NCBI GenBank assembly: GCA_965655095.1
Contig: OZ296650.1
Location: forward strand, 3,162,001-3,226,000
DNA length: 64,000 nucleotides
Source of the DNA: Haplodiscus bocki
Lineage: Eukaryota
Direction of reading: 5' to 3'
Positions within the stretch are counted from its first letter, which is position 1; every line of letters starts with the position of its first letter. This document shows positions 1 to 64,000 of this stretch, piece by piece. The notes under the pieces are model-generated. The model was not told the origin of the DNA. It saw nothing but the letters and a program-made list of their open reading frames with translations, and did not search any database. Position numbers and translations under genes: made by a program.

Positions 1-2679
1 TGATTTTTTCAAAAAATGAAAATGTACAGTTAGGTGTTCTGTACTAGACAAATTTATGAAAAAGAAGTTCTGCGCCATGACATTTCATCCACTATGTAAC
101 AATAATGTTCATGCGTTGTCCAAAACATATATAGAATGTTCGATGCTTCCGGAAAATAAAAACATGAGAAAAAGTTACTGGTCATAATCATCATTGAATT
201 GAGACAGTTGTGTTCATAAAATAAACGTCAACCATAAATTATGACAAGATGAAGGCCAATTTGATGGCGGATCAGTACTGATGTCGATTAAATATGTGCC
301 TTCCATTTATGAAGTCGTGAAAGCAGTACTTCGATTCTCTACATTTTGAGATTTTGTCAACATGAAATGTGGTTAGTGGAAGCAACTTTAACAATATGTG
401 GAGGTAACGTGTAGAGTTAAAACGATGCTTCTCTACTGTTGATGTCGGTTTTGAGTGTTTCCGATTTTGAAGATTTTACTGCTCTACAGACCGTTCAAAA
501 ATTGTTTGCGTTTCACAAATTCTGATATCTGAGTTTTTCGGAAGAATATATCTGGTTGGTTTTGAAGCCTACTTATCGGAGTTTTGAACTTCTTTCAAAA
601 TAAGTTTTGATTTTTCTGTGAAAAAATGCTTCTCGTTGTCAAAATAAAATATCCGCCGTTGAGCGAAATATGGCAACGTGTTATTCCTCTGAACTCATGC
701 CGAAGTTAGTTTTTGGATAAAGTGTTTTGATATTTAATCATTATTTCTTTAGCGTCAACTCGACATTGCCAATTTCCCATCCCTCATTTGAACCCTCTGA
801 AATAGATACTTTTCTCATGTCATTCGATCGTTTGAACTTTTCATATTGTGAATCGTGACTCACTGAAGTCTCAACTGACTATGGTCAACATCGTATGGCT
901 TCTGTCGACAAATTGAGCCAATTGTTTTGGGTAATTTTTTTAAATGACGTTTTCGTAGACGAAGAATGCTGGATATTGTTTGTAACAATCGTTGCCTGAG
1001 TACTAGGTGTTCTTCCACAATTTCTGAATTGCAAAGGGGAACTCCGCTGTTATCATCGTACATGAATTGCTAATGTTACTCATGAAGCATGAGAAACGTA
1101 AGAAAAATTGAAAAGTGTACAACATAATCGTAACTTTAAATTTATACCGATGGATCCCAAAGATGATTGGCATTGAACGAACAGGGTCAACGGGCTCCTC
1201 AAATTTGAGCATGTTAATGGTTTTGCTACGGAGGAGAAATTGTTTTCATTAATTTTCTACCCATCTACCGCCTAAAAGCTACAGAGTGTTAACGTGCATG
1301 TTCGCAGAACTACATTACCTATAGGTTTCTGACAAACTTGTTATTGTGTGCGTTATTTCATCGTGTTTTTGCTGGCATTGAAAGTTCTTCATGTTTGTGT
1401 TTCCTGTGAGGTTCGTTTCATTTTCTATGTGAAAAAACCAATCAATCGTTTTTACCATTGTTGGAACGAAATTCAAGATCGAATAACCATAATTCATATC
1501 ATATTTTCAATAGTTTTGACCGCAAAAAATTGCCTTCTCCGACAACATTGTTTGGATTCGGACGCGCTTTGTGCAGATATTACCGAAAAAGCTGCGGAAA
1601 ATACTTATTGATGAAAAGTACTGCCTCAACATTTATAGCAAACTGCGTGTTATCTTTGGCATGGAAGTACCACGCATCTGACTGTGGATCAACTTTGGGA
1701 CGCACTTATCAGAAAACGATTTCTCTTTGACGGAAATTTCAATAACTTTCGGTAAATACTGAATGTTTACATTCTTCAATTGTTCAAATGAAACTTTGAC
1801 AAGGTAAAATTGTTAACATATTTTTTTGCGGGGGAAAAAGACGGCCTCTTGCTGTTTCTTGTTTCAAACTTTCAAAAATCCCATCTGTTTTGTACAATAA
1901 TCAATTTGAATGTTTTATTTTTAGCATATACATAATCGCTGTTGACATTATTGACTGATATTTTATTGATCAACCGCTGCTCTGAGCAATTGTTTTCTCA
2001 ACTAAATCACCCGATTTTTTCAGATTTCATAATTTCCTTATAATGCAATGATTTTGGAAGCCAAGATTTTCCCAAGAGAAAAACAAGATGGTGAGAATCT
2101 TTCAAACATAGTTCTCTAATTTGTTAGACTTTCCGGTTTTCTACATGATGATGTTTTTTTGTGGTATCATTTTTCACGTCATGTCAGACTTCAGTCATAA
2201 ACAAAAGGGCATAATTTCAGTTTGCCTGAATTAGTAGTAAGATCTCAGAAAAACTTTATTTTTTCTCCATTTCTTGCCTCCACATTTTTCATGATTACTC
2301 TTTTCGTGTTAACTTGCAGCCCTGCTAAAGTGCACACTTTTCCGAAACACCTTTGGAAATTCGTATGAGTTCGCTCAACACTCATGCGTTCTCAGTTGGT
2401 TTTTCCAACTGAACCTTGTTGGCTTCTAAGAACGATTGTGATGTGCATTGTAGTCTCTTTCACTGAGGATTGGGGAAAAAACTTTCGAATTCAACGAACT
2501 CGCCGTGTACACTACTAATTGACGGGAGTCCGTAACATCGGGATGCGTTCCACTTGTATGGGTGAACGGAAAATAAATTCTTATATACGATTTTCAAACA
2601 ACACAAGATTCGCAATTAACACTCATTACATCGCCGCCTCTACGAGTAAATACCTGTTTGTTTTCTTTCTCTGATGAAT

Positions 2680-2717
2680 GCCTTGGTTTTGCTTCGTTAA
2701 CTGCGCAAAACCAAGGC
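2680..2717. promoter_or_regulatory. Perfect 13-bp inverted repeat GCCTTGGTTTTGC-N12-GCAAAACCAAGGC upstream of the polyprotein gene (function unknown)
   Basis: Arms read directly; identical arms at the equivalent position in all four large elements. Confidence 0.7.
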
Positions 2718-2897
2718 CCACATTGCATATATTTTTCTGGATACTGCTTTTTTCGAATTCATTAGATGCTACCGTTAATTGAACAGTTTGAAAGTTTTGT
2801 ACGTTGGTCCCATAATGGCGCCCACTCTTTACAATGTATTCACTATTGAAGATGATTTATTGATAAACTTTTGCGCGAAGTTTCTTGTGAAAGAGTA

Positions 2898-5800
2898 ATG
2901 CCATCTGGCAAGAATGATTTGAAAAGACGTCGCTGTGCAAAATGTGGACGCTTCAGTGAACGTAATCACTCCTGTCCAAATAACACCGACAATGTTTCTT
3001 CAACTAGCGAACCATTAGGAATTTTGTACAGTATACCTGACAGTAATTTGCTGGTCTCCTCTGTTGATGCCCTGCACTTAGAATCAACGTTGGAAGCGAT
3101 GGGACTATCCTGTTCCCCAACAAGCGGCATAATTGGGAATAAAACTAACATTCGCCTCAGTTCTGTTCAACCCTCGCACAGTCTTTCTATAACGGGTGAT
3201 GGTAATTGTCTTTTCACTGCCCTGGGCGTTGCCCTCGGTTTTTCTCATGAAAGTGGTCATGATTTGAGGAAACTTATTGTGAGTAACATGGACTCGGTGA
3301 CTTTTCCGGAAAACAGTTTGCAAACCTCAATCTATTCCGCTGAGTTCCCCAACCAGAACAAACTTCTCACGAGCCCAACTGTCAACCACTACCTGCAGAC
3401 ATCGCGAATGGCAGAAAATGGAGTTTTTGGCACTTGTGCGGAAATTTATACCTTTTGTCAAATTTTTAAATTGGACGTTTATGTATACCACAATATTTTG
3501 AAAAGTTGGTTCGTTTACAAATGCGACTGCTCAAATGACAGACAAGGAGTTTTCATTCAACAAACGCCAACTGGAGATCACTTTGAGGTAATTAGTGGCT
3601 TGACTGAAACATGCCACACTTCATTACTCCTATCAGAAGATTTAGCTGGTTCGAGTAGTCAATGTGGAAATTCAGCAATGAATACTGACTGCCACGTAAT
3701 CCAGACAGCACTTGAAGCACTTGATGAAACTGAGCCCTTGCAGAAGCGCAGACGGACTTCAGATTATCCAGTCGGCACACATTTGATCGACATTGGAGAA
3801 ACTAATACAGCTGTGACATCTTTTTGTTTGGCGGAAGCTCTTTGTGGTGCAGAAAATACTACAACGCAAAAAGGAGGCCAACCTCCAACTGCTGTGGAAC
3901 ATCGACAACATCAATTTCACAGATTGCCTGGAGGTGAGTTGACTGATGAGATTTTCCTGAATATAACTGAAAACTTTGTACCACCACCGAAATCGACTGA
4001 AGAATCAACCGTTGAAATCGAGTCAAAATTGGTTGTGACAGATACTGTCGATGCTGCCAACATTTGTTGCAAGTGCATGCGTCAAGCCACGGTATATTTT
4101 CCGTTCGACATTAAGGCCTACGGCAAAGTTGGATTGGTTAATAGAAAGTTCGGCAAAAAGCTGAAAAACGAAAATGTACATCTGTGTTGTTTCTGTTATA
4201 ACTATTGTACTGCACCAAAGGTTAACTGGCAAATGGCTTGGCCAGCTGTTTTTTTCACGCTCCTTTCTGATACTTCCAGACCCGAAGCTTCTTTAGTCGC
4301 TATTTGCTCGCTGTTACCCCTGGAAATAAGGCAACATTGGCTAGGGGTAATTACCCTTTTCCCTATCTGCATCCAGCGTGTTTTAAATCGGCCGCGTATT
4401 CTTGGCACTTGTACTGTTGATGGAACACAGAGATTGAAACGTTTCGAGCAACTAATGAGAACAATGAGACAAAAAGAAATGGCTGAAGCTTTGGACTTGG
4501 AACCGTATCCAAACATACGTTGCCCTTTTGGTTGTTGGACGTTTATCGAAGATCCTGGGTACATACCAGCGCAGCATTTTATAAACTTGATCGACAGAAC
4601 TTTCACATCATTCCAAGCGTCTGCATTCAAAAAACTCAGAGGCGCCAGACTCGACTTTTTGCGCCCTTTGATGTGTTTAAAAACGTTTCTAGGGGCTGCC
4701 ACAGTGCGGTTACATGAGAAAGAATGTTTGGTTGTGCAAACTTGTTCTGCGCATGACAGGGGATGTGCGTTACAGTTCTTGCATCCTCCCAGGCATCCGG
4801 AGCTGGGACGAATTCCAACTTTGTTTGAGGAACGATTAGCCATTGCATCACCTTCATTGTCGTTTGTGAGTAGCTTAAAGGCTAATTATGCTAGCCACAC
4901 CTATCAACTGTTTCGGAGCGTTGGGTCTTATAGTGGTATGAGTACTGTTTCATTGAGACGTAAACGGCGTTGGAACATCACTAGCAACCGTTTGTTCCAA
5001 GCTGAAGGAACCGCCATGTTTTTCAGGTCAGATATTCCCATTTTAATTGGACAATGGGTTGTTGAAGGTAAATTGATTGAAGATGTCGCCACTGATCTCT
5101 CTCAATATCAGCCGGAAAATGAAAAAATGGCGGAGCATGTCGGCGTAGATCTTGACACCTGCATTCGATTGACGAAGGTGATGGACAAAAACGAACAAGA
5201 ACTTTTGAGTAATGTGAAATTTCTTCAGTGCTACGCTTTGGCTCAACCAAACAATGAACATGGTTGCTCACCTCCTCCTCTGATCAATGATACTGGCGAT
5301 ACACTCTGGTTTCTTCAAGCAGCATGCTGCATATCTCCATTTTTATGTTCATCCATGGTGTCTGGCGTTAATCACGTTTTCGCAACAAATTTGTTTTCAC
5401 TGTTGCGTCATACATTTGCTGGGTTTGGAAAAGAAAGCAAGTTGCAGCGTATTTCACAAGCTCAAGCTGACATTGACACTATATTGAATAACGCGGCGAC
5501 TAGCAATGACAAGCCAAACATGATTTCAAACTTTTTTCAGGCGGGTTGCGTGGTGTTGCACGCATTATGTGCTGATTTATGCCATCTTCAGTTGAGCCAA
5601 AGAAAAGAATTAACTGAGAAAATTCTGCGCGACGTTACCGTGGATACGAAACACGTGATCGCTACAACAACTGATGTAAATAATCTGAGGAACAAGGTCA
5701 ACCCACCTCTCAACGTCTTCCTATTTGATGTCCAAGTTGAGCTTGTGGGATGTGGTTGTGGTTCTCGGGGTACAGATGCTGTAATTTTGCTTCGGCACGG

Positions 5801-8800
5801 TGGTCGCTTCTGCAATTTTTGGCGTATAGTGAAAGCTAACAAGTTTGCTGAACCTTTGTTGGACTCACCTGAGACCTTACTAGAAAAAATTCTACGAGGC
5901 TACTGGACTTTTTTAATCTACCGAGGAACTAACTCTAAAAAGGTGTCGACTGTAAAGTGGCACTATCTTAGTAATTTAACCGGTCAAGGATTTTTCATTT
6001 GTGACAAACATGATGTTCCGTTAACGAGGGACTTCCGACGTAGCAACTACTTCTGTGGATGTGGAAGGTCATCATTCCTCAGATGTGCCTACTCAAAATG
6101 CAACAGTTGTGTGTGTAAGAAACACTTCGACGAGGGAATGAAACATCCAAACTTACGAGTTTTAGTTCGACCTACAGCAGAACAAAAATTAACGCCTGAA
6201 AAACCGACCGCTGAAGCTGCAATCATTGCTACACAGTGTGAACTGAATTCCAACTTAGGTAGTTTATGTGAGCAGGACAAAAGCGTTGTTGAACCAGATC
6301 TATCCATCAACTGTTCAAGTCAAAACTCAAGTTCATCATCAATAGCTTCTTTTTTGTGCAACAACATGAACGCAAACTCGATCAGCGAAAGTGAATTGGC
6401 GATGAATAAATTGAACTTGTGTTCCGGTGAAAGGGCCATTGTTGCTGTACAAGAGGCTTTCAGAGAAGAAGACTACAATATTCCTCTCCACATACTGTTG
6501 AATTCTCGATGCAACTTACTGTACAGGAAAAAAAGTCATCCCATTTCCCTGACCGTTAAGGAGAAACGTTTCATGGAAAACATTACAGCTTCTTCAACAT
6601 CATCAACGCCTTTGCTTCAACCGGAAGGGCTGCTTTTTCCTTCTATTTTCTGGTCCCAAAGTTACGATGGCAGCATTGATGGAGCAATTCCAATATCCCT
6701 GTTCCAATCCGAAAGATACAACAAACAAGTGGGGTTTGCAGGGTTAGAGAACATGCTACGAACTCGCATCACTGATGGGTCGCTTTTAACCTCCAGTCAC
6801 ACATCATATCTTCAGTTCGTTTTTGACTGTCTTTTAAACTTACAACTGAGTAAAACTGATATTCGAATTGTGTTGAACAGAGGCTGGCAAGAATTGGGCA
6901 GTACGCCTACTAATTACCAGTACTTTTCCGATGAAACGTTCAAGTTTGATTGTGCAGAATCCCGGAAGAATGTGTGCGAAGCAGCAGCACTCATTAGAGA
7001 TAAAAACCCCACTTATTTTGTAACATACACATGTGGGCAATCTACTCACCCTGGCTTGCGGAAAATTTTTCAGGCTATTGACAAACTTTACCCGCCCGAT
7101 ATGACATCCAAAGAACTGAGATTATCTGTAATACAAAGTGAATTAATGCCTATGCTTAGATGTTGGCATCGCGCCTCACAGTATGTAATGCAATGGTTGA
7201 AATGTTCGGCCGAGCAACCTTTGGGACCAATCTCTCACTTATGGATGAGATACGAGTGGCCAGACGAAACTTCGGCCTTTCCACACATCCATGCACTAGT
7301 GTGTACCGGAGAAAACAAGTTTGGTCCGGAAGTGCAATCCCGAGTCTGCTGTTCAAAAGAAACATTCATGGGCGCCTTAAGGAAATGCTGTCCAGCGTTA
7401 TCGGATAGCGAACGGTTCCGGTTGGGAGAAATTTTCCAAAAATACCAACGGCACGATTGTGGCAAGGGAAAAAATAGATGTAAAAAGAAAACTGATTGGT
7501 TGGGAAAGCCAGTGTGTAGGGTACCTAAATATCCTGCATCAGTTGGGTTCTCTTTTAAAGAAATACAACCTAATTACTCGAAAGAAACTTGGGACTTGTT
7601 GAGAAACATGAAATTGTCCTATATTGACCCTAACTCTTCAACAGACAAAGTTGAAGAAGAACTTAAAGCTGGAAAACATCACTACCCTGCTGCTTACAAT
7701 GAACACATGTCACCAACAAATGCTGCGTTGTTTGCTTTCACGGAAAGCAGTACGAACGTCCAAATTTGTGACGACGAAATGTGTTCACGATACGTTGCAA
7801 AGTATGCTGCCGGTGTGGAAGGTCGGGCGTTCACAAAGATATTAGCCTCTGCTGGTGAGAATGAAGTGAAAGTCCAAACAGAACCTATTGTGAACGAAAA
7901 AATCGCCGGAGTCCAAACCAGCGTTACCAAAAAACGTCAGGATGATGATAAACGCAAATCTGTAACGGGCAGAATTGTTAGCATAACTGAATGCTTGTGG
8001 TAGGCTTTGCAGTTGCCGTACGTTTGCACAAACATAGATTTCATTCATGTACCAACAGTTCCCAAAGAGTTCAGATCAGGAATAGTGATTGAAAAAAAAA
8101 TTGCGAGCACCATGAACTTCAGTGCTGTTTTTGCCGAAGCTGTTCGAATTCGGAAAAACTTTCTGAAGCTTCCAAAACATCGACAATTAACAAAAAATCA
8201 AGAATTGTTGTTGGCAGATGTGGAAGCGAGTTCAATTACGCCTGACAAAGTGACCATTTTTGGCCTGAGACCACCGGAGCTTCTGTTTGTCAGCAGTTTG
8301 AAAAGTTATTTCAGTTGGTTCGTTAGATTCAAATACAACATTTTGAAAGGGAAAAGTAGTCATGAGATTTTGTTGAGCCGTGCATCGTGTAATGATTTTT
8401 GGGTTGATTGCCTTGGATACGTAATCAAGATACGCCCACCCGCTATCTTTGATTTTCTTGATTTTTGTGCAACAAGAAGTGGTAACCCGAGGGACGAATT
8501 TTTGAAAGAGGAGTGCCGCAAACACATTGTCCCAAATTGCAAGGAGCCAACAGTTGCCCCAGACTAGTGGCGTACAATCTTTGTTTCTCAGATCAAAAAG
8601 CCATAGTGGTTTTCACAAATACTCTGCCCAGTAGTCCAACAAAGTTCTTGTTGCACTTTGTGCTAACATTTGGTTCGTTTGACACCGAACTGGACATTCT
8701 CTCTGTTTCATCTCTCGGGGAATCTTTTGTAGCTGCCAAACTGGTGGAGCGTAACAACATTACTGTATCAGTCGTCCGTCTACTAGCTCGCCGGTACCTT

Positions 8801-10996
8801 TTGCAACAGCTCCGCTTTGTGCCAAGATCCTCTAAACTCATAGACAAGTTTTTGTTGATGGCAAACAGCGTTCTAGGAGAGGCACTGTTAGAAAACAATT
8901 TGTATTTTGCATCCGGGGTACCAGCTGTCTTAGATCGCACTATTTCTGCCGACTCCGAAGAAAATGTTGCTGTAGATTTGACAATGAACAAGAGTAGATT
9001 GGTGGAGTTCTTACACACATGTCAAATGGGACTTCCAAGCGAAGAAAGTATGATAGATGCTTCTGTAACTGCACCCGTTGCTTGGAAACCCGACTTTGGT
9101 AGACATCCTAGCCAGACAGTGAAGTCGTACTGTGAACAGACTAAGATTTTGAAACATTTAGTTGAAATCGTGGACCTGTACAGAGGAGGAACACAAAATT
9201 TCGTCAGACATCAAATCATTGCAGGGGCACCAGGAACGGGAAAAACGTTCATCATGTTGAGAGCTCTGAGTTATGCAATATGTCAAGGACTCAATTGCAT
9301 GGTAACTTCGCTGGCGGCCGAAAGGTCGGCTGCTTTAGCTGGCAAGCATCTGAACGCTCTCATTCCTTTCCCGGTGGAAAAAAAAGGAACTGTTAATTCT
9401 TTGTCTCGAGTAGCTTTGTCCAGCTTGCAGAAGTCACCGGACAAAAGTCGGTTACTCCAGAATTTGGATGTATTGTTCGTTGAAGAGATTTCGATGATCT
9501 CTAGTGAACTTTGGGCGGCCACGGACCACGTTTTCCAAATCATCTGCTTGAACTACGTGCCATTTGCTGGGAAACTAATCATTGCCACAGGAGATTTTTT
9601 TCAACTTCCTCTACCAAAAGGAAGTTGTCTGATCAGTTCTTCATTCCCTTTAACAACTTTTCATTTTAGTTTCCTCCAACACTTTGTGCGTATGCAAAAT
9701 GAAACAGGTCAGAAAGTTTTGTCACTCATGTCAACTTTTCCCAGAACAACTGCCATGGGAAAGCAAATTTGGAATTTGATCGAGCGAAATTGCAATTTCG
9801 TAGAATGTTGGGATGACGTACCAAATGATGCAATTCGAATTTTTGCTACTCGCAAAGCAGAAAGATAAGCGACGTTGAAAAAAATTAATCAAGTGAAAGA
9901 CAGCGGTTCCCAGTTCCATGAAAGTTCATCGACAGATGAAATGTGCGTGTCAAGTACGGACAACTGGATAGAAGCTTCTGGAGCGGTAACAAAGTTTCTA
10001 AACAAGAAATGTTTGGAGCCACAATCGTTGTTTCTGTTCCCCGGAGCAATTCTCCGACTCACCGTGAACAAGCCAAATGTGATGGCTTTCCAAGGACAAC
10101 TCTGTGTTTTGGTCTCCCTGGACTCATTGGCTGACAACGGAACAGTAACTGTTGCCTTGGCACCTGCTGGTTGCCGATCTATTCCACCAGTCTCTGTAAT
10201 ACGAAGTACCTGGAGATGTATTGTCCTTACAAAAGAAATTGGAGTGAACATTCGTCTAAACCACAGGACTATTTGTCGCAGAATCCAATTCCCCCTCAAA
10301 TTGTACGTGGCGTCAACTATTCATAAAACTATGGGCGAAACACTCCCAACAGTTGCTACGCAGATTGTTGGAGCTCAAGAGTTTTCGCTTTGGTTGCCAG
10401 AGCAACTATACGTAATAATGAGTCGTGTTCGATCACTGGTGGACATCACTTTCGTGGGATCGAAGCAGTCCAACGAAGGAGCCATCCTGAGTTTGCTGAG
10501 TAAAAAGTCACAGTGGTCGGAGCTGAGTACCGAAATCCTCCAGAAGTGTTCTTCCCGTGACCCAACGATCTTCCATGGTGCTACAAACCCTTTTCCATCA
10601 ACCATCAGTATACCGCAGGAGAATGTTGGCTACTGTTACCTTATTCAGAGCGTCCCCCAAAACAACTTGTTATATATTGGTTCAACAATGTGCCTCAATC
10701 GACGAATTCGTGAACATAATGTTGGCTTGGGAGCATCATTCACACAGGATCCCTCTCGAAGACCTTGGGTTTTGTGTGCTTACGTGACTGGTTTTCTTGC
10801 AAGCAGCTCAATGGAGAGAATAGGGTTTTTTGAAAAACGGTGGCTTGAGGCAGTTACTAAAGTGCTTAACTTGAGGAAGAAGTACATCTCCCTCCCGAAT
10901 GCATTGTCAACAGCAGAAAACTTAATCATAAATTGGCCTCATAAAGAAGATGTCTTGAAATTGGTAATTTGCTGTAATCAGCCCATATTACTTTAG
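2898..10996 (+). pseudogene. Disrupted OTU-Rep(HUH)-Pif1 helicase-GIY-YIG polyprotein, copy A1
   Basis: ORF pieces 2871-8003, 8007-8567, 8513-9868 and 9875-10996 are collinear with the intact B1 protein. Motifs: GDGNCLF...HF (OTU), PTYFVTYTC / RYEWPDETSAFPHIH / YVAKY (Rep), GAPGTGKT / VEEISM / GDFFQLP / TIHKTMG / QLYVIMSRV (helicase), GYCY..LYIGST..RRIREHN (GIY-YIG). Lesions: TGG>TAG at 8001, a 1-nt deletion near 8530 and TAA at 9866. Confidence 0.9.
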
Positions 10997-11410
10997 TACC
11001 TTAGAGAAACACTAACAAACTACTTATCAAATGCTTTGCCGACTGTGAAATGTGACGAACTGAATGCTTTCTCACAAAAAAACCTGAAGTTCATTATTTA
11101 TTCAACACATGAAATGAATTTTTAAACGTCCAACGTATATCTTCAATGTCCCCGGTGGTTTCCAGAGGTGCACGTATGAAGTTTTTCGTATGTGTGTTTT
11201 TGCTTTTTGTTGCGTTCAAAGAACGCTGAATTTGTTAATTCTAAATGTTGTTTCTCTTGCTAATTACAACAATTCAATTGTTCGATTTGTGATGTCTTTG
11301 AGAGTAGTCAGCAGAATATTTAGCCAACGTACTCTTTTCCATTGAGTTTAACGTTTAAGTAAGTTTAATAAAAAACTTTCTCGAAATTATTCATTTGCGG
11401 AAAAGAATTT

Positions 11411-11457
11411 GCTGCACTTTTCCATGCTGCACTTTTCCATGCTGCACTTTGCTGCAC
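11411..11457 (+). repeat. Short tandem expansion of GCTGCACTTTTCCAT
   Basis: About three copies in A1; a single copy at the equivalent site in A2 (~45394). Confidence 0.8.
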
Positions 11458-11936
11458 AACATGCTTTTTGGAACCTTAAAATAGGTACATTAGGTTTTCA
11501 TAAACTGCACCTTAACAATGAACGTTCCTGATTGCCCACTGTATTTAAAGTTGATTGATTAGTAATTTTAACTTTTTGCACTGCATTTTTAGCGTATGCT
11601 TGTCGAACACTTTCTTTTTTGTTTGTCCTAATAACGATATACTCCAGATAATGTATGATGAAAGCCCTGTACTTCTTCCTGTTTCGAGCGCAAGGTGAAA
11701 CACTTGGTAAAACGATAATTATATACCAAAAAGCAGACATACTCAAATGAGCAAATAAATATTTAGAGCTTTTTGAACAAAGTTTTTTTCAGCTCTTGCG
11801 TTTTATACTCCAACATAATGCTAATGACAGTTGTTTTGTGTGTTCCATCATAGTGTACCTATGCTGTTGGAATCATTATTTGTCGTTTTTTTGTCTTCGC
11901 CCCTTGTCGTTGCTTTTCAATGTTCTGCAGATCGAA

Positions 11937-12702
11937 ATGAAACATCTTATCATAGCTGATTCTCTTGGAAGAAGACTTGCCAGGAAGCACGAAAACCTGG
12001 AAGTGAAGTTCTTCCCTGGTGCCACGGCATCTTGCCGTGGGGTAATTGACTGTTTAAGAAACCTAACAACGTTTTATGAATCAATCATTCTGTTCATCGG
12101 GGGAAATGGACTTACAAGCCGGGGCAGACAACGGGGAAAGAGTCCTGAGCAAGTGAGTAATTTATTCAACACAATGTCAAATTGCTTGCGACTGAAAACG
12201 TTTTAGAAAAATACTGGTTGCAACATCAGGGTGCATTGTGTATGAGTCGATACGCGGGCAATATTTCCCTGCGAAAACATTTTCCAATTAATGACCAGAG
12301 CTTCAAATGCAACTGAAAGTATTTTCTTTTTTTTTTCTCCAAAATTTGAAGAAAGTTGAACAAAATCAGACGAAGTGCATCTTCAGCTATAAAAAATTTG
12401 CTAACTCTTAGGTGGTTCGAGACATTATGTACCTCGTGCGTCTGGCCACTCCAATGTGTTACAGAGTATACTGTCTGGCTCTAGTCATGAGATCCGAACC
12501 TTGCTTCCTAGATATCAAAAGGGTGAACGATGGACTCAGAAACTCTTCGGGTCAATACAATTTTGTGTCGGTTGCTAGCAAAATGAGCTCCGAGAGGAAT
12601 TTGATGGATGGCTTGCATTTATCTCGTCACGGTGTTTCCAACTTGATGTACATTCTAAGGAAAAGAGTTTTGGGTACTGTACTACGTTTTTCTGACCTGT
12701 GA
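11937..12702 (+). CDS. Two-exon SGNH/GDSL-like hydrolase, 168 aa (exons 11937-12152, 12412-12702)
   Basis: Blocks IIADSLG, FPGA, IGGNG and DGLHLS. Phase-0 intron GTGAGT...CTAACTCTTAG joins ...SPEQ to VVRDI...; same intron position in family B. Confidence 0.85.
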
Positions 12703-14024
12703 TAAGTACAAGTAACAAAACCTTCGTGAAGTAGTTGTTGATTAATGAACGCAGTCTCTAACATGGTACCCTGTGTTTGATTTTTTGGTAATGGCGTGTT
12801 TGTTCCTTTTCCTCGTTCTTTTATTTCAAATTATGAAAGTTGACTGGAAAATTGTCATAATGTGGCCGACAAAATTCTGATCAATTGTAACTGTTTAATG
12901 CCCACTGTTTTAACAGAGCGTCGCAGAATACGTACACCTGCTCATTGTCGACTGGGGTTCTGAAAGCAATCACATCCTTTTGCAGCTGAAAGAGAGAAAA
13001 AAGTGTAGTGGTAAACTTGGACGACCAATGTTATGAAGGCTTCTTTCGGTAAATTCGATTAAACAGATATTCCTATTTTATCATGCAGCAAACAAATGGG
13101 ACTTATTGGTTGTTTTACTGTGCATACAATTGGAATCGACTTTAAAGTGATCTGAGTTTTTAGTTTTTGTAACTTCTTAACAAAGTTAAATGATTTTCTT
13201 CAATAAATGTCGGTGTATTTCGTGAAAACTTTGAATTTGGCATGTTGTGTTGTTTTTTTCTGTATGTTAGTTTCTTTCAGTTACGTTTTTCCATAAACTT
13301 TGAATACTGCTAAACCCATGATTGTTGCTCTTTGCTCAGCATTGACTTTATGCCTGTTGTTTTTTTGTAGCTAATTGAACTTCTCATTGAAATGAAACCT
13401 TCCACAGATTACTTGCCTTGAAATATTGTTTTACGTAGCTTCAAGTTAACTTCATTTGTTTAAGTCAAAAAAGGCCGATTGTTTCATTTCTTTTGAATTG
13501 CTCTCATTGTCTGTGCAATGAATTGTTTTTTTAAAAAAACATTTTTCTTTCATGTTAGACTGGTTGTCATATAAAAGAACATTTTTACCCTGAATTAACA
13601 CGTTTTCAATCCGTATACTCTTTTCATTTGCATTTACAGCCAATAATATTCAGTGAAAGTTCATTGAAGATTGTAATTGTGACCAAACATACTCCTCATT
13701 CACTAAAGACTGAACTTTCAGACCGTTGAAACGTGAAAAAATGTTGAAAGAAGTCAGTTGCACCATTTGCGTGGCATCACTTAAAGGAACATGTAAATTT
13801 TTTCAATAGAAAAATAGCAAGAACTTTTCTATCAAACATTTTAATGTATACTAACGATACTCACTGTGACGTGGAGTTTTAATGAAATTGTATTTGATCA
13901 TGTTGAACTTCATCTTGTTTGTTTTAAATTTTGAGAAAAATTAGTTCTGCGTCCTGAATAGGTTGACAAAATGTCACTGTGTAAACCGCGTTGTATAAGA
14001 TGATGCTTGAAGAGATTGTTCCAG

Positions 14025-15032
14025 ATGATGACCACCCGTGTAAATACGGCCCAAATAACTGCTCCCAATTTCTTGCGCAACAGTGAGAACACATATATCC
14101 GAGGTGTTGTTTTGGTTTTTAAAAAATTTGATCGTCACCTACAGTTATTTCGACCGCAAGCTGTAAAAGCTAAAAGAATGACCCCTGACACAAACTATGA
14201 TCGCCTAATCATCATCGGCGAAATCCAGACGCGAGAATGCTTTGCAATAATAGCAGATTCTGCGCAGAAAAGTTCACTCCTTTTTGCTGACCGAAAATTA
14301 ACTATTGGTGCCATCGTTGATGTGAAAGAAGCTATTTTTTCCAACTCCTGCCTTGGTAACGATCGAACCAATCCAATTTTCAACGTGTCTCTTCCGTTAG
14401 AGGTAGTTACCGACGACCTGCCAATGGAGCCTATTCCTATCGATTTGAATCCCTCGACGGGTGCAATGTTCCACTTCTGTCTCCCACACCGACCCCTTTC
14501 GTTTTTGCACGCTATTCCTGCGTTTCCGACTTGTTCCGGTTTTTTGTGCGACAGAAGAAATAGAAAAAACGAAAGCATTTGTGCATGTTTGCAAAAATCA
14601 ACTTTGTCAGCATGGGTCATGTCATCAAGGGTAGTTAGTCAGGACATACTGAACGAAGACGATGATCCTCTAACAGGTGATATTCTGCAAAGTTTGTCAT
14701 TGACCAAACTTTTTTGTGAGGAAGCTATCATTAGATCGGCATACACATCAATTGACAGGGGACTTTTGAGAGAAGCTGTCATGCGTGTTGCTAACCATGT
14801 TAATAACAATGGTGGGTGGAGAGTGTCAGGCTTCTACAAAACTGCTTTAACAGAAGAAAACATTGCGCAAAATGTTCAAAGGGTGAGAATTTGTCGAATC
14901 ACTCCAGCGATTGAGATCCCTGTCAACTTGAAGTACAATGTGATTCCTTGGAATGGAGATGATACAAACCAGCCACCACGCCTTTTTCACGCTAAGCAAA
15001 TTTGCCGGCAAGTAACAATGCAAACAACATGA
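14025..15032 (+). CDS. ORF3, conserved ~335-aa protein, putative OB-fold/Zn ssDNA-binding protein (1-nt deletion alters the last ~12 aa)
   Basis: Clear homolog in B1 (30780-31787). Beta-rich N-terminal half with LTIGAIVDVKE and a CSGFLCD..CAC cluster. The fold is an inference. Confidence 0.75.
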   Translation: MMTTRVNTAQITAPNFLRNSENTYIRGVVLVFKKFDRHLQLFRPQAVKAKRMTPDTNYDRLIIIGEIQTRECFAIIADSAQKSSLLFADRKLTIGAIVDVKEAIFSNSCLGNDRTNPIFNVSLPLEVVTDDLPMEPIPIDLNPSTGAMFHFCLPHRPLSFLHAIPAFPTCSGFLCDRRNRKNESICACLQKSTLSAWVMSSRVVSQDILNEDDDPLTGDILQSLSLTKLFCEEAIIRSAYTSIDRGLLREAVMRVANHVNNNGGWRVSGFYKTALTEENIAQNVQRVRICRITPAIEIPVNLKYNVIPWNGDDTNQPPRLFHAKQICRQVTMQTT

Positions 15033-15780
15033 GATGAACACTTAATTGAACCAACAAAACTCAAACAAATCTTATGTCAATCACTGTTGTGATAATTTTT
15101 ACTACAGTTACAAATACTTGATTACCGGTTCAACACAGGTATTAGAGACATTTAAAACAAGGTGCAATGAATCATTCAGCAAGCTACCGAAAGTTGTTTG
15201 CATGCAACATCGACTGTCACAAGGCATTCGACCGTAAGGTGTTTGCCCAAAACTAATAGATCAATTGTCGTTAAAGAAAATGAGAGTTGTCATGAAGTGG
15301 ATTTGTTTTATGTGCATCCAATTGAACTTACAAGGGTTGCTACCATTCAAGTTACTGAGATTTCACTTTGTATTACTGGTCAACTTTATTTAGCACAGTT
15401 TAAGTTGTTTTCTGTAGTTGATACGTATAATGTTCATTAAAAATTAAATGGGTCATTCAGGAAAAGTTTGTGTGCAGCTCTTTATAACTAATCACCTCAA
15501 ATCTAATTCAATGTCCACTGAGACAGAAAATTTGCTACAGTTTTGTATAATTTTAACATAATTTTGAAAATTTCTGTTACAAATAATTCGGAATTGAAAG
15601 AAAAAACTGCAACGAGTTTTTATGAATTGGCCCAAGTAAAAATTTTGCGGCACCGACATTTTCCCAGCCCAGTAGTTCAGTACAAACTTTCAGCAATGCT
15701 TGATTCCCGCCTTCAGAATGTTGACGGATTTCAGATGAAGTAGAGAAACTGACTTTTTACCTGGTTTTTCTTCTTCCACG

Positions 15781-16384
15781 AAAAATCGTCATAACCGTCA
15801 TTATTTTCGGCAATTTGACCAAAACTGTTTTTTTGTCGAAAAATTATCTTTCATTTGACACAGGTCCCGTCACGTTGTGACGAAAGCTTACATCACTTTT
15901 TTAACATCAAATTGGGAGAAATGACAAAATGATCGATTTTGGCCTATTTTTGACAAATTTGAAAGGTCATATCTCCTAGGGTAAAAGGCCCCGGCCAAAA
16001 ATTTTTGGCATGTAGGTAGTTCACAACAATTCTGCTTCACACAAAAAAATTGGGTCCGATGCTATGGTTAAAGTGTGGAGATATTGCGAAAAAAACATCG
16101 AAACCTGCCAAAAAACAGGATCATTGCGTCATATCTCCCCAACCAAAAGAAAACAAATGATGTAAGTGCCAAAAATCTTCATACATCGGCGGACTCTATC
16201 CACATGCATAGTTTGATCAAAATCGTATGGTTAGGTTTCGAGATCGTGTTTTCTACGGGTGGGTGCGGGTAAGTGTAAACTTGGTTATTGAAACTCGGCA
16301 CAGGGGCCCCTCCCCCGCCTCGCAACAGTTTTGTGTCGCTAAAAAGCTTGACCACCCAGTGGAGGCGACGGTGAAAATTACCAG
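15781..16384 (+). repeat. 3' subterminal/terminal region of A1, with blocks shared with family B
   Basis: Blocks CGTCATAACCGTCATT, ATTCTGCTTCACAC, GCCAAAAAACAG, AGTTTGATCAAAATCGTATGG, AGGGGCCCCTCCCCCGCCTCGC and TGACCACCCAGTGGAGGC recur near 32820-33421, 49520-50121 and 50570-51170. Confidence 0.85.
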
Positions 16385-19300
16385 AAGGCGTGAGGTTTGA
16401 ATCGGTGTTTCTTTCGTGTTCAGATTTATTTTCTGCGACAAACGGGCGTAGTCCTGTCATTGTGCGTCAGTCAACGTGAAGCCGTGAAGCAGTATGTTGT
16501 CAATTTTTGTGACGAAGACGAAAAATGCCTTTTGGGTGGCAAATATTGACAGAATTATCGTCGTCAATCCTTATTTCAGATTGTTGTTCTAACTTCTCTG
16601 TCTCCTGCATGAGAGGTAACTTTGTTTTCCTGTAGACGCACTGGATTTGCCGATGCAGTTTGGGAAAGGTGCAGTTAGGCGGTGAATACGAAGGGGCCGG
16701 AAGTATGCTGAGCAATGAACAGTTGTTATCTTGGAACAAAATATGTTTTTGTTAAAATTTAAGTTTAACAGTTACTTTTAATCTTTTCTTCAGCTACCAA
16801 AATTCTGGGTTTTTGTCCAATTCATTAGTAAAATTTATCTGTACTTAAAATATGAAAGGTGAGTAAAGTTTTGTTTTAACTCTAAGTTTTTATCCATACT
16901 TTTGCTGTTTCTTTTGGAGCTGTTCCCAGAAATTTTTTTGTCTCATTGCTGTTGTTGTTTCTTTAAACAAAGAAAAAACTTGACTGGTGTTCAATTACGC
17001 ACTCCAAAGTTATGTTTGGATTCTGCCTTCGTGGAAAAAACAATAATTGTTTTGTTGTTTCTAATGTTTTCTGCAGGGATGAACTTGACAATGCAGCTTT
17101 GCAATGGGATACTAACATTTAGTGAACAAAAATCAGGATATTGGAAGCGGGTGGTCTCCACGAACCTTAAGCGTTGTTTGAACCTCGAAAATCACGAGCA
17201 AGTTTCTCCAGTTTCTCATACCTATGAGATTCATTTTCAAGGTTTTCAATGATTGTTATAACTTACATTGGTTTTTTGAAAAATGTGTCTGATTAATATC
17301 AACCACCCATTCCGCCGCTCTCGAAAATGAATTTCTGAATAGTTTTGTTGAATGAAATTTTAATGTTCAAAAAAAAAGAGGCAACGGAATGATGACTTGT
17401 TTTTGATCGACACCAAATGCTATTTTTTTTCCGGGCTCAGGTGGAGTTTTTTATTGGAAACGTTGCACTACGCATCTGGTAGGTAATTTATTTTTTTGTT
17501 GTTTTGTATTTTAATGGATAACACGATTCATCACAATCATTTCTTCAATTAAGGCTTCCTGCGCTGTAGCTGCTTCTTTTTGTTTGAATCAAGCGTTTCT
17601 TGACGGGAAAGGTCCGGTTTCCCCTTGTGTTGGCATGAAGTTTCACTAACCAATAATGTTTTTCAATCAGCACATAAGTAGAAAAGTAAAGATGGCTACT
17701 GCACGCTTCCTCGTGGCTTCATGTTTTCGCGTTAATTCGCTTTCTTCATTTGTTTACAACGTTGTCCGAGCCAATTTTCCCTAAATAATTACGTTTTTTA
17801 TTCATGGCTTCCCATTGACATGACTGTCCTGCTTTTACGGTCAACATTTTTAAGAAAAGCACCCAACCTTTTTTTTCCGCAATAATGTCTTCCTAAAAAT
17901 AATTTCCTTTTTTGAAGACTGTACTGACAATTCGAAATTTCCGATATTTTCGCGAAACTAATAAGTTTCGTTAGTCCAGATTGAGTAACGAACGGGGCAT
18001 TTCCTCAGCTATTTAATTCCATCACTTGTTCAACATTTTACCGAATTTCAGATTCGTCCTTCCCTTCTTTGACTTTTTCTTCCTGATTTTAAATTATAGA
18101 ATTTCCAGAAGCAAATTATTGTTTTTTATTGTAGAGCTTATTATTTTATTCACAATGTTTTTCTAATTTTGCTAATTCCCATCCTGATACTCTGATCCCC
18201 CAGAGTCATTTGGAATTTTGGTGGACGGAAGGCAATTCACTTCTGCTACCTTATGCTAGTTCTCTTACGACTGTTCACATTAGCATATGTTTCTCCGCAG
18301 ACATATATAAAACATCGTTAATGTTTGTAAAGTGATTGATTAAAAATAAAAACGTATTTCATCTTTAACTTCATAAATATCTTTTATATGCGTAACTTTT
18401 TCTCACACGCAATGGCTGGCTTTGGCAGCCTTTTTCTGCGGAATAATATTTCCGTTAACTGCCAATTTTCTCACTTGGACTAGCCTGGTTGTTTAAAAGT
18501 CAATGCTTTCGAATCTTAAGGTCCACTTTGAGGCTCTTTCTTTCCTGCAGTGAAGATTTTATGAAATGGCTCCACTGCCAGAAATTCAAAATTTCAAATA
18601 TGATTTACTTGTAAAAGATCATCGGGAAGTGGATGTTCATCTAATTGTCAGTAGACGGAATCAAGACAATAAGAAGCCAAGGCGGGATAGCCATATTGAT
18701 CAATGACTTTAACCGATTCAATTTTTCAAGTTCAAGATGCAAACTATATCACAACGATTAACTGTGTCTGAATGATGCTAGGCAGTTGGAATTGCACACA
18801 ACTATGGCACTTTTTGAACATCCTTGATCCATTCTTTTTATGTTTTCATCAAGAGATTTCGTATCTGGAGCCTTGAAATTTTCCCCTCTGTTCCATCAAC
18901 GTGCCTGTTCATCTATCACCGTTGACGAAAGGACATGAAATAAAACAACGAATAGAGTTTGCGGAATTTGTTACTAAGCTCTTGATTTCAAGAAGCTTTC
19001 CAACGTTGAAGTAATTTAAAAAAAATACTAAATTCATTTTTATGACGCCTAAAGACTGTCAGTAGTGGTTTACGTTGTGTATTTCAATGAAATAGGCCGT
19101 GAATATATGATTTTGAGAATTTGTCGGAGAGAAAATGTGAATTCGACGGAGAATGATGGAAATGTAGAGCTTCCCATTGTTCCTCCCAACTGAAACAAAA
19201 TTTGTACCAACAATTCTCTGTACCCCCTTATTTTTATGAAATTGTTATTGGATGCTTTTTTTAGACTGTCAAATTCTTGAGCTTTTTCGTATCTTAAATC

Positions 19301-19647
19301 TGGTCTCTTTTCGTCTTCTATACGACATTTTCTTCGAAACCTAGACTGATCTTTTCAACTTTACATCTGTTAAAACCAGCTACTTACTTCATAGATGAAA
19401 CAAAGGTACTGATTTTTTTGGGCCCTTGAATATAAAATTTTTTTACCTGCAAAAACTGAATTGAATTGATGCCTGGTTTACACCAGTGAAAAAGACTACG
19501 AACCTCTGAAAACTTTGTTGGGTCTTAATTTACCCAACTTCAGTTACTTGGTGCCATTTTTTGCAAAAAGTTTTCAAGTTCCTAAGTGTTTTGTGAAACT
19601 GAAAAATTACGTTGTGTTCGATTGAAGTCAATAAAACTGCTGAGGAA

Positions 19648-19685
19648 GCCTTGGTTTTGCTCCTGTGCGTTCGCAAAACCAAGGC
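19648..19685. promoter_or_regulatory. 13-bp inverted repeat, 12-nt spacer (B1 copy)
   Basis: GCCTTGGTTTTGC tcctgtgcgttc GCAAAACCAAGGC. Confidence 0.7.
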
Positions 19686-19946
19686 GTCTGGTTTATGAAT
19701 GGTTGGAATTGAATTATGATTTTTTACAGTACTGCCTTATCTTTTTCGCGGCATCGAACCTGAAATTTAATTAGGCAGGCAACGGTTTGTAATTGAACCG
19801 TAAAAGACTTCGCTCAAACGACAATTTGATGTATTTACCTATTATACGAATTTCCCTGCTAATTCTTCAACGTGTGTTTGTATTGTAACATCTTGTTTTT
19901 TCATATAGTCATGATCCCACTGAATTAATGTCTGTTGTGTTTTACA

Positions 19947-22900
19947 ATGTCAAAACAAAACAACAAAGGAAACTTGAAGCGTCGTCGTTGTACTTCCTGT
20001 GGACAATTTGTTGGAGAACATCATGTGTGTGCAAAATCAATTGAGCTGGAACTTCAGGTCAACGAGCCTTTAGGAATTTTATACAAAATTCCCGATGCAT
20101 CAGTTGCTGTGTCACCTACCGCGAGAACGGAGATACACAGCTCGCTGAACACTTTGGGGTTGATGGACTTTTTAAAGCCTACAAAAACAGCTATCGGAAA
20201 CGATAGAGTTATCTGCTCCATGCAGCCAGTCCGGGTAACAGCAGTGCTTGGGGACGGTAATTGCCTTTTTTCTTCTCTGGCAGTTGCTCTGGGACTGTCA
20301 CATGAATGTGGCCCAATCATACGTAACATTATTGTCAGCCACATGAATTTAATCAGTTTCCCCCCTAATAGCCTGCAAACATCTGTTTACTCCGATGACT
20401 TTCCCAACCAACATCGTGTTTTGAGTTGTACTTCCGTCGATGAGTACCTCCGCGAATCTAGAATGGCAGAAAATGGTGTTTTTGGAAGCTGTGTAGAAAT
20501 ATATTCATTTTGCCAAATCTTCAAAGTAGATGTTTTTTTGTACCATGTTCCATTCAAATCCTGGATGATTTATGAATGTTCCTCCAACGTAAATAGAAAA
20601 GGAATTTTCATTCAACAAAACCGGAATGCAAATCACTTCGAGGTGATAACAGAGCTGGTTTCAATTGGTCCTGAAAGCTCCAGCTTATCGCAAGTTGCAT
20701 CAATTAATCGCCCTCCTTCTCAATCAAGCGAAACTAATCATTGGAGTCAAGCCTTGCAGAACTGCGAAGGAACTGAAACTGAACCAGCTTCGAAAAAAAG
20801 CAAAGTCAATTCTGATTACACCTGGGAAGAGCACCCTGACCCGCTCGCATTAAGTCTCTTCGCCAATTCTGTATCTACCAAAATGAAGAAACTTTCGGCC
20901 TTGGAAACATTATCAACAAATTCAACGAACCTCCCAAAGAACGATTGTTCACAAATGCTGGAACCCCCATGTTTTGACTTTTCCCCAACAGATAGTGTTT
21001 CAGGAAATATGCACACGAACGGCGAGTGCCCCAATTTGGGCGGATGTGACTGTTGCGCAAAATGCATGCGCCAGTCAACAGTTCTTTACCCTTTAAAGTT
21101 GAAGAGGAAGAATAAATTTGATCTTAAAAACCGTGTGTTTGGAAACAAGCTAACGGAGCCCATTGTTGTTTTATGTAAGCTCTGTCTTCTCTATTGCACA
21201 ACCGAAAGTTATGATTGGTACAATGCTTGGCCCTCTGTGTTTTTCAGCCTATTGAGTGATCAAGACATGCCAGTTAGAACCCAAATGGATATTTTGTCTT
21301 TGTTACCTTGGGAATTGAGACAGCAGTGGATGACATCCATGCACTACTTTCCCCTGTGCGTTCAAAGATGTCTAAGTCGGAAACGGATTGCTGGGAAATG
21401 TTCCGTTGAGGGGACGCTTCGTTTGCGTCGTTTCCACGAACTCATGAAAACCTTGAAGCAGACTAACATTGCTCTTGCCCTGGACAATGAACCTTATCCC
21501 AACGTCCGCTGCCCATATGGGTGCTGGTGTTTCATTGAAGAATCAGGTTGGATACCCGCAAATCACTTCATCAATCTTTTTGAAAGAAACTTTACCTCGT
21601 TTCAGTCCTCCAGCTTCCTGCATCTAAGAGGAATTAGGTCCGACTTTTTGACACCATTTGTGTCCCTGCGCCAGTTCTTAGTAGCGACTACAGTGCGAGT
21701 TGATGAAAAAGCGGGACTCGTGGTTCAGGCTTGCTCCAGGCACTCAAGAGGCTCCAGTGTGCAGTACTTTCATCCGCCATCACATACTTCGCTGGTGCGA
21801 ACTACAGTGAATTATGAAGAACGTCTTAGTGCCATCGCACCCACATTGTCGTTCATCTCAAGCATAAAAGCCAACTTCGCCAGTCATACGTACCAATTGC
21901 TAAGAAGTGTTGGCTCTTACAGTGGATTGAGCACAGTCCGATTGAAGCGGAAAACGCGCTGGGATTTCACTAGTGACATTTTGTATCATGCTGAAGGCGT
22001 CGCTTGTCATTTCAGAGAAGACATCAAAACAATGATTCGTGAGTGGGTAAGACAGGGTAAAATCCTTGATGACGTAGCTTCGGGAATGCTGGATTATGTA
22101 CCGGACAAAAAGAAAGTCAACAGTTGTTTGTCACAGGCCACTTCAATAGACTTACAAACATGCCTGGACCTCACGAAAATAGTGGAAATGAATGAAAAAG
22201 AATATCTCAACAATGTTGAGTCGTTGAGTTGTTACACTCTCGTTCATGGGAATGATGATTACGGCTGCTCTCCACCTCCTCTGGAAAATAGAGTAAGCAC
22301 AGTATCGTGGATTGTGCAGGCTGCAGTTTGTGTTTCCCCAATACTTTGTCGATCCTTAGTGAACTCATCAAAATACAGTGTGACACTTAGGCCTTTGTTC
22401 ACTTTACTCAGGAAAGTGTTGCTTGGCACCGCAAGAATGAATACAGCAAAAGTTTTATGGCTTGTTAGAAAATCCGAACAAGCAGTCTCAGCTGTCATAG
22501 AACAAACTAACACTGATGACAAAACAGAGGGAACAACCGACTGTTGTTGTTTTGTAGGAGCAAGGTTTCTTTCAGAAATTTGTGACACCATTCAACACGT
22601 TCCCTTAAACAAACGGAAGAATATCGGTTCAGCCACAACAGAGCAAGTTTCGTACAACATGACTCATGCCATTTTTACGACAGGTTCCCCAAAAAATTTG
22701 CGGAACAAGGTGAAACCACCGTTAACCCTGATTATTTCCGACAATGAATTCGAATTGATTGCAGTTGGAACGAAGGATGGAAGCAGCAAGGGAGAACCGA
22801 GGTGGTTGGTTAGACATGGAGGGAGGTTTCAGGGGTTTTGGCTCATTGAGAAAAGTAAAAAATTTGCCACAAAAACAGAAGGCTCTCCGACTGATGCCCT

Positions 22901-25900
22901 GGAAACTTTCATTCGGGGTTATTGGACAATTTCAATTTATCAAAGGTCAAGAAATGTTGAATTGATTGATTTGAAGTGGAAATTTCTGAGCACTTTGACA
23001 GGTCAGGATATTTTTATTTGTGCACATCACACAATTCCTTTAACAAGAGATTTCAGAAACAGTGGTTTCCAATGTCGATGTAATCGTGCATCGTTTTTGC
23101 GCTGCCCGCATTTGCAGTGCTACTCTTGCGTTTGCAAGCGTCACTTCAATGAAGGTCTACAGCAGCAACACAGACGTATTTTAATTGATTCAGTACCGTT
23201 GGAGAAGTTAAATAAAACTAATTCCCCTTCTCTGGTATCGGAATCATCTTCGTCACGGGATTTTATTGAGCCCAACAGCATGCCTGCAAATGAACCAATT
23301 CAACCAGATGCGGCAGCAGAAACGCTTGACATTGCATCAAGCAACAGTTCGTCCGTCAGTTATATTGTTCATCCGGAAACAAATGACGAAGAATTCGAAG
23401 ATGACAACTTGAGAATAATGGCTACATTAAAAACCAACTCAGATGAAAAACTGATTTCCGTGGATCTTGAACGAAAAGAAGATGCCTTCAAACTACCGCT
23501 CCATATTCTTTTAAACTCACAATGCAATCTTCTTTATCGACGTAACGGGAATCCAATCAGCCTTTCTCTGAAAGAAAAACGTTTCCTGGAAAATATTTCA
23601 GCTGTTTCGACGTCTGCATTACCGCTCATTCAACCCGAAGCTCTTCTTTTTCCATCGATTTTTTGGTGTCAAGCTAGCAGCGGCAGTTTTCCAGGAGCAA
23701 TACCAACGGCTTTATACAATTCATCCAAGTACAACAAACAGCTGGGTTTCGCCGGTTTGGATGACATGCTTCGAACTCGAATCAAGGACGGCTCTCTTTT
23801 GACATCTTGCAATCCTACTTATTTGCAGTATGTGTTTGATTGCCTCTTGAACATGCAGCTTCATAAAAGTGACATTAGGATAATACTAAATCGAGGATGG
23901 CAAGAAGTTAATTCGGTTCCTCATAATTGCTCTTTTCTTTCGACTCAAACTTTCAAGTTTGATTGTGCCGAAAGTCGAAAAAATGTCTGCGAACTTGCGG
24001 CTTTGATTAGAGACAAAAATCCAACCCACTTTGTGACATACACTTGTAGTCAATCGACCCACCCGGGGATTCGCAAAATCTTTGAAGCACTGCTTGAAAT
24101 GTATCCCGCAGAAACCACTCCAAAGGAAGTACTTGCAGCAGCAATTCAAGCTGAGCTCATGCCCATGCTCAGGTCTTGGTACCGCGCCTCTCAATATGTA
24201 ATGGAATGGGTGAAAAATTCACCAGAAGAACCACTTGGTCCTGTGTCTCATATTTGGATGAGGTACGAATGGCAAGAAGAGACAGCTGGCTTTCCACACT
24301 TGCATGCTATATTGTGCACACCAGAAGATAAATTTAGTGATGATGTACGATCTCGAGTTTGCTGTTCAAAACAAACGTTTTTGGGTGGCTTAGAAGTCAG
24401 TTGCCCCGAATTGAACGCAGTCGAACGTTTCCAACTGGGTGAACTTTACCAAAAGTATCAAACCCATAACTGTTCGAAAGGCCGTAAACGTTGCCATAAG
24501 AAGACAGACAGGCTGGACAAACCAATTTGTCGTGTACCTAAATATCCTCCTTCGAATTGTTTTTCTTTCAAGGAAATTCCTGTGAACTTTTCCTGCGAAA
24601 CAATGGGACTTCTGCGAGAAATGGAACTGGCAGACATAGATGAAAACTCGCTATTCCCAAAAGTGAAAGATCCTTTAACGGCCGGAAAACATCATTATCC
24701 CACTGTTTCTAACGAACATTATTCACCAACGAACGCTGCTCTTTTTGCTTTGACACAATCCAGCACCAATGTTCAAATATGTGACGACTACATGGCCCCC
24801 CGCTACGTTGCAAAATATGCAGCCGGCATTGAATCTCGAGCAGTTGCCAAAATTGTTGCTGGTGAAACAGAAAATAGTGTCAAAGTTTTAACAGAACCAA
24901 TCGCACATGAAAAAATAGCTGGGGTACAGGCTTCGCAAAAGAAAATGAGAGGCGATGAAAAACAAAAATCGGTAACTGGTCGTGTGGTCAGCATAACAGA
25001 GTGTCTCTGGTGGTCCTTACAGCTTCCTTATGTCTGCACAAATGTCGATTTTGTTCACGTGCCAACTGTTCCCAAAGAAAATCGATCTGGAATTATCACT
25101 GAAAAACGCTTTAGCAATAAAATTAAGTTGGGCGCCACGTTTATGGAAGGAATCCGAGTTCGGAAACACGTTTTACAACTTCCAAAGCACCGGCAGTTCA
25201 CAAGAACACAAAGTTTTCTTCTTGCAGATGTTGAAAACAGCTCTATTTCGCCAGACAAAGTAACAGTTTTTGGACTCCGCCTACCTGAACTTTTGTTTGT
25301 CTCGAAGTTAAAAAATTACTACAGTTGGTTTGTTCGTTGTAAACCGCAAACAAAAAAATCCATCAGCAATCATGAAGTGTTCTTGAAGAGAAGCTTCCGC
25401 AGAAGTTGTTGGGTTGATGCATTGGGGTATTTGGTTAAACTACGCCCTTGTTCAGTGGACGCTTTCGTAAATTTCTGTCGTGCAAATGGTACCGATGGAC
25501 GGGATGGGATTCTAAAACGCGAAATGAGAATACACATTGTTCCGTTGCTTGTGACGAAAAAAGCATCACAATTTGTTGCTCACTGGAAGCAGTTGTCCGA
25601 AGAAGATGCCGTGGTTGTTTTCAGTAACGTTTTGCCGAATAACCCAACTAAATTTCTACTACATGTGCTCTTGACTAATGGAGAATTTGACACAGAGATG
25701 GACATTCTGAACGTGCAGTCTTTCAAAGAAGCTTTCACAACAGCTAAAATTATTCCAAGCTGTAACATAAACGCCAAGACCGTGCAAAATTTAACACGGA
25801 ATTATTTGCTGAAACAGCTGCGTTTTGTACCTGGGTCCTCGAAACTAATTGACAAATACCTTTTAATGGCTCACAGTGTTCTTTCAGAGGCTCTGTTAGT

Positions 25901-28004
25901 AAACAGCCTTTATTTCGCTGCTGCGCTACCGCCTGTGCTGGACAGAAGTGTCATTGAAGAATACGAAGAATCACTAGCAGTGCAAATCAGTATGGAAAAA
26001 TGCAAAATGGTAGCTTTTCTTCACACTTGTCAGAAACAATTACCTACTGAGCAGGCGATGCTAGATGCAACCATCACCGTCCCTTTACCTTGGAAACCAG
26101 TCATTCAGAAAAGCCCGGATCAATGTCGAAACTCTTATACGGAACAGAAGAGTGTATTAAACAAACTGTTGAGTTCCTTCGACATTTATAAAGAAGGACT
26201 TTGCAGTTTCATCAGGCATCAAATTGTCTTTGGACCTCCAGGAAGTGGGAAAACTTTCGTTGTGCTAAAATCGCTTGCATATGCTTTATGCCAAGGTCTC
26301 AACTGTGTAGTGACATCTTTGGCTGCTGAAAGATCTGCCGCTTTGGCTGGAAAACATCTGAATGCCCTCATCCCATTTCCAGTGGAAAAACACGCTTCTG
26401 CAGAATCGCTCTCGAGAACAGCCCTGTCCAACCTACAACGATCTCCTATTAAGAGCCGCTTTCTGCAAAATCTACACGTTCTTTTCGTGGAGGAATTGTC
26501 AATGATTTCTAGCGAACTTTGGGCTGCCACGGATTATGTGCTTCAGGTTATCACAGCAAATTATGTTCCATTCTGTGGGAAACTTGTTATTGCAACCGGA
26601 GATTTCTTCCAACTTCCTCCACCATCAGGATCTTGTTTGATGAGTTCTTCTTTTCCTCTCACAACGTTCACTTTTCTCAAACTGGAAAATTTCGTTCGCA
26701 TGCAAAACAAAAATGGCCAAGAACTGTTGTCTTTGTTGTCAGCGACTCCAAAAACTGACGGCAATGCGAGGCGTATCTGGGAAATTATCGATAAAGGTTG
26801 CAATTTTGTCCATTCATGGAAAGACGTGCCGAATGATAGAATTCGAATTTTTGCCACTCGACAAGCAGAACGTAAAGCAACTGAAGACAAAATAATCGAT
26901 GTTAAAAACAGCGGTACCCAATTTTATGAAAATGCGGCAATTGATGAAATGTGCGTTTCAAGCACTGACAACTGGACCGAGGCGTCGCCAAGTACATCAA
27001 AATTTCTCAACAAAAAGTGTCTTGAACCCCAGTCGTTGTTTCTGTACCCCGGAGCCATTTTACGACTAACAGTGAACATGCCATCTATATCCGCGTATCA
27101 GGGTCAACTCTGTGTTCTGCTTTCTTTGGATACAATTGAGAATGGCTCTGTGACAATTGCTCTAGCACCAGCTGGTTGCCGAAGTATTCCACCGCTTGTT
27201 GTGATCAAAAACAAATGGCGCTGTGTTGTTATCGGCAAAGAAACTGGTGTTACCTACCGATTAAACCACAAAACGGTTTGCAGACGAATCCAGTTTCCAC
27301 TAAAATTATTTGTTGCGTCAACCATTCATAAGACAATGGGTGAAACGCTTCCGATGGTCGCAACCCAAATAGTTGGATCGAAAGACTTCGCTTTGTGGCT
27401 TCCCGAACAACTCTATGTTGTAATGAGTCGAGTAAGAAGTCTGAATCAGGTGACTTTTGTTGGATCGAAGGAATCTAACAAACGAGCAGTCTTGGATTTA
27501 GTCTGCAAAAATTCGCAATGGGCTGAACTCACGAATGAAATTTTGACTAAAAGTTCCGCTGGTGACCCTACAATTGATCATGCAAGAGCATCTCCTTTTC
27601 CCCCTTCAATGAGAGAACTACCCGTTCAAAATGTGGGCTTCTGTTACTTGTTCCAAAGTGAACCACAGCAGCACCTTCTGTACATTGGCTCCACTATGTC
27701 GTTAGTGCGTCGTTTGCGAGAGCACAATGCAGGACTGGGTTCCTCCTTCACCAAGGTACAAAATCGTTTGCCCTGGATGGTTTGTGCTTATGTTACTGGT
27801 TTCAATTCGATTAATGCTTCAGAGAGAATCCGAGCATTCGAGAAGGAGTGGCTGAATGCGGCAACACACTACGTCAACGCAAAAAAGAAAAATGTATCAC
27901 TTCCCACAGCTATCAATTTGGGGGAAATTGTCGCAAAAAATTGGCTATACAAAGAAGATGATTTGAAACTAGTAGTGTGCTGCAGGTCATCAACTGTGTC
28001 TTGA
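19947..28004 (+). CDS. Intact ~2,685-aa rolling-circle transposase polyprotein: Zn knuckle, OTU cysteine protease, Cys-rich region, HUH Rep, Pif1-like helicase, GIY-YIG endonuclease
   Basis: First ATG at 19947. CTSCGQFVGEHHVC; GDGNCLF (~20250) and HF (~20634); PTHFVTYTC (~24021), RYEWQEETAGFPHLH (~24261), YVAKY (~24804); GPPGSGKT (~26232), VEELSM, GDFFQLPP, QFPLK..STIHKTMG, QLYVVMSRV (~27410); GFCY..LYIGST..RRLREHN..FT..LPW (~27636 onward). Confidence 0.95.
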   Translation: MSKQNNKGNLKRRRCTSCGQFVGEHHVCAKSIELELQVNEPLGILYKIPDASVAVSPTARTEIHSSLNTLGLMDFLKPTKTAIGNDRVICSMQPVRVTAVLGDGNCLFSSLAVALGLSHECGPIIRNIIVSHMNLISFPPNSLQTSVYSDDFPNQHRVLSCTSVDEYLRESRMAENGVFGSCVEIYSFCQIFKVDVFLYHVPFKSWMIYECSSNVNRKGIFIQQNRNANHFEVITELVSIGPESSSLSQVASINRPPSQSSETNHWSQALQNCEGTETEPASKKSKVNSDYTWEEHPDPLALSLFANSVSTKMKKLSALETLSTNSTNLPKNDCSQMLEPPCFDFSPTDSVSGNMHTNGECPNLGGCDCCAKCMRQSTVLYPLKLKRKNKFDLKNRVFGNKLTEPIVVLCKLCLLYCTTESYDWYNAWPSVFFSLLSDQDMPVRTQMDILSLLPWELRQQWMTSMHYFPLCVQRCLSRKRIAGKCSVEGTLRLRRFHELMKTLKQTNIALALDNEPYPNVRCPYGCWCFIEESGWIPANHFINLFERNFTSFQSSSFLHLRGIRSDFLTPFVSLRQFLVATTVRVDEKAGLVVQACSRHSRGSSVQYFHPPSHTSLVRTTVNYEERLSAIAPTLSFISSIKANFASHTYQLLRSVGSYSGLSTVRLKRKTRWDFTSDILYHAEGVACHFREDIKTMIREWVRQGKILDDVASGMLDYVPDKKKVNSCLSQATSIDLQTCLDLTKIVEMNEKEYLNNVESLSCYTLVHGNDDYGCSPPPLENRVSTVSWIVQAAVCVSPILCRSLVNSSKYSVTLRPLFTLLRKVLLGTARMNTAKVLWLVRKSEQAVSAVIEQTNTDDKTEGTTDCCCFVGARFLSEICDTIQHVPLNKRKNIGSATTEQVSYNMTHAIFTTGSPKNLRNKVKPPLTLIISDNEFELIAVGTKDGSSKGEPRWLVRHGGRFQGFWLIEKSKKFATKTEGSPTDALETFIRGYWTISIYQRSRNVELIDLKWKFLSTLTGQDIFICAHHTIPLTRDFRNSGFQCRCNRASFLRCPHLQCYSCVCKRHFNEGLQQQHRRILIDSVPLEKLNKTNSPSLVSESSSSRDFIEPNSMPANEPIQPDAAAETLDIASSNSSSVSYIVHPETNDEEFEDDNLRIMATLKTNSDEKLISVDLERKEDAFKLPLHILLNSQCNLLYRRNGNPISLSLKEKRFLENISAVSTSALPLIQPEALLFPSIFWCQASSGSFPGAIPTALYNSSKYNKQLGFAGLDDMLRTRIKDGSLLTSCNPTYLQYVFDCLLNMQLHKSDIRIILNRGWQEVNSVPHNCSFLSTQTFKFDCAESRKNVCELAALIRDKNPTHFVTYTCSQSTHPGIRKIFEALLEMYPAETTPKEVLAAAIQAELMPMLRSWYRASQYVMEWVKNSPEEPLGPVSHIWMRYEWQEETAGFPHLHAILCTPEDKFSDDVRSRVCCSKQTFLGGLEVSCPELNAVERFQLGELYQKYQTHNCSKGRKRCHKKTDRLDKPICRVPKYPPSNCFSFKEIPVNFSCETMGLLREMELADIDENSLFPKVKDPLTAGKHHYPTVSNEHYSPTNAALFALTQSSTNVQICDDYMAPRYVAKYAAGIESRAVAKIVAGETENSVKVLTEPIAHEKIAGVQASQKKMRGDEKQKSVTGRVVSITECLWWSLQLPYVCTNVDFVHVPTVPKENRSGIITEKRFSNKIKLGATFMEGIRVRKHVLQLPKHRQFTRTQSFLLADVENSSISPDKVTVFGLRLPELLFVSKLKNYYSWFVRCKPQTKKSISNHEVFLKRSFRRSCWVDALGYLVKLRPCSVDAFVNFCRANGTDGRDGILKREMRIHIVPLLVTKKASQFVAHWKQLSEEDAVVVFSNVLPNNPTKFLLHVLLTNGEFDTEMDILNVQSFKEAFTTAKIIPSCNINAKTVQNLTRNYLLKQLRFVPGSSKLIDKYLLMAHSVLSEALLVNSLYFAAALPPVLDRSVIEEYEESLAVQISMEKCKMVAFLHTCQKQLPTEQAMLDATITVPLPWKPVIQKSPDQCRNSYTEQKSVLNKLLSSFDIYKEGLCSFIRHQIVFGPPGSGKTFVVLKSLAYALCQGLNCVVTSLAAERSAALAGKHLNALIPFPVEKHASAESLSRTALSNLQRSPIKSRFLQNLHVLFVEELSMISSELWAATDYVLQVITANYVPFCGKLVIATGDFFQLPPPSGSCLMSSSFPLTTFTFLKLENFVRMQNKNGQELLSLLSATPKTDGNARRIWEIIDKGCNFVHSWKDVPNDRIRIFATRQAERKATEDKIIDVKNSGTQFYENAAIDEMCVSSTDNWTEASPSTSKFLNKKCLEPQSLFLYPGAILRLTVNMPSISAYQGQLCVLLSLDTIENGSVTIALAPAGCRSIPPLVVIKNKWRCVVIGKETGVTYRLNHKTVCRRIQFPLKLFVASTIHKTMGETLPMVATQIVGSKDFALWLPEQLYVVMSRVRSLNQVTFVGSKESNKRAVLDLVCKNSQWAELTNEILTKSSAGDPTIDHARASPFPPSMRELPVQNVGFCYLFQSEPQQHLLYIGSTMSLVRRLREHNAGLGSSFTKVQNRLPWMVCAYVTGFNSINASERIRAFEKEWLNAATHYVNAKKKNVSLPTAINLGEIVAKNWLYKEDDLKLVVCCRSSTVS

Positions 28005-28102
28005 AAAGTCGTACTTTAGGAGAAAGCTGCCCAAAAACTTATGGATTAGTTTGAGATAATTGTTTTACTTGCACACAAACTTCCTTGCCTTGACAGCCAT
28101 AC

Positions 28103-28249
28103 GCATCGACTGCATAGTGATGCAATGGTGAATTTCTCTTTATGTTATGCTGCAACCGCATCGGCTGCAGAGTGATGTACCAAGTAGCACGTGCAGCAAC
28201 ATCAACCTTTTTGCTGGAAAATATAATGCCTCGACTGCATAGTGTTGCA
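28103..28249 (+). repeat. Three imperfect 22-bp direct repeats GCATCGACTGCATAGTGATGCA downstream of the polyprotein stop
   Basis: Copies at 28103, 28158 and 28228; also retained in B2 (~62878, ~62932, ~63003). Confidence 0.75.
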
Positions 28250-28581
28250 TTATCTATTTTGCAGTTGAGATGATTTGTTGCTAATCACTTGTCTGTGTCT
28301 GTTTAATTCATTAGTTTGATGGGATTGACTTTCACTGAACCTGATTTGATGGACTTTGATTTTGGAAGCACTAGAAAGAGTCCATTTAAAAAAGCGCCGT
28401 TAATTTTGGACAATAGAAATCAGCTAACTTTCAAGTTTTTTCGGGAAAAAAATATAATCATACGTTAAATGACGAATTTTGACATTGTTGATTGAAGCAC
28501 TCTTGTTACTGTATCCCCGTATTCGGGGATGATACCTGAAGCTGCAGAAACCAACGTTTTTCACAGTGCTTCCACATCATT

Positions 28582-29334
28582 ATGGCTCATTTGATCATAA
28601 CCGACTCTCTGGGCGTACAACTGGAAGGTGTGCTTGAAAATTTGGCAGTTAAAAGTTTTCCTGGCGCCAGAGCGGCGGACCGACGTGTAACGAGTTTCCT
28701 GGAAAATTTGCGGCGCCGCTTCCAATCCATTACAATTTTCATTGGAGGGAATGGCCTTTCCAATTGGGGCCGGCGTCCAGCTGAAAGTCCAGAACAGGTA
28801 AAGCTTAAGTGATGGTTCATGGGGTTACTGTTTGCAAAATCAAATTAGACGCTAGTAAAATTTGGAACGTTTTTGTGTATTGTTAAACCCTTTATTGAAG
28901 TACGTTTAGTAAAAATCTAGGAAAACGTTGTTTTCAATAGTAAGTCTTTCTACTGGTACTTTAACTGGTGCTACTTGCAAACTATAATTGAACCGTAACT
29001 TTGTGTTTTTAATATCTCAACAGTACTTCATTTGCTTTTGTTGTTTTATTGTTAGGTGTTCCTTGATATCTTGAACCTTGTGAGAATTGCCGAGAGAAAA
29101 TGCGACAAAGTATACTGCCTGGGCTTAGTAATGCGAAGCCGACCGTACTTCCTTGCAGTGAAAGAAATAAACCGAATGCTGCGAACATCCATTGGACACT
29201 ACACTTACGTTTCCGTGTCATCTAAGATGTCATCTGAAAGAAATCTTAAAGACGGAGTGCATCTGTCTCAGCACGGCGTGACGAACATCCTGTGGATTAT
29301 AAAAAGACGGATTTTAGGTAACAAATGTGTCTAG
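28582..29334 (+). CDS. Two-exon SGNH/GDSL-like hydrolase, 164 aa (exons 28582-28797, 29056-29334)
   Basis: IITDSLG, FPGA, IGGNG and DGVHLS. Intron GTAAAG...TTGTTAG at the same codon (SPEQ|V) as in family A. Confidence 0.85.
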
Positions 29335-30779
29335 CAGTACATTAAGATGTTGAAAAACAGTATTGATTCCAGTAATTTGCGGTTGATATCAACTTTCCAG
29401 CAATTGAATGTTTCTAGCTTTAAACTCTTTGGAATTTACCTATAGAAGGTTTACGTTTTTTCCATAAACTTCCATTCTAACACCAATGTCGTTTAGGATA
29501 CTCAATCAGGAGACTCTCCCATCGCAAAAACCGCTACGTCCACTGGAAGTGGTGAAGATCCGGCCCTGTGTTGTTGTAGGCTTCATTTGGACATTTCTGG
29601 AAAATGGAATTACAATCTTGGTCGTTGCACCTATGTTTCGAATACTCTTGGTAGTTTTTTCATGATGACACAATTTTGAAACTTTTTTTGGTGGTACCAT
29701 TAAAAACAAACAAAGGTGCTTTTTTGGTTTCCAATAATCTTGGCCAATTGACGCCGCTAGGACAGTGTTTTAATTTTGTTTTCGTGTCCTCTTCGATTTG
29801 TAATTTGTCAGTGATAAAATTGTAAAAAAGCTCGACCGCATGGTGGCCTCTACTTCTTTGAAGTTTTGAATTTTTTTTGTTCCACACACCTTGCATTTTG
29901 GCGTACATTACAACATATTTATTATTTTAAACTTTGTCTTCATGCCTCATTCAATTTAAAGTTGGTTTGTGATGACGTTGTAAGGAGTTCAACCGCATGG
30001 TGATCTGTACCTCTTTGAATTTTTGATGCTTCGTTGTCATTGGAACATTTTTTTAATGGTCGCCGTCCGCTATGAGTCGTCACAATTCCTTCATGTTTTC
30101 GCTGAAATAGTGTACTCCATAGTTACATTGTTTGTTAAAAACTTTTGGTAGTTTAAAATTTCGAAAGTGATCAACTAACCTCGGCCATGCTGTTACAAGG
30201 ATTGTTCATATTATTTTGAATAAAGTTTTCTTTTGAAATGTTTGTTCTTATATTCGCAAAAAAACGTTATAGCAAACATTGTGCAGCTTTGAGCTCGTAT
30301 TAAACTTCAGTTGTCGAACATCTGCAATGAAGATATAATTTATAATCCTTAACTTTCTACAAGTTTTGTAGACAGGAAAAAAACCGATGTAATAACGATG
30401 TATTTGAATGCATTGCTCACCATTTTTTTTCTTTTGCCTTGAGTGTTACTGATCGATAAAGCGTGATGCGTTGAACAGTAAGATAACTGTAAATGTAACA
30501 TAACATTTCGATGAAATAAACTTAATGATAAAGAAGATTTGAGAAATGTGAATAATTGAGAAACTTGTCATGCTTTTTTGAAAAACAGGTTGCTTTACTT
30601 GAAGCAATAGCGCTAATTCACTGGATTAAATGCTTGAAACCAAAATTACTTGCCTGTTGACTTCATTGAACCTTATAGGAAAATGCGTTCACAGAATCTT
30701 TAAAAAAGGAAAAAGCATGGTTTTGAATGTTCCAATTGTTCAATTCTCAGGCAGCTTCAACCACTTTTGATTTCAGACT

Positions 30780-31787
30780 ATGACAACTCAAGTGAACACC
30801 TCCCAAGTAACAGCACCAAATTTTTTGCGTCGAAGCGAAAATACATTCGTCAGAGGTATCGTTCTAGTAATTAAGAAATACGACAAACCTTTGCAGTTGT
30901 TTAGACCGCAAAATATCAAAAACAAGAGAGGTGCCCTCGATACCAGCTATGATCGATTAGTCATACTAGGCGAGATCAATTCAAAAGAATGCTTTGCTGT
31001 GATTGCGGAGTCTGCACAGAAAAGCTATTTTTTGTTCGGGGACACTCTGTTAACAGTAGGGTCAATTGTGGACGTAAAAGAACCTGTGTTCTCGAACTCT
31101 TGTCTCGGCAATGACCGCAGTAATCCAATTTTTCATGTCTTTCTTCCTTTGGAAGTCGTGGTTAACAATATTCCATTGTTGCCAATTCCCATATATCTCC
31201 ACCCATCAACGACAGCAATGTTTCACTTTTGCTTGCCAAACGGACCCCTCACCTTCTTACAAGCAGGTGCTGTAGCTCCAACTTGCTCAGGCTTCATGTG
31301 TGACAGACGAGAAAAACGAATTGACTCTGTATGCCCCTGTATACAGAAATCTCCTGTTTCAGCTTGGGTAATGTGCGCCCGAATTGTCAGTCGTGACATC
31401 GAAAATGAAGACGAAGATTCCCTCACGGGAGAAATGATACAAAGTCTTAACCTGACAAAACTGTTTTGCAGCGAAGCAATTATTAGAAGTTCATATGCAT
31501 CAATCGATTCGCAACAACTGCGGATTGCTGTTAACCAGGTGTCCCAATTTGTAAATGAGAATGGTGGTTGGCAGGTATGTGGATTTTACAAAAGTGGATC
31601 CACAGACGAAAATCTTGCACAAAACGTACAACGTGTCCGCATTTGCAAAATTACGCCTGCCGTTGAAGTGCCTTTTAACTTGAAATACAACATTGTGCCA
31701 TGCAACGCCAATATTGGCAATGAGCCCCCAGCTTTGCAACATGCGAATACTAACGTCGGTGCTCCTAACAATCCGAACAACGTATGA
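30780..31787 (+). CDS. ORF3, 335-aa putative OB-fold/Zn ssDNA-binding protein
   Basis: Homologous to A1 ORF3 over its whole length (TAPNFLR.SENT, CLGNDR.NPIF, CSGF.CDRR..C.C, NGGW.V.GFYK). Confidence 0.78.
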   Translation: MTTQVNTSQVTAPNFLRRSENTFVRGIVLVIKKYDKPLQLFRPQNIKNKRGALDTSYDRLVILGEINSKECFAVIAESAQKSYFLFGDTLLTVGSIVDVKEPVFSNSCLGNDRSNPIFHVFLPLEVVVNNIPLLPIPIYLHPSTTAMFHFCLPNGPLTFLQAGAVAPTCSGFMCDRREKRIDSVCPCIQKSPVSAWVMCARIVSRDIENEDEDSLTGEMIQSLNLTKLFCSEAIIRSSYASIDSQQLRIAVNQVSQFVNENGGWQVCGFYKSGSTDENLAQNVQRVRICKITPAVEVPFNLKYNIVPCNANIGNEPPALQHANTNVGAPNNPNNV

Positions 31788-34700
31788 TAGCTGATCTAGA
31801 CTTACTCCTCAGATGACCGTTCTTTCTCCACCGCATGAACTGCTTGCTGGTTTTCAAAACCAATCTCTCCTTTCGCAATCGACCGCAAGGTGGTTGCTGA
31901 AAAAAACATGCACAAATTAACAAGTTTCGGAAAAAAAGTCAACTGATAAAGTTGTCCTCGTTCTTTCATACCACAATTTGTTCTCCTCCTTTTCAATCTT
32001 GAAACCTATGCTTCAATTTTCTTGTTAATGATAAAGTTTAACTTTCCAGTACTTATCAGTACCCAAAGGTTAATTGTTGGTTTTTGTGGAACTGTAAACA
32101 CTAATGTCAAATTACAAATTAGTTGTTGTTGAACAATGGAAATTAGTTTGCAACTGCCGACGACTTGTCTCTGTAAACCTACGTTTTTCAGTAGCTTAGA
32201 ACATTGTGCTAATTCGTGTGGCTTTTGAGTGTGGTTTATTGGTTCGTGTAGAAGTTGTGAACTTTTTATGTTATGCAATTAACTTCTTTCTTGTTATGTT
32301 AAACATTACTATCCGTTCATGACCGAACGTTTTGAACTTTGAAACGCTGGCTTGCTCTTCTATCGGTCGAAGTGCACGCTCTCAGTTCGTTGCTTGACGT
32401 TTGATACAGTGTTGTAATTTTCGCTAACAGAAGAATGGGATCAAACTTTCATACGAAATTTTAGGGAAATTTTTTTCTGAAGTCTATACAGGTTCATTTG
32501 GTTCATTCGGGTTGTTTTCACAAAGTAACAGCTGGGAACCTACTGCCTACAAATTGACAACATTGATGCGAAACTTTTTGAGAAAGTTAAAACACTTTCG
32601 CTGGTCAAATTTTGAAAGTATTCGTTCGGACAAAAATTTTAGTTTTCCTTCCCAGAAACTCATCAAACTTGAAGTTGTTTGTTAAAGGAACAGTTGCTCT
32701 CCGAGAATTGCGGGCAAAAATTCCTGCCGACGTTTCACCATACGCCTGTTTAAGTGTTATATTCAAATTCTACAGCAAAAATTGATTTTTTTCTGATTTT
32801 TGTTTTTTTTCCAAAAAATTCGTCATAACCGTCATTTTTTTCGGCAAAGTGGCCGAAACTTTTTCATCTTCGGAAAATTGCCTTTGAAGTTATGGAGTCG
32901 ATTTCATACTGGAGCCACTCCAGAGGGCAAACTATGCACTTCAATGTGGGACCTATGACGAAATGGTCGATTTTCGGCATTTTTTTCCAACTTTGATCCG
33001 TCATATCTCAACACCTATGACGAGTTGGTAGAAAATTTTTTGCATGTGTGTAGCCCTTAGTTATTCTGCTTCACACGAAAAGTTTCGGCCAAATGCATGT
33101 GGTTCCTTGCAGGGCTGTCGGTAAAAAACTGCAAAATGAGGCCAAAAAACAGAATCATCCCGTCATAATTCCCCAACCATTTTTGCTAGAATGATCTAAC
33201 TTGCACCATTGTTCTTAGAATTGAAAGTTATGCCCGCATGCAAAGTTTGATCAAAATCGTATGGGTGGGAGCTGAGATCGTTATTTTCCTATACCGTATT
33301 TGCATAGAGTTATTTCTTATATTTTAACGCGAGGCAAAGGGGCCCCTCCCCCGCCTCGCCAGGACCTATGAGGGGCGTAATCCCGTGACCACCCAGTGGA
33401 GGCAACGGTGCAATTTACTAGAGGGCGGGTTTTTTTTGCATTCAATTTTTTTCCGGTATCAATTCTGGTGATTGGTTCGGAATCTAATTTTTTGTTTATA
33501 TAATTGGAAACTGTTGTTTGTTCTTTTTTTACGATACTTTTCTCCAGACTGAAGAATAACTCGCACAATGCGGATGCAACTGATACGTACAGAGGTCGTC
33601 TCTCACCGTAAATGTGAGGATGTTCCTCAAAACCTATAGTAATCTTCCTGGTTTTTTTTTAAGTTCATACAGCAGCAATGAAGTATGGCAAACGTACTTT
33701 CCGGTCGATTTTTTCCGGAAGTCAGCTCAGAACTGTAAAAGAACAAATTTTCCACTTTATCAGCTGCTGAATTGAAATATATCTCCGGAGACCTACCCGT
33801 TACCGGCTTCCATAACAATGGACGTTTTCAGGACAGTTCCGTTCCATTTAGTTAATCCAATTTTTTTAAAAAAATCTATTGGTTGCGCAATGAGTCATGT
33901 ACTTGAAGCAATTCTTCGTGGTTCTCGTTGCCTTCCTTTGTGCTTCAGAGGAACAATATAAGTGTTGTGTGCTATTTCACATCAGTTGATTTTTTCAAAA
34001 CATGAAAATGTACAGTTAGGTGTTCTGTACTAGAAAATTTATGAATAGGAAGTTCTGCGCCATGACATTTCATCCACTATGTAACAATATTATTCATGCG
34101 TCGTCCAAATACATATATAGAACGTTGGATGCTTTTGGAAAACAAAAAGATGAGAAAAGTTACTAGTCATAATCATCATTGAGTTGAGACAGTTGGCTTC
34201 ATCAAATAATCTTCAACCATAAATTATGACAAGATAAAGGCCAACTTCATGGCGGATCAGTACTGATAGTCGATTAAATATGTGCCTTTCATTTATGAAC
34301 TCTTGAAAGCAGTACTTCGATTATCTACTTTTTGAGCTTTTGCCAACATGAAATGTGGTTAGTGTAAGCAACTTCAACAATATGTGGAGGTAATGTGTAC
34401 AGTTGAAACGATGCTTATTTACTCTTGATGTCGTTTTTGGGTGTTTCCGATTTTGAAGATTTTATTGTTCTACAGACCGTTCAAAAATTGTCGCGTTTCA
34501 CGAATTCTTTTACCTGAGTTTTTCGCAAGAATATATTTGGTTGGTTCTGAAGCCTACATATGGGAGTTTCGAACTTTTTTCAAAGTAAGTTTTGATTTTT
34601 CTGTGAAATAATGCTTCTCGTTGTCAAAAAAATTATCCGCGGACGTGCGAAATATAGCAAAGTGTTATTCCTCTCAACTATTGCCGAAGTTAGTTTTTGT

Positions 34701-36655
34701 ATAAAGCGTTTTGATATGAAATCATAATTTCTTTAGCGTCAACTAGACTTTGCCAATTTCCCATCCCTCATTTGAACCCTCTGAAGTAGACACTTTTCTT
34801 ATGTCATTCGATCGTTTGAAGTTTTCCTCTTGTGAATCGTGGCTCACTGAAGTCTCAACTGATTATGGTCAACATCGTGTGGCTTCTGTCGATAAATTGA
34901 GCTAATTGTTTCGGGTAATTTATTTAACTGACGTTTTCCTGAACGAAGAATGCTGGATAATATTTGTAAGAATCGTTGACTGAGTACTGGGTATTCTTCC
35001 ACAATTTCCGAATTCCAAAGGGGAACTCCGCTGTTATCATCCTACATGAATTGCTAATGAGGCTGATGGAGCATGAGAGGCGTAAGAGAAATTGAAAAGT
35101 GTACAACATAATCGTAACTTTAAATTTATACCGATGGATTCCAAAGATGATTGGGCATTGAACGAACAGTGTCAACGGGCTCCTCAGAGTTGAGCAAGCT
35201 AATGGTTTTGTTACGGAGAAAATGTTTTCGTTAATTTTTCACCCTTCTACCGCCTAAAAGCTACGGAGTGTTAACGTGCATGTTCGCAGAATTACATTAC
35301 CTATAGGTTTCTGACAAACTTGACAGTGTGTGCGTCATTTCATCGTGTTTTTGCTGCTATTGAAAAATCTTCATGTTTGTGTTGCCTGTGAGTTTCGTTT
35401 CATCTTCCATTAGATCAACCACTCAATCGTTTTTACCATTTTTGGAGCGAAATTCAAGATCGAATGACCGTAATTCAGATCATTTTATCAATAGTTTTGA
35501 CCGCAAAAAATTGCCTTTTCCGACAACACTGGTTGGATTCGGACGCGTTTTGTGCAGATGTTAGCGAAAAGCCTTGCTTGTGGAAAATACTTTTAGGTAG
35601 AAAGTACTGCCTCAACATTCATAGCAAACTGTGTGTTATCGGTGGCGTGGAAGTACCACGCATGGGACTGTGGATCAACTTTGTGACGCACTTATAAGAA
35701 AACGACTTCTGTTTCACGACAATTTCAATAAATTTCGGCAAATACTGAAAGTTTACATTCTTCAGGTGTTCAAATGAAACTTTGACAAGGTAAAATTGTT
35801 AACGTGTTTTTTCGCGGGGGAAAAAGAGGGCCTCTTGCTGTTTCTTGTTTCAACTGTCAAAAATCCCATCTGCTTTGTACAATAATCAACTTGAGTGTTT
35901 CATTTTTAGCATTTACATAAACGCTGTCGATATTTTTGATTGATTTTTTATTGATCAACCACTGCTCCAAGGAGTTGTTTTCTCAACTGAATCACCTGGT
36001 TTTCTCAGCTTCCATAACTTCCGTATCATGCAATGATTTTGGAAGCCAAGATTTTACTAAGAGAAAAACAAGATGGTGAGAATCTTTTAAACATAGTTCT
36101 ATAATTTGTTAGGATTTCGGGTTTTCTTTGTGATGATATTTTTCTGTGGAGTCAATTTTCACCTCGTGTCAGACTTCAGTCATAAAGAATAGGGCATAAT
36201 TTTAGTTTGCCTGAATTAATAGTAAGATCTCGGAAAACTTTTTTTTCTCCATTTCTTGCCTCCTCATTTTTCATGATTACTCTTTTTAGGTTAACTTGCA
36301 GGCCTGCTAAAGTGCACAGTTTTCCCAAGTACCTTTCGAAATCCGTATGAATTCGCTCAACACTTATGCGTTCTCAGTTGGTTTTTCCAACTGAACATTG
36401 TTGGTTTCTAAGAACCATTGTGATGTGCATTGTAGTCTCTTTTGCTGAGGATTGTGGAAAAAAACTTGACAGAACTCGCCATGTACACTATTAATTTACG
36501 GGAATCCGTAACATCGAGATGCGTTCCACTTGTATGGGCGAACGGAATTTATTTTCCTAAATACGATTTTTAAACAACACAAGATTCGCAATTAACACTC
36601 AATACATCGCCGCCTCTCCAAGTAAGTACCTGTTTGTTTTCATTCTCTGATGAAT

Positions 36656-36693
36656 GCCTTGGTTTTGCTCCGTTATCTGCGCAAAACCAAGGC
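36656..36693. promoter_or_regulatory. 13-bp inverted repeat, 12-nt spacer (A2 copy)
   Basis: GCCTTGGTTTTGC tccgttatctgc GCAAAACCAAGGC. Confidence 0.7.
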
Positions 36694-36890
36694 CCACATT
36701 GCATGTATTTTTCTGGATACTTTTTTTTCGAATTAATTAGATGCTACCGTTAATTGAACAGTTTGAAAGCCGAGCAAAACGATGTCATTTTTTACGTTGG
36801 TTCTATAATGGCGCCTACTCTTTACATTGTATTAACTATTAAAGATGAGTTATTGATAAACTTTTGAGCGAAGTTTGTTGTGAAAGAGCA

Positions 36891-39800
36891 ATGCCATCTG
36901 GCAAGAGTGATTTGAAAAGACGTCGCTGTGCAAAATGTGGACGCTTCAGTGAACGTAATCACTCCTGTCCAAATACCACTGACAATGTTTCTTCAACCAG
37001 CGAACCATTAGGAATTTTGTACAGTATAGCTGATAGTAATTTGCTGGTCTCGTCTGTTGATACCCTGCACATAGAATCAACGTTGAAAGCGATGGGACTA
37101 TCCTGTTCCCCAAGAAGCGGCATATTTGTGAATAAAACTAACATTCGCCTCACTTCTGTTCAACCCTCGCAGAGTCTTAAAATAACGGGTGATGGTAATT
37201 GTCTTTTCACTGCCCTGGGCGTAGCTATCGGTTTCTCTCATGAAAGTGGTCATGATTTGAGGAAACATATTGTGAGTAACATGGACTCGGTAACCTTTCC
37301 GGAAAACAGTTTGCAAACTTCTATCTATTCCGCTGAGTTCCCCAACCAGAACAAACTTCTCACCAGTCCAACTGTCAACCACTACCTGCAGACATCGCAA
37401 ATGGCAGAAAATGGAGTTTTTGGCACTTGTGTTGAAATATATACCTTCTGTCAAATTTTTAAATTGGACGTTTATGTATACCACAGTCTTTTGAAAAATT
37501 GGTTCGTTTACAAATGCGACTGCTCAAATGACAGACAAGGCGTTTTCATTCAACAAACGCGAACTGGAGATCACTTTGAGGTAATTAGTGGCTTGACTGA
37601 AACATGCCACACTTCATTACTCCTATCAGAAGATTTAGCTGGTTCGAGTAGTCAATGTGGAAATTCAGCAATGAATACTGACTGCCACGTAATCCAGACA
37701 GCACTTGAAGCACTTGATGAAACTGAGCCCTTGCAGAAGCGCAGACGGACTTCAGATTATCCAGTCGGCACACATTTGATCGACATTGGAGAAACTAATA
37801 CAGCTGTGACATCTTTTTGTTTGGCGGAAGCTCTTTGTGGTGCAGAAAATACTACAACGCAAAAAGGAGGCCAACCTCCAACTGCTGTGGAACATCGACA
37901 ACATCAATTTCACAGATTGCCTGGAGGTGAGTTGACTGATGAGATTTTCCTGAATATAACTGAAAACTTTGTACCACCACCGAAATCGACTGAAGAATCA
38001 ACCGTTGAAATCGAGTCAAAATTGGTTGTGACAGATACTGTCGATGCTGCCAACATTTGTTGCAAGTGCATGCGTCAAGCCACGGTATATTTTCCGTTCG
38101 ACATTAAGGCCTAGAGCAAAGCTGGATTGGTTAATAGAAAGTTCGGCAGGAAGCTGAAAAACGATAACGTACATCTGTGTTGTTTCTGTTATAACTATTG
38201 TACTGCACCAAAAGTTAACTGGCAAATGGCTTGGCCAGCTGTTTTTTTCACGCTCTTTTCTGATACTTCCAAGCCAGAAGCTTGTTTAGTCGCTATTTGC
38301 TCGCTGTTACCCCTGGAAATAAGGCAACATTGGCTAGGGGTAATTACCTTTTTCCCTATCTGCATCCAGCGTGTTTTGAATCGGCGGCGTATTTTTGGCA
38401 CTTGTACTGTTGATGGAACACAGAGACTGAAACGTTTCGAGCAACTAATGACAACAATGAGACAAAAAGAAATGGCTGAAGCTTTGGACTTGGAACCGTA
38501 TCCAAACATACGTTGCCCTTTTGGTTGTTGGACGTTTATCGAAGATCCTGGCTACATACCAGCGCAGCATTTTGTAAACTTAATAGACAGAACTTTCACA
38601 TCATTCCAAGCGTCTGCATTCAAAAAACTCAGAGGCGCTAGACTCGACTTTTAAGGCCTTTTGATGTGCTTAAAGACGTTTCTAGTGGCTGCCACATTGC
38701 GGTTACATGAGAAAGAAGGTTTGGTTGTGCAAACTTGTTCTGCGCATGACAGGGGATGTGCGTTACAGTTCTTGCATCCCCCCAGGCATCCGGAGCTGGG
38801 ACGAATTCCAACTTTGTTTGAGGAACGATTAGCCATTGTATCAACTTCATTGTCGTGTGTGAGTAGCTTAAAGGCTAATTATGCTAGCCACACCTATCAA
38901 CTGTTTCGGAGCGTTGGGTCTTATAGTGGTATGAGTACTGTTTCGTTGAGACGTAAACGGCGTTGGAACATCACTAGCAATCGTTTGTTCCAGGCTGAAG
39001 GAACCTCCATGTTTTTCAGGTCAGATATCCCAATTTTAATTAGACAATGGGTTGTTCAAGGTAAATTGATTGAAGATGTCGCCACTGATCTCTCTCAATA
39101 TCAGCCGAAAAAGGAAAAAATGCCGGAGCATGTCGGCGTAGATCTTGACACCTGCATTCGATTGACGAAAGTGATGGACAAAAACGAACAAGAACTTTTG
39201 AGTAATGTGAAATTTCTTGAGTGCTACGCTTTGGCTCAACCAAACAATGAACATGGTTGCTCACCTCCTCCTCTGATCAATGATACTGGAGATACACTCT
39301 GGTTTCTTCAAGCAGCACGCTGCATTTCTCCAATTTTATGTTCATCCATGGTATCCGGCGTTAACCACGTTTTGGCAACAAATTTGTTGTCACTGTTGCG
39401 TCATACATTTGCTGGGTTTGGAAAAGAAAGCAAGTTGCAGCGTATTTCACAAGCTCAAGCTGACATTGACAGTATATTGAACAACGCGGCGACTAACAAT
39501 GACAACCCAAACATGATTTCAAACTTTTTTCAGGCGGGTGGCGTGGTGTTGCACGCATTATGTGCTGACTTATGCCATCTGCATTTGAGCCAAAGAATAG
39601 AATTGACTGAGAAAATTGTGCGCGACGTAACCATGGATACGAAACACGTGATTGCTACAACAACTGATGAAAACAGTTTGAGGAACAAGGTCAACCCACC
39701 TGTCAATATCATCGTGTTTGATGTCCAATTTGAGGGATGTGGTTGTGGTTCTCGGGGTACAGATGCTGTAATTTTGCTTCAGCATGGTGGTCCCTTCTGC

Positions 39801-42800
39801 AATTTTTGGCGTACACTGAAAGCTAACAAGGTTGCTGCACCTTTGTTGGAGTCACCTGAGACCTTAATAGAAAAAATTCTACGAGGCTACTGGAGTTTTT
39901 TAATCTACCGAGGAACTAACTCTAAGAAAGTGTCGACTGTAAAGTGGCACTATCTCAGTAATTTAACCGGTCAAGGAGTTTTCATTTGTGACAAGCATGA
40001 TGTTCCTTTAACAAGGGACTTCCAACGTAGCAACTACTTCTGTCGATGTGGAAGGTCATCATTCCTCAGATGTGCCTACTCAAAGTGCAACAGTTGTGTG
40101 TGTAAGAAACACTTCGACGAGGGAATGAAACATCCGAACTTACGAGTTTTAGTTGGACCTATAGCAAAACAAAAATTAGCGCCTGAAAAACCAAACGCTG
40201 AAGCTGCAATCAATGGTGCACTGTGTGAACTGAATTCCAACATAGCTAGTTTATGTGAGCAGGACAGAAGCGTTGTTGAACCAGATTTATCCATCAACTG
40301 TTCAAGTCAAAACTCAAGTTCGTCGTTAGCTTCTTTTTTTGCAACAACATGAACGCAAACTCGATCAGCGAAAGTGAATTAGTGATGAATAAATTGAACG
40401 TGTGTTCGGGTGAAAGGGCCATTGTTGCTGTACAAGAGGCTGTCAGTGAGGAAAATTACAATATTCCTCTCCACATACTGTTGAATTCTCGATGCAACTT
40501 ACTGTACAGGAAAAAAAGTCATCCCATTAACCTAACCGTTAAGGAGAAACGTTTCATGGAAAACATTACAGCTTCCTCGACATCATCAACGCCTTTGCTT
40601 CAACCGGAAGGACTGCTTTTTCCTTCTGTTTTCTGGTCCCAAAATTACGATGGCAGCATTGAAGGAGCAATTCCAATATCCCTGTTCCAATCCGAAAAAT
40701 ACAACAAACAAGTGGGGTTTGCAGGTTTAGAGAACATGCTGCGAACTCGCATCACTGATGGGTCGCTTTTAACCTCCAGTCACGCGTCATATCTTCAGTT
40801 CGTTTTTGACTGTCTTTTAAACTTACAATTGAGTAAAACTGATATTCGGATTGTGTTGAACAGAGGCTGGCAAGAATTGGGCAGTGCGCCTTCTAATTAT
40901 CAGTACTTTTCCGATGAAACGTTCAAGTTCGATTGTGCAGAATCCCGGAAAAATGTCTGCGAAGTAGCAGCACTCATTAGAGATGAAAACCCCACTTATT
41001 TTGTTACATACACATGTGGGCAATCTACTCACCCCGGCTTGCGGAAAATTTTCCAGGCTATTGACAAACTTTACCCGCCCGATATTACATCGAAGGAACT
41101 GAGATTATCTGTAATACAAAGTGAATTAATGCCTATGCTTAGATGTTGGCATCGCGCCTCACTGTATGTAATGCAATGGTTGAAGTGTTCGGCCGAGCAA
41201 CCTTTGGGACCAATTTCTCACTTATGGATGAGATACGAGTGGCAAGATGAAACTTCGGCCTTTCCACACATCCATGCACTAGTGTGTACCGGAGAAAACA
41301 AGTTTGGTCCGGAAGTTCAATCCCGAGTCTGCTGTTCGAAAGAAACATTCATGGGCGCCTTGAGCAAATGTTGTCCAGCATTATGGGATAGAGAACGGTT
41401 CCGGTTGGGAGAACTTTTCCAAAAATACCAACGGCACGATTGTGGCAAGGGAAAAAATAGATGTAAAAAGAAAATTGATTGGTCGGGAAAGCCAATGTGT
41501 AGGGTACCTAAATATCCTGCATCAGTTGGGTTCTCTTACAAGGAAATACAACCTAATTACTCCAAAGAAACTTGGGATCTGCTGAGAAGCATGAAATTGT
41601 CCTATATTGACCCTAACTCTTCAACAGACAAAGTTGAAGAAGAACTGAGAGCTGGAAAACATCACTACCCTGCTGCTTACAATGAACACTTGTCACCAAC
41701 AAATGCAGCTTTTTTTGCTTTCACCGAAAGCAGTACGAACGTCCAAATTTGTGACGACTAAATGTGTTCACGATACGTTGCAAAGTATGCTGCCGGTGTG
41801 GAAGGTCGGGCGTTCACAAAGATATTAGCCTCTGCTGGTGAGAATGAAGTGAAAGTGCAAACGGAACCTATTGTGAATGAAAAAATAGCCGGTGTCCAAT
41901 CCAGCGTAACCAAAAAACGTCAGAATGATGATAAACGCAAATCTGTAACAGGAAGAATTGTTAGCATTACTGAATGCTTGTGGTGGGCTTTGCAGTTGCC
42001 GTACGTTTGCACAAACGTAGATTTCATTCATGTACCAACAGTTCCCAAAGAATTCAGATCAGGAATAGTGATAGAAAAATATACTGCGAGCACCATGAAC
42101 TTCAGTGCTGTTTTTGCCGAAGCTGTTCGAATTCGGAAAAACGTCCTGAAGCTTCCAAAACATCGACAATTAACAAAAAATCAAGAATTGTTGTTGGCAG
42201 ATGTAGAAGCGAGTTCGATTACGCCTGACAAAGTGACCATTTTTGGGTTGAGACCACCGGAGCTTCTCTTTGTCAGCAGTTTGAAAAGTTATTTCGTTGG
42301 TTCGTTAGACTCAAAAACAACATTTCGAAAGGGAAAAGTAGTCATGAGATTTTGTTGAGCCGTGCATCGTGTAATGACTTTTGGGTTGATTGCCTCGGAT
42401 ACGTCATCAAGATACGCCCACCCGCTATCTTCGATTTTCTTGATTTCTGTGCAACAAGAAGTGATAAGCCGAGGGACGAATTTTTGAAAGAGGAGTGCCG
42501 CAAACACATTGTCCCCAAATTGCAAGGAACCAACAGTTGCCCCAGACTAGTAGCGTACAATCTTTGTTTCTCAGATCAAAAAGCCATAGTGGTTTTCACA
42601 AATAATCTGCCCAGTAGTCCAACAAAGTTCTTGTTGCACTTTGTGCTAACTTTTGGTTCGTTTGACACCGAACTGGACATTCTCTCTGTTTCCTCTTTCA
42701 GGGAAGCTTTTGTAGCTGCCAAACTGGTCGAGCGTAACAACATTACTGGAGCAGTCGTCCTTCAACTAGCTCGCCGGTACCTACTGCAACAGCTCCGCTT

Positions 42801-44979
42801 TGTGCCAGGATCCTCTAAACTCATTGACAAGTATTTGTTGATGGCAAATAGTGTTCTAGGAGAGGCACTGTTAGAAAACAATTTGTATTTTGCATCCGGG
42901 GTACCAGCTGTTTTGGATCGCACTATCTCTGCCGACTCCGAAGAAAATGTTGCTGTAGATTTGACAATGAACAAGAGTAGATTGGTAGAGTTCTTACACA
43001 CATGTCAAATGGGACTTCCAAGCGAAGAAAGTATGATAGACGCTTCCCTAACTGCACCCGTTGTTTGGAAACCGGACTTTGGTAGACATCCTGGCCAGAC
43101 AGTGAAGTCGTACTGTGAACAGAGTGAAATTTTGAAACATTTAGTTGAAATGGTGGACTTGTACAGAGGAGGAACACAAAATTTCGTCAGACATCAAATC
43201 ATTGCAGGGGCACCAGGAACGGGAAAAACGTTCATCATGCTGAGAGGTCTGAGTTATGCAATATGTCAAGGACTCAATTGCATGGTAACTTCGCTGGCGG
43301 CCGAACGTTCGGCTGCTTTAGGTGGGAAGCATCTGAACGCTCTCATTCCTTTCCCGGTGGAAAAAAATGGAACTGTTAATTCTTTGTCTCGAGTAGCTTT
43401 GTCCAGCTTGCAGAAATCACAGGACAAAAGTCGGTTTCTCCAGAATTTGGATGTATTGTTCGTTGAAGAAATTTCGATGATCTCATGTGAACTTTGGGCT
43501 GCCACGGACCACGTTTTCCAAATCATTTGCTCGAACTACGTGCCATTTGCTGGGAAACTAATCATTGCAACAGGAGACTTTTTATAACTTCCTCCACCAA
43601 AAGGAAGTTGTCTGATCAGTTCTTCATTCCCTTTAACGACTTTTCATTTTAGTTTCCTCCAGCACTTTGTGCGTATGCAAAACGAAGCAGGTCAGAAATT
43701 TTTGTCACTCATGTCAACTTTTCCCAGAACACCTCCCATCGGAAAGCAAATTTGGAATTTGATTGAGCGAAATTGCAATTTCGTAGAAAGTTGGGATGAC
43801 GTACCAAATGATACAATTAGAATTTTTGCTACTCGCAAAGCAGAAAGATATGCGACATTAAAGAAAATTTGTCCAGTGAAAGACAGTGGTTCCCAGTTCC
43901 ATGAAAGTTCATCGACAAATGATATGTGTGTGTCAAGTACGGACAACTGGATAGAAGCTTCTGGAGCGGTGACAAAGTTTTTAAACAGGAAATGTTTGGA
44001 GCCACAATCATTGTTTCTGTTCCCTGGAGCAATTCTCCGACTCACCGCTAACAAGCCAAATGTGATGGCTTTCCAAGGACAACTCTGTGTTTTGGTTTCC
44101 CTGGACTCATTGGCTGACAACGGAACAGTAACTGTTGCCTTGGCACCTGCTGGTTGCCGATCCATTCCACCACTCTCTGTAATTCGAAGTACCTGGAGAT
44201 GTATTGTCCTTGCAAAAGAAGTTGGAGTGAACATTCGTCTAAACCACAGAACTATTTGTCGCAGAATCCAATTCCCCCTCAAATTGTACGTGGCGTCAAT
44301 TATTCATAAAACTATGGGCGAAACACTCCCAACAGTTGCCACGCAGATTGTTGGAGCCCAAGAGTTTTCACTTTGGTTGCCAGAGCAACTATACGTAGTA
44401 ATGAGTCGTGTTCGATCACTGGCGGACATCACTTTCGTGGGATCGAAGCAGTCGAACGAAGGAGCCATTCTGAGTTTGCTGTGTAAAAAGTCACAGTGGT
44501 CGGAGCTGACTTCCGAAATCCTCCAGAAGTGTTCTTCCCGTGACCCAACGATCTTCCATGGTGCTACAAACCCTTTTCCATCAACCATCAGTATACCGCA
44601 GGAGAATGTTGGCTACTGTTACCTTATTCAGAGCGTCCCGCAAAACAACTTGTTATATATTGGTTCAACAATGTGCCTCAATCGACGAATTCGTGAACAT
44701 AATGTTGGCTTGGGAGCATCATTCACACAGGATCCCTCTCGAAGACCTTGGGTTTTGTGTGCTTACGTGACTGGTTTTCTTGCAAACAGCTCAACGGAGA
44801 GAATAAGGTTTTTTGAAAAACGGTGGCTTGAGGCAGTTACTAAAGTGCTTAACTTGAGTAAGAAGAACATCTCCCTCCCGAATGCATTGTCAACAGCAGA
44901 AAACTTAATCATAAATTGGCCTCATAAAGAAGATGTCTTGAAATTGGTAATTTGCTGTAATCAGCCCATAATACTTTAG
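36891..44979 (+). pseudogene. Disrupted polyprotein, copy A2
   Basis: Seven ORF fragments collinear with A1. Stops at 38112, 38652, 41759 and 43585; frameshifts near 40340 and 42296. Confidence 0.9.
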
Positions 44980-45890
44980 TACCTTAGAGAAACACTGACA
45001 AACTACTTATCAAATGCTTCGCCGACTGTGAAATGTGACGAAGTGAATGCTTTCTCACAAAAAAACCTGAAGTTCATTATTTATTCAACACATGAAATGA
45101 ATTTTTAAACGTCCAACGTATATCTTCAATGTCCCCGGTGGTTTCCAGAGGTGCACGTATAATGTTTTTAGTATGTGTGTTTTTGCTTTTTGCTGTGTTT
45201 AAAGAACGCTGAATTTGTTATTTCTAAATGTTTTTTCTTTTGCTATTTACAACAATTCAATTGTTCGATTTGTGACGTCTTTGAGAGTAATCTACAGAAT
45301 ATTTAGCCAACGTACTGTTTTCCATAGAGTTCAACGTTTAAGTAAGTTTAATACAAAACTTTCTCGACAATATTCATTTGCGGAAAAAAGTTTGCTGCAC
45401 TTTCAACATGCTTTTTGGAACATTGAAATGGGTACATTAGGTGTTCTTAAACTGCCCCTTAACAAAGAATGTTCCTGATTGCCCACTGTTAGTAAAGTTG
45501 ATTGATTAGAAAATTTAACTTTTCGCACTGCATTTTTAACGTATGCTTATCGAACACTTCCTTTTTTGTTTGTCCTAAGAACGATATACTTCCAGATAGT
45601 GTATGATAAAAGCATTGTACTTCTTCCTGTTTCGACCGCAAGGTGAAACATTTAGTGAAACCTTAGTGAAACTTCTATACCAAAAAGCAGACACACTCAA
45701 ATGAGCAAATATTTTTTTAGAGCTTTTGGAACAATGATATTTTCAGCTCTTGCGTTTTATACTCCAATTTAATGCTAATGACACTTATCTTCTGTGTTCC
45801 ATCATAGTGTACCTATGATGTTGGAATCATTAATTGTCGTTTTTTTGTCGTCCCCCCTTGTCTTTGTTTTTCAACGTTCTGCAGATCTAA

Positions 45891-46657
45891 ATGAGACATC
45901 TTATCATAGTTGATTCTCTTGGCAGAAGACTTGTCAGGAAGCACGAAAACCTGGAAGTGAAGTTTTTCCCTGGTGCCACGGCATCTTGCCGTCCGGTAAT
46001 TGACTGTTTAAGAAACCTAACAACGTTTTATGAATCAATCATTCTGTTCATCGGCGCAAATGCACTTACAAGCAGGGGCAGACAGCGGGGAAAAACTCCT
46101 GAGCAAGTGAGTGATTTGTTCAACAGAATGTCAAGTTGGTCGCGACTGAAAACATTTTCAGGAAAATACTCATTGCAACATCAGGGTGCATTGTGCATGA
46201 ATTGATAAGCAGGTGATATTTCCCTGCGAAAAAAGTTTTCCTCTTAAAAAGCTGAGCGTCAAATGAAACTGAAAGTATTTTCATTTTTTTCCTCCAAAAT
46301 TTGAAGAAAGTTCGACAAAATCAAACGAAGTGCATGTTCACCTCAAAAAATTTTGTTAAATCTTAGGTGGTTCGAGACATTATGTACCTCGTGCGTCTGG
46401 CCACTCCAATGTGTTACACAGTATACTGTCTGGCTCTTGTCATGAGATCCAAACGTTGCCTCCTAGATATCAAAAGGGTGAACGATGGACTCAGAAACTC
46501 TTCGGGTCAATACAATTTTTTGTCGGTGGCTAGCAAAATGAGCTCCGAGAGGAATTTGATGGATGGCGTGCATTTATCTCGTCACGGTGTTTCCAACTTG
46601 ATGTACATTCTAAGAAAAAGAGTTTTGGGTACTGTACCACATTTTTCTGACCTGTGA
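45891..46657 (+). CDS. Two-exon SGNH-like hydrolase, copy A2 (exons 45891-46106, 46367-46657)
   Basis: IIVDSLG, FPGA, IGANA and DGVHLS; GT-AG intron retained and frame open. Confidence 0.8.
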
Positions 46658-47749
46658 TAAATACAAGTAACAAAGATTTCGTGAATTAGTTGTTGATTAA
46701 TGAACGCAGTCTCTAACATGGTACCCTGTGTTAGATTTTTTGGTAATGGCGTGTTTGTTTTCTTTCTTCGTAGTTTCTTTAAAATATCAAAGTTGACTGA
46801 AAAGTTTTCATAATGCATACAACTGTGCATACAATTGGAATCGACTGTAAAGTGACCTGAGTTTTTATTTTTTTGTAACTTCTCAACAAAATTCAATGAT
46901 TTTTTGAGTAAATGTCATTTTAATCCGGTAAACCTTTGAATTTGGTATGTTGCGTTGTTTTTTATGTATGCTAGTTTCCTTCTCATACGTTTCTACATAA
47001 AGTGAATACTGCTAAACCCATGGATACTGCTAAACCCTTGAATGTTGCTTTTTGTTCGGCGTTGTTTTTATTTCTGTTAATTTTTTGTACCTAATTGAAA
47101 TTCTCATTGAAATGGAACATTCCGCAGATTACTTCCCCTGAAATATCGTTTTATGTAGCTTCGATTCAACTTCATTTGTTTAAGTCAAAAAACTGTCGAT
47201 TGTTTCATTTCTTTCAAGTTGCTATCATTGTCTGTGCAATGAATCAATCATTTTTCAAAAGACTTTAGTTTCATGTTAGACTGGTTACCACAAAGAACTT
47301 CAATTTTATCCTGAATTAACACGTTTTCAATACGTATACTCTTTTCATTTGCATTTGCAGCCATGATTGTTCAGTGAAAGTTCGTTGACGAATGTAATTA
47401 AGACCAAACATACCGCTCATTTACTATTGACTGAACTTTCAGACCGTTGAAACGTGAAAAAAAAGTTGAAAAAAGTCAGTTCTACCTTTTGCGTGGCATC
47501 ATGGTAAAAAATCATGTAAATTTTTTCAATGTAAAAAAAGAGCAACAACTTTAATATCGAACCTTTTAATGTATACTAACAATTCTCACTGAAACGTGGA
47601 AAATTAATGAAGTTGTATTTGATCATGTTCAACTTCATCTTCTTTGTTTTGTTTATTGAGAACACTTAGTTCTGCGTCCTGAATAGGTTAAAAAAATGTC
47701 ATTGTGTAAACCGCGTTGTGTAAGATGGTGCTTGAAGGGAATGTTCCAG

Positions 47750-48763
47750 ATGATGACCACCCGTGTAAATACGGCCCAAATAACTGCTCCCAATTTCTTG
47801 CGAAACAGTGAGAACACATATATCTGAGGTGTTGTTTTGGTTTTTAAAAAATTTGATCGTCCCCTACAGTTATTTCGACCGCAAACTGTAAAAGCTAAAA
47901 GATTGACCCCTGACACAAACTATGATCGCCTAATCATCATCGGCGAAATCCAGACGCGAGAATGCTTTGCAATAATAGCAGATTCTGCGCAGAAAAGTTC
48001 ACTCCTTTTTGCTGACCGAAAATTAACTATTGGTGCCATCGTTGATGTGAAAGAAGCTATTTTTTCCAACTCCTGCCTTGGTAACGATCGAACCAATCCA
48101 ATTTTCAACGTGTCTCTTCCGTTAGAGGTAGTTACCGACGACCTGCCAATGGAGCCTGTTCCTATCGATTTGAATCCCTCGACGGGTGCAATGTTCCACT
48201 TCTGTCTCCCACATCGACCCCTTTCGTTTCTGCACGCAATTCCTGTGTTTCCGACTTGTTCAGGTTTTTTGTGCGACAGAAGAAATAGAAAAAACGAAAG
48301 AATTTGTGCATGTTTGCAAAAATCGACTTTGTCGGCATGGGTAATGTCAGCAAGGGTAATTAGTCGGGACATATTGAACGAAGACGATGATCCTCTAACA
48401 GGGGATATTCTGCAAAGTTTGTCTTTGACCAAACTTTTTTGTGAGGAAGCTATCATTAGATCGGCATACACATCAATTGACAGGGGACGTTTGAGAGAAG
48501 CTGTCATGCGTGTTGCTAACCATGTTAATAACAATGGTGGATGGAGAGTGTCAGGCTTCTAAAAAACTGCTTTGACAGAAGAAAACATTGCCCAAAATGT
48601 TCAAAGGGTAAGAATTTGTCGGATCACTCCAGCGACTGAGATCCCTGTGAACTTGAAGTACAATGTAATTCCCTGGACTGGAGACGATACAAACCAGCCA
48701 CCACGCTTTTTTCACGCTAACGCAAGTTTGCCGGCAAGTGACAATGCAAACAACATGAGATGA
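47750..48763 (+). pseudogene. ORF3 copy A2 with two premature stops
   Basis: CGA>TGA near 47826 and TAC>TAA at 48560-48562 relative to A1. Confidence 0.82.
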
Positions 48764-50121
48764 ACACTTCGTTGAACCAACAAAACTCAAACAAATCTTA
48801 TATCAATCACTGTTGTGATAGTTTTTACTACAGTTACAAATTAATTACAGGCTCAACACAGGTATTAGAGACAATTAAAACAAGGTGCAATGAATCATTC
48901 AGCAAGCTACCGAAAGTTGTTTGCATGCAACATCGACTGTCACAAGGCATTCGACCGTATGGTGTTTGCCCAAAATTAAAAGATCAATTGTCGTTTAAGA
49001 AAAAGAGAGTTGTCATGAAGTGCATTTTTTCTACGTGCATTCAATTGAATTTTCAAGGGTTGCTACCATTCATTTGCAGTTAAACTGAGATTTCACTTTG
49101 TATTACTAGTGAACTTTATTTAGCACAGTTTAAGTTGTTTTCTGTTGTTGGTACGTATAATGTTCATTAAAAATTCAATGGGTCATTCAGAAAAAAGTTT
49201 GTGCAGCTCCCTGTAACTAGTCACCTCAAATCTAATTCAATGTCCGCTGAGACAAAAAAAAGTTGCTACAGTTATGTATAATTATAACATAATCTTCATA
49301 ATTTCTATTACAAATAATTTGGAATTGAAAGAAAATAACTGCAGCGAGTTTCCTTGAATTGGCCCAAGTTAAAACTTGTGTTACCGACAGTTTCCCAGCC
49401 TAATAGTTGAGTATGAAATTTCAGCAAAGCTTCATTCCCGCCTTCAAAAAGTTGACGGATTTCAGATGAAGTAGAGGAGAAACTGACTTTTTACCTGTTT
49501 TTTTTTTCCTCCACAAAAAATCGTCATAACCGTCATTATTTTCGGCAATTTGACCAAAAATGTTTTTTTTTGTCGGAAATTTTTTTTTCATTTGACACAG
49601 GTCCCGTCACGTTGTGACGAAAGCTCACATCACTTTTTTAACATCAACGTGGGAGAAATGACAAATTGGTCGATTTTGGCCTATTTTTGACAACTTTGAA
49701 ATGTCATATCTCCTAGGGCAAAAGGCCCTGGCCAAAAACTTTTGGCATGTAGGTAGTCCACAACAATTGTGCTTCACACAAAAAATTTGAGTCCAATGCT
49801 ATGGTTAAAGTGTGGAGATTTTGCGAAAAATACATCGAAACCTGCCAAAAAACAGGATCATTGCGTCATATCTCCCCAACGAAAAAAAAGAAAATGATGT
49901 AAGTGCCAAAAATCTTCATACATCGGCAGACTCTATCCACATGCAAAGTTTGATCGAAATCGTATGGTTAGGTTTCGAGATCGTCTCCTTTTCGGGGGGG
50001 TCCGGTTAGGTGTAAACTTGATTTCTGAAGCTCGGCACAGGGCCCCTCCCCCGCCTCGCAAACGGTTTTGTGGGGCTAAAAAGCGTGACCACCCAGTGGA
50101 GGCACCGGTGAAAATCACCAG

Positions 50122-51170
50122 GTGGCGGTCACTGGATATACACCTCTGAAACAGGAAAAAAAACTGCTAGTCTTTTCCTCGAACACAGTATTGATTTTTG
50201 CAAACGCATGTTTTATGCATTGGAATTGAGCCTGTCAAATCTTCGTTGATGTCAAAAGGACATCGAGGATGAAACTTGCGAAAGTTTTGGCCCCGTTGTT
50301 TCTCCGTATCGCTTCGCTAATTTACGAAACAACGGGGCGGGGCAATTAACAATTTGACTTGTGAGAAATTTTCCCTCACTTTCGGACCAAATTAAATACT
50401 AATTTTTCCCCGGAAAAACTTCAAAACTTCAACCCACGAAAGATGCTAAATTTCAGAAAGCTACGCAGTAAGAGAAGTCTGAAGAAAAACTGGAGAAAGA
50501 AATGCCAGATTTGAATTCCTGAATGAAAACTGGGTTTTTGGAAATTTTCAATTTTTTTTCTGACTTTTTCGTCATAACCGTCATTTTTTTCGGCAAAATG
50601 GCCAAAATTTTTTTATCGTCCAAAAATTGTCTTTCAAGTTATGGAGTCAATTTCACAATGGAGCCGCTGCAGAACGCAATCTATGTGCATCAAAGTGGGA
50701 GATATGACGAAATGATCGATTTTCGGCATTTTTTTCCAACTTTGATCCGTCACATCTCAACACCTATGACGAGTTGGTAGAAAATTTTTTGCATGCGTGT
50801 AGCCCTTAGTTATTCTGCTTCACACGAAAAGTTTCGGCCAAATGCATGTGGTTACTTCTAGGGCTGTCGGTAAAAAACTGCAAAATGAGGCCAAAAAACA
50901 GAATCATCCCGTCATAATTCCTCAACCATTTTTGCTAGAATGATCTAACTTGCACCATTGTTCTTAGAATTGAAAGTTATGCCCGCATGCAAAGTTTGAT
51001 CCAAATCGTATGGGTGGGAGCTGAGATCGCTATATTCCTATACCGTATTTGCATAGAGTTATTTCTTATATTTTAACGCTCGGCAAAGGGGCCCCTCCCC
51101 CGCCTCGCAAGGACTAATGTGGGGCGCAATCCCCTGACCACCCAGTGGAGGCGACGGCAAAATTTACTAG
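50122..51170 (+). mobile_element. Non-autonomous mini-element C (1,049 bp)
   Basis: Unique ~430-bp 5' part starting GTGGCGG. The 3' ~600 bp closely match the B1 3' end (32820-33421) and end AATTTACTAG. No credible ORF. Confidence 0.85.
50290..50338. repeat. Perfect 13-bp inverted repeat in element C, 23-nt spacer
   Basis: GCCCCGTTGTTTC (50290-50302) and GAAACAACGGGGC (50326-50338). Confidence 0.8.
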
Positions 51171-54100
51171 AAGGCGTGAGGTTTAAATCGGTGTTTCTTT
51201 CGTGTTCAGATTTTTTTCTGCGACAAACGAGTGTAGTCCTTTCATTGTGCGTCAGTCAACTTGAAGTAGTGTGTTGTCGGTTTTTGTGACGAAGACAAAA
51301 AATTCCCTATTAGGTGCCAAATATTGAAGCTGTAATCGTTAATCCTGATTCCAAGTTGTTGTTTTAACTTCTCTGCCACCGGCATGAGGGGTAATTCTAT
51401 TTTTCTGTAGAAGCAAGAAGCACTGGCTTTGTCGATGCCGTTCGGAAAAAGTGCAGTTAGCTGTTGAATACGAAGGGCGCCGAAGTCTGCAGAGCAATGA
51501 ACAGTTGTTATCTTGGAACAAAATATGTTTTTTTTTGTTAATATTTAAATTTAAAAGTTGCTTTTGAACCTTTTCTCCAGCTAGCAGAATTCTTCGTTAT
51601 TGTCCAATTCATTTCTATAATTTATTCGTAATTAAAATAAGAAATGTGAATAAAGGTTTGTTTTAAACTCGAAGTTTTTATCTAAACTTTTGCTGTTTCT
51701 TTTGGAGCTGTTTCCAGATAAATCTTTTTTTGTCTCTCATTGCTGTCTTTGTTTCTTTAAACAAAGAAAGAAGTTGATTGGTGTTCAATTACGCACTCCA
51801 AAGGTATGTTTGGCTTCTGCCTTGGTGGAAGAAACAAAGGTTTTGTTGCTTCCAATGTCCTCTGCAGGGATAATCATGACAACGGAACTTTGCAACGGGA
51901 TACTAATATTTAGTGAACAAATATCAGAAAGTTGGAAGGGGTGGCCTCCAGGAACCTTACGCGTTGTTTGAACCTCAAAAATCACGAGCAAGGTTCTCGA
52001 GTTTCTCATACCTATGAGACTCATTTTCAAGGGTTCCAATGACTGTTATAACTTACATTGGTTTTTTGAAAAATGTGTCTAATTAATATCAACCACCCCT
52101 TCCTCCGCTTTCGAAATTTAATTTCTCAATACTTTTGTTAATGAAATTTTACTGTTCAGACAAAAGAGGCAACGGTATGATGATTTTTTTCTGATCGGCG
52201 CCAAGTGCAATTTTTTTCCGGCCTTCGGTGGTTTTTTTAAAGGAAACGTTGCATTGCGCATCTATTACGTAATTTATATTTTTTTGTTTCGTTTTTTATT
52301 GGATTTCACGATTGATCACAATCATTTCTTCATTTAAGGCTTCCTGCGGTGTAGCTGTATCTTTTTGTTCGAATCAACCGTTTCTTGACGGCAATGGTCC
52401 GGTTTCCGTTTGTAGTCGTATGAAGTTTTACTGACCAATATTGTTGTTAAATCAATACTTGATTAGACAATCAGTGATAGCTACTGCACGCTTCATCGTG
52501 GATTGATGTTTTCCCGTTGATTCGCTTTCTTCGTTTGTTTACAAGGTTGTCCGAGCTACTTTTCTCGAAATAATTTCGTTTTCTATTCATGGCTTTCGTT
52601 TGAAATGACTGTCCTGCTTTTACGGTCAACATATTTGAAAAACGCACCCAACCAATTTTTTTCCGAAAAGCTGTTTTCGTATAAATAATTGCTTTTTTTC
52701 AAGACTGTACTGACAATTAAATATTTCTAATGTTTTCGCGGAATTATTAAGTTTCGATACTCCGCGTTGAGCAGTTAACGGAGTATTTCTTCAGGTATAT
52801 AATTCCATCAATTGTTCAACTTTTTACCGAATTTCAAATTCGTCCTTCCGTTGCTTCATTTTTTTGCTGATCTTAAATTATTGAATTTCCTGAAGCAATT
52901 TAGATTTTTTAATGTTGATATTATTATTTTATTCACAATGTTTTTCTTCCAATTCCCATCCTGATACTCTGATCCCCCGGAGTCATTTGCATTTTTGCTG
53001 GACGGATGGCAATTCACTTCCTCAACCTTATGCTAGATCGACTGTTGACATTTGACATATGCTCCTCCGAAGACATATATAAGCCCTCGTTGAAGTTTGT
53101 AAAGTGATTGATTAAAAATTAAAACGTATTCCTATTTTAACTTTATAAATATCTGTTTAATATCCGTAACGTTTTCTCACGTGTAATTGCTGGCTGTGGA
53201 AGGTTTCTTTTGGGGAAGTTTTGTTTCATTAATTGTGAATTTTCTCTCTTAAGCTAGCTTCGACGTTTAAAACTCAATGCTTTCCAATCTTGAGGTCCAC
53301 GTTGACGCTCCTTTTTTCCTGCAGTAAAGATTTAAGGAATTGACTCTACTGCCAGAAATGCAAAAATTCAAATAAGCTTTACTTGTATTAAATCAGCCGA
53401 AAGATGATCTTTAATTGTCAATTGACGGAATCAAGACACAATAAGAAACAACGGCGTGATAGCCATATTGATCAAAGACTTTAACCGATTCAGTTTTTCA
53501 AGTTCAAGATGGAAACTATATCACAACAATTAACTGTGTCTGAATGATGCTAGGCAGTTGGAATTGCACAAAACTATGGCACTTTTGAACTTCCTTGATC
53601 CAATTTTTTTATGTTTTCATCAAGGTTTTTCCTATTTTGAGTCTTGAAACTTTCCCTGTATTCTATCAGTGTGCCTGTTCAACTATCAACGTTGACGAAA
53701 CGACATGAAAAAGACAGCGAATGGAGTTTGTAGAATTTGTTCCTAAGCTCTTGATTTCAAGAAGGTTTCCAACGTTGACGTGTTATAAAAAATTTACTGA
53801 ATTCAATCCTTTGACGCCTAGAAACTTTCAGTAGTGGTTTACGTTGTAGTTGACTGAAATGAGCCCTGAATATTTGATTCTGAAATCTTGTGAGAGAGAA
53901 AAGAAGAATTCGACGAAGAATGATGGAAATACAGAGCTTCCAATTGTTTCTCCCAACTGAAACAAAATTATTGTAGCAACAATTCTCTCTACCCCCTCAT
54001 TTTTGTGAAATTGTTATTGAATGCGTTTTTTAGACTACAAAACTCATGAGCTTCTTCGCATGTTAAATCTGGTCTCTGTTCGTCATGTATAAGTCATTTT

Positions 54101-54419
54101 TTTCGAAATATGGACAGACCTTTTCAATTTCACATCTGTGAAAAAGAGGTACATGTTTTATAGGTGAAACAAAGTTACTGATTTCTTTCAGGCCCTTGAA
54201 TACGAGAACTTTTTACCTGCAAAAACTAAATTAAATTGCTGCCTGGTTTACACCAGTCGAAAGCACTAAGAACCTCTCAAAAACTTTGTGTGGCCTCACT
54301 TTTGCCCAATTTCAGTTACTTGCTGGAAATTTTTGCCAGAATTTTTCAATTTTCCTAGTTGTTTGTGAAAATGAAAAATTACGACGTGTCTGATTGAAGT
54401 CAATAAAACTGCTGAAGAA

Positions 54420-54457
54420 GCCTTGGTTTTGCTCCATTCCGTTCGCAAAACCAAGGC
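54420..54457. promoter_or_regulatory. 13-bp inverted repeat, 12-nt spacer (B2 copy)
   Basis: GCCTTGGTTTTGC tccattccgttc GCAAAACCAAGGC. Confidence 0.7.
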
Positions 54458-54722
54458 GCCTGGTTTATGAATGGTTGGAAACGAATTATGATTTTTTAAC
54501 GTACTTGCTTATCTTTTCCGTTGCATCGACCCTGAGATTTAACTAGACAGGCAACAATTTGTAATCGAACCTCAAAAGATTTAGCTCATACGACAAGTTG
54601 ATATATTTACCTGCTATACGAATTTCCTTGCTTTTTATTCAGCGTGTGGTTGTATTGTAACTTGTTCTTTCATATAGTTATGATCCCACTGAAATATGAA
54701 ATAATGTCTGTTGTGTTTGACA

Positions 54723-57700
54723 ATGTCAAAACAAAACAGCAAAGGAAACTTAAAGCGTCGACGTTGTACTTCCTGTGGACAGTTTGTTGGAGAACATCAT
54801 GTGTGTGCAAAATCAATTGAGGTTGAACTTCAGGCCAATCAGTCTTTAGGAATTTTATACAAAATTCCCGATGCTTCAGTTTCTGTGTCACCTGCCGCGA
54901 GAACGGAGATACACAGCTCGCTGAACACTTTGGGGTTGATTGACTTTTTAAAGCCTATAAAAACAGCTATTGGAAATGATACAGTTATCTGCTCCACGCA
55001 GCCAGTCCGGGTAACAGCAGTGCTTGGGGACGGTAATTGCCTTTTTTCCTCTCTGGCAGTTGCTCTCGGGCTGTCACATGAATGTGGCCCAATCATACGA
55101 AACATTATTGTCAGCCACATGAATTTAATCAGTTTCCCCCCTAATAGCCTGCAAACATCTGTTTACTCCGACGACTTTCCCAACCAACATCATGTTTTGA
55201 ATTGTACTTCAGTCGATGAGTACCTCCGCGAATCTAGAATGGCAGAAAATGGTGTTTTTGGAAGCTGTGTTGAAATATATTCATTTTGCCAAATCTTCAA
55301 AGTCGATGTTTTTTTGTACCATGTTCCGTTCCAATCGTGGATGATTTATGAATGTTCGTCCAACGTAAATCGAGAAGGAATTTTCATTCAACAAAACAGG
55401 AATGCAAATCACTTCGACGTGATAACAGAGCTAGTTTCAGTTGGTCCTGAAAGCTCCAGCGTAGCGCAAGTTGGATCAATTGATCGCCCTTTTTCTCAAT
55501 TAAGCGAAAATAATCACTGGACTCAAGCATTGCAGAGCTGCGAAGCAACTGAAACTGAACCAGCTTCGAAAAAAGGAAAAATCCATTCTGATTACACCTG
55601 GGAAGAGCACCCAAAGACTCTCGCAACAAGTCCCTTGAACATTTCAGTATCTACCAATATGAAGAAACTTTCGGCCTTAGAAACATTATCAACAAATTCA
55701 ACGGACCCCCTAAACAATGATTGTTCACAAATGCTGGACGCCCCAAGTTCTGCCTTTTCCCCAACAGATAGTGTTTCAACAAATATGCACCCGAACGGCG
55801 AGTGCCCCAATTCGAGCGGATCTGACTGTTGCGCAAAATGCATGCGCCAGTCAACAGTTCTTTACCCTTTAAAATTGACGAGGAAGAATAAAGTTGATCT
55901 TAAAAACCGTGTGTTTGGAAACAAGCTAACGGGACCCATTGTTGCTTTATGTAAGCTCTGTCTTCTCTATTGCACAACCGAAAATTATGATTGGTACAAT
56001 GCTTGGCCGTCTGTGTTTTTCAGCCTATTGAGTGATCAAGACAGGCCAGTTAGAACCCAAATGGATATTTTGTCTTTGTTACCTTGGGAATTGAGACAGC
56101 AAAAGATGACATCCATGCACTACTTTCCCCTGTGCGTTCAAAGATGTCTAAGTCGGAAACGGATTGCTGGGAAATGTTCCGTTGATGGGACGCTTCGTTT
56201 GCGTCGTTTCCAGAAACTCATGAAAACCTTAAAGCAGACTAACATTGCTGTTGCCCTGGACAATGAACCTTATCCCAACGTCCGCTGCCCATATGGGTGC
56301 TGGTGTTTCATTGAAGAATCAGGTTGGATACCCGCAAATCACTTCATCAACTTTTTTGAAAGAGACTTTACCTCGTTCCAGTCCTCCAGCCTCCTGCATC
56401 TAAGAGGAATTAAGTCCGAATTTTTAACACCATTTGTGTCCCTGCGCCAGTTCCTAGTAGCAACTACAGTGCGAGTTGATGAAAAAGTGGGACTCGTAGT
56501 TCAGACTTGCTCCATGCACTCAAGAGGCTCCAGTGTGCAGTACTTTCATCCGCCATCACATCCTTCGCTGGGGCGATCTACAGTGAATTATGAAGAACGT
56601 CTTAGTGCCATCGCACCCACATTGTCGTTCGTCTCAAGCATCAAAGCCAACTTCGCAAGTCATACATACCAATTGCTAAAAAGTGTTGGGTCTTACAGTG
56701 GAATGAGCACAGTCCGATTGAAGCGGCAAACGCGCTGGGATTTCACTAGTGACATTTTGTACCATGCTGAAGGCGTCGCCTGTCACTTCAGAGAAGACAT
56801 TAAAACAATGGTTGGTGAGTGGGTAAGACAGGGTAAAATCCTTGATGACGTAGCTTCGGGAATGCTGGATTATATACCGAACAAAAAGAAAGTCAACAGT
56901 TGTTTGTCACAGGCCACTTCAATAGACTTACAAACATGCCTCGACCTCACGAAAATAGTGGAGAAGAATGAAAAAGAATATCTGAACAATGTTGAGCTGT
57001 TGAGTTGTTACACTCTCGTTCATGGGAATGATGATTATGGCTGCTCTCCACCTCCTCTAGAAAATAGAGTTGGCATAGTTTCGTGGATTGTGCAGGCTGC
57101 AGCTTGTGTTTCCCCGATGCTTTGCCGTTCCTTAGTGAACTCATCAAATTACAGTGTGACACTTAGGCCTTTGTTCACTTTACTCAGGAAGGTGTTGCTT
57201 GACACCACAAGAATGAATACAGCAAAAGTTTTATGGCTCGTTGAAAAATCCGAACAAGCAGTATCAGCTGTAATTGAACAAAATAACACTGATGACAAAA
57301 CAGAAGGAACAGCTGACTGTTGTTGTTTTGTTGGAGCAAGGTTTCTATCAAAAATTTGTAACACCATGCAACACTTTCCCTTAGACAAACGGAAAAATAT
57401 CGGTTCAGACACCACAGAGCAAGTTTCGTACAACATGACTCATGCCATTTATACGACAGGTTCCCCAAAAAATTTGCGGAACAAGGTTGATCCACCGTTA
57501 ACCCTGATTACTTCCGACAATGAATTTGAATTGATCGCAGTTGGAACGAAGGATGGAAGCAGCAAGGGAGATCCGAGGTGGTTAGTTAGACATGAAGGGA
57601 AGTTTCAAGGGTTCTGGCTCATTGAGAAAAGTACAAAATTTGCCAAAAAAACAGAAGGCTCCCCGACTGTTGCGCTGGAAACTTTCATTCGGGGTTATTG

Positions 57701-60700
57701 GACAATTGCGATTTATCAAATATCGAGAAATGTTGAATTGCTTGATTTGAAATGGAAATTTTTGAGCACTTTGACCGGTCAGGGTATTTTTATTTGTGCA
57801 CATCACACAATTCCTTTAACCAGAGACTTCAGAAAGAGTGGTTTCCAATGTAGATGTCGTCGTGCATCGTTTTTGCGCTGCCCGCATTTGCAATGCTACT
57901 CTTGCGTTTGCAAGCGTCACTTCAATGAAGGTCTACAGCAGCAACACAGACGTATTTTAATTGATTCAGTACCGTTGGAGAAGTTGATTAAAATGAATTC
58001 CCCTTCTGTGGTATCGACTTCATCTTCGTCACGGGAATTTATTGAGCCCAACAGCATGTCTGCATATGAACCGATTCAACCAGATGCGGCTACACAAACG
58101 TTTGAGATTGCATCAAGTAACAGTTCGTCCGTCAGTTTTATTCTTCATCCGGAAAGAAATGACGAAGAATTCGAAGATGACAACTTGAGAATAATGGCTA
58201 CATTAAAAACCAACTCAGATGAAAAACTGATTTCCGTGGATCTTGAACGAAAAGAAGATGCCTTCAAACTACCGCTCCATATTCTTTTAAACTCACAATG
58301 CAATCTTCTTTATCGACGTAACGGGAATCCAATCAGCCTTTCTCTGAAAGATAAACGTTTCCTGGAAAATATTTCAGCTGTTTCGACGTCTGCATTACCG
58401 CTCATTCAACCCGAAGCTCTTCTTTTTCCATCGATTTTTTGGTGTCAAGCTAGCAGCGGCAGTTTTCCAGGAGCAATACCAACGGCTTTATACAATTCAT
58501 CCAAGTACAACAAACAGCTGGGTTTCGCTGGTTTGGATGACATGCTTCGAACTCGAATCAAAGACGGCTCTCTTTTGACATCTTGCAATCCTACTTATTT
58601 GCAGTATGTGTTTGATTGCCTCTTGAACATGCAGCTTCATAAAAGTGACATTAGGATAATACTAAATCGAGGATGGCAAGAAGTTAATTCGGTTCCTCAT
58701 AATTGCTCTTTTCTTTCGACTCAAACTTTCAAGTTTGATTGTGCGGAAAGTCGAAAAAATGTCTGCGAACTTGCGGCTTTAATTAGAGACAAAAATCCAA
58801 CCTACTTTGTGACATACACTTGTAGTCAATCGACCCATCCGGGGATTCGGAAAATCTTTGAAGCACTGCATGAAATGTATCCCGCAGAAACCACTCCAAA
58901 GGAAGTACTTTCAGCAGCAATTCAAGCTGAACTCATGCCCATGCTCAGGTCTTGGCACCGCGCCTCTCAATATGTAATGGAATGGGTGAAAAATTCACCA
59001 GAAAAACCACTTGGTCCTGTGTCTCATATTTGGATGAGGTACGAATGGCAAGAAGAGACAGCTGGCTTTCCACACTTGCATGCTATATTGTGCACACCAG
59101 AAGATAAATTTAGTGATGATGTACGATCTCGAGTTTGCTGTTCAAAACAAACGTTTTTGGGTGGCTTAGAAGTCAGTTTCCCCGAATTGAACGCAGTCGA
59201 ACGTTTCCAACTGGGTGAACTTTACCAAAAGTATCAAACCCATAACTGTTCGAAAGGCCGTAAACGTTGCCATAAGAAGACAGATAGGCTAGACAAACCA
59301 ATTTGTCGTGTACCAAAATATCCTCCTTCAAATTGTTTTTCCTTCAAGGAAATTCCGGTGAACTTTTCTTGCGAAACAATGGAACTTCTGCGAGGAATTG
59401 GTTTAGCAGACATAGATGAAAACTCGCTGTTCCCAAAAGTGAAAGATCCCTTAACAGCCGGAAAACATCATTATCCCACTGTCTCTAACGAACATTATTC
59501 ACCAACGAACCCTGCTCTTTTTGCTTTGACACAATCCAGCACCAATGTTCAAATATGTGATGACTACATGGCCCCCCGCTACGTTGCAAAATATGCAGCC
59601 GGCGTTGAATCTCGAGCAGTTGCCAAAATTGTCGCTGGTGAAACAGAAAATAGTGTCAAAGTCTTGACAGAACCAATCGAACATGAAAAAATAGCTGGGG
59701 TTCAGGCTTCGCTAAAGAAATTGAGAGGCAACGAAAAACAAAAATCTGTAAGTGGTCGTGTTGTCAGCATAACTGAGTGTCTCTGGTGGTCCTTACAGCT
59801 TCCGTATGTTTGTACAAATGTCGATTTCGTTCACGTGCCAACTGTTCCCAAGGAATATCGATCTGGAATTGTCACTGAAAAACGCTCTAGCAGTAATATT
59901 AAGTTGGGCGCCACGTTTATGGAAGGAATTCGTGTTCGGAAACACGTTTTACAACTCCCAAAGCACAGGCAGTTCACTAGAACACAAAGTTTCCTTCTCG
60001 CAGATGTTGAAAACAGCTGTATTTCGCCAGACAAAGTCACAGTTTTTGGACTCCGCCCACCTGAACTTTTGTTTGTCTCGAAGTTAAAAAATTACTACAG
60101 TTGGTTTGTTCGTTTTAAACCGCAAACAAAAAAATCCATCAGCAATCATGAAGGGTTCTTGAATAAAAGCCTCCGCAGAAGTTGTTGAGTTGATGCATTG
60201 GGGTATTTGGTTAAACTACGCCCTTGTTCTGTGGACGCTTTTGTAAATTTCTGTCGTGCAAACGGTACCGATGGACGGGATAGGATTCTGAAACGCGAAA
60301 TGAGAATACACATTGTTCCGTTGCTTGTGACAGGAAAAGCGTCACAATTTGTTGCTCAGTGGAAGCATTTGTCAGAAGAAGATGCCGTAGTTGTTTTCAG
60401 TAACATTTTGCCGAATAACCCAACTAAATTTCTACTACATGTGCTCTTGACTAATGGAGAATTCGACACAGAGTTGGACATTCTGAACGTGCAATCTTTC
60501 AAAGAAGCTTTCACTACAGCTAAAATTATTTCAAGTTGTAACATAAACGCCAAGACCGTGCAAAATTTAACACGAAACTATTTGCTGGAACAACTGCGTT
60601 TTGTACCTGGGTCCTCGAAACTAATTGACAAATACCTTTTAATGGCTCACAGTGTCCTTTCGGAGGCTCTGATAGTAAACAGCCTTTATTTCGCCGCTGC

Positions 60701-62780
60701 TCTACCACCTGTGCTTGACAGAAGTGTCATTGAAGAATACGAAGAAACACTAGCAGTGCAAATCAGTATGGAAAAATGCAAAATGGTAGCTTTTCTTCAC
60801 ACTTGTCAGAAACAATTACCTACTGAGCAGGCCATGCTAGATGCAACCATCACCTACCCTTTACCTTGGAAACCAGTCGTTCAGAAAAGCCCGGATCAAG
60901 GTCAAAACTCTTTTGTGGAACAGAAACGTGTATTAGACCAACTGTTGAATTCCATCGACATTTTTAAAGAAGGACGTTGCACTTTCATCAGGCATCAAAT
61001 TGTCTTTGGACCTCCAGGAAGTGGGAAAACTTTCGTTGTGCTAAAATCGCTTGCGTATGCTTTATGCCAGGGTCTCAACTGTGTAGTAACATCTTTGGCT
61101 GCTGAAAGATCTGCAGCTTTGGCTGGCAGACATCTGAATGCCCTGATCCCATTTCCAGTGGAAAAACACGCTTCTGCAGAATCGCTCTCGAGAAAAGCCC
61201 TGTCCAACTTACAACGGTCTCCTTTTAAGAGCCGCTTTCTGCAAAATCTACACGTTCTTTTCGTCGAAGAATTGTCAATGATTTCTAGCGAACTTTGGGC
61301 TGCAACGGATTATGTGCTTTAGGTTATCACAGCAAATTATGTTCCATTCGGTGGTAAACTTGTTATTGCAACCGGAGATTTCTTCCAACTTCCTCCACCG
61401 TCAGGATCTTGTTTAATGAGTTCTTCTTTTCCTCTCACAACTTTCACTTTTCTCAAACTGGAAAATTTCGTTCGAATGCAAAACAAAAATGGCCAAGAAC
61501 TGTTGTCCTTAATGTCAGCGACTCCAAAAACTGACGGCAATGCGAGGCGTATCTGGGAAATTATCCATAAAGTTTGCAACTTTGTCCATTCATGGAAAGA
61601 CGTGCCGAATGATAGAATTCGAATTTTTGCCACTCGACAAGCAGAACGTAAAGCAACTGAAAACAAAATAATTGATGTTAAAAACAGCGGGACGCAATTT
61701 TATCAAAATGCGGCAAATGATAAAATGTGCGTTTCAAGTACTGACAACTGGACCGAAGCGTCGCCAACTACATCAAAGTTTCTCAACAAAAAGTGTCTTG
61801 AACCCCAGTCGTTGTTTCTGTACCCCGGTGCCATCTTACGACTAACAGTGAACATGCCATCCCTATCCGCGTATCAGGGTCAACTCTGTGTTCTACTTTC
61901 TTTAGATACAATTGAGAATGGCACTGTGACAATTGCTGTAGCACCAGCTGGTTGCCGAAGTATTCCACCGCTTTCTGTGATCAAAAACAGATGGCGTTGT
62001 GTCGTTATCGGCAGAGAAACTGGTGTTGCCTACCGATTAAACCACAAAACTATTTGCAGACGAATCCAATTTCCACTAAATTTATTTGTAGCATCAACCA
62101 TTCATAAGACAATGGGTGAAACGCTTCCGATGGTCGCAACCCAAATAGTTGGATCAAAAGATTTCGCTCTATGGCTTCCCGAGCAACTGTATGTTGTAAT
62201 GAGTCGAGTAAGAAGTTTAAATCAGGTGACGTTTGTTGGATGGAAGGAAGCTAACAAACGAGCAGTCTTGGATTTAGTCTGCAAAAAATCGCAATGGGCT
62301 GAACTGACGAATGAAATTTTGACTAAAAGTTCCGCTTGTGACCCTACAATTCATCATGCAAGAGCATCTCCTTTTCCCCCCTCAGTGAAAGAGCTACCCG
62401 TTCAGAATCTGGGGTTCTGTTACTTGCTCCAAAGTGAACCACAGAAGCACCTTCTGTACATTGGCTCCACTATGTCGTTAGTGCGTCGTTTGAGAGAGCA
62501 CAATGCAGGACTGGGTTCCGCCTTCACCAAAGTACAAAATCGCTTGCCCTGGATAGTGTGTGCTTATGTTACTGGTTTCAATTGGAATAATGCTTCAGAA
62601 AGAATCCGAGCATTCGAGAAGGAGTGGTTGAATGCGGCATCACACTTCGTCAACGCAAAAAAGAAAAATGTGTCACTTTCCACGGCTATCAATTTGGGGG
62701 AAATTGTCGCAAAAATTTGGCTACACGAAGAAGATAATTTGAAGCTAATAGTGTGCTGCAGGTCATCACTTGTATCTTGA
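54723..62780 (+). pseudogene. Polyprotein copy B2 with two in-frame nonsense mutations
   Basis: TGG>TGA at 60186-60188 and CAG>TAG at 61320-61322; otherwise collinear with B1. Confidence 0.9.
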
Positions 62781-64000
62781 GAAATAGTACTTTAGATAAT
62801 GTTGCTCACAAACTTGTGGATTGGTTTCGGATAATTGTTTTACTTGCACACAAACTACCTTGCCTTGACACCCATACGCATCGACTGCATAGTGATGCAA
62901 TGGTGAGCTTCGCTTTATGTTATGCTGCAACCGCAGCGGCTGCAGATTCATGTACCAAGTAGAACGTGCAGCAACATCAACCTTTTCGCTGGAAAAGATA
63001 ATGCTACGACTGCATAGTGTTGCATTATCTATTTTGCAGTTTAGATGATTTGTTGCTAGTTACTTGTCTGATTGTACGTACAGCCTGCTGCAGGACGTTA
63101 AAATGATGAATTTATCGCCCTACGGTTAACCTTCACATGATGTGTTTCTGCTTTCCTTTGTGTTTTTGTTACTGCTTCTCAAAGAATTCCTCTCGAAAAG
63201 TGATGGATGTTTTTAGAAATCTTCGTCACTTATAGTTAGTACGTTAATTGTCGTAGTAAGGATCATAAACTGATGCTTCATACTTTTGGATAACATCGAA
63301 ATGGATATGTTTTTCTGTGTATCTATAGTTTCGGTTTTCCGGTTTCCCATATGATAAGTTTCTGAATATATTATTGAAGTTATTCGTTTTTCTTTAGCAT
63401 GAAATTCTGGTCATTGCGCTTTAGATGGATTTATTAGACAGAGCCCGCAAATTAATTCAATTACGTTCCCGAAGATTGAGGAGACCATGTTGCTCACTAA
63501 AACAATTGAAAAAGCTTCTGAAATGTTCATCATTGTGAATGGAAAACCTTTTCATAAGTTTTCTTGAACATGAATTTCAATAACCATTAAGTATCTTCGA
63601 TTTAATGACAGATAACTAATCTTTTGCGTACTTAGGCTATGTTTTTCAAGGTTTGGACCAATGGAAACTAAGACTTTAAGAACATTCAGTATCTCCAGTT
63701 CAAAAACATTGACAATCTGCAACCTCAACTACAAAACCAAATCAAGTTTTTTGTTTATTTATGAGTGTGCGGAAATTTGTATAACCTATTCATTGGTACA
63801 GAGACATCCGCCCACACACTGGCCATTTACACTGTTACTTTCAATTGGCCATTCGAAACCAAAATCAAAGTTTTGAACTGTTGAAGAGACGAAAGTGTTT
63901 TACAGTTGTACATGAAACCTCTGGTTTTTAGGGCATATCGATTGATTAGTTTTTCTGTAAGTTTTAAGTGCTTGTAAAGTTTGGCTATTGAAAGTGCGAC

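Follow-up and report, generated by a model that had tools for sequence, protein, structure and literature searches.

End-to-end arrays of Helitron-like elements joined at a conserved 18-nt core in Haplodiscus bocki

The window (the whole 64,000-nt stretch of DNA that was analysed) is part of an array of Helitron-like elements that follow each other in one orientation, and at every joint one unit gives way to the next inside an invariant 18-nt core, TGACCACC^CAGTGGAGGC. In arrays of this kind young copies adjoin old, unrelated neighbours, and the sequences make it probable that the arrays are built by single units, inserted by the element-encoded Rep at resident end-to-end joints. The initial annotation had proposed that the elements target their own junction. 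This is still the best reading of the stacking, the family pairs and the age mosaic, although the anatomy given with it was wrong.

Array layout and the exchange point

The window sequence corresponds to the ENA HiFi contig ctg88421, and element copies were sampled across 13 contigs from three datasets. The core motif or proteins encoded by the elements led to all of these loci, almost all of which belong to one genome. Window and flanks together form one array of ~90.9 kb with ten elements in the order H-H-H-A1-B1-A2-C-B2-D-C', all in the same orientation and with zero intervening DNA. Of these, A and B have a length of 17 kb, and the 1-kb units C, C' and H are non-autonomous. A five-element array A-B-A-C-B had been described before; its single orientation and the lack of anything between units hold, but the element limits do not, and the full array has ten elements. 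The features of the window are:

1..16356, + strand: element A1, which begins 590 bp before the window
16349..16366, + strand: joint core 1 (A1/B1), TGACCACC^CAGTGGAGGC, exchange point 16356/16357
16357..33393, + strand: element B1, 17,037 bp
16357..16390, + strand: left-end module of B, consisting of CAGTGGAGGC, an 18-nt family-specific stretch and RRGGCG
33386..33403, + strand: joint core 2 (B1/A2), exchange point 33393/33394
33394..50093, + strand: element A2, 16,700 bp
50086..50103, + strand: joint core 3 (A2/C), exchange point 50093/50094
50094..51142, + strand: element C, a 1,049-bp non-autonomous unit
51135..51152, + strand: joint core 4 (C/B2), exchange point 51142/51143
51143..64000, + strand: element B2, which runs ~4.0 kb beyond the window (continuation at L008 1226-6190)

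The element termini read 5'-CAGYGGAGGC...TGACCACC-3'. At the joints, sequence left of CC^CAG tracks the upstream family and sequence right of it the downstream family, including the 18 nt that the initial annotation had placed last in the preceding element. In 20 junctions, numbered from the break proposed there, the variable positions -18 to -1 shared nearly all of their entropy as mutual information with the downstream family and hardly any with the upstream one. From -36 to -19 the positions were near-invariant, with three rare variants, and positions -37 and further left tracked the upstream family. A variant at position 4 of the left end (C in H, T elsewhere) goes with the downstream family, as do the 18 nt 3' of GGAGGC, and a variant at -3 of the right end (GACCCCC in D and C') goes with the upstream family. 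ACC^CAG is the sequence at the 32 element-to-element joints, of which a few deviate by one or two bases.

The four junction strings first reported are indeed present at 16384/5, 33421/2, 50121/2 and 51170/1, and TGACCACCCAGTGGAGGC occurs exactly four times in the window, always on the + strand, against a chance expectation of ~2e-6 per 64 kb. However, the break is not located between ACYAG and RDGGCG; it lies at CC^CAG in the core, 28 nt further left, at the exchange points listed above. The statement that the left side follows the preceding family and the right side the next one is correct at and left of -37, but not for the last 28 nt, which track the downstream family. This corrects the annotation of such arrays, in that the unit boundary is inside the conserved core and not after it.

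The borders of arrays break at the same CC^CAG exchange point, as seen in two independent array starts (L021r 5382/3 and L023r 7500/1) and one array end (L008 25262, equal to L028 9284 on a second contig). The cut sites there read ATC^CAG, ACC^CAG and CCC^GAG, with only C^SAG in common. The array of the window has unrelated DNA at both borders, where a retroelement adjoins one end and unique DNA with a satellite-like repeat the other, and shows no duplication as a whole. Tandem Repeats Finder reported no repeats in the 3' flank, because the periods there exceed 500 bp. No empty-site copy of the array flanks was present among the fetched loci, nor did a circle, a pair of empty and filled alleles or a de novo insertion turn up, and Rfam and tRNA scans of the 64-kb window gave no matches.

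Elements and encoded proteins

Self-BLAST of the window showed that A1 (1-16384) is 90-93.5% identical to A2 and B1 90.8% to B2, with similarity between A and B of only ~70%, confined to the coding region. The 5' end of A1 is at L021r 8551, on the same contig as the window. Its RepHel frame is broken (OTU and Rep at 2871-8003, PIF1 at 8513-9868, GIY-YIG at 9875-10996), ORF2 lies at 14007-15032, and copies on four other contigs are 98.3-99.0% identical. B1 is apparently autonomous, with an intact ORF (19935-28004, 2689 aa) in which Pfam places OTU, HUH-Y2 Rep, Pif1 helicase and C-terminal GIY-YIG domains, and an ORF2 at 30780-31787; over its first 11 kb it is 99.5% identical to a copy on ctg86403. 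In A2 the RepHel frame is split into ORFs 36864-38114, 38661-40352, 40349-41761, 42352-43587 and 43669-44979, and the initial 8 kb of the element have 93.1% identity with A1 and, over a shared 4.6 kb, 97.5% with the ctg86403 copy. B2 has a broken frame as well (54711-60188, 60198-61322, 61416-62780), and its 3' segment from 63071 on is unlike that of B1. Position 63070, previously taken as an element end, is not one, as 63071-64000 is 100% identical to L008 1226-2155 and B2 extends beyond the window for another ~4 kb, up to the next core. Nor is C an unrelated mini-element, since its 3' 670 bp are B-like, with 89% identity to the B1 3' end. The 5' end of C forms a hairpin, CAGTGG...CACTGG (-19.5 kcal/mol, z = -3.3), and C-related copies are present in L007, L009 and L008.

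Taken together, the elements form a Helitron-like rolling-circle lineage, whose autonomous members of ~17-18 kb encode a single ~2,700-aa protein (OTU, HUH-Y2 Rep, Pif1, GIY-YIG) and a conserved ORF2. Intact RepHel ORFs are 2,683-2,689 aa long with invariant HUH and YxxxY motifs, and in B1 and eight relatives the PHxH (~residue 1454) and YxxxY (1623-1627) motifs are invariant down to 29% identity, although the Pfam Helitron_like_N match is below cut-off (25.9 vs 28.9 bits). C-terminal to the Rep follows a Pif1-family SF1 helicase (PF05970, 2.4e-9), for which PIF1 helicases were the best hits in a PDB search (4.7e-12) and the Helraiser match was weak. The sole C-terminal nuclease match is GIY-YIG (PF01541, 4.2e-9), SLX1-like in the PDB search. 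Besides OTU, Rep, PIF1 and GIY-YIG, Pfam found nothing in the large ORFs, and no integrase domain. A GGGG-N6-CCCC hairpin stands directly 5' of TGACCACC in the right ends of B and C. In the one array with both flanks known there is no target-site duplication, the left flank ending in GCATC and the right flank starting with GAGGTAAT, without a common repeat. The HUH motif with two tyrosines, the Pif1 fusion, the lack of a duplication and the one-orientation ends with a 3' hairpin make the elements Helitron-like in the broad sense. ORF2 had no Pfam match, its AlphaFold model has a mean pLDDT of 31.7 and its homologues are all ENA proteins without a name; a look-up with the L007 ORF2 re-found the same contig and nothing else.

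For the more distant loci L003-L005 (45-61% aa identity) termini were not found by motif, HMM or k-mer search. The 17-mer CTCGACCGCATGGTGAG, present on both sides of the L003 element (8618 and 19883), was rejected as core of that family: it also occurs inside B (window 29834; L007 1777 and 19901) and has the form of a Kozak-like ATG, with a GTGAG splice donor after it in L003. In L005 a degraded second copy lies directly downstream.

Stacking, age mosaic and growth of the arrays

Stacking was the rule wherever the core was found. The 33 non-redundant core sites on 13 contigs in three datasets comprise 32 element-element joints, with at least 16 ordered family pairs, and one array start (L023r). 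All 23 complete elements were stacked and none was solo, in a core- or protein-based search that solo copies with mutated cores or without element ORFs could escape. The DNA after 3' ends in the sampled contigs is another element's 5' end in 32/34 cases and not, as a refutation of self-targeting had been framed, unrelated host DNA. The remaining 2/34 represent a single array end on two contigs, 98.9% alike, which are probably two haplotypes or a recent duplication. In a scan of JGI metagenomes the 18-mer gave nine loci, two real and seven chance matches in GC-rich bacteria; in viral and prokaryotic genome collections it gave none.

Could an assembler have joined repeats, or an episomal circular replicon, by mistake? 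L001, a 17.3-kb scaffold with the core at both ends, is what a break of the assembly graph at a repeat would produce. Yet HiFi contigs of 72-900 kb show the same joint types, as do a different ENA sample and JGI contigs, the second contig is 98.9% identical across D-C'-flank, and the array is bounded by a retroelement and by unique DNA with a satellite. The joints are crossed by HiFi contigs, by this near-identical contig (possibly the other haplotype), by one short-read scaffold and by two JGI contigs, as spanning by long reads would require, and we regard an artefact as extremely improbable.

The copies in the arrays differ widely in age, with young copies (98.3-99.5% identical) adjoining old unrelated neighbours (81-92%). 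Of the A1-type copies on five contigs, which are 98.3-99.5% alike, some follow an I-type or an A-type end and others follow H units with a mutual identity of only 83-92%. The B copies of L007 and L009 are 98.7% alike and their upstream C units 80.9%. In L009, the old units C2 and C3 (84-87%) stand among the young C1, C4 and C5 (99.0-99.3%), and the B on ctg86403 is 99.5% identical to B1, yet the A upstream of it is A2-like (98.3%) and not A1-like (92.1%). Read-through or block duplication alone would hardly place a young copy beside old unrelated neighbours, a pattern that fits better with Rep inserting single units at resident joints. It counts against this reading that all five young A1-type copies have broken RepHel frames and so depend on trans-mobilisation, unless the breaks are assembly indels.

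If Rep merely skipped 3' ends, so that composites or concatemers were copied as blocks and arrays inherited with junctions never targeted, neighbours should be equally diverged; instead, 0.5-1.7% stands next to 8-19% in four independent comparisons, and old C2 and C3 lie between young C1 and C4/C5. New ordered pairs would also be impossible, yet at least 16 are seen, and they do not amount to copies of one fixed A-B unit. Such read-through has been invoked to explain the tandem arrays that Helitrons form in bat, silkworm and plants (PMC4067079, PMC5876387), and C4 and C5 of L009, which are adjacent and 99.3% alike, and the two 3,175-bp units of L002, which have identical ends, would fit it. 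So would the correlation of B subfamily with upstream end: a C/B-type 3' end precedes every B2-like copy and an A-type 3' end every B1-like one, which hints at some inherited adjacency or an end-type preference. Read-through probably occurs too, for instance in adjacent near-identical C copies, but in our reading it is not the main source of the arrays, and as the sole explanation it is very unlikely.

Host recombination, that is unequal crossing-over, ectopic exchange or gene conversion at conserved ends, might shuffle or homogenise old tandem arrays. Long repeats in the same orientation are good substrates, the 3' ends of A, B and C have 66-90% mutual identity over ~600 bp, and a satellite-like repeat lies beside the array. 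However, the family switches all fall in one 5-nt window and are not scattered across the homologous 600 bp, and conversion tracts of 17 kb that stop exactly at cores are implausible. H and A have only ~10-20 nt in common at either end, too short for this route, yet H-to-A joints are precise on three contigs. We therefore judge host recombination quite unlikely, if slightly less so than read-through alone.

As we picture insertion at resident joints, Rep would nick the top strand at CC^CAG, and the excised unit, in which the two ends have probably been joined into the same core to form a circle, would be transferred into the identical core between two resident chromosomal elements or, equally possible, directly after a resident 3' end. 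Every insertion would restore the core on both sides, so that an array could grow without spacers or target duplications and any family could follow any other. The GIY-YIG domain may have a part in this, and the 1-kb units C, C' and H would ride on autonomous elements. Founding insertions into non-element DNA would be rare, with two array starts and one array end known; since arrays start and end in such DNA, targeting is not absolute.

Possibly, Rep stays on the resident 3' end or reads a short C^SAG beside it and does not recognise the full joint. The border cut sites have just this motif in common, and the HUH transposases of IS608 and IS91 are established to use short targets related to their own ends (PMC5876387). 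If any resident 3' end sufficed, on the other hand, the last 3' end of an array would be expected to keep gaining units, and the core is no less invariant in its left-end half than in its right-end half, which suggests that both are read. Half-site targeting of this kind is unlikely in our view, though the least so of the four alternatives.

Comparison with known systems

In the usual view, Helitrons lie dispersed, insert at a target of two bases and form arrays as a side effect of stop signals that were missed. The lineage described here appears to aim at its own ends, and in the literature searched we found no description of self-targeting of this kind in eukaryotic transposons. If true, it would explain how 17-kb parasites persist with little host damage, and the 18-nt core with its known cut window would be a natural substrate for strand-transfer studies of a eukaryotic HUH transposase.

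The closest resemblance in protein layout is to Helentron/Helitron2 (HLE2) elements, with a giant protein carrying an N-terminal OTU, HUH-Y2 Rep, Pif1 and a C-terminal endonuclease, non-autonomous partners with common termini, hairpins close to the ends and insertion that leaves no target-site duplication. OTU upstream of Rep is frequent in HLE2 and present in HLE1 too, and a GIY-YIG domain has been reported once, for one HLE2 family from Sphagnum (PMC11417382). Helentrons have a C-terminal apurinic/apyrimidinic (Exo_endo_phos) endonuclease, whereas the nuclease here is GIY-YIG (SLX1-like). HLE2 elements insert at TT (or T/Y), while joints here read ACC^CAG and borders ATC^, ACC^ and ^GAG; the termini are CAGYGGAGGC...TGACCACC, the target is the elements' own joint and copies are stacked, not dispersed. 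As to the asymmetric or subterminal inverted repeats of HLE2, the best 12-mer match in A2, B1 and C was 9/12, a value reached by 114-159 of 200 shuffles.

Canonical Helitrons (HLE1, Helraiser/Helibat) likewise have a Rep-Hel transposase and a small hairpin immediately upstream of the 3' end, and Helraiser circles with precisely joined ends are known (PMC4778049, PMC5876387). Their ends are 5'-TC...CTRR-3' with insertion between A and T, in contrast to CAGYGGAGGC...TGACCACC with C before and G or C after the unit. Homogeneous tandem arrays are known in bat and silkworm, and one precise head-to-tail unlike pair in maize (PMC2267711, PMC4067079). HLE1 arrays are thus exceptions and mostly homogeneous, whereas here stacking is the rule, heterogeneous and mosaic in age. 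The telomere-capping Helitrons of Paramecium show a similar strict site and orientation specificity and pile up in one genomic compartment, but they target telomeric repeats at chromosome ends (PMC13085455); the target here is an element junction, and no telomeric repeats were seen. IS608 and IS91 resemble our elements in that the target of the HUH enzyme resembles the sequence cut at its own ends, but they are without a helicase and build no arrays.

In architecture only, the arrays work like integrons, with heterogeneous units in one orientation, a conserved core split by the crossover and circles entering a resident site. Integrons are bacterial, use a tyrosine recombinase (attI/attC) and carry promoterless cassettes, whereas the units here are transposons in a eukaryotic genome. 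That we deal with a eukaryotic counterpart, in which the HUH Rep-Hel performs site-specific recombination at CC^CAG between the core that joins the ends of a circular unit and any core in the chromosome, is a tentative idea that we consider possible. Such an enzyme could insert, excise and reshuffle autonomous and 1-kb units in 'landing-pad' arrays of their own making, away from host genes, as a natural, sequence-addressed system of single-strand DNA integration that could be tried as an insertion tool. Should the self-targeting reading be true, integron-like cassette stacking would have evolved independently in eukaryotes.

Junctions and element ends

The four junction strings of the initial annotation are present at their reported positions, and the 18-mer TGACCACCCAGTGGAGGC has four exact occurrences in the window, all on the + strand. 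For 20 junctions, drawn from the window plus six further ENA loci, positions were counted from the annotated break and the mutual information of each with the upstream and the downstream element class was computed. The variable positions from −18 to −1 shared 0.52-1.00 bit with the downstream class, near full entropy at most positions, and no more than 0.1-0.2 bit with the class upstream. Between −36 and −19 the sequence was almost invariant (three rare variants), and positions from −37 leftwards tracked the upstream class. The left side of the break had been said to follow the preceding family; the 18 nt given to that element track the next one instead. ACCGGTGAAAATCACCAG stands before each C-type 5' end beginning GTGGCGGTCACTGG regardless of the upstream unit, and GACGGCGAAATTTACCAG stands before D, an element beyond the window, whether the upstream 3' end is A-type or B/C-type.

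H-type left ends read CAGCGG where other families have CAGTGG, and the base travels with the downstream unit; the right ends of D and C' read GACCCCC where others have GACCACC, and here the base travels with the upstream unit. These opposite associations place the exchange, on sequence grounds, within the CC^CAG of the core, the invariant sequence at element-element joints. Three array borders in the ENA loci (L numbers; r, reversed) are consistent with exchange at this point, and are listed here ahead of the cuts inside the window:

L021r 5382/3: start of the window's array, ...GCATC/CAGCGGAGGC
L023r 7500/1: independent array start on HiFi contig ctg86403, ...ACAACC/CAGCGGAGGC
L008 25262: end of the window's array, ...ATGACCCCC/GAGGTAAT
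Window 16356/7, 33393/4, 50093/4 and 51142/3: true cuts between elements

The ctg86403 start recurs on a probably allelic contig of 99.95% identity, and the array end recurs unchanged on a second contig 98.9% alike (L028 9284). As read from these joints, the element termini are 5'-CAGYGGAGGC...TGACCACC-3', so that the true cuts sit 28 nt to the left of the annotated breaks, with an uncertainty of one or two bases owing to the run of C. At C-type left ends the stretch between CAGTGG... and ...CACTGG pairs into a strong hairpin (−19.5 kcal/mol, z = −3.3), and at B/C right ends a GGGG-N6-CCCC hairpin lies immediately 5' of TGACCACC; a search for a terminal inverted repeat between left and right ends found none. 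Both array starts found (L021r 5383; L023r 7501) open with an H-type mini-element, whose left end there is CAGCGGAGGC-TAGGGTACC. Possibly, H founds arrays in non-element DNA more readily than the other families do, or these two cases agree by chance.

The array and its genes

In the protein collection, every relative derives from an ENA metagenome assembly. The final 930 bases of the window equal L008 1226-2155 at 100% identity, protein P0011 matches window 60231-61319 at 99.7%, and the contig of L008 also has on record a 67-aa ORF present in the window (863-1063, minus strand); on these grounds the window is part of the 453.5-kb HiFi contig ctg88421 (ERZ26859043). Extended both ways with L021, L008 and L027, the full array spans ~90.9 kb and holds ten elements in a single orientation with no intervening DNA, in the order H, H, H, A1, B1, A2, C, B2, D, C':

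H: non-autonomous unit, three copies of ~1,055 bp each
A1 and A2: Helitron-like, 90-93.5% identical where window 1-16384 matches 33987-50121
B1 and B2: Helitron-like, 90.8% identical where window 16385-33421 matches 51171-63070
C: non-autonomous unit, 1,049 bp
D: 18,030 bp, intact RepHel (Rep and Pif1 helicase protein, P0038) of 2,683 aa
C': non-autonomous unit, 1,042 bp, last array element, followed by unrelated DNA

These identities come from self-BLAST of the window, in which A and B are ~70% alike in the coding region only. C had been considered unrelated to the other elements; its last 670 bp (3') are 89% identical to the B1 3' end and ~66% identical to A 3' ends, while its 5' 378 bp have no second copy within the window.

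The array is set in repeat-rich DNA. On the 5' side the flank is unrelated to the elements, and a reverse-transcriptase/RNase H retroelement in it (P0044, from a cluster of 94 members) lies directly before the first H (L021r 1-5382); ~1 kb beyond the array end there is a satellite-like tandem repeat (L027 10235-20267 and L028), in which units of ~1.44 kb and 0.76 kb make up a higher-order period of 2.19 kb and copies are 87-99% identical. This satellite occurs on both ctg88421 and ctg88836, and the core motif is absent from it.

The genes of the elements are as follows:

19935-28004: main ORF of B1, intact, 2,689 aa
30780-31787 and 14007-15032, and L003 7420-8433: ORF2, a second gene of 335-341 aa

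The B1 ORF matches Pfam PIF1 (2.4e-9) and, at its C-terminus, GIY-YIG (4.2e-9), together with a weak match to Helitron_like_N under the Pfam cut-off; the nearest solved structure to the nuclease domain is SLX1. When the protein was aligned with eight relatives, with identity down to 29%, the PHxH (HUH, ~residue 1454) and YxxxY (1623-1627) motifs were invariant in all nine, and the OTU motif DGNxLF was conspicuous. In the A copies these domains recur together with an N-terminal OTU protease, split among several broken ORFs. In the A1 subfamily (L020-L026; window 2871-10996), all copies, though 98.3-99.5% alike, have RepHel frames broken at places that differ from copy to copy, which reflects either mobilisation in trans or indel errors in the contigs; on ctg86403, one A2-like copy carries a call of 2,698 aa that looks intact.

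ORF2 lies ~1.6 kb ahead of the 3' end in A, B and related elements, gave no match in a Pfam search, and falls into two main clusters with ~240 ENA sequences. Its protein is 97-98% conserved among B copies whose DNA is only ~92% alike (~8% difference), which suggests purifying selection. A conserved motif, CTCGACCGCATGGTG, at window 29834, L007 1777 and 19901, and L003 8618 and 19883, lies in B ~950 bp upstream of ORF2. It has the form of a Kozak-like start codon, and in L003 a splice donor, GTGAG, comes next; splicing of the element genes is therefore possible, and the ORF coordinates may be incomplete. B2 does not end at 63070 as annotated: it extends ~4 kb past the window, and its 3' segment differs from that of B1. 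These 3' 5 kb (63071-64000 and L008 1226-6190) are unlike B1 except close to the end and contain neither an ORF of ≥100 aa nor ORF2, and the comparison indicates that an internal segment has been exchanged or replaced in one B subfamily.

Stacking and proposed growth of arrays

The census proposed in the initial annotation was run on the window, 16 ENA loci (11 HiFi contigs from one sample), a scaffold from another ENA sample and two JGI contigs located by 18-mer scan. These loci were reached via element genes or the core itself, nearly all from one genome, and among them 32 of the 33 distinct core sites, once overlaps were removed, join two elements; the remaining one is an array start (L023r). 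With end types sorted by hand, there were at least 16 ordered pairs: A>B, A>C, A>D, A>A, B/C>A, B/C>B, B/C>C, B/C>C', B/C>D, B/C>F, B/C>G, a>a, X>C, I>A, H>H and H>A. Wherever a family's own motif located a 5' end, the core and another element's 3' end preceded it; the exceptions are the two array starts, whose H-type left ends lay outside that motif set. None of the 23 elements seen end to end in these loci was solo. L005, from another sample, is a distant relative with 45% aa identity; here an intact copy is directly followed by a second one that is degraded and has internal deletions (19109-21812 compared with 11651-14457). Stacking may extend past the family studied here.

If arrays arose by block duplication or read-through, neighbouring units should be equally diverged, and they differ greatly in age. 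A1-type copies from five contigs, five in all, agree at 98.3-99.5% across 8 kb, and their direct upstream neighbour is an I-type end, an A-type end, or H units only 83-92% alike. Between L007 and L009 the B copies are 98.7% identical and the adjoining C units 80.9%. Of the five C copies in L009, the first, fourth and fifth are young (99.0-99.3%) and the second and third old (84-87%). The ctg86403 B copy is 99.5% identical to B1, and the A upstream of it is of the A2 type (98.3%), not of the A1 type (92.1%). The adjacent C4-C5 pair in L009 (99.3% alike) and two 3,175-bp units with identical ends in L002 do fit read-through, which probably also occurs. Homologous exchange between units would spread breakpoints across the ~600 bp of shared 3' sequence; in all four age comparisons high identity begins at the core, and H and A share almost nothing for such exchange. 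On the simplest reading, units were inserted singly and in succession, precisely at resident joints or directly behind resident 3' ends. This insertion account leaves unexplained that B2-like copies always lie behind a B/C-type 3' end and B1-like copies behind an A-type end.

For IS608 and IS91, the chosen target is similar to the element's own cleavage site. Helraiser forms circles with precisely joined ends and transfers a single strand (PMC4778049, PMC5876387). From the known behaviour of HUH-Y2 enzymes we infer that Rep would nick CC^CAG in a chromosomal core and also in the donor, which is probably a circle with the core recreated where its ends meet, whereupon strand exchange would restore the core on either side and leave no duplication. 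The SLX1-like GIY-YIG domain might, speculatively, nick the other strand or process a branched intermediate. The three border cut sites have only C^SAG in common, so the minimal target may be short, with Rep-binding sites supplied by the resident ends; either the whole joint or the right end alone could be the target. Self-targeting that builds arrays, as the initial annotation had proposed in a register 28 nt off, is the best-supported explanation and a reasonably probable one, judged from sequence comparison.

Comparison with known systems

The protein architecture (OTU, Rep, Hel, endonuclease) resembles that of Helentrons, although GIY-YIG takes the place of their AP endonuclease, their inverted terminal repeats are missing and their TT target is not used. 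The TC...CTRR ends and A/T target of canonical Helitrons are both missing as well. GIY-YIG is known in one Sphagnum HLE2 family (PMC11417382), and Paramecium Helitrons target telomeres (PMC13085455). Homogeneous tandem Helitron arrays are put down to read-through in the literature; unlike Helitrons are occasionally directly adjacent in bat and maize (PMC4067079), with one precise pair in maize (PMC2267711). In the literature searched, which takes in few subscription journals, we met no account of a lineage that has mixed-family end-to-end stacking as its rule, so earlier reports are possible. Integron cassette arrays have a similar architecture, built there by a tyrosine recombinase, whereas the enzyme here is of the HUH type.

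Follow-up and report, generated by a model that had tools for sequence, protein, structure and literature searches.

A hairpin at a fixed fraction of element length in Helitron-like transposons of Haplodiscus bocki

Helitron-like elements in the genome of Haplodiscus bocki carry a strong internal hairpin, replaceable in sequence, that lies about one fifth of the element length from the same end in elements of 1-22 kb. As a pattern this fixed-fraction rule is well supported, and it probably reflects a timer or ruler that couples two motors at a ratio of about 4:1 and is measured from the likely termination end. In the families of clade 1 the hairpin is an inverted repeat with 13-nt arms and a 12-nt spacer. 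We tentatively read this repeat, with somewhat less than an even chance of being right, as a single strong stem-loop about one fifth into the element, likely on the displaced strand, that serves as a timed signal for second-strand priming. The evidence was drawn wholly from one genome of 1.5 Gb.

The repeat and the elements that carry it

The window, that is the whole stretch of DNA analysed, comprises 64,000 nt of the forward strand of H. bocki (GCA_965655095.1, OZ296650.1:3,162,001-3,226,000). Self-comparison and the junctions showed that the 64-kb window is a head-to-tail array in the order A-B-A-small-B. Element A1 (16,947 bp) occupies positions 1-16355, with its left end 592 bp before the window, and is followed by B1 (16356-33392; 17,037 bp from the CCAGTGG end to the TGACCAC end), A2 (33393-50092; 16,700 bp), the non-autonomous, gene-less N1 (50093-51141; 1,049 bp) and B2 (51142-64000; 16,893 bp, running on to a window-equivalent position of 68,034). 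The large elements are Helitron-like, about 17 kb long, and are organized in self-targeted tandem arrays. Such arrays also house at least nine further autonomous families, and in families X, Y and Z the gene cassette is inverted relative to ends of the same kind.

The only intact polyprotein in the window (2,685 aa) is encoded by B1 at 19947-28004 on the plus strand; the genes in A1 (2898-10996), A2 (36891-44979) and B2 (54723-62780) are interrupted by stops or frameshifts. The B1 polyprotein contains an OTU-like region, an HUH motif (nt ~24297, HLH) and a YxxKY motif (~24804, YVAKY), a PIF1 helicase (Walker A at ~26232) and an SLX1-like GIY-YIG domain (~27681). In Pfam searches PIF1 (E 2e-9) and GIY-YIG scored above the cutoff, Helitron_like_N (E 1e-5) and OTU below it, and a weak match to Helraiser (7lcc, E 0.005) was obtained. 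The fusion of an HUH Rep with catalytic tyrosines to a PIF1 helicase, which defines the Helitron superfamily, is thus present. For the C-terminal GIY-YIG (27603-28001) the nearest solved structures are SLX1 structure-specific endonucleases (E 1e-8); a literature search for Helitron and SLX1 together returned nothing on this subject, judged by title.

Downstream, ORF3 (335 aa) is encoded at 30780-31787 on the plus strand, with an orthologue at 14025-15032. ORF3 gave no Pfam match and a poor predicted structure (pLDDT 38). Weak feature-based matches to POT1, MEIOB and CTC1 clusters (0.88-0.91) make it a candidate OB-fold single-stranded DNA-binding protein, to be taken as a lead only. It was not detected in the examined copies of families C and F/G, which may depend on ORF3 supplied in trans.

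The position of a hairpin is given as the distance from the CNAG end to its near edge, as a percentage of element length. The repeat is found at 2680-2717 in A1 (3271 bp from the CCAG end, 19.3%), 19648-19685 in B1 (3292 bp, 19.3%), 36656-36693 in A2 (3263 bp, 19.5%) and 54420-54457 in B2 (3278 bp, 19.4%). All four are assigned to the minus strand, which for the hairpin at 2680-2717 denotes the probable strand of folding. The copies match exactly and no such repeat arose in any of 100 dinucleotide shuffles, while the stability of the hairpin taken alone is unremarkable, being equalled in 2 of 30 shuffles of B1. The repeat ends 180, 261, 197 and 265 bp upstream of the ATG, in agreement with the 180-270 bp of the initial annotation. 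Its distance of about 3.2 kb from an element end also held (3263-3292 bp); this end was at first called 5', but judging by the target site described below the transferred strand probably terminates there, at its 3' end.

That the arms are conserved amid DNA that does not align was confirmed with six families, whose leaders of 3.1-3.8 kb align just over their first ~40 bp and across the repeat, except that A and E share 1.9 kb and C and E some 160-300 bp around the repeat. Apart from these family E blocks, the repeat is therefore conserved as strongly as the terminus. Family E is a chimera, with its first 1.9 kb A-like (74%) and its repeat region C-like; the element is shorter, and its hairpin still lies at 19.35%. 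No conserved reading frame indicative of a hidden leader gene was found among the inter-family alignments listed. The spacer varies at a constant 12 nt as proposed, but not freely, because its first T and last C are invariant and appear as G...A on the minus strand in all nine clade-1 sequences.

A scan of the 1.5-Gb genome in which spacers of 10-14 nt were permitted gave 70 sites with exact arms and none with the reversed control. Among the genome matches listed, all 50 spacers are 12 nt long and oriented alike. Two family variants with one base changed in the arms added 23 sites (14 and 9). All 73 sites listed fall inside these elements, 218-314 bp upstream of a polyprotein N-terminal match. 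Conversely, 86 of the 97 clade-1 polyprotein matches were checked, the other 11 being left out of this count, and 85 have the repeat with at most two mismatches; in the single copy without it a deletion has fused the copy to a small element. This retention supports the view that the repeat is a strongly selected cis element, and neither absence from other members nor abundance outside the elements, which had been named as observations that would speak against it, was encountered.

Within the 64-kb window no further half-sites were found with up to two mismatches, and viral contigs gave no match to the repeat. Two metagenome contigs matched, both family-A copies 95% identical to copies in the genome; they are not independent and probably represent host DNA in the sample. 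In contigs from four runs, the kind of which is unrecorded, no joint fell at the repeat; such contigs cannot reveal starts.

Hairpins in related families and scaling with element length

The claim that the repeat precedes every polyprotein gene stood for clade 1, in the 73 sites listed, and fell for its relatives, in which the hairpin is placed elsewhere. In distant families (30-38% identity), 20 of 20 sampled copies were without the 13-12-13 sequence. Their gene cassette is reversed relative to the element ends, and each carries one strong hairpin of unrelated sequence. The clade-1 hairpin precedes the polyprotein, that of X1-X3, Y1 and Y2 separates the genes, and that of Y3 follows both of them. 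Gene-less elements of about 1 kb have a hairpin in 41 of 41 distinct sequences (46 extracted) at +195 to +203, including N1 of the window, where a 13-23-13 hairpin is found at 50290-50338 on the minus strand, 197 bp (18.8%) from the CCAG end of 1,049 bp. The N1 left arm shares 8 of 13 bases with the clade-1 arm, the other five pairs being altered on both sides, and the hairpin is the positional equivalent of the clade-1 repeat and probably homologous to it. The repeat is not tied to the polyprotein. An earlier promoter reading, based on gene-less elements that seemed to lack the repeat, was dropped when their own hairpins were found.

Across 15 autonomous families of 12.1-22.1 kb the hairpin lies at 19.3-20.8% of the length (mean 19.7, sd 0.5; leader versus remainder r=0.984), and in 14 small families of 1.0-3.2 kb, for some of which positions come from 50-nt window scans accurate to about 10 bp, at 18.8-21.8%. 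For all 29 families the log-log slope is 0.991+/-0.006, the ratio of remainder to leader 4.09 and the intercept 12+/-23 bp. The six clade-1 families, with unalignable leaders and lengths of 14.7-18.1 kb, are confined to 19.30-19.46% (r=0.9987). As the families share ancestry, formal p-values for these relations are overstated.

When intervals longer than 12 kb were taken from junction to junction, the most stable hairpin fell at 19.1-19.8% in 38 of 44; of the six exceptions, two are composites in which a junction was missed and four are single copies with a deletion or a chimeric structure. The rule had been set down from clade 1 before seven distant families were scanned, of which Y1-Y3 were taken from a helicase search. 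Five of the seven lie inside 19.1-19.9% and two just outside, at 20.3% and 20.6%. This range had itself been fixed in advance for the last four, Z1-Z3 and Y3', and two of these four missed it. The most stable hairpin of the whole element is at 19.8% in Y1 (22,094 bp), 19.7% in Y2 (13,221 bp) and 19.3-19.4% in Y3 (18.0 kb), and Z2 (19.7%) and Y3' (19.2%), a close relative of Y3, are likewise inside. Z1 is narrowly outside, its hairpin at 20.3% being tied with one at 6%, and the 20.6% of Z3 was obtained after post hoc correction of a missed junction. For Y1 a length of 20.7 kb was rejected in favour of 22,094 bp, because the suspected point showed no junction and both ends recur in a 2,089-bp derivative.

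Several families are less clear-cut. X3 is ambiguous at 19.8, 20.8 or 21.0%, depending on the copy and on the ori-like end chosen; in N6 a 99-bp repeat at 7% outranks the hairpin at 20.7%, which comes second; and among 7 copies of a 3-kb family the fixed-fraction hairpin ranks first in only 2. A 1,425-bp element has a bulged hairpin at 20.7% that was overlooked by the arm-based scan, and in one small family a second 13-12-13 repeat occurs whose sequence differs.

Some further observations concern repeats in and beside these elements. A 1.43-kb gene-less family (e.g. G000:C1:187140056-187142927) contains a near-perfect inverted repeat of 99-109 bp some 100 bp inside the CTAG end and, at 20.7%, a different 13-12-13 repeat. 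Directly beside an X3 element lies a 3.58-kb tandem repeat (G000:C4:110951361-110961429); it includes an 18-4-18 hairpin and a sub-repeat of ~870 bp and has just 50 bp in common with the transposons. Tandem arrays with a period of ~2.1 kb contain the last 1.39 kb of family Y1 (e.g. G000:C6:61219593-61227258, C1:12564469-12584320), and one 2,089-bp copy from them has a hairpin at 19.4%.

Polarity, folding and possible roles of the hairpin

Junctions read ...GACCAC/CCAGTGG, and the sequence to the right of the slash follows the downstream element. After GACCAC-type (ori-type) ends, 114 of 119 distinct sequences begin with CNAG, which corresponds on the minus strand to CTNG on the 5' side of the cut, and in host DNA before the opposite end only the central A is kept (11/11). 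The target on the minus strand is thus CTNG/NT, and since each insertion rebuilds it, the arrays grow on themselves. By analogy with IS91, a CTNG target likely marks the minus strand as the displaced strand, which would be transferred with the GACCAC end first and the CNAG end last. Accordingly named, the conserved end of ~40 bp at 16356-16395 (...CTGG-3' on the minus strand) is likely the termination (RTS/ter) end, as suggested by the IS91 and Helitron literature, and the conserved end of ~600 bp at 15746-16355 (5'-GTGGTC on the minus strand; A and B 65% identical) likely the initiation (LTS/ori) end. The terminal 40 bp at 16356-16395 and at the other CCAG ends contain two direct repeats, the second of which, ACYAGRDGGCG, we take to resemble the CTCF motif. 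Near the 3' end a 5-bp stem is found 14 nt in for N1 and N2 and is poorly kept in A, B and D; other families have GC-rich hairpins about 47 nt from the end. No inverted match between the ends was obtained in self-BLAST at E<=1e-5, a search too insensitive for 8-bp repeats.

Folding of the internal repeat was compared between the strands. On the minus strand all 117 stem cells of the nine clade-1 sequences pair; 11 pairs are invariant, and two vary on one side to T.G, which on the plus strand is a C.A mismatch. Of 20 family hairpins, 14 are more stable on the minus strand, 4 on the plus strand and 2 equally so on either (p=0.015); the differences are often below 1 kcal/mol, and N5 and N7 favour the plus strand. 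Several families have C-GNA-G loops on the minus strand, a type of DNA loop described as very stable in the accessible parts of PMC13037366 and PMC3201870. Stem variants and loops favour minus-strand folding, which would also be the form adopted in vivo. Because the bias tracks the termini and not the gene, a structure in mRNA is disfavoured. The loop of N5 equals that of N3 in reverse complement, which amounts to a micro-inversion, fixed in one family, of the segment between the arms.

The covariation test proposed in the initial annotation gave a divided answer: double-sided changes were seen between N1 and N2 and between Y2 and Z2, and in 0 of 13 clade-1 pairs. The frozen clade-1 arms therefore point to sequence recognition, for which a double-stranded binding site fits too, and suggest that sequence is read in addition to shape. 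A presumed resemblance of these arms to RUNX-, SOX- and NR5A-like host factor motifs was dropped, as the arms have no common motif across distant families.

Of the three functions initially offered, a single-stranded hairpin for second-strand synthesis fits best; an operator cannot be generalized, and a loxP-like site is not supported. Plasmid sso sites lie mostly upstream of the dso and are hence exposed late, according to the accessible text of PMC4595007, and the mitochondrial OL, in the available part of PMC6056714, folds and primes once two-thirds of the genome has been displaced. The hairpin agrees with both in its fixed orientation (50/50) and in its late exposure, at ~80% from the putative ori. 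In the priming model, RepHel would nick CTNG/GTGG at the TGACCAC end and peel off the minus strand. The hairpin would be exposed after ~80% of the displacement and primed almost without lag, and the complementary strand would be copied back across this 80% while the fork completes the last 20%. With back-copying at about 4.1 times the speed of unwinding, a ratio fitted to the positional data, the polymerase would meet the protein-held 5' end as the ends are joined. Priming too early would lead to collision with an unjoined end and priming too late would expose more single-stranded DNA; selection would thus hold a ratio and not a distance. A ratio that is constant over a 20-fold size range suggests two processes with matched completion, and the near-zero intercept would require lag-free priming, which random priming would not supply. 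A pause of the helicase at the hairpin is one possible route to it.

An unlikely alternative is that the hairpin is an internal origin or loading site on duplex DNA, perhaps as a cruciform, from which two motors at ~4:1 depart, or on which they converge, so that both ends would be reached simultaneously and paired. The fixed ratio and the near-zero intercept would follow without any priming lag, the hairpins of X1, X3, Y1 and Y2 are perfect repeats with no strand preference, and the invariant clade-1 arms suit protein binding. This reading leaves the minus-strand bias and the bulged, minus-only hairpins unexplained, and a second motor is not evident in the element.

Two further readings are each improbable. 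One is a structural ruler, a single-stranded nucleoprotein rod or loop ending at the junction and at the hairpin, in which the 80% arc would be packed about four times tighter than the 20% arc. Stoichiometric geometry would yield a ratio free of offset across a 20-fold size range, and many families encode the candidate single-stranded DNA-binding ORF3. Against it stand the drift of the ratio among lineages (19.3-21%), the failure to find a coat-like protein, the putative fold of ORF3 and its lack of detection in the C and F/G copies examined. The other, to which we give a similarly small chance, makes the hairpin a substrate of the element's own nuclease, such that a nick at the stem base or cruciform provides a 3'-OH primer or resolves a replication intermediate at the meeting point of two processes. 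SLX1 cuts branched DNA, the C-terminal GIY-YIG matches SLX1 structures (E 1e-8), and its fusion to the helicase could remove the lag. However, the spacer is flipped in 0 of 50 sites, no truncations or joints cluster at the repeat, and cutting here would break the transferred strand.

An operator or promoter for the polyprotein, bound by a dimeric protein, is very unlikely as the general role. Such a site would agree with the placement of the 73 listed clade-1 sites 218-314 bp upstream of the polyprotein match, with the constant spacer and invariant arms, and with X and Y1/Y2 hairpins roughly 330-820 bp upstream of the second ORF. But hairpins also occur between the genes, past the second of them in Y3, and in elements that have no gene, so that autoregulation as first suggested cannot be general; transcription moreover offers no reason for length scaling, and the favoured strand follows the termini and not gene direction. 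In clade 1 the repeat may in addition serve as a promoter element. Finally, a loxP/FRT-type recombination site, suggested by the 13-bp inverted arms around an asymmetric spacer, can be dismissed: loxP/FRT crossover occurs in a 6-8 bp spacer via a cognate recombinase, whereas the present spacer measures 12 nt and those of relatives 2-27 nt, the array junctions are 3.3 kb away, no exchange of flanks at the spacer was seen, alignments within families continue across the repeat as far as the element end, 0 of 50 spacers are inverted, and a Pfam search of the encoded proteins found no recombinase domain.

If the timer or ruler reading is correct, the hairpin would be the first replication signal internal to a rolling-circle transposon of eukaryotes. 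Helraiser requires double-stranded circles, and how they form from the single strand is left open in the accessible text of PMC5876387, which names lagging-strand synthesis or a circovirus-like primer as possible sources; a hairpin at a fixed fraction offers a direct handle on this question. Under the timing model the 4:1 ratio would read out the speeds of helicase unwinding and second-strand synthesis from sequence alone. The rule itself, if true, is a cis constraint expressed as a ratio and not as a distance, undescribed for transposons in the literature searched; neither a length-scaled internal hairpin nor this element group was described there, with coverage of subscription journals being limited. 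It would restrict the deletion derivatives capable of multiplying, provide a test of element ends for use in annotation, and lay down a design rule for cargo size in vectors built on this site-specific group.

Comparison with known systems

Phage Mu has, in its strong gyrase site, an internal cis element for which placement with respect to the two ends is important. That site is central (50%), acts through gyrase on duplex DNA and belongs to a DDE transposon, in all of which it differs from the hairpin.

The closest functional parallels are signals for second-strand synthesis. The sso of rolling-circle plasmids and ICEBs1, as presented in the accessible part of PMC4595007, is likewise an orientation-specific stem-loop, usually located upstream of the nick and exposed late; it is active on the displaced strand, where the present hairpin would fold. 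The sso differs in being bacterial, in typically comprising several stem-loops and in being primed by RNA polymerase or primase, where for the present hairpin priming is only predicted; no fixed-fraction placement is mentioned in that part of the source. The mitochondrial OL (PMC6056714, accessible part) is a single stem-loop that folds at a set displaced share, two-thirds, and starts the second strand, in an organelle genome that varies little in size and is copied by its own polymerase. In the elements described here the share is four-fifths, and it is held over 1-22 kb by hairpins unrelated in sequence.

With Helitron1/HLE1 elements such as Helraiser, so far as the available portions of PMC4778049, PMC5876387 and PMC11417382 describe them, the present elements share the HUH Rep with PIF1, an upstream OTU, non-autonomous derivatives and a CTRR-3' end. 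Most families fit the latter with a minus-strand 3' end of CTGG or CTAG; that of Y1 is CTTG. They differ in the 5' end, which is GTGG (TTGG in the Z3 lineage) and not TC, in the target CTNG/NT in place of A/T, in their self-targeted mixed arrays and in the SLX1-like C-terminus. For HLE1 the same sources describe the palindrome as a terminator some 10-12 nt before the 3' end; here the hairpin lies 0.2-4.4 kb inside and is scaled with length.

Helitron2 elements (Helentron, HLE2) resemble the present group in that their genes may run in the reversed orientation with respect to the termini and in self-insertion (PMC3627910 and PMC5148889, accessible parts), and one HLE2 family with a captured GIY-YIG is noted in the available text of PMC11417382. 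The T/T target and T-start of HLE2 were not seen here and no AP endonuclease domain was found in these elements; the HLE2 hairpins and asymmetric inverted repeats (8-17 bp) described in the accessible parts of PMC3627910 and PMC5148889 are terminal. Judged by the end and target definitions in the available text of PMC11417382 and PMC3627910, the elements are filed in neither HLE1 nor HLE2.

IS91, as described in the accessible part of PMC13181058, shares the tetranucleotide target on the ori side (CTTG next to oriIS, CTCG at terIS), to which the CNAG found at 114 of 119 ori-type ends corresponds, together with the absence of target duplication and distinct ori and ter ends. It is bacterial, small and lacks a helicase (PMC5876387, available part), whereas the present elements encode a 2,685-aa protein with PIF1 in a 1.5-Gb genome. 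The palindromes that the accessible part of PMC13181058 describes for IS91 are subterminal only, in contrast to a hairpin one fifth of the element inside.

Follow-up and report, generated by a model that had tools for sequence, protein, structure and literature searches.

The question raised by this locus is how a unit of about 1 kb came to lie precisely between two much larger repeats, in an array where repeats of the same two kinds also follow one another directly. The first-pass annotation of this DNA had taken the small unit, here called C, as the filled half of a filled-site/empty-site pair, and thus as evidence of insertion specific to the junction of repeat units. We examined the boundaries of C, its composition, its relatives elsewhere and the proteins of the large units, and we consider it probable that C is a non-autonomous member of a Helitron-like clade, which is moved in trans and placed exactly in the joints between resident units.

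Self-comparison of the 64-kb stretch of DNA that was analysed (the window) gave a one-way, head-to-tail chain of large repeats, which are named A1, B1, A2, C and B2 in their order along the + strand (Table 1). Within the window, A1 and A2 are 90-93% identical and B1 and B2 84-93%, and A and B are about 66% identical to each other. The 17-mer GACCACCCAGTGGAGGC is found four times, always on the + strand, at 16350, 33387, 50087 and 51136 (chance expectation, none), so that its copies are spaced 17037, 16700 and 1049 apart. A2 carries a private deletion at 46815-46822, where about 255 bp are gone that are present in A1 (12862-13117) and in the A copies of two other loci, L016 and L017. Rfam and tRNA scans of the whole 64-kb window returned no matches.

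Table 1. Units, joints and parts of C in the window, and C-family copies at other loci (↓ in the text and here marks the joint between two units).
Feature	Position	Strand	Size	Description
A1	before window start to 16356	+		Large unit
B1	16357..33393	+	17.0 kb (17,037 bp)	Helitron-like element, intact 2,689-aa ORF
A2	33394..50093	+	16.7 kb (16,700 bp)	Helitron-like element upstream of C; coding frame broken
B2	51143..64000	+		Downstream of C, extends past window edge; 89.6% identical to B1
A1-B1 joint, direct	16350..16366	+		Empty site of the first-pass annotation; same direct joint type in L016 and L002
B1-A2 joint, direct	33387..33403	+		Empty counterpart of the filled L017 joint
A2-C left joint	50087..50103	+		GACCACC↓CAGTGGAGGC
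C-B2 right joint	51136..51152	+		GACCACCCAGTGGAGGC copy and joint alignment
Mini-element C	50094..51142	+	1,049 bp	Non-coding; boundary GACCACC↓CAG
5' terminal hairpin of C	50094..50134	+	41 nt	From base 1; absent from A and B
5' terminal block	50094..50127	+		Common to A and B: CAGTGGAGGC, then ..CGG, ACYAG, ..GGCG (joint alignments)
Perfect 13-23-13 inverted repeat	50290..50338	+		In C 5' half, offset about +197 (repeat search)
B-type 3' module	50552..51142	+		91.8% identical to B1 32803-33421; 65-67% to A 3' ends
Conserved 3' terminal block	51082..51142	+		GGGGCCCC, CGCCTCGC, putative GGGG..CCCC stem-loop, final GACCACC; invariant alignment columns
C-family copy, L013	9594-10642		1,049 bp	96.9% to C; upstream D mini-element, downstream another unit
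C-family copy, L014				88.8% to C; upstream B-like element; copy truncated at 3' end
C-family copy, L017	5482-6529		1,048 bp	85.7% to C; upstream B, downstream A
C-family copy, L009 (first)				83.4% to C; upstream B, downstream X
C-family copy, L009 (second)				86.4% to C; upstream X, downstream D
C-family copy, L006				84.6% to C; upstream B, downstream 4.1-kb unit starting TAG

The interval from A2 to B2 holds 1,049 bases more than the A1-B1 joint, with zero target duplication and zero loss. The directness of the A1-B1 joint, which had been read from the window by eye of a model, is borne out by the GACCACCCAGTGGAGGC spacing and by the joint alignment, and C does lie exactly between A2 and B2 with neither neighbour altered. 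Its edges had been placed at ACCAG↓AAGGCG (50122-51170), and these had to be moved. Because the two joints share 18 identical and 18 similar bases, along which the insert can slide, the window alone leaves the boundary unfixed. It was set from ten B copies of the same assembly (L003-L012), 99.2-100% identical over their last 8 kb, which had been fetched via the B1 ORF at 30780-31784 and its protein cluster of 140 sequences on long ENA contigs. All ten copies agree through GACCACC and then diverge, either into CAGTGGAGGC... (A, B and C-like units) or into unrelated units beginning TAG..., with at least seven kinds of downstream neighbour among the ten. Since near-identical B copies with unlike neighbours part exactly there, the unit boundary is GACCACC↓YAG, 28 nt to the left of the edge first proposed, and C keeps its length under the correction. 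The 18 nt before and including ACYAG (..CGG...ACYAG) track the downstream unit and never the upstream unit, and the same 18-mer precedes a C-type start both where A2 lies upstream, as in the window, and where a B copy does, as in L006. A CTRR-like ACYAG was considered as the 3' end of the upstream unit and rejected, as it sits 28 nt inside the next unit.

Every joint inspected falls at CCACC↓YAG, and the joints are seamless and without target-site duplication in the window and in 15 loci. GACCACC itself occurs eight times on the + strand of the window, and only four of the eight are joints, namely those at unit ends. At the joint at 50089-50099 and at the other three, CCAC-CCA-GTGG makes a small palindrome centred on the presumed cut site; this palindrome is present only where the following unit begins CAGTGG. 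One B-B joint (L003 12625-12640) has lost about 30 nt including the GACCACC↓CAGTGGAGGC core, and is a dead joint between otherwise intact units.

C is non-coding and is without coding constraint. Its longest ORF is 85 aa, the amino-acid identity of ORFs between copies is about the value expected from neutral DNA at that identity, and an exact look-up of three ORFs in or overlapping C in a protein collection gave no match. A coding 3' module was rejected, the B-type and A-type modules being 32-39% identical in amino acids and about 66% in DNA, as for neutral sequence. The B-type character claimed for the last 600 bp or so of C was upheld, with 619 nt (bases 431-1049 by the old boundaries of C) underlying the match to the 3' end of B1; against the sampled B copies, the module reaches no more than 90-92% identity. 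As to the 5' part, which had been described as unrelated to A and B except for a terminal GGCG, the first half of the statement stands, bases 1-430 (old boundaries) matching nothing else in the window, but the second does not, as the corrected boundary gives C a first stretch of about 34 nt in common with A and B. Where the upstream unit differs, this 5' terminal block still goes with the downstream one.

Several structural features were found within C. The hairpin begins at the corrected first base. Folded as single-strand DNA, the first 60 nt (50094-50153) reach -13.1 kcal/mol (z = -4.24), and one of 200 shuffles folds as well; the same stretches of B1 and A2 give -2.5 and -1.9 kcal/mol, which is not significant. 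Its CAGTGG...CACTG is kept in C-like units and in the mini-elements of another type, X. The inverted repeat is the sole island of the C 5' half that is common to X and to a further mini-element type, D, and it has a 13-12-13 counterpart in A at 2680-2717. Near the other end, the GGGG..CCCC stem stops 8 nt from the 3' end of C, its predicted fold being no better than those of shuffles (z = -1.37). There is also subterminal complementarity of 6-7 nt, between GGAGGCG about 5 nt from the 5' end and CGCCTC about 45 nt from the 3' end.

Relatives of C were sought with the help of an ORF annotated within a C-like unit. The long loci all belong to a single assembly, of which one contig is 100% identical to window positions 30349-51761; the loci are therefore from the same sample as the window. 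Six further C-family copies with other units at their flanks were obtained (Table 1), 83-97% identical to C, five of them intact at 1,042-1,049 bp. With C itself, the seven copies have seven neighbour combinations in one orientation and one register, and all intact ends abut their neighbours at GACCACC↓CAG, the exception being the broken 3' end in L014. The intact ends thus all lie in unit joints and none at random host sites. These copies also bear on the proposal that C is a one-off remnant, formed in place by internal deletion of a full-length array member. The B-type 3' 600 nt would fit such an origin, but A and B hold no counterpart of the 5' 430 nt, other loci have units of the same architecture and length, and reads show the 5' part in multiple copies. 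We regard an in-place deletion as highly improbable and reject it, given the unmatched 5' part and the further copies of the same length.

The closest second copy, in L013, differs from C by 3%, and none among the sampled loci is more than 99% identical, so that no very recent jump of C is shown. The sequencing runs that contain C are from corals and reef metagenomes. In short-read contigs of the same coral, the 5' half of C is present at very high word depth, with 2-3% of sites differing from C, and L013 shares four of the six listed short-read variants of this half; contigs from a second coral and from a reef metagenome have C-type starts after other 3' ends. A C-specific 24-mer had no match in the JGI metagenome contigs. 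A joint of A2 and B2 that skips C was absent from the contigs of four sequencing runs, which are unitigs of 60-300 nt and too short to bridge it.

The comparison of A1-B1 with A2-C-B2 as an empty and a filled site holds in part: the insert is exact, but the pair is an old one and perhaps did not arise by simple duplication, A1 and A2 being 91.7% identical over the last 3 kb and B1 and B2 86.5% identical over the first 4.5 kb. Besides A1-B1, direct A-B joints are present in L016, whose A is 97.8% identical to A1 (last 3 kb) and whose B is 95.4% identical to B1 (first 4.5 kb), and in L002, a contig of a JGI coral metagenome. In the JGI metagenome, the joint motif was found in just two short coral contigs, one A-B and one B-A, both direct. 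These contigs (L001 with B-A and L002 with A-B, from Ga0126343) hold units 85-90% identical to those of the window, and since they come from another coral sample, the pairing of A and B is old or widespread.

A much younger and better filled/empty pair is formed by L017 and the direct B1-A2 joint of the window. In L017, a 1,048-bp C-like unit separates an upstream B copy, with 99.6% identity to B1, from a downstream A copy, with 97.5% identity to A2; the two loci are identical over the 70 nt upstream and have the same 5' start of A. Beyond this A copy, the place that C takes in the window is occupied in L017 by an X mini-element. From the filled and empty joints it follows that each unit acts as a module of its own, which can be gained or lost at a single nucleotide. 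Together with the seven C-family copies in joints, these pairs sustain the proposal of junction-specific insertion.

A different course of events would be that C arrived within a read-through composite, for example C with B2 or A2 with C, in which case there would be no single-unit filled/empty pair. Bypass of the element end and tandem Helitrons are documented (PMC4067079, PMC5148889), and the identity of only 86.5% between B2 and B1 over the first 4.5 kb is in keeping with a composite. The B1-A2 pair also recurs in L017 (1-23462 against window 27900-50093) at 98-99.6% identity, flanked there by other units, which would fit joint movement of B and A as a single read-through composite. For C, however, the seven different neighbour pairs of its family argue that it is not tied to B2 or to A2, and a composite would still need to land in a joint, so that targeting holds either way. 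We think it quite unlikely that C came in this manner.

It may also be asked whether insertion is needed at all, as recombination or gene conversion in the conserved joint core could rearrange units and bring C into place via exchanges between arrays. A, B, C, X and D share an identical core of 18 nt and a conserved 3' block of about 60 nt, the arrays are long and one-directional, and copies of the A2 lineage that are 98% identical nevertheless have quite different downstream neighbours, all of which would suit recombination. On the other hand, joints with the families of TAG type are exact to the base although they have only about 8 nt in common, and 8 nt in heterologous joints is too little for homologous recombination. 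The presence of a single 1-kb unit between intact neighbours, as in L017 compared with the window, would require two exchanges in the same core, and ten near-identical B copies suggest copying rather than exchange. We judge recombination to be an unlikely source of the arrangement. Both it and the composite are possible explanations, and both still need the joint as the site of action.

C belongs to a wider class of small units. L009 and L013 contain trains of 1,043-1,057-bp units, whose 5' ends fall into at least three types (C, X and D), and the types differ in their 3' modules, which are B-type in C, A-type in X and of its own type in D. The 5' halves of C, X and D align only in the terminal 34-41 nt or so and in one island of about 50 nt, which is the inverted repeat, at the same offset in all three (+196 to +249 in the C family and D). 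Across L009 12648-21011, L013 2895-10642 and L007 18921-19970, three unrelated 5' types all measure 1,042-1,057 bp and have a 10-13-bp stem near +197. On these alignments, the mini-elements of about 1.05 kb comprise three candidate cis islands and the 3' module. The earlier claim that C defines the minimal cis requirements holds in part: C is in the smallest class sampled, but the smallest sampled does not prove the minimum. The suggestion that its 5' end came from a third family found no support in an autonomous form, as none of the 17-kb elements among the sampled loci has a C-type start and an autonomous third family did not turn up there; as far as sampled, the 5' half of C therefore belongs to a mini-element lineage.

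Several other families came to light in the same loci. Units of 1,255 bp starting TAGACGTGCACGG form tandem trains (L011 16735-20500; L012 14371-15625) and units of 4.1 kb start TAGCGCTGGAGGC (L006 13690-17815); both follow the same joint rule, and all members of the two families end ...GCCGACCACC. At L013 2880-2910, the sequence ahead of a mini-element train is not element-like and ends in ...CCTCACC. An old D copy with the start CAACGGAGGC follows immediately, and the train may have been founded by insertion into a host site with CACC at its end. The B copies of L003-L012, which end near 12647, have a 336-aa ORF protein (P0003) that is identical in ten of ten; they form a very young and probably active subfamily of autonomous elements, about 94% identical to B1.

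Candidates for the enzyme that moves C were looked for in the large units. In Pfam searches, the B1 ORF matched PIF1 (37.6 bits, cut-off 25.9) and, as a C-terminal domain, GIY-YIG (37 bits, cut-off 22.6), with a weak match to Helitron_like_N of 25.9 bits, under the cut-off of 28.9; the OTU match of the A1 ORF was slightly below the Pfam cut-off. The translation of the B1 ORF contains an HUH motif (HLH) in ...PHLHAIL... and a two-tyrosine motif (YVAKY) in ...RYVAKYAAG..., with the PIF1-type helicase fused C-terminal to the Rep. When the Rep-helicase region was compared with PDB sequences, the best matches were PIF1 chains, and the Helraiser structure was not matched. No tyrosine recombinase domain was found by Pfam in the four largest ORFs of the window. 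Because B1 combines the HUH and two-tyrosine motifs with PIF1 and GIY-YIG, the large units are Helitron-like with an unusual added nuclease; by these features A and B are classed as rolling-circle transposons of the Helitron-like kind, which encode an HUH Rep with its two tyrosines, a PIF1 helicase, a GIY-YIG nuclease and a putative OTU domain. The HUH and two-tyrosine motifs belong to the partner elements and are absent from C. B1 is likely to be the type of C's partner in trans. Mobilisation of C in trans is plausible because C is without coding constraint and has a B-type 3' module.

The following course of events would account for the joints. Units of the clade end ...GACCACC and begin YAG..., and their enzyme would be a fusion of HUH Rep, PIF1 helicase and GIY-YIG nuclease. 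C would retain the cis parts only, that is the 5' hairpin, one inverted repeat and the B-type 3' module of about 600 nt, and would presumably be moved by a B-type enzyme supplied in trans. If an excised circle is the intermediate, its joined ends would read like any joint of the array; as the circle joint and the array joint are then the same in sequence, an enzyme able to cleave the joint of its own ends would cleave a resident one as well. Strand exchange at the resident joint would add one unit, and GIY-YIG may nick the second strand. Each new copy would be placed exactly 3' of the end of a resident unit, with no duplication or loss, and this would give rise to one-way trains. Such a choice of target may be likened to that of HUH enzymes of the IS200/IS605 type, and the outcome would resemble integron cassette arrays. 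A bolder idea, which we put forward tentatively and hold to be doubtful, is that the clade is a eukaryotic cassette system, in which the Rep-helicase-GIY-YIG protein integrates single-stranded or double-stranded circles at a hairpin-defined GACCACC↓YAG, with the mini-elements of about 1.05 kb as minimal cassettes. If that were true, a natural sequence-specific DNA integrase of the HUH class would exist in animals.

The case of C is of use beyond this locus. With a tiny, defined passenger and several filled and empty joints, placement is seen to fall on a single nucleotide of the end of the family itself, and this provides a concrete substrate for the study of target choice by HUH Rep-helicases, with a joint of about 100 nt and a donor of about 1 kb. 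Placement of this kind accounts for how one-way repeat trains of megabase scale can grow in a coral genome, and the corrected element ends are needed by annotation tools.

The usual account of Helitron-like elements has them insert at AT or TT dinucleotides and attributes tandem copies to missed termination. Canonical Helitrons (HLE1) have 5'-TC and CTRR-3' ends and insert between A and T; in contrast, the ends here are YAG... and ...GACCACC. Among bacterial elements, IS200/IS605 and IS91/ISCR use single-strand, hairpin-guided HUH cleavage and insert in a fixed orientation beside a specific short sequence, with no duplication. They differ from the present clade in that they are small and have no helicase fusion, and that the target is a host tetranucleotide and not their own end. 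Integron cassettes form one-way arrays of unrelated cassettes with a conserved core and entry at a defined joint. Integrons are bacterial and work by a tyrosine recombinase that acts at attC/attI, however, and the likeness to the arrays of this clade is in outcome only.

Among described systems, the Helentron/Helitron2 (HLE2) group with its HINE/DINE-1 passengers is one of the most similar. Subterminal repeats, hairpins and TT targets are known from HLE2 elements (PMC3627910, PMC11417382). Like Helentron/HLE2 and HINE/DINE-1, the elements described here have a Rep-helicase partner with an added nuclease and a putative OTU domain (PMC4067079, PMC3627910, PMC11417382), and the stem-loop and short subterminal inverted repeat of Helentron/HLE2 have candidate counterparts here in the GGGG..CCCC stem a few nt from the 3' end and in GGAGGCG/CGCCTC. 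The 5' hairpin of the mini-elements and the lack of target duplication are shared with HINE/DINE-1 and their partners, as is the presence of non-coding passengers that have terminal sequence in common with an autonomous element. Unlike HLE2, the target is not T↓T but the clade's own GACCACC↓YAG joint; unlike Helentron, the nuclease that follows the helicase is GIY-YIG and not an AP endonuclease; and unlike HLE2 passengers, those found here share about 600 nt at the 3' end and only about 34 nt at the 5' end. The HELIANO survey described HelenSM92 of Sphagnum, an HLE2 element with TT sites and with GIY-YIG beside RepHel, the GIY-YIG being reported as a captured domain (PMC11417382). Compared by description only, HelenSM92 is similar in having GIY-YIG beside RepHel, and differs in that no self-targeting arrays are described for it (PMC11417382).

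Tandem or adjacent Helitrons have been described in bat, silkworm, maize, Arabidopsis and Metarhizium, some of them distantly related and lying side by side, and they are explained by missed termination or rolling-circle concatemers, with end bypass and self-insertion documented (PMC4067079, PMC5148889, PMC11934779). The arrays reported here are similar to these in their head-to-tail copies, but they are of mixed families, every joint is at one nucleotide, and single units are added inside existing joints. In the literature searched, we found no account of systematic insertion at an element's own end joint, and insertion exactly at the ends of its own kind appears to be the habit of C's family.
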